Source: an uncultured Acidobacteriota bacterium (lineage in GTDB: Bacteria; Acidobacteriota; Terriglobia; UBA7540). Taken from it: a DNA stretch of 64,000 nucleotides. The notes beneath the pieces were generated by a model, which worked only from the letters and a program-made list of their open reading frames with translations, ran no database searches and was not told where the DNA came from. Positions 1 to 64,000 of this stretch are shown piece by piece. The position numbers and the translations under genes were made by a program. The stretch lies in NCBI GenBank assembly GCA_963804995.1, contig CAWDSK010000005.1, forward strand, positions 256,001 through 320,000, in the 5' to 3' direction. The number at the start of each line of letters is the position of its first letter. The stretch's first letter is position 1.

Positions 1-266
1 CGGACGCGCGAGACCGACGAGATCTCCAAAGACTCGAAGACCGGATACACGCTCACCCGGTCTCCATCCCGCACCGGGTAAGAGAAGTCGACCGGCTTGC
101 CGTTGGCGAGCACGAGGTCCACTTCGGTATGAGGCACGCCGAAACTCTCGACGAAGTCCTTCACTGAACCGCTCACACTAAAATAACGCGTGAGCTCCTT
201 CCCCCGGTTCTCCTCAAGGAGAAGATCGTTCAGTTCGGCATAGAAGCGGAACCGCGCCGCGCTCAT
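1..266 (-). CDS. Mut7-C ubiquitin-like/RNase domain protein, N-terminal part (runs off window start)
   Basis: Manual translation from ATG at 266: MSAARFRFYAELNDLL...SVKDFVESFGVPHTEVDLVLANGKPVDFSYPVRDGDRVSVYP matches the Ub-Mut7C motif; absent from the ORF track because it is truncated. Confidence 0.85.
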   Translation of the reverse strand, partial: MSAARFRFYAELNDLLLEENRGKELTRYFSVSGSVKDFVESFGVPHTEVDLVLANGKPVDFSYPVRDGDRVSVYPVFESLEISSVSRV

Positions 267-338
267 AAGGTTACATAGTCTCCGCACCGGCACTGCCCTA
301 CTCATATCGTAACGCGACGATAGCCTAAACCTTCGGGG

Positions 339-690
339 CTAGCACGTGATGTGTAAGACCGCGTTCGTGTCATCGATGTCCTGGTTGAGCATCTCGATGG
401 CTTGGGCAGTGGGAAGAATGAAACAGTTCGATCTTGCGCTCCTCGGCTTCGCGCTTCACGTCCTTCATCACTGGCAGACCACCATGGGCGCCTGTGCCCA
501 CAACAAGGCGACGGCATTTCCACGGTATGTCCTCTTTGACGGAAAGGGGGGTGTGCGCGAATTCATCGCGGAATTTCTTGGACGGCTTCTTGTCGCGCTT
601 TCGAATCTTCCCGCGATCGACTACGACGTCGTGCTCATAGACGGTGTCATCAATCTGGAGGGAACCAAAGCAAAAGTCATGAAATCGCAT
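339..690 (-). CDS. Mth938-like domain protein, with an apparent 1-nt insertion near 421
   Basis: MRFHDFCFGSLQID...HTPLS...LVVGTGAHGGLPV; removing one base at ~421 restores the C-terminus ILPTAQAIEMLNQDIDDTNAVLHITC*. Confidence 0.75.
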
Positions 691-804
691 CGGAATCTCC
701 TCCCGTAAATTCCACTCTCGGTATTCACCGGTCGGCCGCGCGGTGACCAAAGTGAGGTCTTCGGGTCAGCGGTCCAATCACCGGGTGCCCCGGTTGCGAT
801 CCTG

Positions 805-1746
805 TTATGGGTTAAGGCACCTAAGGCCCTCACGGCGGGCCTCATCGAGCGCCTGCTCGTACTCGGCCGGCGTCACGCGCCGGCCGATCTCTGCATATTC
901 CTGACCTGTGACTTTTCCTGCCGGATAGTACTGCGGCATCAGGTTGACGTAAGTCGTGGGCGAAAGCTCCTGGGCGATCCAGTTCATGACTTGGCGCGTG
1001 CCGGCAATATCTCGCGGCATCACCAGATGACGAATGAGCAGTCCGTGCTTCGCGAGACCGTGCTCGTCGAGCAGGAGGTCACCCACCTGCCGGTACATTT
1101 CCTTGATCACCCGCCGCGCCACCTGCGGATAGTCAGGCGCCCGTGAGTATTTACGGGCCATCTCGCTATCCCAGTACTTGAAGTCAGGCATGTAAATGTC
1201 GACGATCCCGTCGAGCAACTCCAGGCTCTCGCTCGAGTCGTAGGCGCTGGTGTTGTAAACGAGAGGCAGGCGGAGTCCCTTCTCGATCGCGACGGGCAGG
1301 GCTTCGATGATCTGCGGGACCACATGTTCCGGTGTCACCAAGTTGATGTTGTGGCAACCGTGATCCTGGAGTTCGAGCATCATGGCGGCCAGCCGTTCCG
1401 GCGGCGCGGGCGTCCCCCGCAGTTGCCAACTGATATCGAAGTTCTGGCAGAAGACACAGCGCAGGTTGCAGCCGGAGAAGAAGATCGTCCCCGAGCCTCG
1501 CCAGCCGCGGAGGCAATCCTCCTCGCCGTGGTGAGGGGAATGACTCGCTACCACGGCATAGCGTCCGGTCCGGCAAACCGCGAATTTGTTTTGGAGGCGG
1601 TCGACCCGGCAGTCCCGCGGACAGCCCGTGCAACAGCGCAGGGTTTTGACGGCGCGGTTGACACGGCTCTTCAGCTCACCGCTCTCAAATAGAGAGAGGT
1701 AGGCAGGGCTGAATCCTCGGCTCGCGGAAGTGGCGTCGACCAGCAT
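805..1746 (-). CDS. Radical SAM protein, PflX / PFL-activating-enzyme-like family
   Basis: CTGCPRDCRVDR, HHGEEDCL, GSGTIFFSGCNLRCVFCQN (CxxxCxxC), DIYMPDFKY, LIRHLVMP. Confidence 0.9.
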   Translation of the reverse strand: MLVDATSASRGFSPAYLSLFESGELKSRVNRAVKTLRCCTGCPRDCRVDRLQNKFAVCRTGRYAVVASHSPHHGEEDCLRGWRGSGTIFFSGCNLRCVFCQNFDISWQLRGTPAPPERLAAMMLELQDHGCHNINLVTPEHVVPQIIEALPVAIEKGLRLPLVYNTSAYDSSESLELLDGIVDIYMPDFKYWDSEMARKYSRAPDYPQVARRVIKEMYRQVGDLLLDEHGLAKHGLLIRHLVMPRDIAGTRQVMNWIAQELSPTTYVNLMPQYYPAGKVTGQEYAEIGRRVTPAEYEQALDEARREGLRCLNP

Positions 1747-1818
1747 AAGACTGGACCCCCGGCTGACTGAAAGTTTGAACAAGAAAAGACAACCTTGCCA
1801 GAAAACGGAACGGCGGTG

Positions 1819-2568
1819 CTACTTCGGCACTCTTTCACCTTCGGGCACCATGGGAACAAAGCGCACGGGCAGCAGGCTCTCGCGTTCCAGGCCTTTCGCC
1901 GTGCGGCGCAGGCGGATCAAATTCTGCACGTAGCGGCCAACCGGAACCACCATGCGGCCTCCCGGGCGGAGTTGCGCGACGAGCGCGGGCGGCACGTCGG
2001 GCGGTGCTGCCGTTACGATGATAGCGTCGAAAGGCGCCGCTTCCGGCCAGCCGCGGTAACCATCGCCGATCCGTACGCGCACGTTCGCATAGCCCATTTC
2101 CTTCAGCCGCGCCTCCGCCTCTCTGCCCAGCCGCTCGAGGATCTCCATGGAATAAACCTCGCCCGCCAGGAGCGACAGCACCGCCGCTTGGTAGCCTGAA
2201 CCCGTGCCGATCTCGAGCACGCGATCCTGGGGCTGCAATTCCAGGGCCTCCGTCATGAAGGCCACCACATAGGGCTGCGAGATGGTCTGCCCGAGGCCGA
2301 TGGGCAGAGGCGAGTCCTCGTACGCGGACGGCTGCATCTGCGGCGGCACAAACCGGTGGCGCGGAACTTTTCGAAGGGCCTCCAAGACGCGCGGGTCGCG
2401 AACCCCGCGGGCGAAAATTTGCTCTTGGACCATTCGCTCCCGTGCCTCACGAGTCTCCGGCAATTCTGCCGAGTCCGCGCGGGAACGCCACCTCCCCCGT
2501 CCCCGGACCTGCCCTCCGGCGGGGAAGAAAGGGTGTGAGGGAACAGGACAAATATCATTGAGAACCAC
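1819..2568 (-). CDS. pcm: Protein-L-isoaspartate(D-aspartate) O-methyltransferase
   Basis: VPRHRFVP, GQTISQPYVVA, VLEIGTGSGYQAA, APFDAIIVTAA, VRFVPM; start codon uncertain. Confidence 0.93.
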   Translation of the reverse strand: MVLNDICPVPSHPFFPAGGQVRGRGRWRSRADSAELPETREARERMVQEQIFARGVRDPRVLEALRKVPRHRFVPPQMQPSAYEDSPLPIGLGQTISQPYVVAFMTEALELQPQDRVLEIGTGSGYQAAVLSLLAGEVYSMEILERLGREAEARLKEMGYANVRVRIGDGYRGWPEAAPFDAIIVTAAPPDVPPALVAQLRPGGRMVVPVGRYVQNLIRLRRTAKGLERESLLPVRFVPMVPEGERVPK

Positions 2569-2719
2569 GCGAGGCTCTGGGGTGGGTTGCTGCGGCGCGG
2601 CTTCATGGCAACCTCTGCATGCATTTTAGCACCTCAACGAGAGCAAGGCGCGCCATAGGATAGCCATCTGACAAGGAACTGGGCTGCCATCTCCTGACCG
2701 CCCGCGGCAATCCAGTGCC

Positions 2720-3988
2720 TTACATTGCCCAGGGGCGTGACGTCTTGTAAGCTACAATCCGTTCGGGGAGCCAGTCCCTCAAGCGAGGGGCCAGGTAGAA
2801 CCGGGGCCAGAGCAGGTCGTCGTCCGGCCGGACCATCCCTTCGGCCAGCGCGGTGGCGGCCAGCGGAGTTTCCGGGTAAATCCGCACGCCGACCGTGACT
2901 TTCAGAGCGTCAAGATTCAGCGAGTCAGCGAACGCAAGGCTCTCCTCGACGCTCTCCCGGGTTTCGCCGGGACCTCCCAGCAGCAGGAAACCTCGGCGAA
3001 AGATGCCGGCGTCAGCAAACATCCTCGCCACCATTCGCACTTCCTCGGAATTGAACCTCTTGCTCAAGCTTGCCAGCATGGTGTCGGAGCCACTTTCGAA
3101 CCCGAGGCTGATTTCGCGACAGCCGGCCCGCGCCATCAGCTTCACTAACCCTGAATCGATCCATTTGGGGTAGATGATGCACCAGAAGTTAATCGTCAGG
3201 CCTCGTTCCACGATCTTCCGGCAAAGCTCTTTGGCATAGTCGGGCGGAAGGTTAAAGGTGTTATCGACAAAGTTGAAGTTGGTGAACCCGCACGCGGCGA
3301 GTTGCTCCAGCCATGCTGCGATGACTTCCGGAGAGTGGCTGCGGAAGGGGCGCCCTTCGATGGAGCTGGTCGAGCAATAGCTGCAATCCAAGGGACAGCC
3401 TCGGCGGCTCTGGACCGGAACCCAGAACTCGGATTTGCTGCGAACGGAAGGAATCCAGAGCCCGGACTCTGGGAGTGGGAGATCGTCCAGGTTGCTTGCG
3501 AAGGTTCTGTCAGCAGGCCGCTCGCCGGGGAGGTAGAGGCCAGGCAGTCCGGACACCAGCGCGCCCTTGGCCAGGCGTACGAGCAAGGCCGGGAAGGTTG
3601 TTTCTCCTTCACCCTGGATTCCCATGTCGGCTCCGAGGTAGCGCAAGGCGCTCTCGGGGAAAATGCTATAACCCGCCCCACCCACGATAATCGGAGCATC
3701 GCACAGGCGGCGGCAGGTCTTTACGACCTCGCGAACCGGGGGCAGGAGGAACTTCGGATCGGCCATGTTCTGGTCATCGATATTGCGCACCGAAATGCCG
3801 ATGACCTCAGGCCCGAATCCTTCGACGCCATCTTGGATGGCCGACAGCATGTCTCCCTCAAACATCAGATTCAGCAAAACCACGTCGTGGCCGGCTTTGC
3901 GGCAGGCGGCGGCCACCAGCGCCGGCCCCAACGGCAGCGGGAGGATGTTTATCCTCTCAATGTTCGCGGAGACGAGAAGAACCCTCAT
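2720..3988 (-). CDS. B12-binding/radical SAM protein (putative lipid-modifying)
   Basis: N-terminal cobalamin-binding domain (ISVRNIDD, VGGAGYSIFP), RGCPLDCSYC, FVDNTFN, LGFESGS. Confidence 0.88.
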   Translation of the reverse strand: MRVLLVSANIERINILPLPLGPALVAAACRKAGHDVVLLNLMFEGDMLSAIQDGVEGFGPEVIGISVRNIDDQNMADPKFLLPPVREVVKTCRRLCDAPIIVGGAGYSIFPESALRYLGADMGIQGEGETTFPALLVRLAKGALVSGLPGLYLPGERPADRTFASNLDDLPLPESGLWIPSVRSKSEFWVPVQSRRGCPLDCSYCSTSSIEGRPFRSHSPEVIAAWLEQLAACGFTNFNFVDNTFNLPPDYAKELCRKIVERGLTINFWCIIYPKWIDSGLVKLMARAGCREISLGFESGSDTMLASLSKRFNSEEVRMVARMFADAGIFRRGFLLLGGPGETRESVEESLAFADSLNLDALKVTVGVRIYPETPLAATALAEGMVRPDDDLLWPRFYLAPRLRDWLPERIVAYKTSRPWAM

Positions 3989-4730
3989 AATGTTGTTCGA
4001 GGGACGGCTGCCCCTCGCTCGCCACATCCGGCCGACGAGGGCAGCACCGCATCGAATCCCGTCGGGTGCTCAGATGGCGCCTTTATGCCACTTTGCCGAG
4101 TTCCTCGTGACCCTCAATGCGTTCACCCTCTCCCCCATCCGTTCCCCCCATTCCCTGATCGAGGGCCTGGAGGATAGCTTGCTCCTTGACGAGTTCCACT
4201 TTGCCCAGAATACTCAGCATCAAGTGCTCGGTATCAGTTGACCAAGCCGTCAGTGCAACTGCCCTTCGATCTATCTCGCCGACAAGCGGGCACCGGCAGG
4301 ATCTCCGCGCCGTCGCACGTCGAGGCGTCCAGCAATAGATTTTAGCTCAAGTGACTCGCCGCAGTGCGGCCAGTTGTTTCCTTCGAAGAACCCCTGAGAG
4401 GGCGCCCGGCCACGAACGGCTGATAGCGCCTGTGAAACGCCCTTCCATGACGGTGGGAAGGATCAACATCGCCCTCGTCACTAGGCCGTCGCCTAACCGG
4501 TGATGCGACCTTCATGGTACCGAAACGGGGTTAGGGATTGGGTGTTAGCTGTCGGCTGTTAGCTATCAGCGGGTAGCGCATCAGAGTCTCGCGCTCTCCG
4601 AGACTCTGCGGCTCGTCATTTGTTGCGCGTGACTGCCGATCACCGCTTACGACCTCCAGAGAAATCTGGTTGCCACGTCGCGTGTCATCACACTGTATTA
4701 CTATTACTTTGCATGTTTATCAAACTACGA

Positions 4731-4840
4731 ACCGCAGAGTGTAAAAGGCACACACTCTGCGCCAGCCGCCGTGTGTTAATAATACAGTGCATATTCATCA
4801 TATTAAGAACCGCAGAGTGTGAAAGGACCACACTCTGCGC
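4731..4840. repeat. Two direct copies of a hairpin, GCAGAGTGT...ACACTCTGC, in an AT-rich spacer
   Basis: Copies at 4734-4760 and 4811-4839. Confidence 0.7.
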
Positions 4841-4941
4841 TACCCTACTCCCCTCCTGGTTCAGGAGGGGTGGCGCCCGGGGCGACGGGGTGGTCGGGTA
4901 ATCGTACGGGTCGCCGCGGCTACCCCTCTCAATTTCTGGCA

Positions 4942-6099
4942 TTACTCTTGCAGATTACGGACAATGGCTTCGCGCGCGACATCGAGTGCGGAGCGGATGG
5001 CGCCGTAGGTTTGCGCCTTGTCCTCAAGCGAGCTCAGTTTAATCGGCGGCGGATTCGGCTGGAGACGATGCACCACCTTCTCCACAGTCTCCATCATGAA
5101 TTCGGGAGCGCCCTTCGTGATGCCGCCGCCCAACACGATAAGGTCAGGGTCAAGAATCCCCACCAGATTCGCGACCCCGACTCCCAGCATGATGAAGATC
5201 TTCTCCAGAACCGCGCGTGCTTCGTTGCTTCCCTGGCGGAAAGACTCAAAAACGAAGTAGGCATCGCGTTCCTGTGCCAGGCCGGCGGCTCCAGACTGAG
5301 GAGGCATTGCCAACAATTTCCGTCCTTCCATCGCGATGCCCATACCCGAGACGTAGTACTCAAACTGGCCCGTCTCCGGAAATTCCATGTCCCAGGTCTG
5401 CCAATCGATGTTCGTCCTGAACAGTTCACCGGCTGCCCCCAGCCGTCCCCGATAAAGCTTGCCGTCGATAATCAAACCGGTGCCCACACCTGTCCCCAAT
5501 GCGATGAAGACGAAGTTGTTGATGCCACGCGCCACGCCCCTCCAATGCTCGCCCAGGGCCGCCATGTTCGCGTCATTTTCCATGAAAACCGGAATATGAA
5601 ATTCCCGTTCCAACTCCCGGGCAAGGTGAATTCGCTCCCACCCCGGAAGGTTGTTTGCGAACGTGACCACTCCGTGCTCCGTATCGACGGGGCTCGGGAC
5701 GCCGATGGCCATTGCCCGCAACCGCCCAGGCCCGGCTTTTTGCGCCAGGTCGCGGACAGCGGTCTTGATCTGACCAATCATCTTGCGGGGACCATCCTCA
5801 GGCTGGATTTTCACCGTCAGGTCATCCCGGATCTCGCCGGCAAAATCCGCCCAGGCAAAGTGGAGATGACTCCCACCCATATCGATGCCCGCCACATGAC
5901 CGAAATCAGGGTTCACGCCGATGCGGGTGCGGCCGCTCGCGTAGCAGCACAGACCTCTCTTGATAAGCGGCCGAATTTTCGCGGTCACGGACGAGGGCTC
6001 GAGGCCCAGGGTGCGCGAAAGCTGGCGGAGTGATACCTCACCGGATTCCGCAATCGCACGGAAGAGCCGTTGAACGGTCGATTCTGATTTCGTGCGCAT
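4942..6099 (-). CDS. ROK family transcriptional regulator (HTH + sugar-kinase fold)
   Basis: N-terminal wHTH, GIDMGGS, IGVPSPVD, MENDANMAALGE, LGTGVGTG, AAGE, LGGGI. Confidence 0.9.
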   Translation of the reverse strand: MRTKSESTVQRLFRAIAESGEVSLRQLSRTLGLEPSSVTAKIRPLIKRGLCCYASGRTRIGVNPDFGHVAGIDMGGSHLHFAWADFAGEIRDDLTVKIQPEDGPRKMIGQIKTAVRDLAQKAGPGRLRAMAIGVPSPVDTEHGVVTFANNLPGWERIHLARELEREFHIPVFMENDANMAALGEHWRGVARGINNFVFIALGTGVGTGLIIDGKLYRGRLGAAGELFRTNIDWQTWDMEFPETGQFEYYVSGMGIAMEGRKLLAMPPQSGAAGLAQERDAYFVFESFRQGSNEARAVLEKIFIMLGVGVANLVGILDPDLIVLGGGITKGAPEFMMETVEKVVHRLQPNPPPIKLSSLEDKAQTYGAIRSALDVAREAIVRNLQE

Positions 6100-6314
6100 G
6101 AGATTTCCAGTAGTGGTACGGCTATCCGTGGCGGCCATCCCTGATCGCCGCCGGGGAATTCGACGGTCAGAGACCAATGCTCTCCAAACTGGACAACTAC
6201 TTAATTTCCCGACGCGGCAGTTTGCGGCAGCATCTCCCGATGACAGGCTATGCATTTCGGGCCTGCGGGTCAATAGATGAGTTGGTAGTGTCCTGATTTG
6301 ACGTAGCGCCGGGC

Positions 6315-6412
6315 TAATGGTTTTTGAATTTATAAGTTGCAAATTGTTTCGACGCCCTGCGGGTGTAAGTAACCCCTCATCCGGCCTCCTACGTCAGCCA
6401 CCTTCTCCCCTG
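6315..6412. repeat. Left half of a ~200-bp palindromic MITE/REP-like element interrupted by the IS1182-like element (right half at 8118-8251)
   Basis: Near-identical to the intact copy at 10929-11127 (taatggttttgaatt...aacccctcatccg...ccttctcccctg). Confidence 0.8.
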
Positions 6413-8117
6413 GAGCTTGTGACTTTTTCGAAGCCACCGTTACGCGGTGGGGCGGGTCAGGTAGTGGGCAGCTTGGGAAGTGCGCGAGAGGGCTCCCCTT
6501 GGCCGGTGGAGCGGTGCCGCGCGGCAAGGAGTACCGGGGGAATCCGCCCTACACCCGTGCCCGGTACGGCTGGGCAGGGCTTGGTTAGCCCAGCAACAGG
6601 GGCGCGAAGTGCATCACGTTGTAAGCCAGGGCGCACCACAGTGCCACGCAGCGTGCCTTGGCCAGCCCGCGCACCAGGATGCGGCCCAAACCGCGATAGG
6701 TGCGCAAGTCGGCGTTGACGGTTTCACTCGTCGCCGCTCTCTGCTGATAGATTTTCTTTCCCTCCTCACTTTTCATGCGTTGCTTCCACTCTCGTACGGC
6801 CTCGCTGTCGCCCTTCTGGGGCTCCAGTTCCTTCCCCCGCTTCTGACGATTTTGCGCCGTGTGCGGCGGGATGAACAGCGCCACGCCCTGCGCGTGTGCC
6901 GCTTCCAAGTCTTCCTTGCGCAGGTACCCGCCGTCCAACAAGTGCTCTTCCACCTTCCCGCCCGTGCGCTGTTCCACCTGTTCCCGCAGCGGCGCGCTCA
7001 GTCCTCCCGAGTCCGAACCTTCCGCGCTCACCTCCACCCCCACAATGGCGCGGCTCTCCGGGTCCGCCGCCAACTGCACATTCACCGCCGGGTCGTAGCC
7101 CCCGTTGGGCATCTTCATGATGCGCGCTTCCGCATCCGTCGTGCTCACCCGCGGAGGCTGCGCCGCAATCTCCTGGCCCCGTTTTCCCCCCGTCCGCTTT
7201 ACCCTTGCGGTGTGCCGGCGTTGCAGCTCCGGCAGTTGCGCAATCGCCTCCTGCAGGCGTTTCTGCCGCTCCTGCGCCGCCCGCTTCCGCGCCGCCGCTT
7301 GCCGCGCGCTCAGCCCCGCTCCTTCCGGCGACTCCAGTTGCCGTCTCAACTCCGCCACGTGCCGTTCCGCTTCCCCCAGCAGTTCCTCCAGCCGCCTTTC
7401 CCGCCGAAAACTCTTCTTCCCCGCCCCCACCCGCACCCGCATTCCGTCCTGGCTGATGCGGCTGACCTTCACCACTCCTTTATCCACCAGAGCAGCGATC
7501 ACTTGCGTGAACAGGGTGTCCAAGGCCTCGGCGTGATCGGTGCGAAAGTCCGACAGCAAACGGTGGTTCACCGTCACCCCTCCGCACAGCCAGCGAAAGG
7601 CCGCATGCTCCTGGCACTGCCGCGCCAGTTCGCGCGCCGCACCGATGCCCCGCACACAGGCGTATAACCACAGCGACACTAAAAGCTGGGGATCGGTCGC
7701 GTCCCGTCCAGCCCCTCCTTCCCGCGCCTTGATCGGCAGGCGGAACGCCGCTAAGTCCAAGCGCTCCACCACCGCCGCCACCCGCCGCACCCCGTGCCCC
7801 GGCCCCACCAGATCGTCCGGACATTGCGCCACCCAGGCCATCTGCTGGCGCTCCGGCCGGCGCAAACGCACCGCCCCGCGCCGCTCTGCTGCCCCCTTCG
7901 CGCCCTTCTCTTCCTTTCCTTCCGCTTCCTGACCTACCGCCGGTTCCATTCCTAATTTAAAATCATCTGAATGTAAAACGTTGTCCATAACATTTATATT
8001 AATACAAGTACCGACCCAACCGCCAGCTTTTTTCTCTCTCCGTACCTCCGCTCCCGATTTTCTGCCTCCTCCCCCCACCCATCCCCCCTCACTGGTGACC
8101 CAAAAAGTCACAAGCTC
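6413..8117 (-). mobile_element. IS1182-like insertion sequence
   Basis: Perfect 16-bp terminal inverted repeats GAGCTTGTGACTTTTT (6413-6428) and AAAAAGTCACAAGCTC (8102-8117); CTG duplicated on both flanks; contains a transposase. Confidence 0.9.
6585..7949 (-). CDS. IS1182-family-like DDE transposase
   Basis: DUF772-like N-terminus (DPQLLVSLWLYA...ARELAR...FRWLCG...LSDFR), SQDGMRV, STTDAEARIMK, LLDGGY, YQQRAATSETVNA. Confidence 0.88.
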   Translation of the reverse strand: MEPAVGQEAEGKEEKGAKGAAERRGAVRLRRPERQQMAWVAQCPDDLVGPGHGVRRVAAVVERLDLAAFRLPIKAREGGAGRDATDPQLLVSLWLYACVRGIGAARELARQCQEHAAFRWLCGGVTVNHRLLSDFRTDHAEALDTLFTQVIAALVDKGVVKVSRISQDGMRVRVGAGKKSFRRERRLEELLGEAERHVAELRRQLESPEGAGLSARQAAARKRAAQERQKRLQEAIAQLPELQRRHTARVKRTGGKRGQEIAAQPPRVSTTDAEARIMKMPNGGYDPAVNVQLAADPESRAIVGVEVSAEGSDSGGLSAPLREQVEQRTGGKVEEHLLDGGYLRKEDLEAAHAQGVALFIPPHTAQNRQKRGKELEPQKGDSEAVREWKQRMKSEEGKKIYQQRAATSETVNADLRTYRGLGRILVRGLAKARCVALWCALAYNVMHFAPLLLG

Positions 8118-8311
8118 CTGGGGAGAAGGCTATGATCTCAGGGCGGCTACGGCGCCGCACCTTACCTTGAGCAACCGCCCTCTCCGAGGGGAGAGGGTGG
8201 ACCGCAGCCGGCGTCTTCATCAGCCGGGGCGGGACGGGTGAGGGGTCACTTGGGGCTTCTTTCCAAACTAGGACACCACCGAGGAGTTATCTGGTTGGCA
8301 CTGAATTCCAT

Positions 8312-10798
8312 TCAATGGCGTGCCGCACCAACTTCCCGCAAATGTTTGCGAACCTGGTCGGCGTCGGGAGCGGTGGGGGCGAGCTGCAGGTAGGCCTCAT
8401 ACTCCTGGCGGGCGCGTGCCATTTGCCCAGCGCCCTCCAGAGTCACCGCAAGGTTGTAATGGGCGTTGGGAACCTCCGGATGCAGGCGGATAGCTTCTTC
8501 GTATTCGTGAATCGCACCCGGGAGGTCGTTCTTGTTCTTCAAGGCATTCGCCAGGTTCAGGTGGGCGCTCGCATCCTGCGGCTGCAACCTGAGATATTCG
8601 CGATAGTTCGAAATGGCTTCATCAAGATTGCCCTGCTGGCGGAGCGCATTGGCCAGTGCCAGGCGCGCGTCAGCGTAATCAGGCTTGGAGCGCAGGGCTT
8701 CCCGATATTCCTGGATGGCCTCATCCGCCTTGCCTTGATGCAGCCAGGTATTACCAAGGCTGAAATGACCTTCCGGGAGATTGGGTGTGACGCGCAGGGC
8801 CGCCCGTGCCTCCTCGGCGGCCCCCGCCGGGTCGTTAAGATGGGTAAGGGCGCTCGAAAGGTTCATATGCGCCTCCGACCAACCCGGGCGTGCCTTTATT
8901 GCGGCGCGAAAGGCTTCAGCAGCGCCTGACCAGTCCTCCGATTGGCTGAGAGCGAGCCCCAGATTCTCTTCCGTTTGGGCGTCCTCATGGCGCCTCAGGC
9001 TGTCACGATAGGCGTCGGCGGCGCCCTTAAAATCCCCTCGGCCATAAAGAGTGTTTCCCAACTCGCGGAGAAAGTCAGCACTCGTGGGATTCAGGTGCAC
9101 GGCTTCGCGGTCCTCCGCGATCGCGCCCTCCGTGTCCCCATTCTGGCGCAAGGCATTGGCCAGGGTCACGTGCAGGCTGGGATCATCCGGCCGCAAGCGC
9201 AGGGCGTCGCGATAGGTGGGCACCGCCAGCGCGAAATTCTTCTCCTGCATATAGAGATCCCCCAAAGCCACCAGGGCTTCGGCGTAGCCTGGCCGCAGAT
9301 GGACCGCTTGTTCAAGCATCTCGCGAGCCTGCTGCGGCTTGCCCAGAGCCTCTAGAACGAGTGCCGTCCGAAAGTGGAATTCCGGACTCTGTGGCTGAAG
9401 CTGCAACGCAACTTTATACTCTCCCAGCGAGTTCTGAAGGTCGTTGGCAGCTTGATAGGCATTGGCGAGGTGCGCGTGCGCATCCGGGTCGTCGGGGCGC
9501 AAGCGGACTTCCTCGCGATATTCCTGCACAAAGCCCGCCACGTCACCGGAGGCTTGAAGCGCTTCCGCCAGGTTGCGATGGTAGGCAGCTTCGTCGCGGT
9601 CGAGTTCGACCGCCTGGCGGAGTTCACGAACCGAATCGGGCAGGTCACCCGTCTTGCGGAGAACCAACCCCAAAGCTTCATGTAGCGCCGGATCCCCGGG
9701 TCTCAGCCGTATAGCCTCATGGTATTCGCTGACGGCGGCTGCGTGGTCACCCGTGGAGAGATAGGCGGCGGCCAGTTCCGCGTGTGCCGTGGGATTGTCA
9801 GGCCGCAGATTGATGACGCGCTGAAATTCCTTAATGGCGCCGCCATAGTCGCCCGCCTCGCGCAAGCCCAGGGCCAGAGTAAAACGGTAATCGGGCTGGT
9901 CGGGGCGCAGTTGCACCGCTTGCCGGTATTCCTCCACGGCGTGTATCAAGTCGCCATTCGCGTGCAGGGCGGCGGCCAGGCTCATGTGAAGATCGGGGTC
10001 GTTGGGGCGCAGGCGGGAGGCCGCGCGATACTCATTGATGCCCTCCGTAATATTACCTGATTGGGTCAGGGCCGTAGCGAAACCGGCATGGGCGTCAGGG
10101 TTCTTGGGGTCTGATTCCAAGGCCCGGCGAAATTCCTCGATAGCCCCCGTGGCATCGCCGGATTGAATGAGGGCGCTCGCCAGGGAAACACGGACTTCCG
10201 CATCGTGCGGGGCAAGCGCCAGAGCGGTGCGATATTCCGGAATCGCCTCACTGAAGGCGCGGCTTGCGGTGAGCGCGTTGGCCAGAATCACATGCGCGTC
10301 CACATTGGCGGCGTGTAAGCGAACCTCGGCGCGATATTCTTGGATGGCCGCGGGAAGGTTCCCGGCAGATTCCTCAAGGGCGCCGATATTCATGTGGACT
10401 CCCGGGAAATCCGGCCGCAGACGGAGCACTTCCTGATACTCCTGCAAGGCCTCGCCAGTCTTCTGCTCAGCCGCATAGGCGTTGCCGAGGTTGTAATGTG
10501 CTTCGGTGTAGCCAGGTCTGAGGTCCAGGGCCTTCTTATACGACACAATCGCCTGGTCCCATTTGTTCAGGCGCGCCGACTCGTTGCCTTGCTTGAAAAA
10601 ATCCTCCGCCGTTAATGAGGAAGCCTCCGCAGGCGCTTTGGGATTCGCGACCGGGGATTGGGATGCGGGGGCTTGTGCCACCAACGAATCGAGACAGGTC
10701 AGCGACATCATCGTGGCAACGCCCAAAAGCAGAATGGCACTTCTCCCCAAATGCAGACCCATGGCCGCCCCTCTCGGATGCATACTCATAGGATACAC
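8312..10798 (-). CDS. Large secreted tetratricopeptide-repeat protein
   Basis: Hydrophobic N-terminal signal followed by ~20 TPR units (e.g. AHYNLGNAY...EALQEYQEVLRLRP). Confidence 0.9.
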   Translation of the reverse strand: MYPMSMHPRGAAMGLHLGRSAILLLGVATMMSLTCLDSLVAQAPASQSPVANPKAPAEASSLTAEDFFKQGNESARLNKWDQAIVSYKKALDLRPGYTEAHYNLGNAYAAEQKTGEALQEYQEVLRLRPDFPGVHMNIGALEESAGNLPAAIQEYRAEVRLHAANVDAHVILANALTASRAFSEAIPEYRTALALAPHDAEVRVSLASALIQSGDATGAIEEFRRALESDPKNPDAHAGFATALTQSGNITEGINEYRAASRLRPNDPDLHMSLAAALHANGDLIHAVEEYRQAVQLRPDQPDYRFTLALGLREAGDYGGAIKEFQRVINLRPDNPTAHAELAAAYLSTGDHAAAVSEYHEAIRLRPGDPALHEALGLVLRKTGDLPDSVRELRQAVELDRDEAAYHRNLAEALQASGDVAGFVQEYREEVRLRPDDPDAHAHLANAYQAANDLQNSLGEYKVALQLQPQSPEFHFRTALVLEALGKPQQAREMLEQAVHLRPGYAEALVALGDLYMQEKNFALAVPTYRDALRLRPDDPSLHVTLANALRQNGDTEGAIAEDREAVHLNPTSADFLRELGNTLYGRGDFKGAADAYRDSLRRHEDAQTEENLGLALSQSEDWSGAAEAFRAAIKARPGWSEAHMNLSSALTHLNDPAGAAEEARAALRVTPNLPEGHFSLGNTWLHQGKADEAIQEYREALRSKPDYADARLALANALRQQGNLDEAISNYREYLRLQPQDASAHLNLANALKNKNDLPGAIHEYEEAIRLHPEVPNAHYNLAVTLEGAGQMARARQEYEAYLQLAPTAPDADQVRKHLREVGAARH

Positions 10799-10928
10799 CC
10801 AACGGTTTCTCTCTGCGTCCTCTCGGGTCTCTGCTGATAATTTGGATTCAGGTCTTCCACATCAGACTCTTTAGTTCAGCGCGACTGCGGCGCGGCAAGA
10901 ACCCGCGCCGCTGGAAAAGCCGCCCCGA

Positions 10929-11127
10929 TAATGGTTTTGAATTGATAAGTTGTAAATTGTTCCGACGCCCCGCGCGTGGAAGTAACCCCTCATCCGTCCT
11001 CCTACGTCGGCCACCTTCTCCCCTGGGAGAAGGCTGAGATTTACGATGCCTAGCCCTCTCCGAGGGGAGAGGGTGGACCGCCGCCGGCGTTTTCACCAGC
11101 CGGCGCGGGACGGGTGAGGGGTCACTT
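10929..11127. repeat. Intact copy of the ~200-bp nested-hairpin element (CCTTCTCCCCTGGGAGAAGG, CCCTCTCCGAGGGGAGAGGG)
   Basis: Matches 6315-6412 joined to 8118-8251; a related partial copy lies at 63934-64000. Confidence 0.8.
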
Positions 11128-11238
11128 TCGGGAAGCAGCACAATATTCTTGCCAAAAAAACAATTTGCGGTGTTGCATTGCATGGCCCGCCCCACATTGC
11201 GACCAATTCTTCGAACAATTCGCTGCCCTATTCGCATT

Positions 11239-11260
11239 TTTGGGCTACCGGTAGCCCAAA
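11239..11260. promoter_or_regulatory. Perfect 22-bp palindrome TTTGGGCTACCGGTAGCCCAAA (candidate protein-binding site)
   Basis: The same motif occurs four times at 44712-45111. Confidence 0.6.
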
Positions 11261-11306
11261 TCGTACGGTGGGGGATTGACTTGGCCCAAATGAGAGTTAC
11301 CCTTAA

Positions 11307-13321
11307 CCTGCCTTTCGCACTTCCACCCGCTACCGGGCTGATTTTGGCAGCTTGCGGTGCACAAGGTCTTTGCCTTCAATGGGCGCGGGTTGAAGAGTGC
11401 TTGTAGGCCCGACCTACCCTCTTTTCTGGGGCGCGAAGGTCTGGCATTCTGGGGCGTGCACCTGAAGATTCATCGACGCAAAAAGGACGGCAAGGAACAT
11501 CGTTATTTCAGCATCGTCGAGAGTCGGCGCGTGTCGCGCTCGAAGGTCGTGCATCGGACGGTGCTGTATCTGGGCGAAATCAACGACAGCCAACAATCCG
11601 CGTGGCGCAAGACGCTGGAGGTTTTTGACGAGGACCGTCGCGTCCTCGCGTCCCTGAGCCTCTTCCCGGAGGACCGCGAACTTCCTGCGGATGCTGTGGA
11701 CGGCGTACAAGTGAAGTTGAGTGAAATGCGCGTTGAGCGGCCGCGCACCTTCGGTGGCTGTTGGTTGGGCTGCGAGCTGTGGCGCCAGTTGAAGCTGGAC
11801 GAGTTCTGGCAGGCGAGGTTGCCGGAAGGGCGCGAGGGAGTTCCGTGGGAGAAGGTGCTACGGCTGCTGGTGGTGAACCGGTTGATCGAGCCGGGCAGCG
11901 AATTCCGTGTGCATCGGCACTGGTTCGATCAGACCGCCATGGCCGAGTTGCTGGCAGTGAACTTCGCGGTGGCCGAGAAGGACCGGCTCTATCGTTGTCT
12001 GGATCGAATACTGGCGCACAAGGCGGAGTTGTTCCAGCACCTGCGGCTGCGGTGGCAAGACCTCTTTGCGGCGCGCTTTGATCTGCTCCTCTACGATCTC
12101 ACCAGCACCTATGTGGAAGGAGAGGCGGAAGCGATTCCCAAAGCCCGCCACGGTTACAGCCGGGACGGGCGGTTCGACTGTCGGCAGGTGGTGATCGCCC
12201 TGGTGCTGACGCCGGAAGGTTTCCCGCTGGCCTACGAAGTGATGGAGGGGAATACTTCCGACCGGAACAGCTTGCGCGGTTTTCTGGACAAGATCGAGAG
12301 CGTGTACGGCAAGGCACGGCGGGTGTGGATGATGGATCGGGGAGTTCCCAGTGAAGAACTGCTGGCGGAGATGCGCACCCCGGGGCGGGAGATGTTTTAC
12401 CTGGTGGGGACGCCACGGGGCAAGATCCGGCAGTACGAAGCGAAGTGGACGGAACTGCCGTGGCGGAAGGTGCGCGAGTCGGTAGAGGTGAAACTGTTCG
12501 CGGAGGAAGGCGAGTTGTATGTGCTGGCGAAGAGCGCAGGCCGCCAGGCGAAAGAGATGGCCATCCGTCGACGCAAGCTGGCACGGCTGTTGTGGAGGCT
12601 GCGGGCCTTGCGGCGCGTGTGTCCGACGCGTGATGCGTTGCTGATGAAGATCGGAGCAGCCAAGAGTGAAGCCGGACGGGCCTTCGGTTTCGTGAAGATC
12701 AGCGTGCCCAAGGCCCAGGAAGAAGTGACTCGCCAGACCTTCCAGTTCCGGCTCGAGCGCAGCAAGTTGGAGGAAGCGGAGCGGCGCGATGGACATTATC
12801 TGTTGCGCACCAATCTGACGGGGGAAAATCCCGAGGTGTTGTGGGACCGCTACATGCAACTGGCGCAGATCGAAGCGGCCTTTAAGTGTTTGAAGAGTGA
12901 GCTGGGAATTCGGCCGATTTATCATCAAATAGAACATCGCGTCGAGGCCCACATCCTCATTGCCTTTCTGGCGTACGGCTTGTGGGTGACGCTGAAACAG
13001 CGTCTGCAGGCCCACGCTCCGGGCCTGACGCCGAAAGCGGTGCTGGAGAAGCTGGCGGGCATGCAGATGCTCGATGTGTCTTTCCCGACCACGGATGGGC
13101 GCCGATTAGTGATGCCCCGCTACACCGAGCCGACACCCGAACAAAAGCTCCTGTTGCACGAACTGCAGCTCGTGCTCCCCACTCAGCCACCGCCCAGGAT
13201 CACGGTCCAGCCGGAAATCTTTCCTGCTGGAATGCTGCGTTTGTAGGCCAGACCTTGGCAATGCCTGTACTGAAAAGAAGCGAGTTAACCCAACTCAACA
13301 CCCTGAAGTGCGAAAGTTCGG
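11307..13321 (+). mobile_element. IS1634-family insertion sequence
   Basis: Imperfect 17-bp terminal IRs CCTGCCTTTCGCACTTC (11307-11323) and GAAGTGCGAAAGTTCGG (13305-13321), flanked by TTAA on both sides. Confidence 0.85.
11456..13246 (+). CDS. IS1634-family transposase
   Basis: HRRKKDGKEHRYFSIVES, LLYDLTSTY, GYSRD, EGNTSD, MDRG, IEAAFKCLKSELGIRPIYHQ...AHI. Confidence 0.92.
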   Translation: MHLKIHRRKKDGKEHRYFSIVESRRVSRSKVVHRTVLYLGEINDSQQSAWRKTLEVFDEDRRVLASLSLFPEDRELPADAVDGVQVKLSEMRVERPRTFGGCWLGCELWRQLKLDEFWQARLPEGREGVPWEKVLRLLVVNRLIEPGSEFRVHRHWFDQTAMAELLAVNFAVAEKDRLYRCLDRILAHKAELFQHLRLRWQDLFAARFDLLLYDLTSTYVEGEAEAIPKARHGYSRDGRFDCRQVVIALVLTPEGFPLAYEVMEGNTSDRNSLRGFLDKIESVYGKARRVWMMDRGVPSEELLAEMRTPGREMFYLVGTPRGKIRQYEAKWTELPWRKVRESVEVKLFAEEGELYVLAKSAGRQAKEMAIRRRKLARLLWRLRALRRVCPTRDALLMKIGAAKSEAGRAFGFVKISVPKAQEEVTRQTFQFRLERSKLEEAERRDGHYLLRTNLTGENPEVLWDRYMQLAQIEAAFKCLKSELGIRPIYHQIEHRVEAHILIAFLAYGLWVTLKQRLQAHAPGLTPKAVLEKLAGMQMLDVSFPTTDGRRLVMPRYTEPTPEQKLLLHELQLVLPTQPPPRITVQPEIFPAGMLRL

Positions 13322-13601
13322 TTAAGAGTGCAGGTAATTGCGTGCTGGCGAAGTGGGGCGCAACGCGAACGGAGGCAAGGCCTGCGGCCAATAATATACT
13401 TCCCCTTAACGGAACACGGATTGAGCCTGAACGCCATAAGCGGCAGGTGGAAACCTTAGAAGATGATGAAGAGCAGGATTGCCTCTCTCGCGATGTTTAT
13501 GAAAATAAATTGGTTATAGCTACTAAGGATCCGCCGCGCTGGGCTAAACTGCAGGCCCAGTTCTAGATTAATTTCAGTCTCGGTGGGTGCAATTTACTGG
13601 C

Positions 13602-14480
13602 ATGGAAACTGTCCTTCAATTCTTCCGCCGCCGTCCCCAATACCGCACAGCGACTCTGCTCTCGGGAAGCCTGTTCTGGCTGGTAGGATTCTTTTTATTG
13701 CCGCTTGCCTACCTGCTGGCCGTGAGCTTTGCCGCGCGCTCGCCTTATGGAACGATTGACTGGACCTTGGGCCTTGCCAATTATGGGCGCGCCTTCCAGC
13801 CCCTGTATTTGGCGATTTACTGGCGATCGTTCTGGATGGCTCTGGTCACGACCGGCCTCGCAGTGCTGCTGGGTTTTCCGGTCGCCTACACCTTAGCGTT
13901 ACGGGTTTCGAACCGTTGGAAATCCGCCCTGCTGATGCTTGTCGTCATCCCCTTCTGGACCAGTTTCCTGATCCGCACCTACGCCTGGATGATCATTCTG
14001 CGCAGTGAAGGCGTGGTGAATAATTCCCTGCTGGCGCTGCACCTCATCCACGAACCGCTGCGCCTGCTCTACACGCCGCTGGCGGTGATGATCGGGCTGG
14101 TATATGGGGAATTGCCTTTCATGATTCTGCCCCTCTACGCGGTGCTTCAAAAACTCGACCCCACGCTGCTCGAAGCCGCCCAGGATTTGGGCGCGCCCCA
14201 CTGGTCAACTTTCCGGCGAGTCACCTTGCCGCTGTCGGCGCCCGGCCTGATCGCAGGTTCGGTTTTGGTTTTCATCGCTTCTGTCGGCGCCTTCATCACG
14301 CCTGACTTGTTGGGAGGCGCCCGCACCATGATGGTGGGGAACCTGATCCAGAACCAGTTTGCCGTGGCGCGCGACCAACCCTTCGGCTCCGCAGTGGCTT
14401 TCCTGCTGACGTTGGTGGTGCTGGGGTTGGTGGGGGCCAGTTTGCGCAAGAGCGAACGAGCCACCCGGGAGATGCTCTAA
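13602..14480 (+). CDS. potB: Spermidine/putrescine ABC transporter permease (PotB-like)
   Basis: IPFWTSFLIRTYAW, LPFMILPLY, LLEAAQDLGA (EAA loop), TPDLLGG, FGSA. Confidence 0.85.
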   Translation: METVLQFFRRRPQYRTATLLSGSLFWLVGFFLLPLAYLLAVSFAARSPYGTIDWTLGLANYGRAFQPLYLAIYWRSFWMALVTTGLAVLLGFPVAYTLALRVSNRWKSALLMLVVIPFWTSFLIRTYAWMIILRSEGVVNNSLLALHLIHEPLRLLYTPLAVMIGLVYGELPFMILPLYAVLQKLDPTLLEAAQDLGAPHWSTFRRVTLPLSAPGLIAGSVLVFIASVGAFITPDLLGGARTMMVGNLIQNQFAVARDQPFGSAVAFLLTLVVLGLVGASLRKSERATREML

Positions 14481-16315
14481 TGGCCGGGACGCGCCGCGGG
14501 GGTTGGGGACTCCCACTCTCGACGACCGCTGTTTACCTGTTTCTTTACGCGCCTATTTTCGTTCTGATGATTTACTCGTTCAACCGCTCGCGCCTTTCTG
14601 CGCATTGGCTGGGATTCACCGCGGAGTGGTACGCCGTCCTTTGGCGCGACGAACAGATTTTTCAATCGCTCCAGAACAGCCTGCTCGTCGCCGCCGGAGT
14701 CACGCTGGCCTGTGTGGTTTTTGGGACCATGACCGCGCTGGTCTTTGCGCGGCCCCGCCTGCGGGGAAGGGCAGTGCTGGATGGCGTGGTTTATCTTCCC
14801 CTGGTCATTCCGGAAATCGTGATCGCCGTGGCCACCGTGATCTTCTTCAGCCTGCTGGCGCTGAAGCTGAGTCTCTGGACCATCATCATCGCGCACATCA
14901 CCTTCTGCGTTTCCTACGTCATCATCGTGGTGGGAGCGCGCCTGGCCGGAATGGACCGCTCCCTGGAGGAAGCCGCTTTGGATTTGGGCGCGGACGAGTG
15001 GACCACCTTTTTTCGCGTCACGTTGCCCATTGCCGCCCCGGCAATTCTTTCCGCGGCCCTACTGGTTTTCACCACGTCGTTCGATGACTACCTCATCACA
15101 TCGTTTGTGGCCGGGGTTCGTTCCACCACCCTGCCGCTTGAAATCTATTCACGACTCAAGCGCGGAATCACCCCGGAGATCAATGCCATTTCCACCATCA
15201 TCCTGGCCGCCACGATTCCCCTGGTGTTCGTTGCCCAACGCCTGGAGCGCGGTTCGATGAAGCTGCGCACGGCGCTCGCGAGCGCTGGCGCCATCTTCCT
15301 GCTCATGGTCACACCGGTCGTGGCGCGCACTTGGCAGCCCGGCGAAAAACTCCCGCAACTCAACATTTACATCTGGTCATCCTACCTTTCTCCCCGCATT
15401 ATTCGCGGTTTCGAGAGCGAGTTCCACTGCCAGGTGAACTACGACCTCTATGACTCGAATGAAGCTTTGCTCGCCAAATTGCAGGCGGGCAATGTGGATT
15501 ACGACCTGGTTGTCCCCAGCGACTACATGGTGGAAATCCTGGTTAGGCAGGGCTTGCTGGCCAAGCTCGACAAGTCGCGACTGCCCAACGCCTGGGCCAA
15601 TACCGACCGGCGTTTCCTGGGCCTGCCCTTTGACCCGCAAAATGACTACTCGGTCCCTTACGCGTGGGGAACCACCGGGCTTGCCTATCGCGCCGACCTG
15701 GTCAAAGAGAATATCGATAGCTGGAACGTGCTGTTTGATCCGCGCTTTTCGGGGCACATATTGCTTCTTGATGACTCGCGCGAAGTCTTTGGGATGGCGC
15801 TCAAGAAGCTCGGATACTCATTGAATTCCACTGACCCTGACCAAATCCGGCAGGCGCGTGATTTGCTGTTGCGCCAGAAACCCCTGGTGAAGGGCTACAA
15901 CAGCTCCAATTTTGAGCAGGACCTCGCTGCCGGCGACGCCTGGATCGCCCAGGCCTACAACGGAAACATGACCTTCGTGATGCGCGACGAGCCGCGCCTT
16001 CGTTACGTCATTCCGAAGGAAGGGTGCACGATTTCCGTCGATTGCGCCTGCATTCCGCGCCACGCTCCGCACCCGCAACTGGCGGAAGACTTCATCAACT
16101 ACTTCCATCGCCCGGAAGTGGCGGCCCAGTTCGTCGATGATTGCGGATTCAATACGCCGAACCGCTACGATCACGGGGAAATAGACCCGTGGCTCCTCTC
16201 GAATCCCGCCGTGTTTCCTGACCCCGCCGCGCTCAGCCGCTGCGAGTTCATGCGAGACCTCGGCCCCGTCATCACTCTCTACGACCGCTACTGGACGGAA
16301 ATCAAGGCGCGCTGA
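14480..16315 (+). CDS. Fused PotC-like permease and PotD/PotF-like substrate-binding protein
   Basis: First ~260 aa: YSFN, LEEAALDLGA, SFDD, TLPLEIYS, PEINA. Remainder: LNIYIWSSY, YDSNEALLAKL, DLVVPSDYM, YSVPYAWGTTG, YVIPKEG. Confidence 0.9.
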   Translation: MAGTRRGGWGLPLSTTAVYLFLYAPIFVLMIYSFNRSRLSAHWLGFTAEWYAVLWRDEQIFQSLQNSLLVAAGVTLACVVFGTMTALVFARPRLRGRAVLDGVVYLPLVIPEIVIAVATVIFFSLLALKLSLWTIIIAHITFCVSYVIIVVGARLAGMDRSLEEAALDLGADEWTTFFRVTLPIAAPAILSAALLVFTTSFDDYLITSFVAGVRSTTLPLEIYSRLKRGITPEINAISTIILAATIPLVFVAQRLERGSMKLRTALASAGAIFLLMVTPVVARTWQPGEKLPQLNIYIWSSYLSPRIIRGFESEFHCQVNYDLYDSNEALLAKLQAGNVDYDLVVPSDYMVEILVRQGLLAKLDKSRLPNAWANTDRRFLGLPFDPQNDYSVPYAWGTTGLAYRADLVKENIDSWNVLFDPRFSGHILLLDDSREVFGMALKKLGYSLNSTDPDQIRQARDLLLRQKPLVKGYNSSNFEQDLAAGDAWIAQAYNGNMTFVMRDEPRLRYVIPKEGCTISVDCACIPRHAPHPQLAEDFINYFHRPEVAAQFVDDCGFNTPNRYDHGEIDPWLLSNPAVFPDPAALSRCEFMRDLGPVITLYDRYWTEIKAR

Positions 16316-16324
16316 AGGACAGAA

Positions 16325-17242
16325 GTGAGTCAGAATCCAGCTTCGCGAAAACTCGTTTACTTGGCGCTCACTACCTCTGCTTTCTTCTGGGGAGCCGGAT
16401 TCGCAGTCGCCAAGTATGCCCTGCGTGAAGTCTCACCGCTGGAGCTTCTGGCTGGAACCAGCATTTTCTCCGCGGTCAGCCAGGGTATTTGGACTTTGGC
16501 GCGCGGGCAGATTCGCACGCTGAGGCTGCCTCGCCCGCTCGCTCCGCTGGTGGTGGGATTGGCGCTGGCCGGACAAAACGTTTTCAGCGGGCTTACATTT
16601 CTGGGCCTCGCGTACACAACTGCTACCAATGCCGCACTTCTCTATGGATTCTCACCGGTTCTCATCGCGGTCATGGCTTCCCTGCTTCTGGGCGAAAGGT
16701 TGACGGCCGGGAAGCTGGGCGGGGCTGCGGCCGGCTTCATCGGAGTGGCCCTCATCATCACGCAAGGCCAGTTAAGTTCGCTGCGTCCTCACGGAGTCAT
16801 GGCCGGCAATCTCATCGTATTTGGCGCGACGGTCTATTGGGCCGCCTACTCCGTCATCACCCGGTGGGTTACGCAAAAGGTCCCCGCGGAAACGTATTCC
16901 TTTTACATCCTTACGGTAGGAGCCATTATCCCCACCACGTGGGCCTGGGTCCAGAACATGCGGTTCCCCATGGTGGGAGTTCGCCCGGGAACCCTGCTGG
17001 CCCTTGCCTTCATGGGTATCGGCACCGGAACCGTGGCAATCAATTGCTGGAATTGGGGATTGGCTAAGATCGAAGCCGCGCGGGCTGGGATGTTTTCCTA
17101 TCTCGAACCCGTTTTCGCCGGCCTGGTGGCCATGATCTTCCTCGGTGAAAGGCTCAGCCTACCGAGTCTCGCAGGTGCAGCGATGGTCTTTGGCGGAATC
17201 CATTTGTCATTGCGCCAGAGCCGGCAAGTGAGTACAGAGTGA
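16325..17242 (+). CDS. DMT/EamA family transporter
   Basis: FWG, about 10 hydrophobic segments, LGERL twice, YLEPVFA. Confidence 0.88.
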   Translation: MSQNPASRKLVYLALTTSAFFWGAGFAVAKYALREVSPLELLAGTSIFSAVSQGIWTLARGQIRTLRLPRPLAPLVVGLALAGQNVFSGLTFLGLAYTTATNAALLYGFSPVLIAVMASLLLGERLTAGKLGGAAAGFIGVALIITQGQLSSLRPHGVMAGNLIVFGATVYWAAYSVITRWVTQKVPAETYSFYILTVGAIIPTTWAWVQNMRFPMVGVRPGTLLALAFMGIGTGTVAINCWNWGLAKIEAARAGMFSYLEPVFAGLVAMIFLGERLSLPSLAGAAMVFGGIHLSLRQSRQVSTE

Positions 17243-17574
17243 GCAGCCTCTTCGCCTCACATTTACAACAGCGCCATAACCCTTCACAGCGGTTCCCATC
17301 CGCGAATATGGGCCTCCACGAGCCATCTCGCGACATCTTGTCACGTGGCGGGACCCACCAGGAAGGTTCTGCAAAAACCACAAAGCTTGCTATTGAATTC
17401 GCCTCAGGGTTGACATATAGTGGCGGCGAATTTGAGCCGAGTCCTGCTGCTGTGCTGAAAAGACACCCCTGGCTGAGCGCAGCAGCCTTGACAACTCAAA
17501 AAGGCGCGGGTTCGGTCGCGCCGCTTCCTGAGACTGCGATACGACCCGCTCTGTTACCCTCCGCAGGAGGAATC

Positions 17575-18471
17575 ATGATGCTGCCTTCTTATTTGAGCCC
17601 CCGAAGTTTACGTTGCTTTAGTTTAATCGCCCTTGCCGGTTTTCTTTTCGTGAGCTGCTCGCCCCCGGTGGAAAGACCCACGGGGTCAGCCGGAGCCCTG
17701 GACGATGCAAAAGACATGTTTAAGCGCGGTCGGTTTGATAGGGCGTTGGATTTCACCGACTCCCTGGCAACCGCCACCCCACCGGGTGCCTATACGGAAC
17801 GCGCTCGGGTGCTTCGCGCGGTCATCTATACCGGTGAACTGAAGAGCCTGAAAGAGCTGGCCGAAGCTTACGGTGAAGGAGCTGACAAGACCAAGAACAA
17901 ACAATTCAAAGCCGACTATCAACGCCTGGCGAATGACAATCTCCAGGCTGCTGCCAAGGCCGCGCTGAATCTGGCTGAAACGGCGCATCAACTCGTATCC
18001 GACGGTCAAATCGCCAAAGAGCTGACCCTGGAAGCAAGCTACCCCACGACCGAAGGCCCCACGGATGTGAAGGAATTGGCAACGGTCAAAAGTGGCGCGT
18101 GGCTCGAGCCGGAAGGGGCCAATAGTCAGGAAAGTGCGGCCATCGATTCTCTGCGCAAGGGTATCGATGACGCACTCGCCGGGGCGGTTGCAGGCGACAG
18201 GCCCAAAGCGGTCAGCGCCCTCGCGAGCGGTTCCACCAAGGTCGACGGCGCCGATTTCGCCATCTTCCTCGCCAAAGGATTAACCGATGGGGCCACCATC
18301 TTCGACAAGAAGCACCGGCGTGACTCGCAGAAGTTGAAGACGCTTTGCGACGAAGGTGATGAAACCCTGAAGGCGGCTGCCGCACAGTTGAAGGACAAGC
18401 CCGATAAAGACAAAGAAAAGGCCGTCAAGGATCTTCAGGACAAGATCAAGAAGATCCGCAAGAATACGTAG
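17575..18471 (+). CDS. Hypothetical lipoprotein
   Basis: AGGAGG RBS at ~17566, ATG 17575, lipobox-like FVSC after a hydrophobic stretch. Confidence 0.7.
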   Translation: MMLPSYLSPRSLRCFSLIALAGFLFVSCSPPVERPTGSAGALDDAKDMFKRGRFDRALDFTDSLATATPPGAYTERARVLRAVIYTGELKSLKELAEAYGEGADKTKNKQFKADYQRLANDNLQAAAKAALNLAETAHQLVSDGQIAKELTLEASYPTTEGPTDVKELATVKSGAWLEPEGANSQESAAIDSLRKGIDDALAGAVAGDRPKAVSALASGSTKVDGADFAIFLAKGLTDGATIFDKKHRRDSQKLKTLCDEGDETLKAAAAQLKDKPDKDKEKAVKDLQDKIKKIRKNT

Positions 18472-18495
18472 TTGGGCAAGAGAGGCAAGCCTCCG

Positions 18496-18524
18496 GGGCC
18501 GTCTTTTGGGAGACGGCCCTTTTT
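18496..18524 (+). terminator. Rho-independent terminator
   Basis: GGGCCGTCT-tttggg-AGACGGCCC followed by TTTTT, just after the stop at 18471. Confidence 0.85.
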
Positions 18525-18599
18525 GTTTAGAAGCTTCTGAGCTTAGCTAGGTAGCCTATCTCAAGTTTCTCGCACAGGAAAACCGCGCCCCTCGTCTGG

Positions 18600-20657
18600 C
18601 TATTGCTGCACTTGCTCGAGTGCCGACTGGATTTCAGGATTGTTGGGGTCGGCGGCCAGAGCGGCTTGAAACTCCTGGACCGCTTGTGCCTTTTGGCCCG
18701 CGGCGGCGTAGATCAATCCCAGGTTGAAGTGCGCGTGACTATCCGCGCCATTGAGCGCCAGCGCGTCCTTAAAGGCTTTCTCAGCACGGATGTTATCGCC
18801 CCGCCGCTGGTAGACGTAACCCAAATAGTCAAGGGCCGCGAGATTCGGATCGCATTCGAGCGATTTGCGGAATTGCTCCTCCGCCAGGTTGAGGCGTCCC
18901 GAATCAAAATAGAGTTTGCCTAGGACGTTGTGGGCGGCGAAATCGAGCGGGGAGAGGGACACGGCGGCGCGGAATTGTTCTTCGGCACGATCCAGGCTGC
19001 CCGTTTCCGCATAGAGCGCCCCCAGGTTTAAATGTGTATCCGCATCACGGGGGTCGATCTGTAAGGCGAGCTGAAGATACCCCACGGCTTCGCCGTAACG
19101 GTGCTGCTTGGCGCAGAGCGCCCCTAACGCAATGATGGGGCGAATGAAGGTGGGCTGGATCCGCAGGGATTCCTTCCATTCCTGCTCAGCCAACGCCCAC
19201 TCTCCTCGCATCCAATAGGCATAGCCCAGGCCGTTATGCAGGATGAAGTCATCCGGCTCAGCCGCGAGGGCTCTGGAAACCAGGGTGACGTCATCCCGCC
19301 AGTCGGGAATCCGTGTGACGATGCGGAGCACGCAAAGTGCCGTCACGAGGCAGGCGCCAGCCACCACAGCCCATCGCCAGGCGCCTTGCCGCCTTGCCGC
19401 CGCTCGCCACAAGTTTGCGCCCGCCCAACCGGCGACCAGGCAGAACCCCACGGAAGGCAGATAGAGATAGCGTTCCGCGAGCGCATAAACAGCCATCCAA
19501 TTGGCATTCAGGACAGGAGCGAGTGTCCCCAGAAGCCACAGGATCCCCAGGGAGGCAGGGCGAGCGCTCCTCCACAAGACGCCAAAGACTACCGCGCAGA
19601 GGATCAGGCCGCCGGCTCCTCCCAGCACCTGCGCATCCCACAAATGGGTGCTGGGGTGGAAGAAGACGAAGGCCGAAAGGTGCGCGGGCCAAAGAAGTTT
19701 GAAGAAATATTGGCCCAGCAGGGCAAAGGCGGAAAGGATAGTCTCAAGCCGGGTGAGATGGTACCAGCCCGAGGCGCGCCCCACCGATCCTAAAATGTGG
19801 ACGCGCATGAGGATGTAGCCTATCGACAGGACCCAGAGCACTCCGTAGCGGAGACCTTTCTGCGCCCACGTCGTCCGAGCCCGGTCGTCGCGGCAGAAAT
19901 GCTCGTAGATTACGGCGAGGAAAGGAAGCGTTATGGCCTGTTCCCGGGAGAGAAGGGCGAGCAGAAAACTGACCGTCATGGCGGCTTCGGCCCAGGGTCG
20001 CCGTCCTCCACCCGGTCCCGCCACCTGCAAGAAACACCAGAAGGTGAGCAGGTAGAAGAAGGTCACCTCCAGGTCGGTCATAGTGGAAATCCAGGCAATG
20101 GACTCAATGTGGATGGGATGAAGTGCGAATAAGCCTGCGGCGACAAACGCTGCCAGGCGATCACCGAGGAGCCGCGCCGCCATCAGGAATAGCATCAAAA
20201 CAACGGCCGCGTGCAGCAGCAGGCTAACCAAATGGAAGCCGTAGGCCATGGGGCCAAAGATTCGATAACAGACCATGAACCCGACCGTCGCCAACGGCCG
20301 ATAATAGGGGGGCTCATGCTGGACACTCAGATAGGAGAAAAGCGTGGTGGTAAACGCTTCCGGCAAGTAGCGGAAACTATGCGTATAGGGATTGTCGAAA
20401 ATCAGGGACTTGTCGTCAAAAGCATAGGCGAAATCATTCCGCAGGACGCCGACATAAGGCAGAGTGGCCAGCAGCAGGAGAATTGCCAACGGCCAGGCAC
20501 CGGCAAATGGTGTGCGGCTTCCCTTTTCCAGCCTGCCAGGGCCGAGCGGCTGAACCCCGGGTTCATCTTGATAAGCCTGCATGAGCTCCCCATGCTCCTC
20601 TGAGGGTCCGGCCCCTCCGGGCGTAATCATAAACGATTTCGGGTGGCGGAACCGCAT
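18600..20657 (-). CDS. TMTC-like membrane glycosyltransferase (GT-C fold) with C-terminal TPRs
   Basis: FDD, YYRPL, LFALHPIHIESIAWIS, LLSREQA, ERYLYLPS, then TPR repeats. Confidence 0.85.
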   Translation of the reverse strand: MRFRHPKSFMITPGGAGPSEEHGELMQAYQDEPGVQPLGPGRLEKGSRTPFAGAWPLAILLLLATLPYVGVLRNDFAYAFDDKSLIFDNPYTHSFRYLPEAFTTTLFSYLSVQHEPPYYRPLATVGFMVCYRIFGPMAYGFHLVSLLLHAAVVLMLFLMAARLLGDRLAAFVAAGLFALHPIHIESIAWISTMTDLEVTFFYLLTFWCFLQVAGPGGGRRPWAEAAMTVSFLLALLSREQAITLPFLAVIYEHFCRDDRARTTWAQKGLRYGVLWVLSIGYILMRVHILGSVGRASGWYHLTRLETILSAFALLGQYFFKLLWPAHLSAFVFFHPSTHLWDAQVLGGAGGLILCAVVFGVLWRSARPASLGILWLLGTLAPVLNANWMAVYALAERYLYLPSVGFCLVAGWAGANLWRAAARRQGAWRWAVVAGACLVTALCVLRIVTRIPDWRDDVTLVSRALAAEPDDFILHNGLGYAYWMRGEWALAEQEWKESLRIQPTFIRPIIALGALCAKQHRYGEAVGYLQLALQIDPRDADTHLNLGALYAETGSLDRAEEQFRAAVSLSPLDFAAHNVLGKLYFDSGRLNLAEEQFRKSLECDPNLAALDYLGYVYQRRGDNIRAEKAFKDALALNGADSHAHFNLGLIYAAAGQKAQAVQEFQAALAADPNNPEIQSALEQVQQ

Positions 20658-20680
20658 ACTTCAGGCTGTCGTAAGAAATG

Positions 20681-21457
20681 CTCCCCGCCTCAGATGAGGA
20701 GGGGTGGCGCGCCGAGCCCCGATTGCGCGTTCTTTCCAAATTGATGATCGGGGCCGAGCGCCGGGGTCGTGCTGAAAAGATTATGGGGTGGTGCTGATTG
20801 TGGCGGCAAGTCGCTTGTCACGGGCCACTCACTTTGCCTCATCCTCGGCGTCGATCCTACCGATAACCGATACGGGGAAGTGTGTCACGGCGGGGGAGGA
20901 GAAATTCGGGGTTCGGGACACGGGATTTGGGGGTGGGGGCGGACAGCAAATGTAGCGGCGGGTTTACCCCGCCATGTGGCGGCGTGATGCCGCCTCGAAA
21001 ATGGCGAGGTAAACTCGCCGCTACACCATCAAACTCAGACACTACCGGCAGATGGAATACCCCCCGTCGCCCCGGGTGCCCGAGTAACCACCCCGTCTCC
21101 TGCGGAGCCACCCCTCCTGAATCAGGAGGGGAGTTGTTTCGGAACTCCCCGCCTCAGATGAGGAGGGGTGGCGCGCCGACCCCGATAGCGCGTTCTCTCC
21201 AAATTGATCATCGGGGCCGAGCGCCGGGGTGGTGCTGATTGTGGCGGCGAGCCACTTGTCACGGGCCACTCACTTTGCCTCATCCTCGGCGTCGATCCTA
21301 CCGATAACCGATACGGGGAAGTGTGTCACGGCGGGGGAGGAGAAATTCGAGGTTCGGGACTCGGGATTGGGGGGGCAGCAAACGTAGCGGCGGGTTTACC
21401 CCGCCATGTGGCGGCGTAATGCCGCCTCGAAAATGGCGAGGCAAACTCGCCGCTACA
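20681..21457. repeat. Tandem duplication of a ~310-350-bp composite of REP-like modules
   Basis: 20681-21025 is nearly identical to 21145-21457; the modules recur at ~22978-23070 and, inverted, at ~33680-33860. Confidence 0.85.
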
Positions 21458-21510
21458 TCATCATCTCTAGTCGCGACCCGGAGCCCTGCTTTTCGGTTAC
21501 AATCCCCCGC

Positions 21511-21945
21511 ATGCTCATTCGCTTTTGCCTTTATGGGCTCCTGGGATGGTGTTTCGAGGTGGTGTGGAGCGCCGTTACGGAAAAAGCCTGGGGAAGGCAG
21601 CGCGGCTGGCGCCTGGTGGGCCATACCTATCTCTGGATGTTCCCGATTTATGGCCTGCTGGCTCCTTTGGGTGAACCCCTTCACAACCTTCTGCGTACCT
21701 ACTTCTGGCTGTGGCGCGGCCTTGCGTATCTAGCCGGAATCTGGACTGTGGAGTTCGTTTCGGGATGGTTGATCAAGAAGCTAACGGGCGCCTGCCCCTG
21801 GAACTACTCCAACTTTCCGGGGAATTTTCAGGGAATCATTACGCGCGAATATGCTCCGGTGTGGTTCATCTTCGGTCTCATCTTTGAACGCGTGCACGAC
21901 GCGCTGGTGAAACTCACTCCGGCCCTCGAACAGGTCCTAAGATAA
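21511..21945 (+). CDS. Membrane protein (putative ABC transporter permease / TMEM229-like)
   Basis: YGLLGWCFEVVW, GHTYLWMFPIYG, EFVSG, CPWNYS. Confidence 0.7.
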   Translation: MLIRFCLYGLLGWCFEVVWSAVTEKAWGRQRGWRLVGHTYLWMFPIYGLLAPLGEPLHNLLRTYFWLWRGLAYLAGIWTVEFVSGWLIKKLTGACPWNYSNFPGNFQGIITREYAPVWFIFGLIFERVHDALVKLTPALEQVLR

Positions 21946-22117
21946 GTGCACTTGTAGCGCCGACCTTGAGGTTGGCATGCGTCCCGACAGGTCGGGACGC
22001 CGGCACGTGCTTTTGTTGTGCCTTTGTAGCGCCGACCGGAACCTGTCCCGACTTCGTCGGGAGGTCGGCATGCGTCCCGACAGGTCGGGACGCTACTTCC
22101 AGCGACTCCCGCGATTC

Positions 22118-22807
22118 TCAATAGGCGCTTCTGTACACGTACACGCCGCCCATGCGGACTCGCACCAGGATGTCCTGGTCGCCCCCGGAATTCCAGAACA
22201 CAATCTTCTGTCCAAAGCCCGCGCTGTCTTCTCCGTGCAAATCGCTTTGCACATAACCCAAAACCGACCGGGCGTTCAGCGAGCGCAGGCGATAGATCGA
22301 GGGCACCGTGATCTCAACATCACCGTAATTGACGCGGATTTCCTGCTTGCCCACCAGACCGTTCACACGCACGTCGCCGTCCACGCATTTCAAAACCAGG
22401 TTGGCATCGAACGGCATGCGGATGCGGAAATTGACGGAGAGCTTTGACTCGCCACGAAACGGCCGCCACAAACGGCGCGGCGGATACAACGTGCGCAGCA
22501 GCACCTGCTTGTCCTTCCCCTCCAGCACCACCTGCACCAGGTCGTAGAGTAGCTGGGCCCTGGGCTCGTTCTTCGCCTCCACAACTTTCTCGGCTTCGAT
22601 CTCCAACCGCGGCTCGTCCCAACCTTCCACCTGGAGGTTGCCCATGCGGGTGTCAACCGTGAGCGTGCCAAAGGAAAACATTCGGACAGAGTAACGAAGG
22701 GTCTTGCTGAACTCGTCGGCGCGCAATGAGAGCGGCGCGAGAGATAGCAACGCACCAAGCATGCAGAGGCAGGCGAAGGGGATTCGAAATTTCGCCGGGG
22801 CCTTCAC
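22118..22807 (-). CDS. Secreted hypothetical protein (DUF4097/adhesin-like beta repeats)
   Basis: Signal peptide ending LRA-DE; repeated GNLQV/GDVRV/GDVEI motifs. Confidence 0.6.
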   Translation of the reverse strand: MKAPAKFRIPFACLCMLGALLSLAPLSLRADEFSKTLRYSVRMFSFGTLTVDTRMGNLQVEGWDEPRLEIEAEKVVEAKNEPRAQLLYDLVQVVLEGKDKQVLLRTLYPPRRLWRPFRGESKLSVNFRIRMPFDANLVLKCVDGDVRVNGLVGKQEIRVNYGDVEITVPSIYRLRSLNARSVLGYVQSDLHGEDSAGFGQKIVFWNSGGDQDILVRVRMGGVYVYRSAY

Positions 22808-23252
22808 GCCAAGATGTTACGTCCGGGAAAGAGAAAGAGCAAGCGTAGCGCGGACCTGTTGGGCGGCGCGGACCTATTCGGTAGGTCCGCGGATTGTCAC
22901 TGCCTAGGCTTGTCCAAATTGCGCTCAAATGAGCGGGCAGCAACTTGCGGCTCTGCCGCTTGCTGTTATTAAAATGCTCCCCTCCTCAGATGAGGGGGGG
23001 GTGGCGCGCTGAGCCCCGATAGCGCGTTCTTTCCAAATTGATGATCGGGGCCGAGCGCCGGGGTGGTACTGAATAGTGATCAAGGGGTGGTGCCAAGCCG
23101 CCGGTCAGAGACCGCTGCTAAAACACACTTATACATTAACCAACCCTGCAACAGGAATTCGAATCACTCCGGAATCGTTCGTCTGTTCCCATAACTAATA
23201 TAGAATGAGACATTTATACGATAAACTAGACTGTAAACTGGGCGTATCCTCC

Positions 23253-23281
23253 TTGACACTCCAGAACCCACGTGTTACATT
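23253..23281 (+). promoter_or_regulatory. Sigma70-type promoter of the atp operon
   Basis: TTGACA-N17-TACATT with extended TG, ~50 nt upstream of the first gene. Confidence 0.7.
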
Positions 23282-23332
23282 GCGGGGCTTTGCGCGGTAG
23301 TCAATGCACACCTTTGAGGCCTAGCCTTCCCG

Positions 23333-23800
23333 ATGGGTGACACTTTTCGCCAGCTTGGACATCTCTTCCTTCAGACCGTACCCACGGTTGTCTTCGTTTT
23401 TCTTCTCTTTGTAATTCTCAACCGAATCTTTTTTCGTCCGCTGACGGCGGTCTTGAAGAAACGTGAAGAATTGACCGTGGGGGCGCTGGCTCGGGCTCGC
23501 GAACAAACGGCGGCAGTCGAGTCGAAAACGCGCGAGTACGAGGAAGCCTTCCAGGCGGCGCGCCAAGAGGTCTACCGCCAGCGCGAGGCGGATCGACGAA
23601 CCCACCTGACGGAGCGCGATGCGGCCTTGCTGCGGGCCCGCGAACAGGCGGAGGCGCTGATCCGCGAGGCGCAGGCCAAACTGGCGGAAGAAGTGGCGCG
23701 TACCAAGAGTGAACTGCAGATTGCTTGCCGCCCGCTGGCGGAAGAAATCTCCCAAAGCCTGGTGGGAAACGGTGGGGACGGAGGGTCGTTGCCCCGATGA
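23333..23800 (+). CDS. atpF2: ATP synthase F0 subunit b'
   Basis: N-terminal TM then FFRPL...KKRE coiled coil; first gene of the atp cluster. Confidence 0.85.
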   Translation: MGDTFRQLGHLFLQTVPTVVFVFLLFVILNRIFFRPLTAVLKKREELTVGALARAREQTAAVESKTREYEEAFQAARQEVYRQREADRRTHLTERDAALLRAREQAEALIREAQAKLAEEVARTKSELQIACRPLAEEISQSLVGNGGDGGSLPR

Positions 23801-23838
23801 TCAATTTGGAAAAAACCCGCTATCGGGGCTCAAGTCTG

Positions 23839-24453
23839 ATGCGAGCGCTGCGCCAACTGACTGCGGTTGCCGTACTGGGGATTTGCCTGGCGGGAATTGC
23901 GTCGCCCTCCCTGGTGGTGTCGCGAGGGTTCGGCTGGGCAGGCGCCCCGGAAGAATCAAAGGAAGAGCCGGCCCGCGAGCTTCTCTATAAGGTGATCAAC
24001 TTTGCGATTCTGGTGGGGGGACTGGGGTACGTCCTGCGCAAGCCGTTAAGTGATTTCCTGAGCACGCGCTCGGATTCTATTCACAAGGGTCTTGAAGAAG
24101 GGCGCAAGGCGCTGGAAGCTTCCGGAACCCAACTCCAGGCCGTGGAAGAAAAGGTGCGGCACTTGGAAGAGGAAATCGCCGCCTTCAAGGCCTCCGCGGC
24201 GCGCGAGATGGAAGCGGAGCGGAAGCGCCTGCAACAGACCACGGCGGAAGAGGCGGCACGGATTCTGGACTCCGCGCGCGCCCAGATGGATACTGCCCTG
24301 CGCGGAGCCAAGCTGGAACTAAGGACCTTCGCGGCGCTCGAGGCCGTTACCCTGGCGGAAGGACTGATCCGCGAACGCCTGGATGAGCCCGGGCAGAAGC
24401 GCCTGGTGAGCCGGTTCACGGCGACCCTCCAGGCGAAAGGACGGAATAACTAG
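23839..24453 (+). CDS. atpF: ATP synthase F0 subunit b
   Basis: KVINFAILVGGLGYVLRKPL then coiled coil; alternative start at 23797. Confidence 0.88.
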   Translation: MRALRQLTAVAVLGICLAGIASPSLVVSRGFGWAGAPEESKEEPARELLYKVINFAILVGGLGYVLRKPLSDFLSTRSDSIHKGLEEGRKALEASGTQLQAVEEKVRHLEEEIAAFKASAAREMEAERKRLQQTTAEEAARILDSARAQMDTALRGAKLELRTFAALEAVTLAEGLIRERLDEPGQKRLVSRFTATLQAKGRNN

Positions 24454-24992
24454 TGCCCACCGCTGTCGCCAATCGATACGCGCGCGCCCTGGCCGATGTC
24501 GTGGCGGCCACGGGCGATTACCGCCAGGTGCTCGCGGAGCTGGAAGATTTCAGCGTGGTTTATGGCGAGAGCCCGGAGCTGCGCGAGATGTGCGAAACAC
24601 CGGCCGTGGCGCTGCCGCGCAAGCTGGGGGTGATGGAAACCATTGTGCGGCGCATGGGCAGTTCGCAGGTGACGCTGAATTTTCTGCGCGTGCTGCTCAG
24701 TCACTACCGCATGCGGCTGCTGGCGGAAGTCATCCAGTCGTTTCGCAACGTCTGTTATGCACGACTGGGTATTGTGCAGGTGAAGATTACTTCCGCCGCC
24801 GAACTCTCGAGCGTGGAACGGGAACTCCTGCGGGCGCGGTTCAACGAGCTGACGCGGCAGCAATCCGAACTGGATTTCCAACTTGACCGCAACCTGATTG
24901 GCGGCCTGGTGGCGCAGATTGGCAGCACTGTCTACGACGGCTCCGTCCGCGGCAACCTGGACCGCATCCGGGAACAATTGATGGCGCAGTAA
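24453..24992 (+). CDS. atpH: ATP synthase F1 delta subunit
   Basis: VANRYARAL, NFLRVL, LIGGLVAQIGSTVYDGSVRGNL. Confidence 0.95.
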   Translation: MPTAVANRYARALADVVAATGDYRQVLAELEDFSVVYGESPELREMCETPAVALPRKLGVMETIVRRMGSSQVTLNFLRVLLSHYRMRLLAEVIQSFRNVCYARLGIVQVKITSAAELSSVERELLRARFNELTRQQSELDFQLDRNLIGGLVAQIGSTVYDGSVRGNLDRIREQLMAQ

Positions 24993-24996
24993 AGAA

Positions 24997-25149
24997 GCTG
25001 TCAGCTATCAGCTATCAGCTGTCAGCCGGCCCACTAGCAGGAAGACGTTAATGGGTTGCCGAAAGCTCAGAAGGGAATTGGTCAGCACTTAGCCATCAGC
25101 CCTCAGCTTACTGAGTAGCTGAGAGCTGACGGCTGAGAGCTGACAGCCA
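24997..25149. repeat. Heptamer tandem-repeat hairpin, (AGCTRTC)n...(GCTGANA)n, between atpH and atpA
   Basis: agctgtc agctatc agctatc agctgtc agc ... gctgaga gctgacg gctgaga gctgaca gc. Confidence 0.85.
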
Positions 25150-25157
25150 GGACCGAT

Positions 25158-26720
<1,563 letters not shown>

Positions 26721-26749
26721 GTAACCGGACCCGGTCAATCAAATAGATT

Positions 26750-27603
26750 ATGGCAGCCCTTCTCGACATTCGACGCCGCATCCGCTCGGTAAAGAGCACG
26801 CAGCAAATTACCCGGGCAATGAAAATGGTGGCGGCGGCGCGCCTGCGGCGTGCCCAGGACCGCATCTTCAACGCGCGGCCCTATGCCAATCAGATGATGA
26901 CGCTGCTCTCGACGTTGTGGCGCGCATCACCGACCGGTCGCATCCGCTGCTTGTCGAGCGGCCCATCCAACGCCAACTTCTGGTGCTGGTCACCGCTGAC
27001 CGGGGCTTGTGCGGGGGGTTCAACACCAACCTGATTCGCGCCGCCCAGAGTTATGTGGATGAACACCGCGATCGTGACGTTTCCATCGTCATGGTGGGCC
27101 GCAAAGGCCGGGACTACTTCATCCGGCGGCCGGTGAAGGTGATTGGCGAGCACATCAACATTTTTGGCCGTCTGGAATTCAGCCAGGCCCAGCCGATTGC
27201 CCAGCGCATCATCGAGCTATACACACAAGAGAAAGTGGACGCGGTGGATTTCATCTACAACGAGTTCAAGTCCATCATGACCCAGCGCGTGATGGTGGAG
27301 CGCTATCTTCCCATCAAGCCCATTGCACCGGCGGCCGGAGAATCGCTGATCGATTACATCTACGAACAGCCGGCGCAGGAGATCTTCAACGCCCTGTTGC
27401 CGCGCTATGTGGAGATTGAAGTTTACCGGGCGCTGTTGGAATCGCAGGCGGCGGAACTGGCGGCACGCATGACGGCCATGGATGCGGCCACAAACAATGC
27501 TGCGGATATGATTGAATCGCTCACGCTCTACATGAACCGGGTCCGGCAAGCGGCCATCACGCGCGAGATCATCGAAGTGGTGAGCGGGGCAGCGGCAACG
27601 TAG
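26750..27603 (+). CDS. atpG: ATP synthase F1 gamma subunit (apparent 1-nt deletion at ~26916)
   Basis: [24 protein letters not shown] in one frame; [10 protein letters not shown]...[12 protein letters not shown]...[11 protein letters not shown] in the next; adding one G (TTG GTG GCG) joins them. Confidence 0.95.
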
Positions 27604-27719
27604 AAAAGCAGGAGTTAGAAGCTAGGAGTTAGAAGTTGGGAGTTGGAACGTAGAAGGCAGGAAACGGACGTTTTTCTAACTTCTGGCTTCTAACTCCTAA
27701 CTTCTACTCCTGACTTCTC
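27603..27719. repeat. Heptamer hairpin, (GRAGTTA)n...(CTAACTY)n, between atpG and atpD
   Basis: ggagtta gaagcta ggagtta gaagttg ... ctaactt ctggctt ctaactc ctaactt. Confidence 0.85.
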
Positions 27720-27724
27720 GGTGA

Positions 27725-29185
<1,461 letters not shown>

Positions 29186-29187
29186 GA

Positions 29188-29290
29188 ATCGGATCATCGG
29201 TTCATCGGGCCATCGGGAGATTGAAAGACCAACCCTGCGAAGTTGCTCTTGATGGACCGATGAGCCGATGGCCAGATGGACCGATTGAAC
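29188..29290. repeat. Octamer hairpin, (ATCGGNNC)n...(GATGRNCC)n, between atpD and atpC
   Basis: atcggatc atcggttc atcgggcc atcgg ... gatggacc gatgagcc gatggcca gatggacc gat. Confidence 0.85.
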
Positions 29291-29296
29291 AGATCT

Positions 29297-29725
29297 ATGG
29301 CAGAAATTACTCTTCCCACAGAGATTCATCTCAACATCGTGACGCCGGACCGGCTGGTGGCGCGCAACGCGGTAACCGCCGTGACCATCCCCGGGAAGAA
29401 CGGTTACCTGGGGATTTTGCCCGGACACGCGCCGCTGCTGACCGAACTCGCCTGCGGTGAGCTTGTCTATACGCGCGAAGGCGTCAAACACACCCTGGCG
29501 GTCAACTGGGGATTCGCGGAAGTGTTGGGGGATCGCGTCATCGTGCTGGCGCAGTCGGCCGAGCGGGCAGAGGAAATCGACGTGGAGCGCGCCGAGAAAG
29601 CCAAGACCCGCGCCGAGGAGCGCCTGAAGCGATTCGACGATCCGGAAGTGGATATGGAACGCGCGCGCGTAGCCCTGAGCCGCGCCATGGCGCGGCTTGA
29701 AACCGCCCGGAGCCTCAACAAGTAA
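29297..29725 (+). CDS. atpC: ATP synthase F1 epsilon subunit
   Basis: LNIVTPDR, GYLGILPGHAPLLTEL, GFAEV, IDVERAEKAK. Confidence 0.97.
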   Translation: MAEITLPTEIHLNIVTPDRLVARNAVTAVTIPGKNGYLGILPGHAPLLTELACGELVYTREGVKHTLAVNWGFAEVLGDRVIVLAQSAERAEEIDVERAEKAKTRAEERLKRFDDPEVDMERARVALSRAMARLETARSLNK

Positions 29726-29835
29726 CGTTGCCACAACTCCTGCTGCAGGACCGCCCTTCCGCGCAACTTCCGATTCAAAGGATCCTCCTGCAATCGGTTC
29801 ATTACCGGGGGCGCCTCCCCGCCTGTTGAGGCAAC

Positions 29836-30354
29836 ATGGGAAAAGGAATCATCGAGATTACGCAAGGCGACATCACGGTGCAGCGCGTGGACGCGATCGT
29901 GAACGCTGCCAACACCTCGCTGCTGGGTGGCGGAGGTGTGGACGGCGCGATCCATCGCGCCGCGGGGCCGGAGCTCGTGGCGGAATGCCGCACGCTGGGT
30001 GGCTGCCCGACGGGCGAGGCCAAGATCACTCGCGGCTATCGGTTGCCTGCCCGGTGGGTCATTCACACGGTAGGGCCCGTGTGGCGAGATGGCAAACGCC
30101 GCGAGGATGAGCTGCTGGCGAGTTGCTATCGGCGATCTCTTGAGTTGGCCGTGCAAAACGGCGTCCGCACCATTGCCTTTCCTGCCATCAGCACCGGCAT
30201 CTATGGGTTTCCCCTGGAGCGCGCCACGCGCATTGCCGCGAGGGAAGTGTGCGATTTCCTCGAAAAGAACCCGGCCATTGAGAAGGTAGTGTTCGTCTGC
30301 TTCGATCGGCACACTTACGACGTCTACACGCGGGAGCTGCAGGTAGGAACGTAG
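29836..30354 (+). CDS. ymdB: Macro domain protein (O-acetyl-ADP-ribose deacetylase)
   Basis: [47 protein letters not shown]. Confidence 0.92.
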
Positions 30355-30603
30355 GGGCGGCTCCCTGTCCGAGAGTGAAACCAACGGATCGTGATGGTGA
30401 TTATCACCCGTAGCGCCCCGATACATCGGGGCGGCTCTTCCTATGCCAATTGAGCAAATGTATTGTGTCGAAGCGGCCGCCCGTACGGGGGGAGTGCGGG
30501 TGTTTCGAACGAAGAACCGCGGACCCCAAAAACGGGGGACCGCGCTACGAAGCATGGCTGCTGCGCTGGCTCGACCCCGCACCAGGCCGAGCGCCGCTCG
30601 GCC

Positions 30604-31770
30604 CTACTTGCCTAGCACAATCTTCGCGATGGTCTGAAGCTGCATGAACGACGTGCCCTCGTATATCTTCCCAATCTTTGAGTCGCGCAGATACTTTTCC
30701 GCCGGGTAATCGCGTGTAAAACCGTAACCGCCGTAAACCTCCAAGCATTCGGAGGCGACGCGTTCCGCCACTTGCGAGCAGAAGTATTTGGCCATGGCGG
30801 CTTCCTTGAGAAAGGGCAGGCCGGTGTCCTTGAGGCGCGCGGCGTTGTAGGTGAGCAGGCGTGCCGCCTCAACGTCCGTGGCCAAACGCGCCAACTGGAA
30901 TTGGATCGCCTGAAACTCCGCGATGGGCTTGCCGAACTGTTGGCGTTCCTGCGCATAGGCAACGGCGTGTTCAAGCGCCCCTCGCGCCACACCCACCATC
31001 TGCGCGGCGATGCCGATGCGGCCTTCGTTCAGAGTTTCAATCGCGACCTTGTAGCCCTTGCCGACTTCGCCCAGCACGTTCGCTTTGGGTACGCGGCAGT
31101 CTTCGAGAATCAACTCGCAAGTTGAGGAGGCGCGGATGCCGAGCTTGTCCTCTTTCTTTCCGATTGTGAAGCCCGGGGTGTCGCGTTCCATCAGGAAAGC
31201 CGTGATGCCGCGATAGCCCACCTCAGGATTGACATTCGCGAACACGATAAACAGGCCCGCTTCCTTGGCATTGGTGATCCAAAGCTTCCGGCCGTTCAGG
31301 GTGAAGTGGTCACCGTCTTCGCGCGCGCGCGTTGAGAGGGCAAAGGCGTCACTGCCGGCGTTGGGCTCAGAAAGCGCATAGGCACCCAGGGTGTCGCGCA
31401 CCAGCCGGGGCAGAAACTTCTGGCGCTGCGCCTCGCTTCCCCAATTTTCGAGCGCGTTGTTCACCAGGGTGTTCTGAACGTCGATCACCACGCCCGCCGA
31501 GGCGTCCACACGCGAGAACTCCTCGATCGCAAGTATCGCCAGGAAAAACGTGGCGCCGCTGCCGCCGTAGGCTTCCGGAGCGCCAATTCCCATGAAGCCT
31601 TGCGCAAAGAACTGGTCAAGCAGCGCGGCGTTGAAGACGCCCTCGCGGTCCATCTCCGCGACGTGGGGGAGGATCTCGTTCGCAGCGAATTCGCGAGCCA
31701 TGGCCTGGAACATGCGCTCTTCTTCCGTTAAGACGGTGAGTGGCGCACTCATGGGATTGTCTTCAGCCAT
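30604..31770 (-). CDS. Acyl-CoA dehydrogenase (short/branched-chain type)
   Basis: YALSEPNAGSDA, NGRKLWITN, KEDKLGIRASST, RQQFGKPI, GGYGF, KIYEGTS. Confidence 0.95.
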   Translation of the reverse strand: MAEDNPMSAPLTVLTEEERMFQAMAREFAANEILPHVAEMDREGVFNAALLDQFFAQGFMGIGAPEAYGGSGATFFLAILAIEEFSRVDASAGVVIDVQNTLVNNALENWGSEAQRQKFLPRLVRDTLGAYALSEPNAGSDAFALSTRAREDGDHFTLNGRKLWITNAKEAGLFIVFANVNPEVGYRGITAFLMERDTPGFTIGKKEDKLGIRASSTCELILEDCRVPKANVLGEVGKGYKVAIETLNEGRIGIAAQMVGVARGALEHAVAYAQERQQFGKPIAEFQAIQFQLARLATDVEAARLLTYNAARLKDTGLPFLKEAAMAKYFCSQVAERVASECLEVYGGYGFTRDYPAEKYLRDSKIGKIYEGTSFMQLQTIAKIVLGK

Positions 31771-31840
31771 CGGAACCTCATTCGTGCACGTTTCAACCGG
31801 GGCGGTTCCCGATCAAATCGGGACGGGTCTCGAACCACCC

Positions 31841-32425
31841 CTACTTCAAATCCGCAGCCGATTCTTCCCCCCCGCGTTGCTCGTAGCGCTGGCGGACCGT
31901 AAGGACGTAATGAACTCCGGAAGTGAGGGTGAGCGTGGCAGCGAGGTAAATGAAAATCGAAACCACTTCCCGGGTGATGTGGGGAACGTGCGCCTGGTAA
32001 CTGACTGCCGCGAAGATGGTCGCCACCTGCGCGGCGGTGGAGGCTTTCCCGAGCAAGGTAGGATAGAAGGGACGGTACCCGGCCACCAGGCTGATCAGCA
32101 GCGTGGTCATGATGATGCCGATGTCGCGGGAGAGCACCAGGATGGTGAGCCACCAGGGCAAAGCGCCTTGGAACGCCAGGGTCAGATACGCAGTGGTCAT
32201 CAGAATCTTGTCGGCAATCGGGTCAAGCGCCACGCCCAGCGCGCTTTCCTGCTTTAACAGGCGAGCCAGCGTGCCATCCAGAGCATCGGAGACAGCCGCC
32301 GCCATCAACACTGCCAGCGCCGCACGATAGCTGTGATCGACCACCAGGATGGCAAACACCGGCACAAATGCCAGGCGCAAAAGGGTGATTTGATTCGAGG
32401 CTGTAAGGATCTTAGAGGTCATCAC
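31841..32425 (-). CDS. CDP-alcohol phosphatidyltransferase (PgsA-like)
   Basis: NQITLLR, SDALDGTLAR, GVALDPIADK; putative promoter TTGACA-N18-TATATT at 32464-32435. Confidence 0.9.
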   Translation of the reverse strand: MMTSKILTASNQITLLRLAFVPVFAILVVDHSYRAALAVLMAAAVSDALDGTLARLLKQESALGVALDPIADKILMTTAYLTLAFQGALPWWLTILVLSRDIGIIMTTLLISLVAGYRPFYPTLLGKASTAAQVATIFAAVSYQAHVPHITREVVSIFIYLAATLTLTSGVHYVLTVRQRYEQRGGEESAADLK

Positions 32426-32569
32426 TTTTCAGTTAATATAGCCAGGAAGGTCAAAGACTGTCAATGCGGGGTGGGTCCGGCAGTGGGTCGGTTTGAGGGT
32501 GTAGCGGCGAGTTCACCTCGCCATATGGCGGCGTCCCGATACGATCGGGGCGCCGCCTCTACTTGCGAG

Positions 32570-33553
32570 CTAGGAAATGACGGCCTGCACGTGCTCCACA
32601 TTCTCCGTGATCTGGTCGGTGAATTTCGGGAACATGCCCACGATGACGGCGTCTTGGGGCTTCAGATTATCGAAGGCGTAGGCGAAGCAGTTGCGCACAT
32701 CCTGCTTGGAGTTGCAGCGGCGGCCCGCGCCAAGAATCTTGAATCCCAGGCAGCGGGGCTTGGCCTGGCGCAACACCTTGGTCATGCGGTCGGGGTCGGT
32801 TGCGAGGTAGGTCTCACCCACGGGCGGCATGCCGATTTCCTTCTTGAATTCCTCCTCGGTGCGCGTGATGCGATAAAAGCACCCCATGTAGAAATCGATG
32901 GGCCAGCCCTTGGTTTCAAGCGCCGCAATCACGTCGGGATTGTGCGTGGAGACGCCCGCGGGGAATCCCAGGTCGTGGACTTTGTTAAGGAAGTCACGGA
33001 TGAGGTCAATAGAGCCTGCCACCCAGTGTTTGTCGGTCGCCACGCCGTGGTGCGCGATACCGATGGGTTTCACCTGGGCGGCAACCGAGGCACACTTCAG
33101 GGCGCCCTGGATGAGCGCCTTCGGATCTTTGGGATCGCTCACGTCCCAGGGGTCGGCGAGGCAGAGCCAATGCATCGTGCAGCCGGCGTCGCGAATTTTG
33201 GGAAACTGGCGCTGCGCCTCGACGCGGTAGTTGCTTTGCCAGGTGTTGATGCCCGCTTTCTCGCAGGCGAGCAGGTACTTCACCACTTGCTCGTCGGTAA
33301 AGTATTCACGCATCAGGTTGTCGAGCAGGCCATTAAAGTGCGAATAGCCGTAAAGCGGGTTACCGCCGGAAATCAATCGTGTGACTTGGTGGGAGCCGAG
33401 CGCAACCGTCGGCAAGGTATGCGATGTTTCGGCTGCCACCAGCGGCGTCGCCACCAGCCCAGCCGCTGCGGCCACCGCGCCTTTCATAAAATCGCGGCGC
33501 GAGGCGCTGGCTAAGAGTGGGAAAGAGGAATCAGAATTTGCGTGCTTCGACAT
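32570..33553 (-). CDS. Tat-exported hypothetical protein (aldo/keto-reductase-like TIM barrel)
   Basis: SRRDFMK twin-arginine motif; TRLISGGNP, GVSTHNP, GFKILGAGR. Confidence 0.65.
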   Translation of the reverse strand: MSKHANSDSSFPLLASASRRDFMKGAVAAAAGLVATPLVAAETSHTLPTVALGSHQVTRLISGGNPLYGYSHFNGLLDNLMREYFTDEQVVKYLLACEKAGINTWQSNYRVEAQRQFPKIRDAGCTMHWLCLADPWDVSDPKDPKALIQGALKCASVAAQVKPIGIAHHGVATDKHWVAGSIDLIRDFLNKVHDLGFPAGVSTHNPDVIAALETKGWPIDFYMGCFYRITRTEEEFKKEIGMPPVGETYLATDPDRMTKVLRQAKPRCLGFKILGAGRRCNSKQDVRNCFAYAFDNLKPQDAVIVGMFPKFTDQITENVEHVQAVIS

Positions 33554-34411
33554 CAGGGATCACCAGGGCGAGGGAGTGATCCAGGGGACGAACTACGGAT
33601 ATTCCTTTCTCGAGTGCTTGTCAACTGTCAATGTGTCCGAGGGGAAAATAACGCCGCTCCTCTACTCCCTTGTCAACACCACCCTGGCGCTCGGCCCCGA
33701 TGATCAATTTGGAAATAACGCGCTATCGGGGCTCGGCGCGCTGCTGGTAACCTCCCCGGCGCTCAGAGCGCCACGGAAATCAGGAGGGGAGTTTTGGCCA
33801 AAGAACTCCCCTCCTCAGATTGAGGAGGGGTGGCGCCCCGAGCGCCGGGGTGGTGCTGACAAGGAAATACCGGGGCGGTGCTGACAAAGGATAAGGGGTG
33901 GTGAGAAATCCGGTGTCCCTCAGCCCAAGCCCGGCGCGATAATTTTGCCATGTAGAATTGACAATGTTCTTTGGCGCAGGTAGAACTATAGAGCCCCGGG
34001 AAACCCGAAGGCAGGTTCCGGCGGAGTTGCATTTTGGTCCTGGGTTCTGCAGCGCACACAGTGCTCACCGCTTCAGGGGCGCCCATCCTATCCGGGGGTG
34101 CCACGAGCGTCGTTTGCTTTCATGCCATTCGACCACGCGTCTCCACTCTGGTGGAGGGCGGGGAGCGACGCGCCATACCCCCGGTAGCTTGGGCGCCAGG
34201 ATCCACAGCGTTTTCTTCCCAGTGCCGGAGGCAGCGTTAGGCAGACTTCCACCATCAAGGCTAAGATGGGATTTTTCACCGGGGGTCGCGGGGCGATGTT
34301 ACAGTTATGCTTTACAAGCCGGAATAAATCATTAGTAAGCTTGGATGTATTATTGCAGGCGTACCTTACACGACGAAACAACTGGGTGAGAGCTCGGAGG
34401 GAAAGTCAGAA

Positions 34412-37060
34412 ATGAAGCGATTTGCGGCCATATTGTCGGGTTTGGTGTTGATGTGCGCTTGCGGTGGAGGTGGCGGCGGAGGCGGCACTACGCCCCCTCC
34501 CACATCGCCTATTTCGGTAACCCTGTCACCCTCCAACCAGTCCAACCTCGACCAAGGGCAGAGCCTGAACCTTACCGCGACCTTGACAAATGACTCCGGC
34601 AGTCAGGGTGTAAGTTGGAGTGCCACTGGAGCAGGCTGCGCGGGCACGGCTTGCGGTACCTTCACCAACACCACCAAAACCACGGCAACCTACGTAGCTC
34701 CCGCTCACCTTACCAGCAACTTGAACGTTTCAGTGATTGCCACCTCCGTTGCTGACTCCACCAAGTCGGCATCCTCCCCGGTCATGGTCACCCCCCCGCC
34801 GAGCATCTTGACCACCACGCTTCCCGCTGCCACGCCCAGCCAACCCTACAACGCGGCCCTCGGAGCCTCCGGGGGAGCCGGAACGCTGACTTGGAGCCTG
34901 GCGGCCGGCTCGTTACTCCCGTCAGGTTTGCAGTTGAACGGCGCGGGGCAGATTTATGGCACTCCTACGGATTCCGGAACTACGACCTTCACCGTAAAGG
35001 TGAGCGACTCATCTTCGGGCTCGGGCGGGTCGGCTTCCGCACAGCAACAACTCCACATCACCGTGGTCGGTATATTGGACGTCACCACGCAATCCCTGCC
35101 AAACGGCACGGTGGGTGTGACCTATGGCGCCAGTATCCAAACGATCGGCGGCACACTTCCTGTTGTCTGGAGTTTATGCAGCACCTGCGTAGACGGAGGG
35201 ACGCTGCCCCCGGGGCTGGTACTCCAGGGCTTTAACACCAGTGCGGGAGCGGTCTCAGGCACGCCCACCGCGGCGGGGACCTATTACTTCACCGTAACGG
35301 CGTTGGATTCGGGCACTCCGCAACAGACCATGAATCAGCCCCTGGAAATCACCATCAATCCCCCTGGCCCCTTGACCATCACCACCACGTCGGTGCTCGA
35401 CGGCACACTCGACGTCCCGTACAGTGCCACGCTGGTGGCCACGGGTGGTACGCCGCCTATCAGTTGGAGTAACACGGGCGGCGCGCTGCCCACGGGGTTG
35501 TCGCTTAACCCGCTCACCGGCGTGATCTCCGGCACTCCCACTGCGACCGGAACGTTCAACTTTTCGGTGACGGCCACGGATACTACCGGCGCGCACCTGA
35601 CCCAGCAGTTGACCATCACTATCAACCCCTCGATCGCGGCTTGCAGCAGCTCCGGGAATAATGGCGTGCTCTCCGGCCAATATGCCTTTAGCCTGAGCGG
35701 GTATAACGGCAGCGGCTTCCTGGGCGTGGTAGGCTCTTTCACCGCCAACGGGCAGGGTGGGATTACGGCGGGTGAGGCTGACACCAATGGGGTCCTGGGC
35801 GGGCAGCAAGGCAGCATTATTCCCGCTGTCAGCTCCTACTCCGTGGGGCCGGACAACCGCGGCTGCGCCACCATCGCCACGTCCTTTGGGACCTTCATCA
35901 CGCGCTTCGCGCTGGGGGCCCTGACTTCCGGCGTCGCCACGAATGGCCAGATGATCGAATTTGACACTCCCAACCCCAGCGCCTTTATCGCCACGGGGCA
36001 GATCCTGCAACAGACCCCCGTTGACTTTACTGCTTTCCTCAACGGCAGCTTTGTTTTTCGTACCGTGGGCTGGGATTCGGGTGCCGGGGGCGGCCGCGAC
36101 GTTTGCGTGGGCGTCCTGACCGCGTTCAAAGGCATCTTCAGCAACCTGGACGAGGAATGCAACGACAACGGGACCGCGGCCAACCTCACAGGTGGAACCG
36201 GGACCTACACAAATTTCGACATCACCACGGGTCGCGCTACCTCGACAGAGCTGGTGGGGACAGGTACGTCCCACCTTACAATCTACCTGGTGTCGAACAC
36301 GCAATTCCTGATGATCAACTCTGATCCCACCCCCACCGTGAGCGGCTTCGCACAGCAGCAGCTCGTGCCGAATGGCGGATTCAGGCCTAGCTCACTCACT
36401 GGCAAGCTCGTCTTCTATCTCAGTGGGTTGACTGGTGGCGGCTCAGGTGCGGATGGGTCCATAGACCTCATCAGTTCCGATGGAGTGAGCGCCTTGAGTA
36501 TCACCAGCTACGAGAATTATCTGGGCGTCTGGCAAGGTACTCCCCCTCCCATAACTCTCACCTGCATTTACACTGTCGTCTCCAACGGCAGGGTAACGCT
36601 CAGTAGCAGTGGCGGCGGGAATAGTTGCGGAATGAATCCCCCCGTCATCTACTTGACCGCCCCTAACACCGGCTTTGCAGTTGACACTGCCGCCGCAGTT
36701 GACACGGGATCGCTCTTTGCACAAACGGGCAGCCCTTTTGCCAATACCTCCCTGTCCGGCGTCTTCGCGACGGGTCTGGCTGAGGTGGTCAGCCAGGACA
36801 TTGGAAGACTATCCGTCGGTGCCCTTACGCTGGACGGAGGCGGCCATGTTAGTGGCCTTAATGACTTGATGTCGACCAGCGGCCAGTTTTTAGACAACCA
36901 CTTTGCCGACACCTACTCGGTTAATTCCGACGGGACCTTCACCTTTGGATCAACGGGCCCGACGATTGTTGGTGTCGTGATATCCAATAGCCAGTTCGTG
37001 ATGTTCGATACCTCCAGCATCCCCACATCGTTCCCGATTCTGCTGCTAGGGTCTAAATAG
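34412..37060 (+). CDS. Surface lipoprotein with putative Ig (He_PIG) repeats and beta-barrel repeats
   Basis: Lipobox CAC-GGGG; three LPxGL...GxISGTPT-type units; GQYAFSLSG/GSFVFR/GKLVFY repeats. Confidence 0.8.
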   Translation: MKRFAAILSGLVLMCACGGGGGGGGTTPPPTSPISVTLSPSNQSNLDQGQSLNLTATLTNDSGSQGVSWSATGAGCAGTACGTFTNTTKTTATYVAPAHLTSNLNVSVIATSVADSTKSASSPVMVTPPPSILTTTLPAATPSQPYNAALGASGGAGTLTWSLAAGSLLPSGLQLNGAGQIYGTPTDSGTTTFTVKVSDSSSGSGGSASAQQQLHITVVGILDVTTQSLPNGTVGVTYGASIQTIGGTLPVVWSLCSTCVDGGTLPPGLVLQGFNTSAGAVSGTPTAAGTYYFTVTALDSGTPQQTMNQPLEITINPPGPLTITTTSVLDGTLDVPYSATLVATGGTPPISWSNTGGALPTGLSLNPLTGVISGTPTATGTFNFSVTATDTTGAHLTQQLTITINPSIAACSSSGNNGVLSGQYAFSLSGYNGSGFLGVVGSFTANGQGGITAGEADTNGVLGGQQGSIIPAVSSYSVGPDNRGCATIATSFGTFITRFALGALTSGVATNGQMIEFDTPNPSAFIATGQILQQTPVDFTAFLNGSFVFRTVGWDSGAGGGRDVCVGVLTAFKGIFSNLDEECNDNGTAANLTGGTGTYTNFDITTGRATSTELVGTGTSHLTIYLVSNTQFLMINSDPTPTVSGFAQQQLVPNGGFRPSSLTGKLVFYLSGLTGGGSGADGSIDLISSDGVSALSITSYENYLGVWQGTPPPITLTCIYTVVSNGRVTLSSSGGGNSCGMNPPVIYLTAPNTGFAVDTAAAVDTGSLFAQTGSPFANTSLSGVFATGLAEVVSQDIGRLSVGALTLDGGGHVSGLNDLMSTSGQFLDNHFADTYSVNSDGTFTFGSTGPTIVGVVISNSQFVMFDTSSIPTSFPILLLGSK

Positions 37061-37295
37061 GCCTGAGAACAGGGAATAGGGACTAGCGACCGTAGCGCGG
37101 ACCTCCGTCTTTGAGGTCCGCGGTTCTTCATAGGCCCTTTGAGCAAATTGGTCGTGGCGAAGCGGCCGCCCATATATGGGGGTTTGCGGTTGTTTCAAAC
37201 GAAGTGCCGCGGACCATATAACCTCGCCGCTGCAGGTGGCGGGGATGCCCACCCTGATGGGCGGTGACGCCTTCCCCACCGCCTCGAACCGGGGA

Positions 37296-38720
37296 ATGGT
37301 TCCAAATCGCTACTATCGTGGGTGGCAACCGCGATTGGGGGTTGCTTACCAGTTGAACGACAAGACGGTGGTGCGCGCTGGCGCCGCGGTATTCTTTAGC
37401 TTTTATCAGTTTGGAGCGGCCACCCCGGATTCGACCCCTAGTCTGGATGGGTTCACAAGTACAACTCCATGGTTTAGCACGTATCAGAACAACGGAACCA
37501 CGCCCGCCAATACCCTCAGTAATCCCTGGCCGGCCGGTATCCAACTTCCCACCGGTAGTTCGCTGGGGGCGCTCACCAATATTGGCCTTTCCGTAACCGG
37601 TGGGGTGAACGCGCCGGGCTGGGACAACCAACCCTATCTCCAAGCCTGGAACTTCGGCATTCAGCGCAACCTTCCTGGAGGAATCCTGCTGGAGGTCAAC
37701 TATGTCGGCCAGAAAGGAACCCACCTGCTTTACGGTGGTTACACTAGCCTTCAATACCTAGGTCCTCAGGTCGAAAAAGAATCCGTGCAGCAACTGACGG
37801 CGCTCACTTCCTACGTGCCCAACCCGTTTGCTTCCGTTATCACCAATCCGGCCAGTTGTCTGTCCGGGCCTACGATTGAGGCTGCCAATCTTCAGTGGCC
37901 TAACCCCCAGTTTTGCGGCGAGGACTTTGTCGAGCCTCCGTGGTCCAATACCAACTACAACGCACTGCAAGTCCGCGTGGAAAAACGCCTTTCGCACGGC
38001 TTACAATTCCTGGTTAACTACACGTGGTCCAAGTCGCTCGACAACACCTCTTGTAACGGGGACAACGTCTGTTGGATCGGCGGGTTCAATCGCATGGAGG
38101 ATCCCAATAATTTCTCGAAACTGCCGTACGGTGTCTCCGAATTCAATTTGCCCCAAGTCCTGAACGTCAGCTATGTGTACCATCTGCCCTTCGGCAAGAC
38201 AGGGCAATGGGGCAGAAGCTGGAATCAGTGGGTCAATGGGGCTCTCGGCGGCTGGGAGACAACCGGCATCTGGGTTTTCACTACGGGCCAGCCCCTACCG
38301 TTGAACTGGATGTCCTGCGGGGTCACCTTTCCCAGCTATGGTTGCCAGCAGCCCAACTTGATCGCACCGCTGCAGAAAACTGGCGGACCCGTAAACAACT
38401 GGATCAACAATTACTTCACCAATGAGAATTCGGCGCTTGCCGAGCCCGCCCCGTTCACACTAGGGACGGCCCCTCAGGTGCTGCCCAATACCTACGGCCC
38501 GGGCACATTCAATGCCAACCTCGCGGTGTACAAGAACTTCCCCTTGGGTCGACTGCGCGAGGGCGCATCTTTGCAGGTGCGCGCTGAAACCATCAATGGC
38601 TTCAATCATCCGAAGTTTGGCAACCCGAACACGACGTTCGAGAGCCCGAATTTTGGACTTATCGACAATCAGTTGAACTCGGCTCGGCAGGTCTAGCTCG
38701 GGATGAAGCTGTACTTCTAA
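37296..38720 (+). pseudogene. C-terminal remnant of a TonB-dependent receptor
   Basis: WQPRLGVAY...VVRAG, NYNALQ...NYTWSKSLD, RAETINGFNHPKF; N-terminal half missing; in-frame TAG at 38694-38696 interrupts RQV*LGMKLYF. Confidence 0.8.
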
Positions 38721-38967
38721 TTAACTCGTCATCTACCCTGCCTGGGCTGGCGTCAACACCTAGCGCCAGCCCAGGCTCCTGCATCCGCAGCCTCCATCTT
38801 CAATTCTCCCCCCTCGGTCGCCGCGGTGACAGAGGGGCCGGGGGGTAAGGGGATTGTAGTGTCTAGCGGAAAACTACCGCCAGCAGAGAATTCTACCTTT
38901 GCCTTTTGATTTTCTTTGCGGATGCGCCGCACTCTGCTACCCGGTAACGGGGGCGTAAGGGGCGGGG

Positions 38968-41466
38968 CTAATCCTGAGCTTTCAAACCCACACCGTCGCA
39001 CGGATCGACGTGCCAGATCTCGGAGGTATATTCCCGGATGGTACGATCGGAGGAGAACTTTCCCGCCCGGGCCACATTCAGAATGGCTTTTCGATCCCAA
39101 CCCTCCACGTCGCGATAGGCGGCATCGACGCGTTCCTGGGTTTGAATGTAATCCCGCAGGTCGGCAAGCAGCATGTAATGGTCTCCACCGTCCAAGAGGG
39201 ATTGCACGAGCGGTCTGAAAATTCCGGGTTCCAGGATGCTGAAAAAATCCTTCTCGATCAGCGTAAACGCCCATCGGATCTCTTCGTCACTGTTATAAAC
39301 ATCCCAGGGATTGTAAGAAGCGCGGCGCTGCCTGACCTCCTCGGTCTTCAGGCCGAAGATGAAGATATTCTCCTCCCCAACCTCCTCCAGGATTTCTATG
39401 GTGGCGCCATCCAGGGTCCCAATCGTGACCGCGCCGTTGAGCTGCATTTTCATGTTGCCCGTCCCGGAGGCTTCCGTCCCGGCCAAGGAGATCTGTTCGC
39501 TCAGGTTCGCCGCGGGGATAATCCTCTCTGCCAAGGACACCCGGTAATTGGGCAGGAATACGACCTTTATTTTTTCGCAAATCTGCGGGTCCCGGTTGAT
39601 GACTTCCGCAACCTGGTGGATCAGCTTGATGATCAGCTTGGCCATGGCATAGCCGGGGGCGGCTTTGGCTCCAAAGATGAATGTGCGGGGCACGATGTCC
39701 AAGGCCGGGTTTTTCTTCAGGCGGCTGTATAGCATGATGATGTAAAGGACAAGCAGCATCTGGCGCTTGTATTCATGCAGGCGCTTCACCTGGACGTCAA
39801 ATAGCGAATCCGGTGAAACGTTGATCCCCGTCTCATGCGCGATGAGTTGAGCCAAGAGCGCCTTGTTGTGCTGCTTGGCGGCGCGGAATCCCTTCCGGAA
39901 GGCGGCATCGTCCACGAACGGCTCCAATTTCCTGAGCTGGTCGAGATCCGTGATCCATTTGTCACCGATGGCTTTCGTAATCAGCTTGGCGAGAGCGGGA
40001 TTGGCGTTCAATAACCAGCGCCGCGGGGTGATGCCGTTGGTCTTGTTGTTAAACTTCTCCGGCCACATTTCAGCGAAATCCCTCAGGATTTCGCGCTTCA
40101 GAAGCTCTGTGTGGAGCCGCGCCACGCCATTCACCGAACGGGAACCCACGATGGCCAGGTTGGCCATGCGCACGTATTTCTCCCCTTTCTCGTCGATGAT
40201 GCTCATGCGCCGCAGCCGCGAATCGTCTAAGGGCCAGCGCGTCGCCACGTCGCGCATAAACCGGGCGTTTATTTCGTAGATAATCTGCAAGTGGCGAGGG
40301 AGCAACCGCCCGAACATTTTCAGCGGCCACTTCTCCATCGCTTCCGGCAGAATCGTATGGTTGGTGTAACCGGTGGATTCCGTGGTGATCCGCCATGCCT
40401 GGTCCCAGCCCAGACCCTCGCGATCGATCAGCAGGCGCATCAATTCCGGGATGACCAGCGAAGGATGGGTGTCATTGAGTTGGATGAAGGCCTTGCTGGG
40501 AAAGGCGTCCCAGGCATTCTTGTCTCTCTTGAAGCGGCGCAGGATATCCTGAATCGAGCACGAAACGAAAAAATACTGCTGTTTGAGGCGGAGTTCCTTC
40601 CCTTCGAACACGGTGTCATTCGGGTAGAGAACCTTGGTCAGGTTCTCCGCCAGAACTTTGTTGGCCACCGCATCTACATACGACCCGCGATTGAAATCAT
40701 CCAGGTCAAACTCTTCCGCCGCCTTGGCTGACCAGAGCCGCAAGGTGTTGACGGTGTGCCCGCCATACCCCACCACCGGCAGGTCGTGGGGCATGCCCAC
40801 CACCGCCTTGGTATCCACCCAGTGCCATTCCAAACCATTCGGGCCCGGCCGGGCTTCGACCTGGCCTTCGAACTGCACTTGAAAAGAATATTCCGGATGA
40901 ACGATTTCCCAAGGGTAGCCGAGCTTCAACCACTCATCGGGAACCTCCACTTGATAACCGTTCACGATGCGCTGGTTGAAGATGCCGAAGTCGTAGCGCA
41001 GGCCGTAACCGACCGAGGGAATGTCGAGCGTGGCCATCGAATCCAGGAAGCAGGCGGCCAGGCGGCCCAATCCGCCATTGCCCAGGCCCGCATCCACTTC
41101 CTGGTCGCGCAGGTCTTCCCAATTCAGCCCCACGTCGGCCAATGCCTGGCGGCAGGGATCCTCCAAGCGCAGATTGATGACGTTGTTGTCGAGCAACCGG
41201 CCGATCAGGAACTCCAGCGACAGGTAGTAGGCCCGTTTGACGTTCCGGTCGTGATGCGCCTGCTGCGTGGCAAGCCAGCGCTCAATCAGACGGTCTCGGA
41301 CGGCCAGCGCAAACGCATAGTAACGGTCCCGATTGGTGGCGGTGTAGCGATCCTTGGCGAGCGTCCGGCGAAGGTGATTCTCGAATGACCTCCGCACTTC
41401 CTTGGGAGAGGTGAAAGTTTCCGTCCCCGCGGCGGCGTGCTCGACAACCTTGGTTTTAGATTCCAT
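38968..41466 (-). CDS. glgP: Glycogen/starch phosphorylase
   Basis: GLGNGGLGRLAACFLDS, QLNDTHP, NKTNGITPRRW, KRLHEYKRQ, EASGTGNMK, FSSDRTI. Confidence 0.98.
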   Translation of the reverse strand: MESKTKVVEHAAAGTETFTSPKEVRRSFENHLRRTLAKDRYTATNRDRYYAFALAVRDRLIERWLATQQAHHDRNVKRAYYLSLEFLIGRLLDNNVINLRLEDPCRQALADVGLNWEDLRDQEVDAGLGNGGLGRLAACFLDSMATLDIPSVGYGLRYDFGIFNQRIVNGYQVEVPDEWLKLGYPWEIVHPEYSFQVQFEGQVEARPGPNGLEWHWVDTKAVVGMPHDLPVVGYGGHTVNTLRLWSAKAAEEFDLDDFNRGSYVDAVANKVLAENLTKVLYPNDTVFEGKELRLKQQYFFVSCSIQDILRRFKRDKNAWDAFPSKAFIQLNDTHPSLVIPELMRLLIDREGLGWDQAWRITTESTGYTNHTILPEAMEKWPLKMFGRLLPRHLQIIYEINARFMRDVATRWPLDDSRLRRMSIIDEKGEKYVRMANLAIVGSRSVNGVARLHTELLKREILRDFAEMWPEKFNNKTNGITPRRWLLNANPALAKLITKAIGDKWITDLDQLRKLEPFVDDAAFRKGFRAAKQHNKALLAQLIAHETGINVSPDSLFDVQVKRLHEYKRQMLLVLYIIMLYSRLKKNPALDIVPRTFIFGAKAAPGYAMAKLIIKLIHQVAEVINRDPQICEKIKVVFLPNYRVSLAERIIPAANLSEQISLAGTEASGTGNMKMQLNGAVTIGTLDGATIEILEEVGEENIFIFGLKTEEVRQRRASYNPWDVYNSDEEIRWAFTLIEKDFFSILEPGIFRPLVQSLLDGGDHYMLLADLRDYIQTQERVDAAYRDVEGWDRKAILNVARAGKFSSDRTIREYTSEIWHVDPCDGVGLKAQD

Positions 41467-41861
41467 CCATCCCCTCCCCGCCTGCTGCGGTCCCAATCAA
41501 ACGGTAACTTCCCCTGTGGGTCGGCATCGTGACACCCGGAATTGGCTCTGCTGGTTGGCTGCCCCAGAAGGAGGTAGTGCGGCCCCGCCCTGCCGGACTG
41601 CGTTGTTCTAAGGTTCAAGCTTACTCGCCTGGGGAGTGGTTCGCAACTGATTGTGGTGGCGGGTGAGTCTCGAGTCGCTCACATATCTTGTGAAAACGCG
41701 GACGCCGATGGATGAGCTAAGGGTTCCCATGGGAGACGTCCTTGCGTGATAACGCGGAAAATTTCCCCGTTAACTTTAAGTTGCGATTCGGCCGGGCGAC
41801 GCTTTATGCTTCAGGTTGTAAACGGGGCTTACAAACGTAAAGGAAACCAAGGTGCTCTGCC

Positions 41862-42044
41862 ATGGCTCCAGAACCCATCTATGATGTGATTGTTGTGGGT
41901 TCCGGCGCTGCGGGCGGCATCAGCGCTTACGTGCTGGCGACGCAGGGACTGAAGGTGCTTTGTCTCGAAACGGGACGCATACTTGACCCCGGCAAGGATT
42001 TTTACACGCACAAAATGAGCTACGAGTGGCCGTACCGTGGCGTG
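41862..42044 (+). pseudogene. N-terminal fragment (~60 aa) of a GMC-family oxidoreductase
   Basis: YDVIVVGSGAAGG...GLKVLCLETGR...YEWPYRG (FAD-binding start), after which similarity is lost. Confidence 0.7.
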
Positions 42045-42143
42045 GTGGATGCCTCGTGCCTTGTAACTCACCCTGAGAAGCCGATAACAGAATTGTTCCG
42101 AGATAATGCAAACCCAATCGTCCAAACAAAAGGAGAAACCCAC

Positions 42144-42608
42144 ATGCGATTTCCTAAAACGCTCGCCGTACTCCTGGCGGTCGGCGGAGTTCTGGTTGCC
42201 GCGCAGCCCGGACAGAAACCCATGAAGCAATTCTTGAATCCGGAGGGAGTACAAAGGGCAGTTCACAGCTATACCTCGGTTGTGACCTCCGGCCCGGGGC
42301 GGATGATCTTCATTTCCGGGCAGGGGGGCGCCGCTGCCGACGGCAAACTGCCGGAAGATTTTACTTCGCAAGCCACGAACACTTTTGAGAACTTGGGGCG
42401 ATGCCTCCATGCGGCCGGCGCGAAATTTGATGATATCGTCAAGATCAACTACTACCTTACGGACATTCACAACCAGGCAGAGCTTCGCCGCATTCGCGCC
42501 AAGTACCTGAACCAATCGGCGCCTCCGGCATCGACGATTGTGCAAGCCGGGCTGGGGGAAAAGGGTACGCTGCTCGAGGCTGAAGTGATCGCGGTCATTC
42601 CAGAATGA
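42144..42608 (+). CDS. RidA/YjgF family protein with a signal-peptide-like N-terminus
   Basis: AAGGAGA RBS; IFISGQ, DIVKINYY, PPAST, LEAEVIA. Confidence 0.85.
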   Translation: MRFPKTLAVLLAVGGVLVAAQPGQKPMKQFLNPEGVQRAVHSYTSVVTSGPGRMIFISGQGGAAADGKLPEDFTSQATNTFENLGRCLHAAGAKFDDIVKINYYLTDIHNQAELRRIRAKYLNQSAPPASTIVQAGLGEKGTLLEAEVIAVIPE

Positions 42609-43251
42609 GAGTCAGATGAGTCGAAGAAGGTAGCCACGGTGTCGCCGCGGCAACCCATGACTACTCGCACCTGACGCAGGACACTACACGCTGGTCCCGG
42701 TCATCTGATGATGCGACGGACCGGTCACCAGATCGTATTCACGGAGCCTCCCTTGTTCATGGTTACGAATTCAACATGTTTCATCCGGGTGAGTGTGGCG
42801 GCCTTGTTAGTGGCGGTGCTGGGCGGAACAGCGATGACGCGGCTTTCCGCGCCACGGCGTCGAAGGACCAAGGTACTGGGCCTGGATAAGGTGATTGCTT
42901 TTGCCTACAGCCCCACAAAAGGTTTTGATCCTAAACAACTGCGCTCCGTGACGTTCTTCGGACCCACGGACCCGGACGCTTGGCGGTATTGGCAGACACG
43001 TAAGGTAGTGACGGGTGTCGTGCGCACCTGGATGGATCTGCTGCGCCCACCCATCGACAAGGCCGTGGAGAACCTCGTGGGCATGAACTACGGCGGAAAT
43101 CCGCGACCCGTAGTCATGATCGACGAGTTCGGTGGGAAGACGGCGCTTGCGGGAAGGAACGGGCTTGAGACAAGGCGGTGTATACTTTCATGCGCCGGGG
43201 CCGAACGATCGATTTCCCGAGTCCTCGCCCCGATACCGCGGGGTCTGAGCC

Positions 43252-44292
43252 ATGCAGGATACGAACCCGAAAGGGAACATCACAGTCGTAGGCGCGCAAC
43301 GAGTCAAAGTCGCAGTCGTGCAGGCGGCTCCGGTGATGTTCGATCGTGAACGGACGCTCGAAAAAGTTCACGCCCTCGCGAGGCAAGCGGCCGGCGCGGG
43401 TGCGCAGTTGGTGCTCTTCCCCGAGGCATTCGTTTCAGCTTATCCACGCGGTCTCGATTTCGGTGCGGTGGTCGGCTCGCGCACGGAGCAGGGTCGCGAC
43501 GATTTTCGCCGCTATTGGCAGAGCAGTGTGGATGTTCCCGGTCCCGCGGTGGAGGAACTTGGCCGGGCCGCATGCGACAACCGGATCTATCTCGTTATCG
43601 GAGTGATCGAACGGGACCGCGGCACTCTTTATTGTTCCATCTTGTTCTTTGCGCCCGATGGCAGCTTCATGGGGAAGCATCGAAAGATAATGCCCACGGG
43701 TTCCGAGCGCCTGGTTTGGGGCTTCGGCGATGGTTCGACGCTCCCGGTGTTCGATACTCCGCTGGGGAAGTTGGGCGCGGTCATCTGCTGGGAGAATTAC
43801 CTGCCTCTGATGCGGGCTGCAATGTATGCGAAGGGCATCCAGATTTATTGCGCTCCGACTGCCGACGCGCGTGACAATTGGATTGCTTCGATGCGCCACA
43901 TTGCAGTCGAGGGCCGCTGCTTTGTGCTTTCCGCGAACCAGTTCAGCCGCCGCACCGATTTTCCTTCCGACTACCACGCGTTTGTTGGCGAAACTCCGGA
44001 CACCATCGTCTGTAGAGGCGGAAGTTGTATCGTCGATCCTTTCGGCAATTTCCTGGCCGGACCGAACTACGACGGCGAAGTGATTCTCAGTGCCGAAATC
44101 GATCGCGCGCAAATCGTCCGGGGCAAGTTCGACCTCAACGTGGTGGGCCACTACGCGCGACCGGACATCTTCCAACTCCATGTGGACGAAACGCCGAAAC
44201 GGCCGGTAACTCTGCATGGCGTGGAAGCTGCGAATCCACCGGAACCTTCCCGCCACGACGATAATGAGGTGTCTGCTTGTGGCGACAAATGA
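43252..44292 (+). CDS. Nitrilase (carbon-nitrogen hydrolase family)
   Basis: LFPEAF, HRKIMPT...ER, ICWENY catalytic triad, GHYARPD. Confidence 0.93.
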   Translation: MQDTNPKGNITVVGAQRVKVAVVQAAPVMFDRERTLEKVHALARQAAGAGAQLVLFPEAFVSAYPRGLDFGAVVGSRTEQGRDDFRRYWQSSVDVPGPAVEELGRAACDNRIYLVIGVIERDRGTLYCSILFFAPDGSFMGKHRKIMPTGSERLVWGFGDGSTLPVFDTPLGKLGAVICWENYLPLMRAAMYAKGIQIYCAPTADARDNWIASMRHIAVEGRCFVLSANQFSRRTDFPSDYHAFVGETPDTIVCRGGSCIVDPFGNFLAGPNYDGEVILSAEIDRAQIVRGKFDLNVVGHYARPDIFQLHVDETPKRPVTLHGVEAANPPEPSRHDDNEVSACGDK

Positions 44293-44711
44293 GGGGGGTG
44301 TTTTAGCCGGGAGGTTGACGGATTAAGTGGGACCTCGCTCGCTATGCCCCGCGGAGACCAACATCTGGGACAGTTTCATAGCAGGATCACGCAACCCTTT
44401 TCCCCCCTATATCCATGACGAAAGATCATGATTGCCACGTCTTGAAGCGAAGGATGGGGCGCCGTCGCGAAGGTTGAATTTTCGACACATCAATGATTCC
44501 GCCTCCACTTCCGAGACGCCAGCCGAGGGCAAAAGTCATAAACCCGACTCCCCCAGCACTCATCCCTAGATAACCCGATCTGCCTCTCGTACCCTTCCGC
44601 GCACAATTGCGGGCTCCAAGCGCCGCTTCGCGTACGTATTTCAAACCCATCCCGCAAAACTTCAGCCTCGCCGTCAGGGTGTCCCAGGGCGCCACGGCGT
44701 GAGGTAAGTCA

Positions 44712-45111
44712 CTTTTGGGCTACCGGTAGCCCAAAAGCGACGTCGTCCCGCCAGATAATTCATTTTTGGGCTACCGGTAGCCCAAAAGTGACGTTACCCT
44801 ATTGACATCATCCAGTATAGGGATGCTAATCTGTAAACGTGATGAGTGGCGAACCGACAACCCGATGGAATGTGCCTCGCGGCGGCCTGTCGGGAACCCT
44901 TCCGAATCAAAATTGGGACCTTTTTGCCGCGTGGTCGCAGGGTAATGGCGGCAGCCGCACCTCAAAAGCCGCTGCGTGGAGCGTCCTGCGGCCCTGTCAC
45001 GCCGTGTCCCAGCGTCCCACCCAAAGATTTATCGGACAGTTTTGCGTTGCCCCCTTCAGATTTGGGCTACCGGTAGCCCCGCCCTGCATTTTTGGGCTAC
45101 CGGTAGCACAA
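44712..45111. promoter_or_regulatory. Cluster of four palindromes with core GGGCTACCGGTAGC, upstream of the phage-like operon
   Basis: 44712-44737 (26-bp perfect), 44764-44787 (24-bp perfect), 45061-45079 and 45089-45111 (degenerate). Confidence 0.7.
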
Positions 45112-45167
45112 CTGGTTAATTATTCTCTTGACAACACCCCATGCAGTAATGTTACCCTGTATATGTC

Positions 45168-45551
45168 ATGAGCGACGTGTCCACCACCGGAACCAAACGC
45201 GAACGCCGAGGGGCCCCACCTGAGCAAGGCTCAGATCCGAGGGCGCCACGCATCCGCATTGAAGTTCCGCTGGGTACACCGTTCCAGGAGATTCAAGAGT
45301 ACGTTTATCGCCAAGCCTGGCAACTGGCCGGAACGCAGCTCAAGGCCGCGGTTTCTCTGGGGATCACCCCCGAAACGATTTCGCGGTTTTTAAAACGTTG
45401 TGAACGAGACAGGCTTGACTACCCCGGCGCTCAGACGCGTTGGGGCAAAGGCTGCCCGAAGGGGGCGCCGCTCGAAGCGGCGCTTACCCCCGCCCCGGAG
45501 GGCAGCGAAGACTCGACCCTTGTTTCCCCTGGTAAGTGGGGAGGGGAATAA
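45168..45551 (+). CDS. Fis-type HTH DNA-binding protein (candidate cluster regulator)
   Basis: IEVPLGTPFQEIQEYVYRQAWQLAGTQLKAAVSLGITPETISRFL resembles HTH_8. Confidence 0.7.
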   Translation: MSDVSTTGTKRERRGAPPEQGSDPRAPRIRIEVPLGTPFQEIQEYVYRQAWQLAGTQLKAAVSLGITPETISRFLKRCERDRLDYPGAQTRWGKGCPKGAPLEAALTPAPEGSEDSTLVSPGKWGGE

Positions 45552-45633
45552 GAGTCAAGAAGCGGCGGCGATCAGCCGCCAGAATTTAACCTATTGCTCG
45601 TACGGGACGCTGTGCGAGTGAGGGCGGCGGTGG

Positions 45634-46374
45634 GTGCACACGCTGCCGCTGCCCAAAGTGACCAGGCAACAAATACAATTTCTTCTCCGGGTCGCACCCC
45701 CGGCCCTCCAAAGCGAGCGCGAGTACGAAATCCCGGCCTGCATCACCCTGGCGCAAGCGATTCTGGAAAGCGCCACACCCAGGTTCGGCTGGGGAAGTTC
45801 CCGCCTGTTCCGCCTGGCGAATAATCCGTTCGGGATCAAGTACAGCCACAGGCCGGGGGTCGAAAGTCAAAAGTTGAAAGTTGAAAGTGCGCTTGAAAGT
45901 TCGAATTTGAAAGTTCAAAGCCAGGGCGCGGTTGTCAGCGCGGTTTCAACTTTAAACTCTCAACCTTTAACCTCTTCCCTCAACTCTCAACTTTCAACTT
46001 CCGCCCCCGAAGACTACGGCCACTTCGATGTGGCGACCTGGGAATTCATCAACGGGCAAAAGAAAGAAGTTTTTGCACAGTTTCAGCGCTTCCCCGACCT
46101 GACCGAGGCCTTCAAGGCGCACGCGCGGTTGCTTCTTTCGCCGCACTACCGGCCGGCGTACGAGGTGCGTCACGACTGGAAACAGTTTGCGGAGCGGCTG
46201 GGTCCTAAAAAGTCGCAGCAGGACACCGACCATTGTGGGTATTCCACAAACCCCAGCTACTCCGCCTTGCTTATTAATTTGGTTAATACCTATCGTCTGG
46301 ACGACCCCCGCGCACAAGAGTGGCTGTCAACCGGAAAGGATCCCGGTCCGGTGCTGGAGCAACTGTTGGCGTGA
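45634..46374 (+). CDS. GH73 glucosaminidase/FlgJ-like peptidoglycan hydrolase (endolysin), with an in-frame repeat insert
   Basis: ITLAQAILES..GWG.S.L...NNPFGIK, TWEF, F.RF, GYSTNPSY; low-complexity insert at ~45856-46008. Confidence 0.85.
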   Translation: MHTLPLPKVTRQQIQFLLRVAPPALQSEREYEIPACITLAQAILESATPRFGWGSSRLFRLANNPFGIKYSHRPGVESQKLKVESALESSNLKVQSQGAVVSAVSTLNSQPLTSSLNSQLSTSAPEDYGHFDVATWEFINGQKKEVFAQFQRFPDLTEAFKAHARLLLSPHYRPAYEVRHDWKQFAERLGPKKSQQDTDHCGYSTNPSYSALLINLVNTYRLDDPRAQEWLSTGKDPGPVLEQLLA

Positions 46375-46537
46375 TTAGACATAGCTATCAGCTATCAGCT
46401 TTCAGCTCTCAGCTAGGGCGTTGGCCCGAAGGGTGAACCCTGATACCTGAAAGGCGAAGGTTGAACGTTGATAGGTGAAAGCTGATGACTGAAAGCTGAT
46501 AGCTGAAAGCTGACGACTGAAAGCTGATGGAGGTCTT

Positions 46538-47089
46538 ATGAAGTTTCGCAATCTTATTCTTGCAACGGTTTTAGGTATGGTCACTCTCAGCCTGGCCTGC
46601 ACGCCTCCTTCCTGGGCCGTGGAGGCGGAGAACATCGCCAAAGTGGCGCTCCCCATCGTCGAAGGCATTGCCACGATTGTGGGCGCGGGGCCGGCCGTTA
46701 CCCAGGTTGCAAATGACATCAATCTGCTTATCACCTTGTTTGATAGATACCAGTCCACACCAAGCGCCGGCGCGCTGCAGCAGATTCAGGCGGGCCTTGC
46801 CACCGCGAACGCGGATATCCAGCAGATTCTAGCCGCGACGCACATCCAGAATACGGCTACGCAGAACAAAGTGACCGCGATTCTCCAGCTTGTCTTGAGC
46901 GAGTTTTCGAGTATTGCAAGTCTGGTGCCAGAGGCAGTAGGCAGTGGGCAAAAGGCAGTAGGCAGCAAGCCGGCCCCGGAACTTCCGTTCACCGCCTCGC
47001 AGTTCAAGGCCCAGTACAACCGCATCGTGAAGGCGAAGACCGGCGATGCGGAATGCGACAGAGTGTTTGCAGGCAAGGAACTGAAGTAA
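46538..47089 (+). CDS. Lipoprotein in the lysis cassette (possibly spanin-like)
   Basis: GGAGG RBS; MKFRNLILATVLGMVTLSLAC lipobox; helical body. Confidence 0.65.
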   Translation: MKFRNLILATVLGMVTLSLACTPPSWAVEAENIAKVALPIVEGIATIVGAGPAVTQVANDINLLITLFDRYQSTPSAGALQQIQAGLATANADIQQILAATHIQNTATQNKVTAILQLVLSEFSSIASLVPEAVGSGQKAVGSKPAPELPFTASQFKAQYNRIVKAKTGDAECDRVFAGKELK

Positions 47090-47194
47090 TCGGCTCATCT
47101 TTTCATCGGCTCATCGGGCCATCTAAGAACAAAGCCCGTGAGCGGCCGATGAACCGATGAACCGATGGGTCGATGAACCGATAAGAGACTAACT

Positions 47195-48379
47195 ATGGCA
47201 GCCAACCACTCCACAATGCGACTCGGCAAGCGTCCCCGGCGCGACGACCCGCGCACGCTGAAACTGGCAAGGTATCTCCTGCCGGGCGCCTGGGCGGCGG
47301 CGATCGCTCCTCCCTCGAGCTGTGATTACACCCGCGGCATCAAGGGTTGGGGAATGATGCTCAACGACAAGCTCGGCTGCTGCACGATTGCCGCCGTCGG
47401 CCATGCCGTACAGATTTGGACCGCCAATGCCAGCAAGGAAATTACCGTTCCGGACTCTACCATCCTTAGTTATTACGAACGATGGGATGGCTACAATCCC
47501 CAGGATGCATCGACCGACCGGGGTGGCGTTGAGCTCGACGTGCTGAACGATTGGCGGCAGCAGGGATTTAGTGGGCATTCTCTTGATGCCTATGTTTCTG
47601 TCGGGTTAGGGAACAGGGAACAGGGAACAGGAAACAAAGGCCAGGGAACAGGGAATAGGGAACAGGGAACAGGAAACAAAGGCCAGGGAATAGGGAATAG
47701 GGAACAGGGAACAGGAAACAAAGGCCAGGGAACAGGGAATAGGGAACAGGGAACAGGAAACAAAGGCCAGGGAATAGGGAATAGGGAACAGGGAACAGGA
47801 AACAAAGGCCAGGGAACAGGGAATAGGGAACAGGGAACAGGAAACAAAGGCCAGGGAATAGGGAACAAAGGCCAGGGAATAGGGAACAGGGAACAGGGAA
47901 TAGAGGCGGAAGTACAGAACCCAACCCCCAGCACCCAGGGCCCCGTCCCTAGCCCCCAGCCCCCAACCGCCAACTCCGATATTGCTTTGGCCATCTGGCT
48001 TTTTGGCGGGGCTTACATCGGCGTGCAATTGCCCATCACGGCCCAGAACCAGAATGTCTGGGACGTGCCGCAAAATCCCGGACCGAATGACGAGCCCGGC
48101 TCGTGGGGCGGGCACGCGATCTATCTGGTGGGGTATGACACACGGGATACGGGTAGTGTTTTTCCTAACCCCCAGTCCCCAGCCCCCAGCACCCAGTCCC
48201 CAACTTTCACTTGCATCACCTGGGGCAAATTGAAACGCCTGACCTGGGCCTGGCTGGAGAAGTATTGCGACGAAGCCTATGCACTGGTTTCGAAGGATTG
48301 GATCAAGGCGAACGGAATCGCGCCTTCGGGATTCGATTTCGCCACGCTGGAAGCGGACCTGAAGTTAGTCACTGCGTAG
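47195..48379 (+). CDS. Papain-like (C1-type) cysteine peptidase with an internal tandem-repeat expansion
   Basis: MMLNDKLGCCTIAA (catalytic Cys region), WGGHAIYLVGYD (His), CITWG; 14-aa repeat x6. Confidence 0.75.
   Translation: MAANHSTMRLGKRPRRDDPRTLKLARYLLPGAWAAAIAPPSSCDYTRGIKGWGMMLNDKLGCCTIAAVGHAVQIWTANASKEITVPDSTILSYYERWDGYNPQDASTDRGGVELDVLNDWRQQGFSGHSLDAYVSVGLGNREQGTGNKGQGTGNREQGTGNKGQGIGNREQGTGNKGQGTGNREQGTGNKGQGIGNREQGTGNKGQGTGNREQGTGNKGQGIGNKGQGIGNREQGIEAEVQNPTPSTQGPVPSPQPPTANSDIALAIWLFGGAYIGVQLPITAQNQNVWDVPQNPGPNDEPGSWGGHAIYLVGYDTRDTGSVFPNPQSPAPSTQSPTFTCITWGKLKRLTWAWLEKYCDEAYALVSKDWIKANGIAPSGFDFATLEADLKLVTA
47608..47901 (+). repeat. Heptamer-based VNTR (GGGAACA/GGGAATA/GGAAACA/AAGGCCA) with a 42-bp higher-order unit
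   Basis: Encodes (GNREQGTGNKGQG[T/I])x6 plus partial copies. Confidence 0.95.
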
Positions 48380-48486
48380 GAGCTTCACCACCAAGGCACA
48401 AAGGCACCAAGAAATGCCTTGGGTTTCTAACTCATTCAGCTTGGTGTCTTGGTGCCTTGGTGGTTTGACTTTTTCTCGGAGAATTT

Positions 48487-48834
48487 ATGGACCCGCAATC
48501 ATTGCAAGTACAAGCCCTGATCACTTTTCTAACTCCGCTCTTGATTCAGCTCGCCAAGCGCAGCCGGTCACGGGCGCTGGCTTGGATCGATCAGAGCAAA
48601 CCGAATATTTGTATTTTGACCAGCGCTGTGACGGCCCTTTTGACCTGTACGGAGATTGAGGTCATTCACGCTCCTCACAGCCTGACGATTACCTGGCCGG
48701 ACGAGGCCACGCTGGTGCGGGGGATTCTGACTTTCCTGGTGGCGGCGGCAGTGCAATTTGGCGGCCAGCATGTCTTTTACGATTCCTTCTGGCGGCATGT
48801 GGTGCCGACGGAGAAGTTAGAAGCGAGGAGCTAG
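48487..48834 (+). CDS. Putative holin (small multi-TM protein)
   Basis: 115 aa, 2-3 hydrophobic segments, GGAG RBS, lies after the lysins. Confidence 0.55.
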   Translation: MDPQSLQVQALITFLTPLLIQLAKRSRSRALAWIDQSKPNICILTSAVTALLTCTEIEVIHAPHSLTITWPDEATLVRGILTFLVAAAVQFGGQHVFYDSFWRHVVPTEKLEARS

Positions 48835-49070
48835 GAGTTAGAAACGAGAAGTGAGAAGTCAGGAGTGTGTAGTGAGGAGTTAGAAGTTAGAAGTGAGGAG
48901 TTAGGAGTGAGGAGTCAGGAGTGAGTAGTTTTGAGCGAGGAGTGAGGAGTGAGAAGTAAGGAGTAAGCAGTGAGAAGCGAGAGGCGAGAATGAAAGTGTC
49001 TTCTAACTCCTAGCTCCTAACTTCTAACTCCTAGCTTCTCGCTCCTAACTCCTAGCCTTTGGAAACTTCC

Positions 49071-49424
49071 ATGATTTCTGCAGCGGAAATTCAAGCGATG
49101 TTGATCGGCGCCGGGGGGTTTGTGGGCACCAGCGTGGCGGGAATAGGAGCCTTTCGATTTTTCTCCCGCGCCTCGCATGGGGTCCTCACGATTCCCTCCA
49201 GCCTGGAGAGGGGCGCCGAGGCGCTGGAGCGATCGGTAAAAGTCGCCGAGACGCACAACGCCCTCAGCACGACGGTCATGGAGCTGAAGGGCATGCTGAC
49301 CGCGACGCGCGAGGATATCCAGAAAGTGATGCTAGAACGCCAGGAGATCGGCCGTGAACTTCGAATCATGTCACGAAAGATTGAGGGTTTTTCCTGCTAT
49401 GCCGAAGACCAAGAGCAAAGTTGA
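49071..49424 (+). CDS. TM + coiled-coil protein (Mu gp25-like position)
   Basis: N-terminal hydrophobic segment then coiled coil; overlaps the next gene. Confidence 0.55.
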   Translation: MISAAEIQAMLIGAGGFVGTSVAGIGAFRFFSRASHGVLTIPSSLERGAEALERSVKVAETHNALSTTVMELKGMLTATREDIQKVMLERQEIGRELRIMSRKIEGFSCYAEDQEQS

Positions 49425-49704
49425 ATTCGAACTCAACCGCACTGAGATTCTCCGCTACCTGAATGAATGCGGCTTTCAGCCCGTGACCCCGCGGAGCATC
49501 TTGATTTACTTGGACGATAGCCTCCGCCCCGTTTCCGACCAGGCCGTGGAGTTTCAATTGCGCTACATGCGCGATCGGAACTGGGTGGAGCTGGGCAGTG
49601 AGAAACGTATCGGCCGCCCGGAAGTCATCCGTTGGGCGCGCATCACCGCCGACGGCGTCGATGAATATGACCGGCGGGCCGCGGCGCTGGGAGAGGTCAG
49701 ATGA
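49399..49704 (+). CDS. Mu gp26-like winged-helix protein
   Basis: RTEILRYL...VEFQLRYMRDRNWVEL...ARITADGVD pattern, positioned before the TerS-like genes. Confidence 0.65.
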   Translation: MPKTKSKVEFELNRTEILRYLNECGFQPVTPRSILIYLDDSLRPVSDQAVEFQLRYMRDRNWVELGSEKRIGRPEVIRWARITADGVDEYDRRAAALGEVR

Positions 49705-49823
49705 TCGGCTCATCGGTTCATCTTTCCATCGGCTCATCGAATCATTAGCTCTTAGATGACCCGATGACCCGATGGCCCGATGACCCGATAGTCCGATGAC
49801 CCGATTCGGAAAGATTTCAAATT

Positions 49824-50108
49824 ATGACCAGACCGACCCATATCGAAGCACTTGACCGGCGCCTTCCGGGTCTTGCGGACGCGGTGAAAGCCTGGTTCAA
49901 CCAGGGTGTACCCGTGCGCCAGGTCGTGGAGCTGATCCGCCGGCAGTATCACATCGCGGTGCCTCGGTCGACGCTCGGCAACTTTCGGGCCCGGCGCTGG
50001 GCGCGCGATCGCGAGCTTAGGCTGGAGAAGGAACCCGAGGCCAGGGCCACTGCCGATGGGGCCGATGAGTCTATCCGGCAGGCCGCGGCGCCCGAAGCGA
50101 TTCGATGA
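49824..50108 (+). CDS. Small-terminase-like (DUF3486 / Mu gp27 N-domain) HTH protein, paralog 1
   Basis: IEALDRRLPGLADAVKAWF...VVELIRRQY...PRSTLGNFRARRW. Confidence 0.55.
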   Translation: MTRPTHIEALDRRLPGLADAVKAWFNQGVPVRQVVELIRRQYHIAVPRSTLGNFRARRWARDRELRLEKEPEARATADGADESIRQAAAPEAIR

Positions 50109-50185
50109 GTAAGTGATTTAGCCATGGCGTGATGGAGCAATTGTAAAGCCCCAAATCACTCATTGCCAGGAACCGATTAAGGGAG

Positions 50186-50458
50186 TTGAAACTCGTGGGA
50201 CGAAAAGGGGTCACCAAGCTGCATTCGCTTGACGCTCGACACCCCGGGTTGTGCCAGAAGGTGGATGCGATGTTTGCGGCTTTCGCGAGCATCGATGCTG
50301 TCGCGGCAATGATCCGGGCCGAATTTGGCGAGCCCATCGGCCACGCCACCGTTTGGGAGTACAAGAGGCAAATCTGGAGCGTGCGGCGCAGGAGGGATCA
50401 GGCGGCCAGAGCGGCCCTGACCGCCTATGAGGAATTGGCAAGCGAGGGGAGAAACTAA
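50186..50458 (+). CDS. Small-terminase-like HTH protein, paralog 2
   Basis: KLHSLDARHPGLCQKVDAMF...VAAMIRAEF.E.IG.ATVWEYKRQIW aligns by eye with its neighbours. Confidence 0.55.
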   Translation: MKLVGRKGVTKLHSLDARHPGLCQKVDAMFAAFASIDAVAAMIRAEFGEPIGHATVWEYKRQIWSVRRRRDQAARAALTAYEELASEGRN

Positions 50459-51049
50459 GTGCCCAAAGATCAGGCATGCAAACTGCAAATCCTGAGCGTC
50501 AAACACCCGGGCCTCCTGCAGGTTGTGGACACGATGTTCGAGAAGTTTGCGACTGTCGCGCAAGTCCAGCGGATGATCGAGCAAAAGTATCACGAAGACG
50601 TCGGCACGACCGCCGTCAGGAGCTACAAGCAAAAACATTGGCAGGTTCACAAGGATCAGATCTGCGAGCTGAAAACGGCCATGAAAGCCGTCTCGGAGCT
50701 GGTCGGCGAAGACGGCCTAACTGCCGGTGTGAACGCCTTGCTCTGGGAAGGCCTGCAGGAGATGACGGTGCCGCAATTGATGGCCTTTAAGAAAGTCTTG
50801 AACGACGGCGAGAAGGTCAGGCTGATGAAAAAGCACTTCGCCCTCTACGCTCAGGAGCACCGCCAGAAGATGCGGGAACGCACCAGCATGCAAGCGGGCA
50901 AGGGGAACATCGAGGTCGTCGAGGATTTCGACGCGGCCCGGCGAATGGTGGAACAAGCAAAGGAAATTTTCGGGATCGGGACAACGGTCATCGTCCCGCC
51001 CGTGCCGAAGCTGGAGGCGGTCGCCGCCGCCGGCGACGTGAACGCGTAA
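50459..51049 (+). CDS. Putative terminase small subunit (DUF3486-like), paralog 3, full length
   Basis: KLQILSVKHPGLLQVVDTMF...VQRMIEQKY.E.VGTTAVRSYKQKHW, helical C-terminus ending KEIFGI, last gene before TerL. Confidence 0.6.
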   Translation: MPKDQACKLQILSVKHPGLLQVVDTMFEKFATVAQVQRMIEQKYHEDVGTTAVRSYKQKHWQVHKDQICELKTAMKAVSELVGEDGLTAGVNALLWEGLQEMTVPQLMAFKKVLNDGEKVRLMKKHFALYAQEHRQKMRERTSMQAGKGNIEVVEDFDAARRMVEQAKEIFGIGTTVIVPPVPKLEAVAAAGDVNA

Positions 51050-51127
51050 GAAATTCGGAATGATGAATACGAAATGATAAAGGCGAATCCTGAGAAATGC
51101 GCACTTCATCACGACCGTCAGGTCGGT

Positions 51128-51335
51128 TCCCCGCAGGGGATAAATTTAATAGCCGGGGGCAACGCCCCCGGTGGGCGGAAATCCTCATCTTTGCTGACCC
51201 TGAAGGGGTCACATTGGAATCGAGGGGCAGGGAACGAACTCGACACGGATTATCGACCCCTTCAGGGTCGGCTCGTGGCTCGTTGCGTTTCCGGGGGCGT
51301 TGCCCCCGGCTATTATCTTGCGCCCTTGCAGGGCT
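51128..51335. repeat. REPIN-like long inverted repeat between terS and terL
   Basis: TAGCCGGGGGCAACGCCCCCGG...GACCCTGAAGGGGTC / GACCCCTTCAGGGTC...CCGGGGGCGTTGCCCCCGGCTA. Confidence 0.8.
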
Positions 51336-51504
51336 CAGGAACGAGCACGGACCTCTTTTCTAGGTCCGCGGCCCTTCGGCAGGGTCGATAAGAAAAGCCG
51401 CAGACCCTGAAAGACAAGCGCTACGCCGATGGAGCGTCCCGATTTATCGGGACGGCGGCGGTCGCAGACCGCCGCTACAGACGAAAGAGCAAGGCAAAAG
51501 GTAA

Positions 51505-53100
51505 ATGGCAAAACGGAAAGGTTCCAATTCGCCGATCACCCGATCTCCGATTTCGGGAGTCCGATGGACTCCCTCGGAGTCCGCAGATCGGACACCCGAT
51601 CTCCGATTTCAGGAGTCCGATGGGCTCCCTCGGAGTCCGCAGATCGGACACCCGATCACCGGATCGCCCGACGCGGTGCCTGAGACCCCAATGGACCGGC
51701 TTCGGACTCTGGCGAAGAAATCGATCCCCGTTCTCCCTTACCAGGACCGCTGGATTATGGACGACTCGCAATTGAAGATCGCGGTTTGGAGCCGGCAGAG
51801 CGGCAAGAGTTTTGCCGCCGCGCTGCGGGCCGTGCTCAAGTGCCTGGGCTCCCGCACCCAATACATCATTCTCTCCAAGGGCGAGCGCCAGTCGCGGCTG
51901 TTTATGGAAAAGGTCAAAGACTTCTGCGTGTTCTTCAAGAGACTGAAGGCATTGCCGGCCTTTGCTGAGTTGGACTCGGACGAGAAAACCATGGAGGTCT
52001 ATTTCCCGCACAACCGCTCGCGCATCATCGGCCTGCCGGCCAATCCGGACACGGCGCGCGGCTACAGCGGAAACATCGTGCTCGACGAGTTTGCCTTCCA
52101 CGGCGACGCCCGCAAAATCTATGCTGCCTGCTTTCCTATTATCACGCGCGGGTATTCGATTGAAGTTATTTCCACGCCTAATGGCACGGCGGGGAAGTTT
52201 TATGAGATTGCGAAGGCGGCCGGATTGACGGGCGGGCAGTGGGCAGGTGGGCAGGTAGGCAGTTGAGATATTTCCCATCTGCCCATCTCCCCATCTGCCC
52301 ATCTGCCTAATCTTTGGTCCGGCCACCGAGTGGACATCCACGAAGCGGTCGCGCAGGGCCTGCCCGCCAACATCAATCTGCTCCGTTCCGGCTGCGACGA
52401 CGAAGAGACCTGGCTCCAGGAATACTGCTGCCAATTCCTTTCCGACGCCGCGAACTACATTCCGATTGAGCTGATTCTGACCTGCGTGCATGAAGCGGCC
52501 ACGACGGACCTGAGCGCGGTGGACCTGGCGGGGCTCGAGGGCAAGGAACTTTACCTGGGGATCGATATCGGGCGGAAGCGCGACCTCACCATCGCCTGGC
52601 TCTTTGAAAGGCGCGACGGGGTGCTGTGGTCGCGGGTCCTCCTGGCTCTGAAGGACATGACCTTTGACGCGCAGGAAAAACTCCTCTTCAGCCTTATGGA
52701 TTTGGGAGTGCGGCGCGCGGGGATTGACGCTTCCGGCCTCGGCATGATGCTGGCGGAACACGCCGTCGAAAAGTACGGCGCAGTGGTGGAGCCCACCACT
52801 TTCACCATGCAATTGAAGGAACGCCTGGCGCCGATGGTGAAACAGGCTTTCGAGGATCGCACCGTGCGGATTCCGGATTCGCGGGAGGTGCGCGCCGACA
52901 TCAACTCCGTCAAGCGCTTCGTAACGCCCTCCGGAAACGTGCGCTTTGATGCTGAGCATACCGACCGGGGACACGCCGACCGCTTCTGGGCGCTGGCGCA
53001 GGTCATCAGCACCGCCACCCAGCCGGTGGCGCACTTTGAAGAAGCCGCCTCCCTGGTGGGCGCGCCGGTGACGGCGGGAATAATGGATGCGATCTTGTAG
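51505..53100 (+). CDS. terL: Terminase large subunit (Mu gp28-like), split by an in-frame TGA at 52264-52266 inside a hairpin insert
   Basis: LPYQ..W, WSRQSGKS (Walker A), LPANPDTARG, VLDEFAF (Walker B), ISTPNG; same frame continues with QEYCCQF, LGIDIGRKRD, IDASGLG, HADRFWALA. Confidence 0.9.
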
Positions 53101-53306
53101 CGCCGCCGTCCCGGCGGCACAGGCCACAGGCCGGCAAGATGCCGGCGTTACGGTGGGCGCTCCGGTGACGGCGGGGCTGATGGAGCAGATTTTGTAATCG
53201 GGCCATTCACGGATCGGGTCATCGGATCATCGGGCCATCTGACAACAACGATGAACCGATCAATCGAGGGTTTGATGAACCGATGGACCGATGGAAAGAT
53301 GAACCG

Positions 53307-55080
53307 ATGATTAAGGCTCACAGCTCGGGAAACGGTCACCAGATGAAGCATTTAATCCGCGAGGGCAAATCGGTCTCCAAAGCGCTGCAGGCGCAAATCG
53401 ATACGGCCGTAGCGCTGGCGGATAAGGAACTGGGCATTGGGCAGATAGGCAGTAGGCAGATGGAAATGTTATCCACTGCCCAACTGCCTGCGGTTGGCCG
53501 TCAACCGCTTCTCACCCCCGCTCCGCTGACTACCACGGGCGGTTTGCCGGTCGCGTCCACGCGGGCCATTCCACCTCCGCCTCCGCCGGAGCCCATCTCC
53601 GTGGCGGATTACACGGAACGAATCCGGCAGGGCTGGGTTCCGGTCATGGGCGTCCCCGGCACTCCCATCACGGCGGGCTTCCTGCGCGAACTGGGTGAAT
53701 ACAATCCCAAGCTCGAAGGGCTGAACGGAATCTGGACTTATCAGGAAATGCGGCGCGGCGACGGCCAGGTGGCCGGTACCTTGCGCGCGTGCAAGATGCC
53801 GATTCTTTCCGCGCAGTGGCAGGTGAAGCCGCCCCCCGATCAGGAATTGCGCAAAGGCCAGACGGCGGAGAAGGCCAAAGAGGTCGCCCACTTTGTTCGC
53901 GAGAATTTCTTCGGCGGCCTGGAATGGCAGACCCACACGGGAAGCTGGGTGACGCAGAACTGGAAAGACGTGGTGCGTTTCGCGCTGCGCATGCAGGACT
54001 TTGGCGCGGCGTGTTACGAAGAAGTGATGGCCGTGGACGGCGATCAGATCCGCGTGCGCCGCTTGTGCGACCGCCAAGCGCTGACGTTTTACCGCTGGCA
54101 CACGGACCCGCATTCCGTCGATCCCACTCTGCCGCCTTTTATCTACGACGATGGCGAAACGCTTTACGGGCTCGAACAGTGGGGCTACCGCGGCAATCGC
54201 TTCGAGTATGTGATGCTGCCCACCGACAAGGCCTGCATCTTTACGCATGACCAGGAGGGGGCGAATTTCTGGGGTATCCCGCTGACCCGCGCCATGTACC
54301 CGCACTGGTACATGAAGAAACATCTGGAGCGGATCGACGCCATCGCCTGCGAACGTAACTCGCTGGGCGTGCCGATGATCCTGCTGCCGCCTAATCCCTC
54401 GAAGCAAGACGTTCTCGACCGCCCAGAATTGGGTGACCCAATTGGCCGCGCATGAAAAGACCGGGCTCGCACTGCCCAACGGCGCGGAGTTCAAGTTGGT
54501 CGGCATCGAGGGACGGATTCGCGAGATATTACCTTCGCTCGAATATCACAAACAGCAAATCGCCACTTCCTGCCTGGCCATGTTCATGGAACTCGGCCAG
54601 ACACGGACGGGCTCACGCTCCCTGGGCGAATCGCAAACCGACTTCTTCCTGCTGGCCACGCAGAATACTGCGGACCATATTGCGCACCAGATCCGCAACT
54701 CAACGATTCGCCGATTGACCCAGTGGAATTTCGGACCGGACGCGCCCGTGCCCTACCTCATTCCCGCCAACGTGCAGGCCCGGTCGATCGAGACCATGTC
54801 GGGCATCATTGCCCAGCTTGCCCAGGCCGGCGCGTGGATCTCCGATCGCTCCAGCGTGAATCAGGTGCGGCACGAGCTCGGGTTTGCGGACTTCACGGAT
54901 GATGACGTTGTCTCCATCCGCGGCGAGACCATTGCCACAGCCGGGGGTGAGATCAGCGGCAAGGGCGGAGAGGCGATCAGCATCGGCTCCCCGAATGGCC
55001 GTGCCTTTGAGCCAGCGAAGAAACAGAACGAGGGTGAATACGGCGAGGGGGCGGGCGGCGCGGACGATGACGAAGCGTAA
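53307..55080 (+). CDS. Portal protein (DUF935 / Mu gp29-like), apparent 1-nt insertion at ~54414
   Basis: YQEMRRGDGQV, FGAACYE, NFWGIPLTR, ERNSLGVP; removing one base gives DVSTAQNWVTQLAAHEK...GSRSLGESQ, continuing to 55080. Confidence 0.8.
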
Positions 55081-55245
55081 GGGTGGGCGTCAGGAGCGGG
55101 AAAACAGCAGTCAGGAGACACGCAACCGGCTGTGCCTGCTGAGGGCAAAGACGAAAAGCAAGGCAGGTGAAGTGATCAGCAAGACCCAGCGGTCCGCCGA
55201 ATGTTGGATGGAGGCGGAGGGCTGGCAGCTTGAAATGGAGAGGCT

Positions 55246-55764
55246 ATGACAACCTTACGGAATTCCTTGGTTCTTTCTTTCTCGATCGCGGTCCTGATCG
55301 TGCTGATGGCGCTTCCGACCTGGCGCCCGCCGCAGGTGAGGGCTGATTCCTACAGCTCGCATCGCTTCCCGGCGTTCGGGTACATTCTGGACAATCCCAT
55401 CCTGACAATTGCCGGGGCGACCACGACGACCAGCCCCACATCTACCACCGGCTCGACGACGGCGCACCTGACCTGGGTCTTCGGGACGGTATCCGGCACC
55501 TACACGACTTGCACGGTGCAGGCAAGAACCAGCTTCGACGGTGTCACTTGGCTGAATCTCGGGAGCGCGGCTTCGGTAACCGTCACCAGCAATGCCGTCA
55601 ACGCCTGGGATATCTATCAACAGGCGCCCGTAACTACCGGCGTGACCACCACTACGGTCAGTAACTCCGCGGCGGCGGGATTCGGCCAGTTGAGCGAGTA
55701 CACCTTCGCCTGCTCCGCCTACGGAACCAGCGCGCCGGTCACGATCACGGCGATCTATAAGTGA
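55246..55764 (+). CDS. Thr-rich beta protein with a signal peptide (head module, unknown function)
   Basis: GGAGAGG RBS; hydrophobic N-terminus ending VRA-DS; TVQARTSFDGVTWLNLG. Confidence 0.7.
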   Translation: MTTLRNSLVLSFSIAVLIVLMALPTWRPPQVRADSYSSHRFPAFGYILDNPILTIAGATTTTSPTSTTGSTTAHLTWVFGTVSGTYTTCTVQARTSFDGVTWLNLGSAASVTVTSNAVNAWDIYQQAPVTTGVTTTTVSNSAAAGFGQLSEYTFACSAYGTSAPVTITAIYK

Positions 55765-55845
55765 AGCCGACAGTTGACAGCGCACTGTTCATCGTCGGCT
55801 GTTAGCTGAGAGCGGTAAGCCCAATAAAAACGATAAGGAGCACAC

Positions 55846-56856
55846 ATGACAAAGTTCAAGGCAAGTCTGCTGATAACACTTCTGTTTACGGTCTTGGGTT
55901 CATTGCCTTCCAGCCTTTTTGGCCAAGGATCGGCTGGGCCAGTCTTGGGCGGCACCAACTACTCAAGCCTCGAGGGGAGTTTTGGCATCCCTAGCGTTTC
56001 CTGGGCTGCGACAGGCCTGACGCTCAACTACACAGCCGGCACCGTCTATCAGAAAGGCGCCGCAAACTCCATTAACTTAGGAAGCCTAACCTTAACGACG
56101 AACATGACCTCCTGTTCTCTCGCGGGGATCCTGGCGGGCTCCTGCAACCTGGTGTACTGGTCAGGATCGGGCAGCGCGCTCGCCTCCACCACGTCCTATC
56201 CGACCGCCGCCGCGAGCGGCAGCACGATTCTCTATTTCTGTACGGCGAACGTCAGCGGCAACATCACCGGCTGCGTCGTCGCAACGGAAGACGTGCTGGG
56301 TGCGATCCCGGCCACTTACAACGATGGCCTGCTCATGGTGCCAGTCACCAATTGCAGCTTTACCCCGGTCACCACAGCATTTACGGGTACACCGGGGCTG
56401 GTGCGATTGGTGGCAAATCAGACCACCTGGAGCGGCACAACCAACACCACGGCCGGAACGATTTACATGAGCTGCGATTTGGGCCTCGAAGGTCGCGTCA
56501 CTCCCGGTTTGGGATTTGTGGTCAAGGATATCGCCGTTCAGTACGGCGTCCAAGGCGTGGCCTTGTCTTCCATTACCACGCCCACGCTCAAGACCAATAC
56601 CTTCCCGGCCTACGGCGGCTCGGCCGGCGACACCCTGGCCGCGGTCGGTGGCACGATTACCAGCAACCCCGGCGTGCTGCAACTGGCCACAACGACTTCG
56701 GGCAACTTCTATAACGCAGACTTTATTTGCGGGACCCCATTCACCCTGACGGATCAAACCAAGGTGAATTTCGAAGTGGCCCTCAACACCCCGGGCACGA
56801 CCGGCCTGACTTTGCAGGTCAGCGGACTGCTAGTGCATGGGAACTGGATTCAGTAG
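55846..56856 (+). CDS. Thr/Gly-rich beta protein with a signal peptide (head module, unknown function)
   Basis: AAGGAG RBS; MTKFKASLLITLLFTVLGSLPSSLFG-Q. Confidence 0.75.
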   Translation: MTKFKASLLITLLFTVLGSLPSSLFGQGSAGPVLGGTNYSSLEGSFGIPSVSWAATGLTLNYTAGTVYQKGAANSINLGSLTLTTNMTSCSLAGILAGSCNLVYWSGSGSALASTTSYPTAAASGSTILYFCTANVSGNITGCVVATEDVLGAIPATYNDGLLMVPVTNCSFTPVTTAFTGTPGLVRLVANQTTWSGTTNTTAGTIYMSCDLGLEGRVTPGLGFVVKDIAVQYGVQGVALSSITTPTLKTNTFPAYGGSAGDTLAAVGGTITSNPGVLQLATTTSGNFYNADFICGTPFTLTDQTKVNFEVALNTPGTTGLTLQVSGLLVHGNWIQ

Positions 56857-56947
56857 ATCGGTAGGGCGTGGATGGCAGGTCGCATACAGGGGGAAACCCC
56901 AGCTACTACCTGCCACGCACCACACAACCTTTTTGGAGAGCGCTACG

Positions 56948-58357
56948 ATGTCAGACGACACAAAGAATTTTCACTTCATCTCCCAGCTTAGTGCGATGCC
57001 GGCCGCGGGCCTGGCGCGCCTTCCGATTCTCGTCACGGGCAGTTGGGTAAAAAACGGGCGGGAGGTTTCCTTCACACTGGATGAGCTGCGCGCTGCAGTC
57101 TCGAACTTCCGGAAACTCGCAAACCACGACATCAACGTTGACTATGACCACGCCTGCGAGGATCTGGAACGAGCTGCTGGCGAGCCTACGCCCAGCGCCG
57201 GGCGCGTCGTGGCACTTCTTGAGCCAGCGCCCTTCGAATCGGGTGATCAGGTGATCGCGAGATCAGGTGAAGAGGAAAGCCGATCACCGGATCACCAGAT
57301 CACCGGATCATCCGATCGTTGGATTCTATATGGCCGCTACGAGCCCACGGACCGCGCCCGCGAACTTATTAAGAACCGGGAATATCGGTATGTTTCAGCG
57401 GCCTTTGCGAAAGACTACCCGGACCGGAAGACCGGTGAGTCCCAGGGCCTGACGCTGACCAGTGTGGCCCTCACCAATCAACCTTTTCTCGACGAACTGC
57501 CGGAAATTTGGCTGGCAACTACAAGTCCGGGGTCCGAAGTTCGGAGTCCGAAATCCCAACCCCGAATTGCAGATCCCGAATCCCTGAACACAGACCGCCG
57601 TCAGGCGGGGAACGGAGGAAGAATTGAAATGGCGAAGCTAACCCTCAGGTGCTCCGCGGACGGCAAACACGAAGCCTACGACGGAGACAACAAGCTCGGT
57701 GAAATCGAACACGACCACCTCTGCCAGTATGCTGCACAGCATTTGGGCATGGCGGCGGGTTCCGAAAAGGACGAAACGGGCGCGCAACTGGCCGCGAATT
57801 TTGCCAGGGAAATCGGCGCAGAAGGCAGATCCCGCGAAGAGATCCGCGGCCTGCTGACGCTCGCGCTCCATCCACTCAAAGCCGAGGTGACACTGCTGTG
57901 CGAAACCATCGGCGCGGACGGCAAGCTCAACAATAGCCGGCTGGACGCGCTCGACGACGGCGGCAAAATCTCCCGCACGGCCTGGCGCCGCGCTAAGGAC
58001 GCCGAGCAGCGCGTGCAGAATGCCTTCCAGCGTGGCCAGATTACTCCGGCCATGATGGCGACGGGCGCGCCGCTGCGTCTGGCGCTTTCCGACGGTGCGG
58101 CCTTCAAATCGCTTATCGAAGACCGTCCGGCCATGGTCAAGCTGAACTCGGTAGTGGGCATCGGCGGCACAGGCACAGAAACTGGTGAGTCGCCGCGTCA
58201 CCTCTTCTCACGCATGGTCGAGGAGAAAAAGCGGCAGCTCATGCAGACGGACAACAGGCTCAGCGAGCTCGAGGCGCACCGCCAGGCGAACGCCCTGGTG
58301 GCCAAGGAAAACCCCGACCTGCTCAAGAACTATCGTGCCGACGCCAAGTCGGCGTGA
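56948..58357 (+). CDS. Mu gpI-like prohead protease / scaffold
   Basis: INVDYDH, SAGRV, TDRARELIKNREYRYVSAAF, LTSVALTNQPFLDEL. Confidence 0.88.
   Translation: MSDDTKNFHFISQLSAMPAAGLARLPILVTGSWVKNGREVSFTLDELRAAVSNFRKLANHDINVDYDHACEDLERAAGEPTPSAGRVVALLEPAPFESGDQVIARSGEEESRSPDHQITGSSDRWILYGRYEPTDRARELIKNREYRYVSAAFAKDYPDRKTGESQGLTLTSVALTNQPFLDELPEIWLATTSPGSEVRSPKSQPRIADPESLNTDRRQAGNGGRIEMAKLTLRCSADGKHEAYDGDNKLGEIEHDHLCQYAAQHLGMAAGSEKDETGAQLAANFAREIGAEGRSREEIRGLLTLALHPLKAEVTLLCETIGADGKLNNSRLDALDDGGKISRTAWRRAKDAEQRVQNAFQRGQITPAMMATGAPLRLALSDGAAFKSLIEDRPAMVKLNSVVGIGGTGTETGESPRHLFSRMVEEKKRQLMQTDNRLSELEAHRQANALVAKENPDLLKNYRADAKSA
57629..58357 (+). CDS. Probable nested scaffolding protein (Mu gpZ-like internal start)
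   Basis: In-frame ATG 57629 preceded by GGAGG at ~57614, just after the protease domain. Confidence 0.55.
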   Translation: MAKLTLRCSADGKHEAYDGDNKLGEIEHDHLCQYAAQHLGMAAGSEKDETGAQLAANFAREIGAEGRSREEIRGLLTLALHPLKAEVTLLCETIGADGKLNNSRLDALDDGGKISRTAWRRAKDAEQRVQNAFQRGQITPAMMATGAPLRLALSDGAAFKSLIEDRPAMVKLNSVVGIGGTGTETGESPRHLFSRMVEEKKRQLMQTDNRLSELEAHRQANALVAKENPDLLKNYRADAKSA

Positions 58358-58531
58358 CGACGGCAGCGCTCAGCAAGGACTAGCCGTCAGCGGCCAGCAT
58401 TGAACTTTGCCTTGCCGCTGATAGCAAATGAAAGAAGTGCTCAACTGGAACCAGCGATCAGCAGTCAGCTAGAGATTTAGCTGAACACTGAAAGCTGAGA
58501 GCTTACAGCTTCATTTTGACAAGGAGGAAAC

Positions 58532-59035
58532 ATGCTTGGAAACCAAGGATTGACAGCGGCCAAGTTCGACACCAATATTCGCGCCTTGCGCGGTACGGTC
58601 ATGGGCTTGCCGGTCACGAATCTCTCAACGGAATCCGATTTCTACGCCGGCCTGCCTTCCGGCTTCAATGTCGTGCCAACGGGTGTTCTGGCTCAGGATG
58701 TGGTTGAGCCCGGCTACCCCCTGACCTCGGAATTGTGGCTCGATCCGAACACGGGCAATCCCATTAACGGCTCCGTGCCTCCGGCGCCTTTCATTTCGCA
58801 AGGCCGCGCCTGGGGATTGATTGTCTTCGCCCCGGAAGCGGAAGTGATCGCGGCGGATACCACCATCCAGGCCGAGGACGACGTGGTCATCGCCGACGCC
58901 TACGGGCGAGTCACGTCGATTCGCAACGTCACAACTGGGAATACTGCCTACGTGGTGGGCAAGGCGAAGTACCCGCCCACCGCGCAAAACCAGAAGATCC
59001 GCATTCAGGTGAATTTGCGGCAAGTGAAGGTCTAA
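58532..59035 (+). CDS. Putative capsid cement/decoration protein (DUF2190-like position)
   Basis: AAGGAGG RBS; GVLAQD...IQAEDDVVIADAYGRV...VGKA; lies between scaffold and capsid. Confidence 0.6.
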   Translation: MLGNQGLTAAKFDTNIRALRGTVMGLPVTNLSTESDFYAGLPSGFNVVPTGVLAQDVVEPGYPLTSELWLDPNTGNPINGSVPPAPFISQGRAWGLIVFAPEAEVIAADTTIQAEDDVVIADAYGRVTSIRNVTTGNTAYVVGKAKYPPTAQNQKIRIQVNLRQVKV

Positions 59036-59243
59036 GAACGCGGGACTGGGGAAACGGGACACGGGAAGAACAAGTCCCGCGCTCCGCGGCCCCTGTTCCG
59101 CGCCCCGGCGTTTCAGCGCCCGCTGTTGAATCCCGCGGCTACGGGACAACGACAGTGCGCGCAATTAGGGATCAACGATTCGTGTAAGGGATTCGGGCCT
59201 TCCCGTGTCCCGAGTCCCGAGTCCCGTATCCCGAGGAAAGAAC

Positions 59244-60185
59244 ATGGAAGTTTCCTTAGCGCATCTTGATCAATTTCTGACCAATTATTCAATCGTGTAC
59301 CGCAACAACGATTTTGTGGCGGGCCGGCTCTTCCCCGACTTCCCGGTCTCGAAACAAAACGATCGCTACCCGATGTTCGGATTCGAACGTTTCAAGGCTT
59401 ACAACACCGAACGCGCCCCGGGCAGCGAGGCCAACGAGATGCCCGGGTGGCGCATGTCGAACGATGAGTATTACTGCGACGGCAAGGCCCAGAAGCAGCT
59501 TATCCCCGACGAACTGCGCGCCAAGTGGGATTTCTCAACGGGACCCGAAGTTTTCACGACCGAGACCCTGGCCGACATCATCGACAAACAACGTGAAATC
59601 CAGGTCTTCAACCTGGTTATGAATTCGGCATCGATCCCCAGCACCACGCTGGCGGGCACGGGCCAGTGGAGTGATTTTCAGAACTCGGATCCCGTGGCTG
59701 CCATTACGGCACAACGCTCCACGATTCTGCTCTCCTGCACCAAGGAGCCGAACACCCTTCTGGTCGGCTACCCCGTCTGGTTGCAGCTCATCCAGCACCC
59801 CATCATTCTTGACCGCTTCAAGAACCACGCCCTGCCGCTCGGCTATCCCACCGATCAGCAGTTGGCCGGGCTCTTCAATGTTGACAACTTTGTGGTTGCC
59901 AAGACGCTGTATGACACTGCCCAACAGGGTATGGCTCACAGCCTCAACTATATCTGGGGCAAGAACGCCGTCCTGGCCTACGTACCGCCGGGACAGGGCC
60001 AGTTGATGATCACCCCGGGCACCACTTTCCGCTGGCTTTATGGCGTTCCTCAGAACGGCGGCATGCTGGTGAAGCGCTATCGGGTGGAGGAGCGCAGCGG
60101 GGACATGATCGAATACCAGACGTACTACTGCGTAAAACTTGTCGTGCCGGGCGCGATGTACGTGTTTAAGAGCGCTGTAGCATAG
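59244..60185 (+). CDS. Major capsid protein
   Basis: LTNYSIVYRN..FVA..LFP, RAPG, QWSD..NSDP, PNTLLVG..VW..L..HP, YIWGKNAVLAY, G.TF. Confidence 0.88.
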   Translation: MEVSLAHLDQFLTNYSIVYRNNDFVAGRLFPDFPVSKQNDRYPMFGFERFKAYNTERAPGSEANEMPGWRMSNDEYYCDGKAQKQLIPDELRAKWDFSTGPEVFTTETLADIIDKQREIQVFNLVMNSASIPSTTLAGTGQWSDFQNSDPVAAITAQRSTILLSCTKEPNTLLVGYPVWLQLIQHPIILDRFKNHALPLGYPTDQQLAGLFNVDNFVVAKTLYDTAQQGMAHSLNYIWGKNAVLAYVPPGQGQLMITPGTTFRWLYGVPQNGGMLVKRYRVEERSGDMIEYQTYYCVKLVVPGAMYVFKSAVA

Positions 60186-60275
60186 CGACGGAAGGAAGTG
60201 AGGAGTGAGAAGCTAGAAGTGAGAATGGTTTGCTTCTAGCTTCTACCTCCTAGCTCCTAGCTTCTGGAGGTTTTG

Positions 60276-60620
60276 ATGCCCAAGTTTCAAGTTCTACAAC
60301 CTATTGAGAAAAACAATGTGATGTACGTTCCCATCGCCAGTAGTGGGCCAAAGCAATTGCCCAGCGCTTGTCATGGGAAGCTCATCCCGGTGGATGCCTC
60401 GGGTGAGATCGAGCTAACCGAAGATGAAGCCAGCATCCTCGTCTACGGCCAAGTTCCCCTGTTCCAGGGCAAGCCGGACCGGATCGGCGGCTCGGAGATC
60501 CGGGAGAAGAAGGCCAAAGAGGATGCGAAGGCGGCCGCCACCAAGGCGGCGGCCGAGAAAGCGGAGTACGAAGAGTTTCAAGCCTTCAAGGCAGCGAAGG
60601 CAGGAAAAAGCAAGAAATAG
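60276..60620 (+). CDS. Hypothetical virion-associated protein
   Basis: GGAGG RBS; IELTEDEA motif; Lys/Ala-rich tail. Confidence 0.65.
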   Translation: MPKFQVLQPIEKNNVMYVPIASSGPKQLPSACHGKLIPVDASGEIELTEDEASILVYGQVPLFQGKPDRIGGSEIREKKAKEDAKAAATKAAAEKAEYEEFQAFKAAKAGKSKK

Positions 60621-60721
60621 GTTGAAAGTCGAGGGTTGAAAGTCGAAAGGTACTTGCCTTCAACTTTTAACATTCACCTTTTGACCTCCGACTAATTGGA
60701 AGTTCTTGAAAGGAGCCAAAA

Positions 60722-61012
60722 ATGGCAGCTTCAGCAACATTCACGACGCTCTTCACCTACCGCTTGGATCGCCGCCAGCTTGTGAGGCGGATCCGGGTGG
60801 ACATCACGGGGCTCGCCAACGGTGCGAACACAATCCCCCACGGAATTGTGGCCCCCAATAATCCGGCGGTGGGCCAAATGCCCAAAGAGGAGATTGTTCT
60901 CCTGACGTCCAACGTGGCCGTACACCGCACCCAGCCGGCCGATGCTACGAATGTGTATTACACAGTCGATTCGGGTGCGGGTACGACGATCTCAGTATAT
61001 GTGACCGTATAG
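60722..61012 (+). CDS. Hypothetical small beta protein
   Basis: AAGGAG RBS, clean ORF within the operon. Confidence 0.65.
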   Translation: MAASATFTTLFTYRLDRRQLVRRIRVDITGLANGANTIPHGIVAPNNPAVGQMPKEEIVLLTSNVAVHRTQPADATNVYYTVDSGAGTTISVYVTV

Positions 61013-61106
61013 GGTGAGCGGCCCTCGCCCATTTGTGATCGCGTGATTGGTGATTTGCGATTTTCAATCACCAATCACCGATCGCCAAATCGCTAATTGA
61101 GGTCTT

Positions 61107-61640
61107 ATGTCCTACACAACTGTAACCAATGTCGCGGCAATGTTCCCCACCTTCACCCGCAACGGGCCGAAGGGACCCTCGGACACGCTCATCCAGACCT
61201 TTATAGATGACGTGGCGGCGGAAATCGATGCGGTCCTACAGCGCCGCTTCCAGGAAGCTTACGCCAGCCTGGGATTCTATGTCTGGCAGGCGGCCTTCAG
61301 CACCGACCAATTGAACCTGTTGGAGAAAATGAACCGTTACGGTGCCTGTGCCCAGCTCGCGGAGGTATTCGAAACTGCCGGGATTGCGTCCGCGTTGCGC
61401 GTCGCGAAGGGTTTTGAGGATAATTTCCAGGAATCGTACAACAAGCTCAACGCTCGCGACCAAGCGGGCAAGCCGCTCCCGCAGGGTGGGGACTTCGATT
61501 ATCTGTTTGATCCGCAGGCCAAAGTCGAAACGCCACGCCCGCAATTGGGTGGCATTGCCGGAGGCGATCAACAACCCAGTGAGACCGATCACGAAGGAAC
61601 GAATGTGAATTTTCGGAAGTGGGACCGGAAAGAATTTTAA
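61107..61640 (+). CDS. Head-tail adaptor (Mu gp36 / gp6-like)
   Basis: MSYTTVTNV...IQTFIDDVAAEIDAVL..R pattern, and position. Confidence 0.7.
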   Translation: MSYTTVTNVAAMFPTFTRNGPKGPSDTLIQTFIDDVAAEIDAVLQRRFQEAYASLGFYVWQAAFSTDQLNLLEKMNRYGACAQLAEVFETAGIASALRVAKGFEDNFQESYNKLNARDQAGKPLPQGGDFDYLFDPQAKVETPRPQLGGIAGGDQQPSETDHEGTNVNFRKWDRKEF

Positions 61641-61728
61641 AGGGTAAAGGATAAAGGGTAAAGGATGAACCTGGCGTCGTTCGCTTTAGCCTTTAACCTT
61701 TACACTTTAACCTTTTGGATAACAAATC

Positions 61729-62301
61729 ATGTCCTGGCAACAAGCTTACCAAGCCCAATTCGCAAAACCGCTGGTCAACCAGCTTATCGCCATCATCCAG
61801 CGTGATCAGGCTGCGGCGCTCGCGATCATCAACACCGCGCGCGCCACTGACGGCAATCAGCCGCTTTACCCTATCGCGGAATTTCACAAGGGTCCCGGTG
61901 CGCGGATGGGCTGGCCCTGGCTCTTCGTGGAGGTCGGCCCCACGAACTTCAATCGCAACAGTGACAAGGCTACCCGGCATCATGAGGTGCGCATCAATTT
62001 GGCGCTCGACACCGGGCAATACGACCAGGAGATGGCCCAGGAAGATGCGCAGGACTACGCGCGCATGCTCGACATGATTATCGCGAGCGCCGGGCCGTGG
62101 CCGTCTCTCGCCGACTGGACGACGGCGTTGCCGATTCAGCATGAGACCGTACAAAGCGGAACCACGGTGCCGAATGCTGGCGGGTCAGTTAGCGATGTCT
62201 TTATTGAATCGCATGTGCCGGCGAAGATCAACGTCCCCGGTGTGGATGCCCCCGTGATGCGCATCACGCTGACGGTACTTTTCGAATTGGAAGAAGTGTA
62301 G
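61729..62301 (+). CDS. Putative tail terminator/completion protein
   Basis: Position before the tail tube; WPWLFVE motif, acidic C-terminus ELEEV. Confidence 0.55.
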   Translation: MSWQQAYQAQFAKPLVNQLIAIIQRDQAAALAIINTARATDGNQPLYPIAEFHKGPGARMGWPWLFVEVGPTNFNRNSDKATRHHEVRINLALDTGQYDQEMAQEDAQDYARMLDMIIASAGPWPSLADWTTALPIQHETVQSGTTVPNAGGSVSDVFIESHVPAKINVPGVDAPVMRITLTVLFELEEV

Positions 62302-62397
62302 AGAAAGAAGCGGTTAGCAAGGACTGGCAGCCAGCGCTCGGCTTAAGGTTTTAGCTGATTGCTGAAAGCTGACAGCAGTCCTTGAAAGGAGCTGAAA

Positions 62398-63186
62398 ATG
62401 CCTCTCGGAACTCCCAGCCCGACCCTGATTCATCAAGGCCCTGGCTGGCTCTATTTGAATGTCTGTGCGCCGGCCACGGGCAAGCGGCACATCATTGTCT
62501 CAGACGGGACGCCCACGCAGCCGGTGTGGTCGGCGTCGCAAGGGGTCACCCCCGGGCAGATGATTGTGGATACCAACGGCAACCTTCAGGAGTGCACAAC
62601 AGGCGGCACAACGGGAAGCCTCGCGCCCGGCACCTGGTGCAACGCAGTTGGCGCCACCACCTCCGATGGTGCGAACGTGATCTGGACTTGCATGGCCGTG
62701 GGCCCGGCTTATCTTTTTGCCGGCGCACTGGAGGGCGCTACCGATCTCGATATCGGAGCTAAGGTGGAAGAAACGACCGCCGACCAGGAAACCCTTCCCA
62801 TCGATGCGGTGATGACCGGCGAAGTGGACTCAGTCGCCGTGACGCTGAAGGAATCCGATTGCGCCAAGTTGCAGCTTTTGGTTCCCCACGGCACGTACGC
62901 CTCAGGCTCTGACAGTGCCTTGCCCACGGGCGCACAGACTTATGAAGAAATCGCCTTTGGCGGCCTCAAGCCTGTGCCCAAGTTCGGAGTGCTGCTCATC
63001 TCGAAGCGCAAGGACCAGAACTCCAAGTTCGTCATCTCCCAAATCTACCGCGCCTATCAAAAGGAGACGGTGAAGCTTCCCTTCCAACGCGGTAAGGAGA
63101 CGACTTTCAAGGTTACCTTCCAAGCCATCGCGGACCAGAACCGTCCAGTTGGCGATCGGGGCGGGAAGGTTTATCGGCAGACGTAG
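62398..63186 (+). CDS. Major tail tube protein (siphovirus type) with an inserted small domain
   Basis: IHQGPGWLY, GALEG, TLKE, IAFGG, FKVTFQA; no sheath gene precedes it. Confidence 0.75.
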   Translation: MPLGTPSPTLIHQGPGWLYLNVCAPATGKRHIIVSDGTPTQPVWSASQGVTPGQMIVDTNGNLQECTTGGTTGSLAPGTWCNAVGATTSDGANVIWTCMAVGPAYLFAGALEGATDLDIGAKVEETTADQETLPIDAVMTGEVDSVAVTLKESDCAKLQLLVPHGTYASGSDSALPTGAQTYEEIAFGGLKPVPKFGVLLISKRKDQNSKFVISQIYRAYQKETVKLPFQRGKETTFKVTFQAIADQNRPVGDRGGKVYRQT

Positions 63187-63250
63187 TGCGCGGAACAACA
63201 GCATCCGTTGTCAATTCCTGATGACTGATAGCTGAGAACTGAGAACCACC

Positions 63251-63833
63251 ATGACTGAAAACGGAATTGCCAAACCCGAAGATTTCAAGCGGGCCGTCGC
63301 AACGCTCAATGTTCGAGCGGGTGATGCTGCCCGCCTCCGGACTCACCGTGCTGCTTTGCCGGCCACCCATTTTCGCGGCGCTGCGGCTGGGCCGCGAAGG
63401 CACGGAACTTCAAGCCAAGATTACGGAAGCCAAGCCGGAGGAGATTAGGCCCGAGGACATCACGGCGTTCTCCGACTGGGTCACGGCAACACTTTCTCGG
63501 CTTTTTGTGCAACCGCGCTTCTCCGGCGCACCCACGTCCGATGAGATCGGCCTGGGCGATATTCTCGTGGAGGATCTGAAATACATATTTCGTTGGCTGA
63601 GGGGCGAGGTCTTTAGTGCAGGGAATAGGGAATCGGGAATGGGGAGTGGGGAAGGTCCCAACTCCCAACTCCCGACTCCCGACTCCCACACTGAAGACCT
63701 CGCGCCCTTTCCTGGCGGACCGCGATCGGCTTCTGTATCTGGCGGAGGTAGCGAAACGCAGCCAGTGCCGGCCCAGCCAGTTGCTGGAACTCAAGGGGAT
63801 GCCGGCCTACTTGCTGGACTGCACCGCGGCTGA
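63251..63833 (+). CDS. Tail assembly chaperone (apparent 1-nt insertion near 63297)
   Basis: MTENGIAKPEDFKRA joins ERVMLPASGLTVLLCRP...LFVQPR...EDLKYIFRW if one base is removed; follows the tail tube. Confidence 0.65.
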
Positions 63834-63894
63834 AATGGTTGTAGCGCGTGACCGAGGCGAGTTTGAGACGGAAGGGAATGTGGTGGAGTGGTGA
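63709..63894 (+). CDS. Frameshift extension of the tail chaperone (GT-like)
   Basis: +1 frame after CCC TTT C gives FLADRDRLLYLAEVAKRSQCRPSQLL...AYLLD; no RBS or start of its own. Confidence 0.55.
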   Translation, partial: FLADRDRLLYLAEVAKRSQCRPSQLLELKGMPAYLLDCTAAEMVVARDRGEFETEGNVVEW

Positions 63895-64000
63895 AGAAAG
63901 CCATCAGCTCTCAGCCGTGAGCGATCAGCTCGTACCCCTCAGCCCCAGCCATCTCCTCCGGGGAGAGGGTGGCTGACGAAGGAGACTGGTGAAGAGTTTC

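What the first reader, a model, noticed from the sequence alone, without database searches (positions are those of the whole stretch)
44700..64000. Candidate host-domesticated, GTA-like Mu-type particle cluster in a probable Acidobacterium
Seen: a co-oriented run of late functions only (regulator, lysis, TerS-like x3, TerL, portal, protease/scaffold, capsid, tail) starts within ~0.9 kb of a host nitrilase. No MuA/MuB transposase, integrase, repressor or replication genes lie upstream, and I see no gpF/gpG head genes. Nearly every spacer carries the same repeat families as the host atp operon and other host spacers, yet most genes keep strong RBSs and open frames. Established: in Mu-like phages the early/transposition module lies directly upstream of the lysis and head genes; GTAs are head-tail clusters without replication genes. 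Inference: long-term vertical residence under selection, i.e. a gene-transfer-agent-like or other co-opted particle. I know of none described for this lineage.
Basis: partly seen in the sequence, partly recalled or inferred. Interest (0 to 1): 0.88.

Follow-up and report, generated by a model that had tools for sequence, protein, structure and literature searches.

The report
Domesticated Mu-type phage particle genes
A soil/peat acidobacterium carries a 32-kb set of phage head, tail, DNA-packaging and lysis genes that has lost the phage's own copying machinery and has been inherited and kept intact like ordinary host genes across most of its bacterial family, so the hosts probably use it to make phage-like particles, although nobody has seen them.

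Summary
The gene run is real: lysis, TerL, Mu-type portal, Mu I protease/scaffold, capsid and tail genes. It extends 13 kb past the window (about 32 kb in all) and lies between host genes.

No transposase, integrase or replication gene lies beside it, and the genome has no strong MuA match.

- The cluster is single copy.
- The capsid gene occurs in 23 of 28 sister species and in 110 of 133 genomes of the family.
- A host flank is shared in 9 genus genomes.
- dtd lies beside it in 30 genomes of 12 other genera.
- Synonymous divergence equals that of host genes, with dN/dS of 0.03-0.2.
- Cluster and host distances correlate (Mantel r 0.74).

Complete Mu-like prophages, with A/B genes upstream of a colinear late module, exist in the same family. 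They confirm the ancestry.

Caveats:
- In this genome TerL has an in-frame TGA and the portal a +1 frameshift. The assembly also frameshifts atpG, so these lesions may be errors.
- Strict tree identity with the host is rejected.
- Phage relatives nest among the resident clusters, which implies gene exchange.
- The function (gene transfer) is untested.

In passing I found a 9.9-kb Mu-type transposable element that carries only capsid and scaffold genes. It may be a satellite.

The parts
44702..45120 (.). Left boundary: four copies of the palindrome GGGCTACCGGTAGCCC. This is the host REP, not part of the phage-derived genes.
   Evidence: Repeat families D9/D10/I9. There are 56 copies genome-wide and none in the relatives' clusters.
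45168..45551 (+). First conserved cluster gene, 127 aa. Candidate small HTH regulator, in the position of Mu C directly before the lysis genes.
   Evidence: Homologs in 3 of 4 relatives at 48-63% identity. The HTH-like stretch was read by eye in the translation. No family match.
45634..46374 (+). Endolysin (glucosaminidase).
   Evidence: PF01832 E 1.5e-20; phrog_3513 endolysin E 4e-22. Present in 4 of 4 relatives.
46538..47089 (+). 183-aa ORF of the lysis region, fast evolving, function unknown.
   Evidence: 34-39% identity in 3 of 4 relatives, dN/dS 0.31-0.51. No family match.
47195..48379 (+). 394-aa phrog_19005 protein. By eye it has papain-like Cys and His motifs. It is interrupted in frame by a roughly 400-nt heptamer-repeat array at 47566-47964.
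   Evidence: phrog_19005 E 2e-30; repeat family D1/D2; translation stays open through the array.
48487..50108 (+). Four small ORFs (48487-48834, 49059-49424, 49354-49704, 49824-50108), conserved in the genus, unknown function.
   Evidence: Identity to relatives is 60-78% for the first three and 39-51% for the fourth. phrog_436 matches 49354-49704; phrog_3929 matches 49824-50108 weakly.
50459..51049 (+). Candidate small terminase, Mu gp27-like.
   Evidence: Lies directly before TerL. Atlas feature scores are 0.94-0.95 to viral clusters, one of which carries PF11985 Phage_Mu_Gp27 in 28% of members. A homolog precedes TerL in the complete Mu-like prophage G143:C47. This is a lead, not proof.
51505..53100 (+). 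Large terminase. An 80-90-nt hairpin-repeat insertion sits in the linker between the ATPase and nuclease domains (about 52226-52314) and carries an in-frame TGA at 52264-52266.
   Evidence: PF03237 and PF17289; translation; sequence. TerL is one open frame in 17 of 22 genus genomes, with different in-frame inserts at the same site. No SD-like motif stands before the GTG at 52330.
53136..53196 (+). Relic second copy of the TerL 3' end, 75% identical to 53039-53099.
   Evidence: Direct repeat D12. Interpreting it as a recombination scar is inference.
53283..55080 (+). Mu-type portal, split into two frames by a 1-nt insertion near 54414.
   Evidence: PF06074 on both pieces. It is a single ORF of 571-813 aa in 4 of 4 relatives. 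The nucleotide alignment shows one extra base in G000.
55246..55764 (+). Conserved 172-aa head-module protein, unknown function.
   Evidence: 56-80% identity in 4 of 4 relatives; 66% identity over 100 aa in another genus, G033.
55846..56856 (+). 336-aa cargo gene at a variable site; not part of the conserved set.
   Evidence: No match in 4 of 4 relatives. G026 has 1541-aa and 505-aa genes at the same site. There is a 42% match to its N-terminal part in G082:C57. The structure model was useless, pLDDT 35.
56837..58357 (+). Mu I-type head maturation protease/scaffold.
   Evidence: PF10123 E 5e-20; phrog_328.
58532..59035 (+). 167-aa head protein, very conserved.
   Evidence: 89-92% identity, dN/dS 0.04-0.08.
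59205..60185 (+). Major capsid protein, Mu gpT-type (phrog_1005).
   Evidence: phrog_1005 E 6e-68. 90-95% identity in 23 sister species. dN/dS 0.03-0.05.
60273..62301 (+). Four ORFs (115, 96, 177 and 190 aa) in the position of head-tail connector and tail-completion genes.
   Evidence: All four found in 4 of 4 relatives at 73-89% identity. The 177- and 190-aa genes are conserved in other genera and in the Mu-like prophages. Their roles are inferred from position only.
62398..63186 (+). Ig-domain protein, candidate tail tube.
   Evidence: phrog_2175; 81-84% identity. The structure model was of low confidence, pLDDT 39, so the role is inferred from position.
63267..64000 (+). 188-aa tail-region ORF. 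The cluster then continues beyond the window, in L001 coordinates: a 276-aa Ala/Gly-rich candidate short tape measure (2047-2877); 150 aa (2894-3346); a 1723-aa beta-rich tail-tip protein with LamG-like leads (3768-8939); 165 aa (9012-9509); 233 aa (9563-10264); a 1647-aa fibre-like protein (10177-15120). The host DUF1015 gene follows on the minus strand (15329-16918).

Best explanation
This is a resident, transposase-less derivative of a Mu-like transposable siphophage. It is a roughly 32-kb late-gene cluster: regulator candidate, endolysin and peptidase, gp27-like TerS candidate, TerL, portal, protease/scaffold, capsid, connectors, tail tube, a short tape-measure candidate and two very large tail-tip or fibre proteins. 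It cannot transpose, integrate or replicate on its own. It is inherited with the chromosome and kept under purifying selection across a family of Terriglobia.

Most likely mechanism (inferred, not shown): in some cells the cluster is switched on, heads are filled by the Mu-type terminase with whatever DNA is at hand (host DNA), the cell lyses through the cluster's own lysis genes, and tailed particles deliver the DNA to kin. That would be a gene-transfer-agent-like viriform of independent origin.

Shown here: the gene content, the absence of early genes, single copy, synteny, co-divergence and selection.

Inferred: particle production, random packaging and transfer.

The copy in this genome carries a stop in TerL and a frameshift in the portal. 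It is therefore either newly disabled or mis-assembled.
For: Gene content.

Absence of early genes:
- No early genes in the 44 kb upstream or downstream.
- No strong phrog_310 (MuA) match in the 7.55-Mb genome.
- The only Terminase_6N and Portal_Mu matches in the genome lie in the cluster.

Genus level:
- Capsid gene in 23 of 28 other species at 90-95% amino-acid identity, but only 70-82% nucleotide identity, the same as the host flanks.
- 23 of 33 cluster ORFs were found in all 4 relatives examined and 29 of 33 in at least one.
- dN/dS: capsid 0.03-0.05, portal 0.07-0.20, TerL 0.12-0.23, the 1723-aa protein 0.08-0.10. Cluster pS is 0.41-0.88, against a host median pS of 0.62 (n=42 flank genes).
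- TerL is one open frame in 17 of 22 genomes despite different in-frame hairpin-repeat inserts. The portal is intact in 4 of 4.
- Host genes lie within 1.5-3 kb of the endolysin in 4 of 4 relatives, with no transposase or integrase.
- The same 216-aa host gene lies 18-23 kb from the capsid gene, in the same orientation, in 9 genomes.
- Mantel r is 0.74, with 0 of 5000 permutations reaching it. Cluster and host trees share 7 of 11 splits, including all the deep ones.

Family level:
- Capsid gene in 110 of 133 genomes and 27 of 30 genera. 82 of the 86 non-genus genomes with a match have exactly one.
- dtd lies 9-24 kb upstream, divergent, on the same contig, in 30 of those 86, spread over 12 genera and both deep capsid clades.

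Ancestry: complete prophages with MuA/MuB upstream of a colinear late module in G143:C47 and G100:C40.

Composition: GC content like the host's.
Against: - In G000 itself TerL has an in-frame TGA and the portal a +1 frameshift. If real, these would stop packaging here. TerL also looks broken in G003, G002 and G013.
- The capsid gene was not found in G007 (95% complete) or G028 (92%), so the cluster is dispensable.
- The locus is not the shared one in G000, G026 and G020.
- The AU test rejects the two-gene host topology for the cluster data (p 4e-35). It also rejects the cluster topology for the host data (p 0.03).
- A/B-bearing phages nest inside the resident clades, with mosaic identities: the capsid protein is 86% identical between the G100 phage and the G100 resident, while tail proteins are 37-52% identical. 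Inheritance is therefore not purely vertical, and a single domestication is not proven.
- There is no expression, particle or packaging evidence. No host regulator was identified.
- The cluster is 32 kb with large fibre genes, which is bigger than RcGTA-type clusters.
Confidence: 0.6

Rival explanations
1. The resident cluster is a helper module in a phage-satellite or split-phage system. It persists because Mu-type transposable elements that lack virion genes use its terminase, portal and tail. Examples are the 9.9-kb capsid-plus-scaffold element, or the host's dealings with complete Mu-like phages. Its conservation would then reflect that interplay rather than host-serving gene transfer.
For: - A 9,921-bp element with MuA-like (phrog_310, E 3e-57), MuB-like, repressor, scaffold-like and capsid genes has no terminase, portal or tail gene. 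It occurs in multiple copies with 5-bp target duplications.
- Its capsid protein is 80-84% identical to the resident one and is sister to it in the tree.
- 5 of the 6 genomes carrying this element also carry the resident cluster.
- Phage and resident head genes are mosaic.
Against: - Most genomes with the resident cluster, G000 included, have no such element.
- G017 has the element but no resident cluster was found there (84% complete).
- A parasite-serving role does not explain family-wide purifying selection on a host-borne cluster.
Confidence: 0.15
2. The cluster is kept for conflict rather than gene transfer. Either it makes killing or decoy particles aimed at competitors, or it is an anti-phage device that is switched on by, and interferes with, infecting Mu-like phages of the same lineage.
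For: - Related active Mu-like phages exist in the family.
- There are two very large, fast-diverging tail-tip or fibre proteins: the 1647-aa protein is 62-72% identical over only part of its length.
- A variable cargo site lies inside the head module.
Against: Terminase, portal and capsid are the best-conserved genes. A tailocin-like killer or a simple interference device would not need them. No defence family was searched for or found in the cluster (the PADLOC library was not run).
Confidence: 0.12
3. It is a defective prophage remnant without function, fixed by chance and slowly decaying.
For: The two lesions in G000; apparent TerL breaks in G003, G002 and G013; heavy invasion by host repeats; absence from some species.
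Against: - Synonymous sites are near saturation while the capsid protein is 90-95% identical; dN/dS is at most 0.23 for all structural genes.
- Frames are kept open through different repeat inserts in 17 of 22 TerL genes.
- The cluster is retained in 110 of 133 family genomes.
- The G000 assembly also frameshifts atpG and 2 of 45 host genes tested, so frameshifts here are weak evidence of decay.
Confidence: 0.08
4. It is still an autonomous temperate phage whose replication or integration genes are among the unannotated small ORFs.
For: Many ORFs have no family match.
Against: - Host genes abut both ends in G000 and in 4 of 4 relatives.
- It is single copy, syntenic and co-diverging with the host.
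- The real phages of this lineage carry recognisable A/B genes.
Confidence: 0.03

Closest known systems
RcGTA-type gene transfer agents of Alphaproteobacteria (Rhodogtaviriformidae; Kogay et al. 2022, PMC9662315, passages read)
   Same: A phage-derived head-tail-lysis gene set without replication or integration genes. It is inherited with the chromosome, co-diverges with its hosts and is under purifying selection. The tape-measure candidate is short and is followed by large tail-tip proteins (the RcGTA tail layout is recalled, not tested).
   Different: No sequence relationship was detected. No PF05065 HK97 capsid is present in the genome, and no GTA family appeared in the Pfam or NCBIfam scans. 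The head is Mu-type, the cluster is about 32 kb rather than the roughly 15 kb I recall, and the host phylum is different. Particle production, random packaging and host regulation are not shown here.
Bacteriophage Mu and Mu-like transposable siphophages, including the complete prophages found here in G143:C47 and G100:C40
   Same: Homologous and colinear late module: gp27-like protein, TerL, Portal_Mu, Mu I protease, gpT-type capsid, then tail genes. A small regulator directly precedes the lysis genes, as Mu C does (Mu gene order recalled).
   Different: The resident cluster has no MuA or MuB, no repressor module and no recognisable ends. It is single copy at conserved loci. The true phages are patchy second copies with longer branches.
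BaGTA (Bartonella) and BhGTA/VSH-1 (Brachyspira), the other independently exapted GTAs (PMC9662315, passages read)
   Same: They show that domestication of tailed-phage particles has happened several times. The evidence type matches what was obtained here: conserved single-copy TerL and MCP, separation from phage homologs, and co-diversification with the hosts.
   Different: Different phage ancestors and different host phyla. For those GTAs, particles and, in some cases, transfer have been demonstrated.
P4 and capsid-forming PICI satellites (recalled; relevant to the 9.9-kb element only)
   Same: A small mobile element that lacks most virion genes but carries capsid-assembly genes, in genomes that hold a full virion gene set.
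   Different: It moves by Mu-type transposition (A/B genes, 5-bp duplications), not by an integrase. It carries only scaffold-like and capsid genes. Helper dependence is untested. My searches found no paper describing a transposable satellite.

Membership tests
Gene transfer agent / viriform (functional category) | Virion gene set of phage origin that lacks the means to replicate, integrate or transpose itself | tested here: met
   Pfam and PHROGs scans of the cluster and its flanks; the same in 4 of 4 relatives; no strong MuA match in the genome.
Gene transfer agent / viriform (functional category) | Vertical inheritance with the host genome and co-divergence | tested here: met
   Shared flank in 9 genus genomes. 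dtd adjacency in 30 genomes of 12 genera. Mantel r 0.74, 0 of 5000 permutations. 7 of 11 tree splits shared. Against this, strict topology identity is rejected (AU p 4e-35) and phage relatives nest among the residents.
Gene transfer agent / viriform (functional category) | Purifying selection on structural genes | tested here: met
   dN/dS of 0.03-0.23 for the head, packaging and tail genes, at pS of 0.41-0.88.
Gene transfer agent / viriform (functional category) | Particles package mostly random host DNA and cannot carry the whole encoding locus | not testable with these tools
   Needs particle DNA. Head capacity cannot be read from the sequence.
Gene transfer agent / viriform (functional category) | Production controlled by host regulation; transfer of DNA to recipient cells | not testable with these tools
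   No RNA run holds the locus. No host regulator or shared promoter was identified. The palindromes at the left edge are REP elements.
RcGTA family (Rhodogtaviriformidae) | Homology to RcGTA head and tail genes (HK97-type capsid and others) | tested here: not met
   No PF05065 match in the genome. No GTA-associated family in the Pfam or NCBIfam scans of the cluster. The capsid is phrog_1005, Mu-type.
Mu-like transposable phage | DDE transposase MuA and ATPase MuB next to the late genes | tested here: not met
   Absent from the cluster and its flanks and from the genome. Present in the true phages G143:C47 and G100:C40.
Mu-like transposable phage | Mu-type head module (Portal_Mu, Mu I protease/scaffold, gpT-type capsid, gp27-like protein) | tested here: met
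   PF06074, PF10123 and phrog_1005. The gp27-like assignment is a lead only. Mu F (PF04233) was not detected.
Mu-like transposable phage | Defined ends with 5-bp target duplications; multiple or variable insertion sites | tested here: not met
   The resident cluster is single copy with conserved neighbours, and no ends were recognised. By contrast, the 9.9-kb element has 5-bp duplications, GTGGG and CTGAT.
Tailocin (phage tail-like bacteriocin) | Tail genes only, no capsid or packaging genes | tested here: not met
   Capsid, portal, protease and terminase are present and are the best-conserved genes.

The most novel reading that the evidence does not exclude
The family-wide resident cluster is the fixed 'virion factory' of a three-way system. 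Host-kept particle genes sit alongside active Mu-like phages that swap head genes with them. Alongside both are 9.9-kb Mu-type transposable elements that carry only their own capsid and scaffold genes and ride in particles built from the resident genes. These elements would be the first transposable phage satellites, and their helper would be a domesticated, non-mobile cluster.
Probability: 0.18. Interest if true: 0.85.

Novelty: new member of a known kind. Interest (0 to 1): 0.7.

Why it matters
Acidobacteriota are among the most abundant soil and peat bacteria, yet almost nothing is known about how they exchange DNA. My searches found no gene transfer agent described for them.

Only three GTA groups with an established genetic basis are recognised: two alphaproteobacterial and one spirochaetal (PMC9662315). 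A particle gene set kept by 110 of 133 genomes of a whole family would be a further independent domestication. It would come from a transposable phage, whose packaging of flanking host DNA makes it a natural starting point (inference).

Because true Mu-like phages and capsid-carrying mini-elements of the same lineage coexist with the resident cluster, the system also offers a natural series for asking how a phage becomes a host organelle, and who exploits it afterwards.

Tried and rejected
- Sequencing runs. No RNA holder was listed. Two DNA runs hold only 0.06 of the sampled words. When laid, they gave short contigs of relatives. None settled the TerL stop or the portal frameshift. One contig has a different 79-letter insert at the TerL linker site. 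No conclusion on habitat, expression or the lesions.
- Structure. The AlphaFold models of the 336-aa cargo protein (pLDDT 35) and of the Ig-domain protein with a 9-row alignment (pLDDT 39) were too poor for any fold search, so none was run.
- Sequence searches. phmmer against PDB found nothing for the 1723-aa, 1647-aa, 196-aa and 336-aa proteins. NCBIfam added nothing beyond the endolysin.
- Left-edge palindromes as operators or Mu ends: rejected. They occur 56 times genome-wide and are absent from the relatives' clusters.
- The 1723-aa protein as tape measure: rejected. It is beta-rich, with LamG-like leads at Atlas scores of 0.84 or below. The 276-aa Ala/Gly-rich protein is the better candidate.
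- Split TerL as two working genes: not favoured. No SD-like motif stands before the downstream GTG.
- Recoding or bypass of the TGA: considered by eye only. I saw no matching take-off and landing codons. Not tested.
- Earlier scan notes looked up by sequence gave no look-alikes.
- The PADLOC library and complex prediction were not used.
- The ends of the resident cluster were not searched for Mu-type terminal repeats beyond the repeat scan.

Full report
WHAT IS THERE

The window is G000:C5:256001-320000. From 45168 to the window end, every credible gene lies on the + strand and belongs to a phage late region:
- a 127-aa protein with an HTH-like stretch (read by eye)
- a glucosaminidase endolysin (PF01832)
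- a 394-aa phrog_19005 protein with papain-like Cys and His motifs (by eye)
- four small conserved ORFs
- a 196-aa protein whose Atlas neighbours include a Phage_Mu_Gp27 cluster (a lead)
- TerL (PF03237 and PF17289)
- a Portal_Mu protein (PF06074)
- a Mu I protease/scaffold (PF10123)
- a phrog_1005 capsid protein (E 6e-68)
- connector-sized ORFs
- an Ig-domain protein

The cluster does not stop at the window end. In L001 (C5:318001-338000) it continues with:
- a 276-aa Ala/Gly-rich helical protein (candidate short tape measure)
- a 150-aa ORF
- a 1723-aa beta-rich protein with LamG-like leads, which is not a tape measure
- 165-aa and 233-aa proteins
- a 1647-aa protein

It ends about 200 nt before a host DUF1015 gene on the other strand. 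Total length is about 32 kb, window 45.2 kb to window-equivalent 77.1 kb.

WHAT IS MISSING

The 44 kb upstream holds the atp operon, acyl-CoA dehydrogenase, glycogen phosphorylase, a RidA-like gene and the nitrilase. It also holds two ordinary DDE IS elements more than 30 kb away. Nothing resembling MuA, MuB, an integrase, a repressor module or replication genes lies on either side.

In the whole 7.55-Mb assembly (92% complete), phrog_310 (the Mu-type transposase) gives only weak DDE-core matches on other contigs. The only Terminase_6N, Portal_Mu and capsid matches are those of this cluster. There is no HK97 Phage_capsid match.

CORRECTIONS TO THE OBSERVATION

1. Two key genes are not open.
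   - TerL is interrupted in frame by a TGA (52264-52266). The stop lies in the loop of an 80-90-nt hairpin made of 7-8-nt repeats, inserted between the ATPase and nuclease domains.
   - The portal carries one extra base near 54414 compared with four relatives.
2. The heptamer-repeat hairpins are a genome-wide feature: 427 arrays, with 183 of 381 20-kb bins holding at least one. This locus is nevertheless the densest bin (18 arrays, next highest 8; about 7 of the 18 are pieces of one long array). Only one array lies in window 1-44700.
3. The four palindromes at the left edge are the genome's REP (56 copies), not phage operators. An earlier scan note on this genome describes a GTAG-type REP.
4. 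I could support one TerS candidate, not three.
5. SD-like motifs precede 17 of 31 nominal starts.

IS IT DOMESTICATED? GENUS LEVEL

Distribution. The capsid gene was found in 23 of 28 other species of the genus. In most it is single copy, at 90-95% amino-acid identity. TerL was found in 22 of 28. Neither was found in G007 (95% complete) or G028 (92%).

Divergence. Over the whole cluster, nucleotide identity to G000 is only 70-82%, the same as for the host flanks.

Selection. Codon comparisons (Nei-Gojobori on tblastn alignments) with G026, G005, G018 and G008 gave the following:

| Gene(s) | dN/dS |
|---|---|
| Capsid | 0.03-0.05 |
| 167-aa head protein | 0.04-0.08 |
| Portal | 0.07-0.20 |
| TerL | 0.12-0.23 |
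| 1723-aa protein | 0.08-0.10 |
| Lysis and small-ORF region | 0.12-0.61 |

- pS for the cluster genes is 0.41-0.88.
- 42 host flank genes gave a median pS of 0.62, amino-acid identity of 0.77 and pN of 0.136.
- The cluster is therefore as old as the species splits and is constrained. Saturation of pS makes these ratios conservative.

Gene set. 23 of 33 cluster ORFs were found in all four relatives and 29 of 33 in at least one. Those not found were two doubtful small ORFs, a 105-aa ORF and the 336-aa cargo gene.

Flanks. In 4 of 4 relatives, host genes stand 1.5-3 kb upstream of the endolysin, with no transposase or integrase. The host genes are peptidase M16, glycoside hydrolase GH38 (a sugar-cleaving enzyme), and an aminotransferase with an oxidoreductase.

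Open frames. TerL is one open frame in 17 of 22 genomes. It is broken in G000, G003, G002 and G013, and cut by a contig end in G022. The portal is intact in 4 of 4. Each species has a different in-frame, stop-free repeat insert at the same TerL linker site, and further inserts elsewhere in TerL and the portal. This is what selection for an open frame under constant repeat invasion would leave.

Synteny. A 216-aa host gene lies 18-23 kb from the capsid gene, on the same contig and in the same orientation, in 9 genomes: G005, G003, G008, G021, G001, G018, G004, G002 and G013.
- It does not in G000 (other contig), G026 (254 kb away) or G020 (other contig).
- In the remaining genomes the contigs are too short to tell.
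- The G000 flanks (nitrilase, DUF1015) are elsewhere in the relatives. Host flank genes of the relatives are scattered over several G000 contigs, so G000 is generally rearranged.

Co-divergence. Data: 14 genomes; nine cluster proteins (2286 columns) against two host proteins, DUF1015 and glycogen phosphorylase (1371 columns).
- Pairwise distances correlate: Mantel r 0.74, 0 of 5000 permutations as high.
- ML trees share 7 of 11 splits, including every deep one and the pairs G022+G026, G010+G019 and G002+G024.
- Against this, the AU test rejects the host topology for the cluster data (p 4e-35) and the cluster topology for the host data (p 0.03).
- So either the two-gene host tree is imperfect or some exchange between species has occurred.

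FAMILY LEVEL

Distribution. With the capsid protein of another genus as query, 110 of 133 genomes (62 of 73 high-quality ones; 27 of 30 genera) have a match. 82 of the 86 non-genus genomes with a match have exactly one. These tallies include seven genomes flagged as unpublished (G063, G134-G138, G140). No locus-level claim rests on them.

Gene order. From TerL to the 233-aa tail gene, the order is kept in G036, G031, G030 and G029.

Locus. In 30 of the 86 non-genus genomes, from 12 genera and both deep capsid clades, the D-Tyr-tRNA deacylase gene (dtd) lies 9-24 kb upstream on the same contig, in divergent orientation. In the others the two genes are on different contigs, mostly in fragmented assemblies. 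In the window's genus they are not adjacent: 165 kb apart in G000. No transposase or integrase was seen in the 20 kb upstream in G036, G031 and G030.

ANCESTRY

Two of the rare second copies are complete Mu-like prophages. In G143:C47 and G100:C40, MuA- and MuB-like genes are followed by early genes. Next come a gp27-like gene (matched in G143:C47 only), TerL, portal, protease, capsid and tail genes, colinear with the resident cluster at 25-58% identity to G000. The closest cultured phages have capsid proteins at 32% identity or less.

In a 12-protein tree, these A/B-bearing phages sit on long branches inside the resident clades of their own host groups (100/100 support). Per-gene identities are mosaic: the capsid protein is 86% identical between the G100 phage and the G100 resident, while tail proteins are 37-52% identical.

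So residents and phages of this lineage have exchanged genes. A single domestication for the whole family, although suggested by the dtd locus, is not proven. A 61-nt relic copy of the TerL 3' end just after TerL in G000 (53136-53196) may be a scar of such an exchange (inference).

THE COPY IN THIS GENOME

The two lesions would disable packaging if they are real. But the same assembly frameshifts atpG in this very window (near 26890-26900). It also shows split alignments in 2 of 45 host genes tested. The portal frameshift is therefore within the assembly's background error.

The TGA keeps the frame on both sides. It is either a true nonsense codon brought in by the insert or a pair of compensating errors in a repeat. 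Public runs did not resolve it. G000's branch in the cluster tree is not lengthened (0.13, against 0.17 in the host tree), so any inactivation is recent.

HOW IT MOST LIKELY WORKS

Shown: a full virion, packaging and lysis gene set without any means of self-propagation, kept by selection and inherited with the chromosome.

Inferred:
- induction in a subpopulation, possibly through the first-gene regulator
- headful packaging of non-specific DNA by a Mu-type terminase
- lysis by the glucosaminidase and peptidase
- delivery by a short-tailed particle with large receptor-binding proteins

This is how a gene transfer agent works. It is not a member of the RcGTA family (membership features tested and not met). 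It fails the defining transposition features of a Mu-like phage while keeping its head module.

LITERATURE

- Searches for 'gene transfer agent' with 'Acidobacteria' (36 papers) and with 'Terriglobia' (0 papers) turned up no described GTA in this phylum.
- Eichorst et al. 2018 (PMC5900883, passages read) report 35 predicted prophages in 24 acidobacterial genomes and two acidobacterial prophage clusters, without a domestication claim.
- A Sphagnum virome paper (PMC12142844, passages read) notes a shared phage-like contig matching Acidobacteriaceae and mentions GTAs only as a general possibility.
- Kogay et al. 2022 (PMC9662315, passages read) recognise three independently exapted GTA groups.
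- PMC12946183 (listing and start of abstract only) describes long-read sequencing of capsid-packaged DNA, the method I would use.
- No supplements were consulted.

EARLIER SCAN NOTES

Earlier notes of this scan list several similar Mu-head clusters in other phyla. One is another domesticated head/short-tail cluster in Acidobacteria (e1-5199719). I found no sequence link to it and its flanks differ, so whether it is the same family is open.

VERDICT

It is a new, independently derived member of the GTA-like/viriform kind in a major soil phylum. Its function is unproven, and the copy in this genome may be damaged.

Noticed in passing
L034:2699 to contig end, with L040:1-5326 (G018:C7 and C20); further copies on G018:C26/C28 and in G013, G009, G017, G022, G024: A 9,921-bp Mu-type transposable element. 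Genes: MuA-like (phrog_310, E 3e-57), MuB-like, Ner-like, two HTH regulators, a 283-aa scaffold-like protein, a capsid protein 80-84% identical to the resident one, and a 568-aa unknown. It has no terminase, portal or tail gene. G018 holds two copies with 5-bp target duplications (GTGGG, CTGAT), 99.8-100% identical. It is a candidate transposable phage satellite. Two literature searches found no description of such an element.
   Followed up: yes
L192+L193 (G143:C47) and L194+L195 (G100:C40): Complete Mu-like prophages: A/B genes, early genes, then a late module colinear with the resident cluster. They nest among the resident clusters in the tree, and their identities to the residents are mosaic.
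   Followed up: partly
window 47566-47964, 52226-52314, and most spacers between 45.8 and 63.7 kb: Hairpins built of tandem 7-8-nt repeats fill the spacers and sit in frame inside genes (TerL, portal and the phrog_19005 protein). Each species has a different insert at the same TerL linker site. This 20-kb bin is the densest in the genome (18 arrays, next highest 8). Why the cluster attracts them is unexplained.
   Followed up: partly
window 26746-27603: atpG (ATP synthase gamma) is frameshifted near 26890-26900 in this assembly. 2 of 45 other host genes tested also show split alignments (C5:~439864, C3:~918720). Consensus indel errors in the assembly are therefore likely.
   Followed up: partly
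window 55846-56856; L025:2341-8540 in G026: A variable cargo site lies between the 172-aa head gene and the protease gene. G000 has a 336-aa unknown there. G026 has a 1541-aa gene and a 505-aa gene with a weak beta-helix match. The N-terminal part of the 336-aa protein has a 42% match in a second-copy cluster of G082.
   Followed up: partly
window 53136-53196: A 61-nt relic copy (75% identical) of the TerL 3' end lies just downstream of TerL and still encodes a TerL-like C-terminal tail. It may be a recombination scar.
   Followed up: no
window 6585-8111 and 11357-13246: Two DDE_Tnp_1 IS transposases flank a TPR-protein gene, far from the cluster and unrelated to Mu A.
   Followed up: no
L045 (G013:C34) 4325-5313: In G013 a fragmented nitrilase homolog (79% identical to the window's nitrilase) lies 1.8 kb after a copy of the capsid-carrying element. 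Its meaning is unknown, and that assembly has many frameshifts.
   Followed up: no

Follow-up and report, generated by a model that had tools for sequence, protein, structure and literature searches.

Tandem 7- and 8-mer hairpins in a GTA-like cluster of Terriglobia probably lie in frame and are translated as protein loops

Introduction

In-frame palindromes, heptamer hairpins and the replacement of one hairpin by another are each already known, separately. Small repeats in cyanobacterial genes were reportedly described by Elhai in 2008. According to the papers cited here, Rickettsia palindromic elements (RPE; Ogata 2000, as cited in PMC3733652 and PMC3184786) and intragenic REPs of the GTAG/CGTC type are in-frame palindromes in working genes, adding 20-80 aa to linkers or loops (PMC3733652, PMC3184786). 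The heptamer repeats of Xanthomonas, Nostoc and Beggiatoaceae consist of about four 7-mer units, often in convergent pairs, mostly between co-oriented genes and in a minority of cases within genes (PMC4692102, PMC4679880). In the P6b stem-loop of the Nostoc trnL intron (Class I/II), one heptamer hairpin has repeatedly been swapped for another of similar structure (PMC4476775). ORF-bearing 23S rRNA intervening sequences carry an S23p gene (PF05635) in an inverted-repeat stem, and a Coxiella element of this kind has heptamer repeats (PMC4990558). RcGTA-type gene transfer agents are encoded by clade-conserved, slowly evolving head-tail clusters with host-like GC (PMC5721377).

Here we describe a window, that is, the whole 64,000-nt stretch of DNA analysed, from an uncultured soil bacterium of the Terriglobia (genome G000), in which 7- and 8-mer hairpins lie within a head-tail-lysis cluster. 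As in RPE and intragenic REPs, palindromes lie within functional genes and keep their frame, also in genes of DNA repair and replication (Mfd and a polymerase here; PMC3733652, PMC3184786), but the ten inserts in the window have tandem 7/8-mer arms of many unit families per genome rather than a single non-tandem GTAG/CGTC stem, are linked to four-helix-bundle and GxxExxY genes rather than to RAYT, and appear to be exchanged serially at fixed sites. GGGAAT- and GGGGAC-like units are shared with the Xanthomonas, Nostoc and Beggiatoaceae heptamers, for which the cited texts propose G-quadruplex or regulatory roles and make no general link to mobile elements (PMC4692102, PMC4679880), whereas here more than ten families coexist and flank cargo genes. 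The Nostoc P6b case, as described, is confined to a single non-coding site with two classes; here many families occupy roughly a dozen protein-coding sites, presumably filtered by translation. The cargo family PF05635 within an inverted-repeat stem is common to the rRNA intervening sequences, but those are cut from rRNA by RNase III, whereas the present elements lie in mRNA-coding DNA and behave as translated (PMC4990558). Like RcGTA, as characterised in the cited text, the cluster is a clade-wide, slowly evolving head-tail cluster with GC like its host; unlike it, it has a Mu-type portal and protease and an Acidobacteriota host and keeps its position only within sub-lineages.

We consider it probable, on the evidence of sequence comparison, that one explanation covers the whole: gene-less 7/8-mer hairpins of a host-wide family would sit in frame in tolerant loops of a GTA-like cluster, be translated and sometimes be replaced.

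Results

A head-tail-lysis cluster retained across the family

The cluster is laid out as follows.

45168..64000, + strand: GTA-like cluster, running on to about G000:C5:333120
Gene order, first part: small regulator-like ORF, lysin, lipoprotein, peptidase-like gene, holin-like gene, TerL (51505-53100), Mu-type portal (53283-55080)
Gene order, second part: protease (56948-58357), capsid (59244-60185), tube-like gene (62398-63186), chaperone-like gene
Beyond the window: two large ORFs and, in the tape-measure position, an ORF of 276 aa

The labels lipoprotein, holin-like, tube-like, decoration, chaperone-like and tape measure reflect position and sequence appearance, not a family match. No family match to an integrase or replication gene was obtained among the cluster ORFs scanned, many of which are matchless; as far as these matches show, the cluster has head, tail and lysis genes without replication or integration genes of its own. 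The capsid gene was found in 110 of 133 genomes of this Terriglobia family, and in 34/41 family members versus 6/209 of the remaining class sample. Values of dN/dS range from 0.05 (capsid) to 0.21 (protease), and dS resembles that of host atpA; the Mantel rho is 0.60. Retention in most family genomes together with purifying selection makes the cluster look GTA-like; retention is clade-wide, evolution slow and descent host-like, although the trees agree only in part, at 3 of 7 supported splits on the host side and 6 of 13 splits on the cluster side. Its flanks are common within two sub-groups and consist of other genes in G000. The first-pass annotation had treated the locus as a phage, a view we replace by that of a locus behaving as a vertically kept host cluster, with repeats that occur host-wide; it is likely, judging from gene content and descent, a domesticated phage cluster of GTA-like type.

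Repeat inserts within genes and spacers

The inserts within genes are as follows.

45856..46008, + strand: in-frame hairpin of GAAAGTT type, within the GH73 (Glucosaminidase) lysin gene 45634-46374
46932..46965, + strand: lone in-frame AGGCAGT arm within the putative lipoprotein gene 46538-47089
47607..47965, + strand: in-frame insert in the peptidase-like gene 47195-48379, made up of an expanded AGGGAAC arm and a mismatched second arm
48140..48205, + strand: decayed second insert in the peptidase-like gene
51520..51723, + strand: insert in the N-terminal extension of TerL, 8-mer arms and a 56-nt unit twice (absent from the site list of the first-pass annotation)
52231..52314, + strand: GGGCAGGT/CCCATCTG hairpin where the TerL ATPase domain ends; its loop contains an in-frame TGA (52264-52266)
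53432..53491, + strand: GGCAG-type hairpin in the portal N-terminal region
57238..57317, + strand: ATCRGGTG/GATCACCG hairpin in the Mu-like head protease
57523..57585, + strand: AGTCCGG-type hairpin in a low-confidence linker behind the protease domain
63620..63688, + strand: AGGGAAT/TCCCAAC hairpin close to the end of the chaperone-like gene

Intergenic hairpins of the cluster are as follows.

46383..46528, no strand assigned: AGCTATC/CTGAAAG hairpin, its unit at most one change from a four-helix-bundle cassette arm
Further hairpins, first part: 47089-47185, 48389-48467, 48811-49053, 49697-49805
Further hairpins, second part: 53213-53310, 59038-59235, 60195-60265, 61031-61088, 61637-61715

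The 7- and 8-mer repeats that had been claimed are present at all ten sites, at the positions given, and their description as hairpins holds for the lysin, TerL, portal, both protease sites and the chaperone; the lipoprotein site and the two peptidase sites do not conform to it. Against dinucleotide shuffles, seven clear hairpins (lysin, TerL, TerL N-terminal, portal, two protease and chaperone) have fold z-scores of -3.0 to -6.6, whereas the single arm in the lipoprotein scores +0.9 and the mismatched or decayed arms of the peptidase-like gene, poor hairpins, score +3.2 and -0.5. The expanded peptidase arm contains a 42-nt higher-order unit in 6.2 copies; its loop spans 138 aa here versus 19 aa in two relatives, and the second insert measures 22 aa, against 3 aa in two relatives. 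The label of C1 peptidase found no Pfam or PDB match, although one set of Atlas clusters, with Peptidase_C1 on 20% of its members, hints at it weakly. In the lysin the variable loop occupies 45850-46014 (55 aa), with 12 distinct first units among 12 loops (relatives and self); the chaperone loop measures 60-69 nt in every filled congener, with 10 distinct first units in 13 repeat-bearing rows, one of them misaligned.

Reading frame, strand folding and structural position

The proposal that inserts keep the frame stands, in TerL too, apart from the in-frame TGA in the TerL hairpin loop. Among single-frame gene copies of the genus, 142 of 144 repeat-bearing loops of at least 45 nt were stop-free in frame, a count from which 19 of 305 gene copies were excluded for frame changes; read in the remaining two sense frames, the loops were stop-free in 121 of 288 cases, and the neutral chance of being both in frame and stop-free is about 0.12. 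These frame counts derive from alignment columns and inspection of 15 of the 19 frame-changed copies, in which about 6 breaks fell within the insert and about 11 outside it or at its edge. Two of the breaks inside inserts (G042; G024 portal) may be real, because both are many-contig assemblies. A pure consensus array would encode a stop at 42 codons, of which none is an actual stop, and hydrophobic codons in repeat loops numbered 293 against 361 expected. Internal arrays occur in TerL (20/23), portal (18/23), protease (19/20) and chaperone (12/15) copies, and are absent from capsid (0/20), tube (0/20), decoration (0/20) and holin-like (0/15) genes.

A G-U bias on the sense strand was not borne out: the antisense strand folds more stably at 8 of the 10 window sites. 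Comparing the two strands, as the first-pass annotation had proposed, shows the sense strand to be the weaker one in coding hairpins. Across relatives, coding hairpins have 30 G.T and 88 A.C on the sense strand, which is more stable in 18/75, and intergenic hairpins have 61 G.T and 73 A.C (sense more stable in 85/158). By codon position the strand bias was 45:78 at position 1 and 31:85 at position 2, was not clear at position 3 (48:61), and was 375:361 in intergenic hairpins. Genome-wide, hairpins between co-oriented genes had no clear strand bias (sense more stable in 111/195; control 80/150; G.T 96 versus A.C 88).

When placed on predicted structures, as had been suggested, the inserts fall in low-confidence loops. 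All four variable regions in the model of a relative's TerL have pLDDT <50 around a confident core, and the same is predicted for both protease inserts, that at 57238..57317 corresponding to model residues 100-123 between two strands. In Foldseek the protease model matched nothing at E <=0.001, the best match being the T4 gp21 protease (E 0.024).

An intervening-sequence-like or intron-like element, cut from the mRNA or skipped by the ribosome, would leave mature proteins without the hairpins and make the TerL TGA harmless. The position of that TGA within a hairpin loop and the roughly six frame breaks within inserts of relatives fit this reading, as does the cargo family, which the cited text reports from RNase III-cut rRNA intervening sequences, one with heptamer repeats (PMC4990558). 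Stops have nevertheless been repaired singly in the arms (42 of 42 consensus stops, with 142 of 144 loops open), the strand asymmetry is opposite to that expected and lies at the first and second codon positions, and no insert is present in the structural genes of high copy (capsid, tube, decoration) or in the holin-like gene. RNase III cleavage without re-ligation would destroy the mRNA. For these reasons of stop repair, reversed asymmetry and insert-free structural genes, removal or bypass at the RNA or ribosome level, as first proposed, is unsupported, and we regard it as very unlikely. Translation into disordered peptide loops is the most likely fate of the hairpins.

A host-wide repeat family

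We counted 419 hairpins of the 7/8-mer type genome-wide, and TRF gave 1215 period-7 and 604 period-8 rows. A reverse-complement partner within 250 nt was found for 641 of 1613 genomic arrays but at 3 of 1613 random places, so array pairing is not due to chance. The association of repeats with virion and lysis genes is correct in that they occur there; they occur no less often in spacers and in host operons, for instance the ATP synthase operon.

24996..29285, no strand assigned: like hairpins between host ATP synthase operon genes (24996-25147, 27606-27718, 29188-29285)

A related hairpin whose loop is similar lies at C2:400031 of this genome. Host genes carry inserts as well: Mfd, with a short version of the site in 2 of 4 relatives; a family B polymerase, at two places; a Rad51-like ORF; and a glycosyltransferase-methyltransferase linker. 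Of the candidates, 4 of 11 in-ORF host candidates look like shadow ORFs and were dropped. A genome-wide hunt for gene-breaking hairpins in host genes gave noise not separable from operon junctions. Array density in the cluster is about 10 times the genome average, which would probably reflect an old, rarely expressed cluster with many spacers.

Seven extra loci, each with 0-2 arrays, carry a capsid gene 80-84% identical to that of the cluster; the stretches scanned around them gave no TerL or portal match. These loci, and the location of variable loops in TerL, portal and protease, might suggest adaptive modules by which packaging and maturation proteins evade hijacking by capsid-carrying mobile elements. 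With the same inserts in Mfd and polymerase, and neutrality explaining the pattern, we find this scarcely credible.

Turnover among relatives

Relatives carry hairpins at the same few loops, mostly of another repeat family, and the unit differs in 31 of 41 closest-pair comparisons. At one site, sister species have a 7-mer, an 8-mer or a non-tandem hairpin; non-tandem REP-like hairpins, some GTAG-tagged, fill the same sites in some relatives. Resident hairpins are, to judge from these comparisons, probably replaced now and then by another, although at most sites no relative is truly empty and independent filling may also account for the pattern. The idea that a repeat family colonises permissive protein loops, by analogy with RPE and cyanobacterial heptamers, is supported by different families at the same sites, open frames and low-confidence loops.

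Local slippage and template switching between arms could instead produce such repeats in place, with no mobile unit and with cargo genes merely flanked by locally made arrays. Unit sharing at the same site is 0.123 against a background of 0.048, the 42-nt unit at 47607 is present six times, several chaperone-site units are few changes apart, some with a common apex sequence, and inspection of four sites by eye revealed no target-site duplication. Loops of one genome share units barely above that background (0.060), which tells against the explanation that we prefer. Local expansion does not readily accommodate the swapping of hairpin types between sister species, the array-free clusters of genomes with 0-4 cassettes (G045, G103, G068) or the similar loop at C2:400031, and we judge it unlikely.

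Cassettes with cargo genes

Inverted 7-9-mer arms enclose 13 of 15 PF05635 (four-helix-bundle) genes, as cassettes elsewhere in the genome, and 4 of 6 PF13366 (GxxExxY) genes; no such arms were found at the 10 Y1 transposase loci fetched (of 14 matches), unlike a REP-RAYT arrangement. The copies in the window are gene-less. For 10 of the 16 hairpins of the cluster, the unit is at most one change away from that of a cassette arm, chance being about 1 in 5 by a simple calculation; the other 6 match no arm in this genome. Cassette copy number correlates with cluster array density (Spearman 0.68, 42 genomes, kin not independent), and genomes with 0-4 cassettes can have an array-free cluster. The hairpins are likely gene-less relatives of these cassettes, whose proteins may, by association, be the prime suspects for moving them, although the cargo is not known to have a catalytic role.

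The TerL stop and frameshifts in this assembly

The other 18 genus copies aligned at the TerL TGA are open. Frameshifts occur in the portal (about 54415) and the chaperone (about 63312), both at TCGA, the motif at which host atpG and C3:918718 are broken too and which a 30-nt window would contain by chance with probability 0.13; this shared motif points to systematic base-calling error. The TerL stop and these frameshifts could also be read as decay of a prophage, with the inserts as debris in dead genes. Given the same breaks in host sequence, purifying selection and family-wide retention, this reading is highly improbable, and there may have been a recent loss in this one strain. Programmed frameshifting in the portal or at the chaperone start was rejected, both sites being at TCGA like that of atpG. 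Selenocysteine read-through of the TerL TGA was judged unlikely by eye: tRNA-Sec is present, but the TGA lies in a hairpin loop and is followed by a pyrimidine arm.

Discussion

Under the explanation that we prefer, namely translated and occasionally replaced hairpins, a hairpin would land at the DNA level, and the survivors would be frame-preserving copies in surface loops. Point changes would then strip stops and hydrophobic codons, thereby also weakening the mRNA stem, arms would lengthen by unit slippage, and a resident hairpin would be the preferred target of the next insertion or replacement. We put forward tentatively, as possible though doubtful, that the four-helix-bundle (Avd-like) and GxxExxY cassettes drive a mobility system that swaps hairpins at one place regardless of unit. 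Searches of mostly open-access literature turned up neither a description of the cassette-hairpin system nor one of a GTA-like cluster in Terriglobia.

As a practical warning, 7/8-mer repeats yield spurious protein matches (G007 and most G017 rows). Stop repair, codon-position bias and absence from capsid and tube genes provide a comparative test that gene-borne heptamer hairpins are read as protein, and hairpin-for-hairpin replacement, so far described for one Nostoc intron loop, is extended to many protein loops. The long-orphan heptamer repeats are tied to a four-helix-bundle family, with sites named for junction comparison, and, for an unstudied, putative GTA-like particle, loops that tolerate insertion are mapped in the terminase, portal and head protease. 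If the cassette-driven exchange is true, fixed protein loops would be rewritten repeatedly, and the cluster would be the densest record of this process, with a dozen sites of datable exchange and readable junctions.

Period-7 and period-8 repeats across the host genome

In the genome under study (7.55 Mb, 58% GC; window at C5:256001-320000), whose named relatives are Acidobacteriota of the class Terriglobia, TRF returned 1215 rows at period 7, 604 at period 8 and 144 at period 6. An inverted partner was located within 250 nt of 641 of 1613 arrays, against 3 at random places. The 419 hairpins of the genome, about 60 of which form a C-rich REP-like family without true tandem arms, are mainly intergenic, the atp operon included. 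The 7/8-mer repeats belong to the host. The 30-kb bin holding the head-tail-lysis gene cluster is nevertheless the densest of 257 bins (16 versus a mean of 1.6). Five in-frame inserts in four host ORFs were judged genuine:

Mfd
Family B polymerase (two inserts)
Rad51-like ORF
Glycosyltransferase-methyltransferase

At C5:219061-223089 (fetched locus L117), the family B DNA polymerase gene, its two hairpin inserts large and nested, adjoins the Rad51-like ORF with its one insert, making this a second local hotspot. On the same contig, 26 tRNA genes are arrayed in about 4 kb (C5:1304904-1309125).

Cluster inserts are probably read as protein loops

The first-pass annotation had listed in-frame inserts in the lysin, lipoprotein, peptidase-like, TerL, portal, protease and chaperone-like genes of the cluster (45168..64000, +), and 7/8-mer arrays are present at every listed site. 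Seven sites, among them an N-terminal TerL insert that had been overlooked, form hairpins with folding well beyond that of shuffles; the lipoprotein has one arm, and both sites in the peptidase-like gene are decayed. The listed TerL insert is in frame as described, but contains a TGA at 52264-52266. On visual comparison, a non-tandem REP-like doublet upstream of TerL (51130-51335) looks similar to the sequences flanking Y1 transposase genes at C6:2002130 and C2:514878.

Inserts of relatives sit in the same loops and range from 3 to 255 residues. Among single-frame gene copies of the genus (19 of 305 copies had frame changes and were excluded from this count), 142 of the 144 loops with repeats contain no stop, compared with an expected fraction in frame and open of about 0.12; the other sense frames of these loops are stop-free in 121 of 288 cases. 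The two loops with stops are the TerL loop of this genome and a loop close to the end of a portal gene. Pure consensus arrays would give 42 stop codons at 19 loci, and none is present there. Removal of the hairpins at the RNA level, as earlier proposed, is therefore unlikely. The suggested sense-strand G-U bias was likewise contradicted, since A.C mismatches (88) outnumber G.T (30) on the sense strand of coding hairpins, which is the more stable strand in only 18 of 75; for intergenic hairpins at these loci the counts were 61 G.T and 73 A.C, with the sense strand more stable in 85 of 158. In coding hairpins the bias falls on codon positions 1-2 and is unclear at position 3, the pattern that selection at the protein level against stops and hydrophobic codons would produce.

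Internal arrays are nearly always present in TerL, portal and protease genes; none was found in capsid (0/20), tube (0/20), decoration (0/20) or holin-like (0/15) genes. In predicted models, pLDDT is <50 in the two protease inserts and in each of the four variable regions of TerL from a relative, around a confident core; such values, being expected for unaligned inserts, count as support rather than proof. Translation of the inserts as loops is well supported.

Frame changes and the TerL stop codon

In 15 frame-changed copies inspected, about 6 breaks were internal to an insert and about 11 lay beyond it or at its edge; these copies came mostly from few-contig assemblies, two of the inside-insert breaks being exceptions. 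Four frameshifts of the present genome occur at TCGA, in the portal (~54415), chaperone (~63312) and atpG (~26908) genes and in a further host gene at C3:918718, and this shared position suggests a systematic assembly or base-calling error, so that its split genes need caution. The TerL TGA does not lie at TCGA. A related hairpin is present at C2:400031-400106 and has a different sequence where the TGA stands, so that a single substitution, whether genuine or an error, accounts for it. At 34412-38696, an 882-aa Ig-domain ORF precedes one of 506 aa that aligns with just the C-terminal half of a model for an outer-membrane barrel; the pair is possibly one split gene.

A probable GTA-like cluster

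Matches identified a GH73 lysin, TerL, Mu-type portal, Mu-type protease and capsid, with tail-like ORFs downstream of the capsid reaching ~C5:333120. Integrase or replication families gave no match among the scanned cluster ORFs. Gene order is conserved among relatives. Of the 24 congeners sampled, 19 have an unambiguous TerL orthologue; another two tallied matches are repeat-derived or distant. The capsid gene was found in 110 of 133 family genomes and, in the class sample, in 34 of 41 family genomes versus 6 of 209 others. Median dN/dS was 0.05 for capsid, 0.08 for tube, 0.12 for decoration, 0.21 for protease and 0.06 for host atpA, with similar dS across all five. Host and cluster distances are correlated (rho 0.60, 1 of 2000 permutations); only 3/7 and 6/13 supported splits are common to host and cluster trees, and flanks are shared only within sub-groups. 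Judged from sequence, the cluster would fit the criteria for domesticated, GTA-like clusters given in PMC5721377.

Capsid conservation equals that of ATP synthase alpha. The tape-measure position holds only a 276-aa ORF, and neither of a pair of large ORFs, of 1723 and 1647 aa, has a Pfam or NCBIfam match. Upstream of TerL (49824-51049) lie three small ORFs that are related to one another and vary in number among relatives; one has a weak PHROG repressor match, and they are possible small-terminase or regulator paralogues. The portal and protease genes are separated by a secreted-looking ORF of 336 aa (55846-56856), which only 4 of the compared congener loci share, other genomes having different long inserts there. 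Relatives also carry extra capsid copies (loci L085 and L088-L093; 80-84% identical), of which G009, G013 and G018 each have several. These loci show 0-2 repeat arrays and no TerL or portal match within the fetched stretch, and are possibly particle-hijacking mobile elements.

Cassette genes and hairpin turnover

The genome has 15 matches to PF05635 (four-helix bundle), 6 to PF13366 (GxxExxY-type) and 14 to Y1 transposases. Inverted 7-9-mer arms enclose 13/15 PF05635 genes, 4/6 PF13366 genes and 0/10 fetched Y1 loci. In an uncontrolled comparison, 10 of 16 cluster hairpins have a unit that differs from a four-helix-bundle arm by at most one change. PF05635 was found in 130 of 133 family genomes, and across 42 genomes, which are related, its copy number correlates with how densely arrays occur in the cluster (Spearman 0.68). 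These cassette genes are tied to the hairpins by association, as candidate mobilisers.

Published accounts of RPEs and REPs describe palindromes that lie in frame within working genes (PMC3733652, PMC3184786). Heptamer arrays, often inverted pairs and partly intragenic, are described for Xanthomonas, Nostoc and Beggiatoaceae (PMC4692102, PMC4679880); at the Nostoc trnL P6b loop, heptamer hairpins have repeatedly taken each other's place (PMC4476775); and the PF05635 family is that of rRNA intervening sequences (PMC4990558). Our literature search found no publication joining these features. The present inserts work like RPEs made of heptamers, but fall outside the RPE/REP sequence definition and RAYT link. 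The in-frame 7/8-mer hairpin feature is real.

The chaperone site holds a 60-69-nt loop in every filled congener. Its arms fall into about ten unit families, the two arms having changed in concert, and in two genomes a non-tandem hairpin takes their place; the site is short or empty in three genomes of other genera. Closest pairs differ in unit in 31 of 41 comparisons. At TerL and portal sites there are REP-like hairpins, some of GTAG type, as well as nested inserts and empty alleles. Sites may have been filled independently rather than by replacement; the pattern is most simply explained if a hairpin already present in a tolerated loop serves as target for its successor, with local slippage and arm-to-arm copying acting as well.
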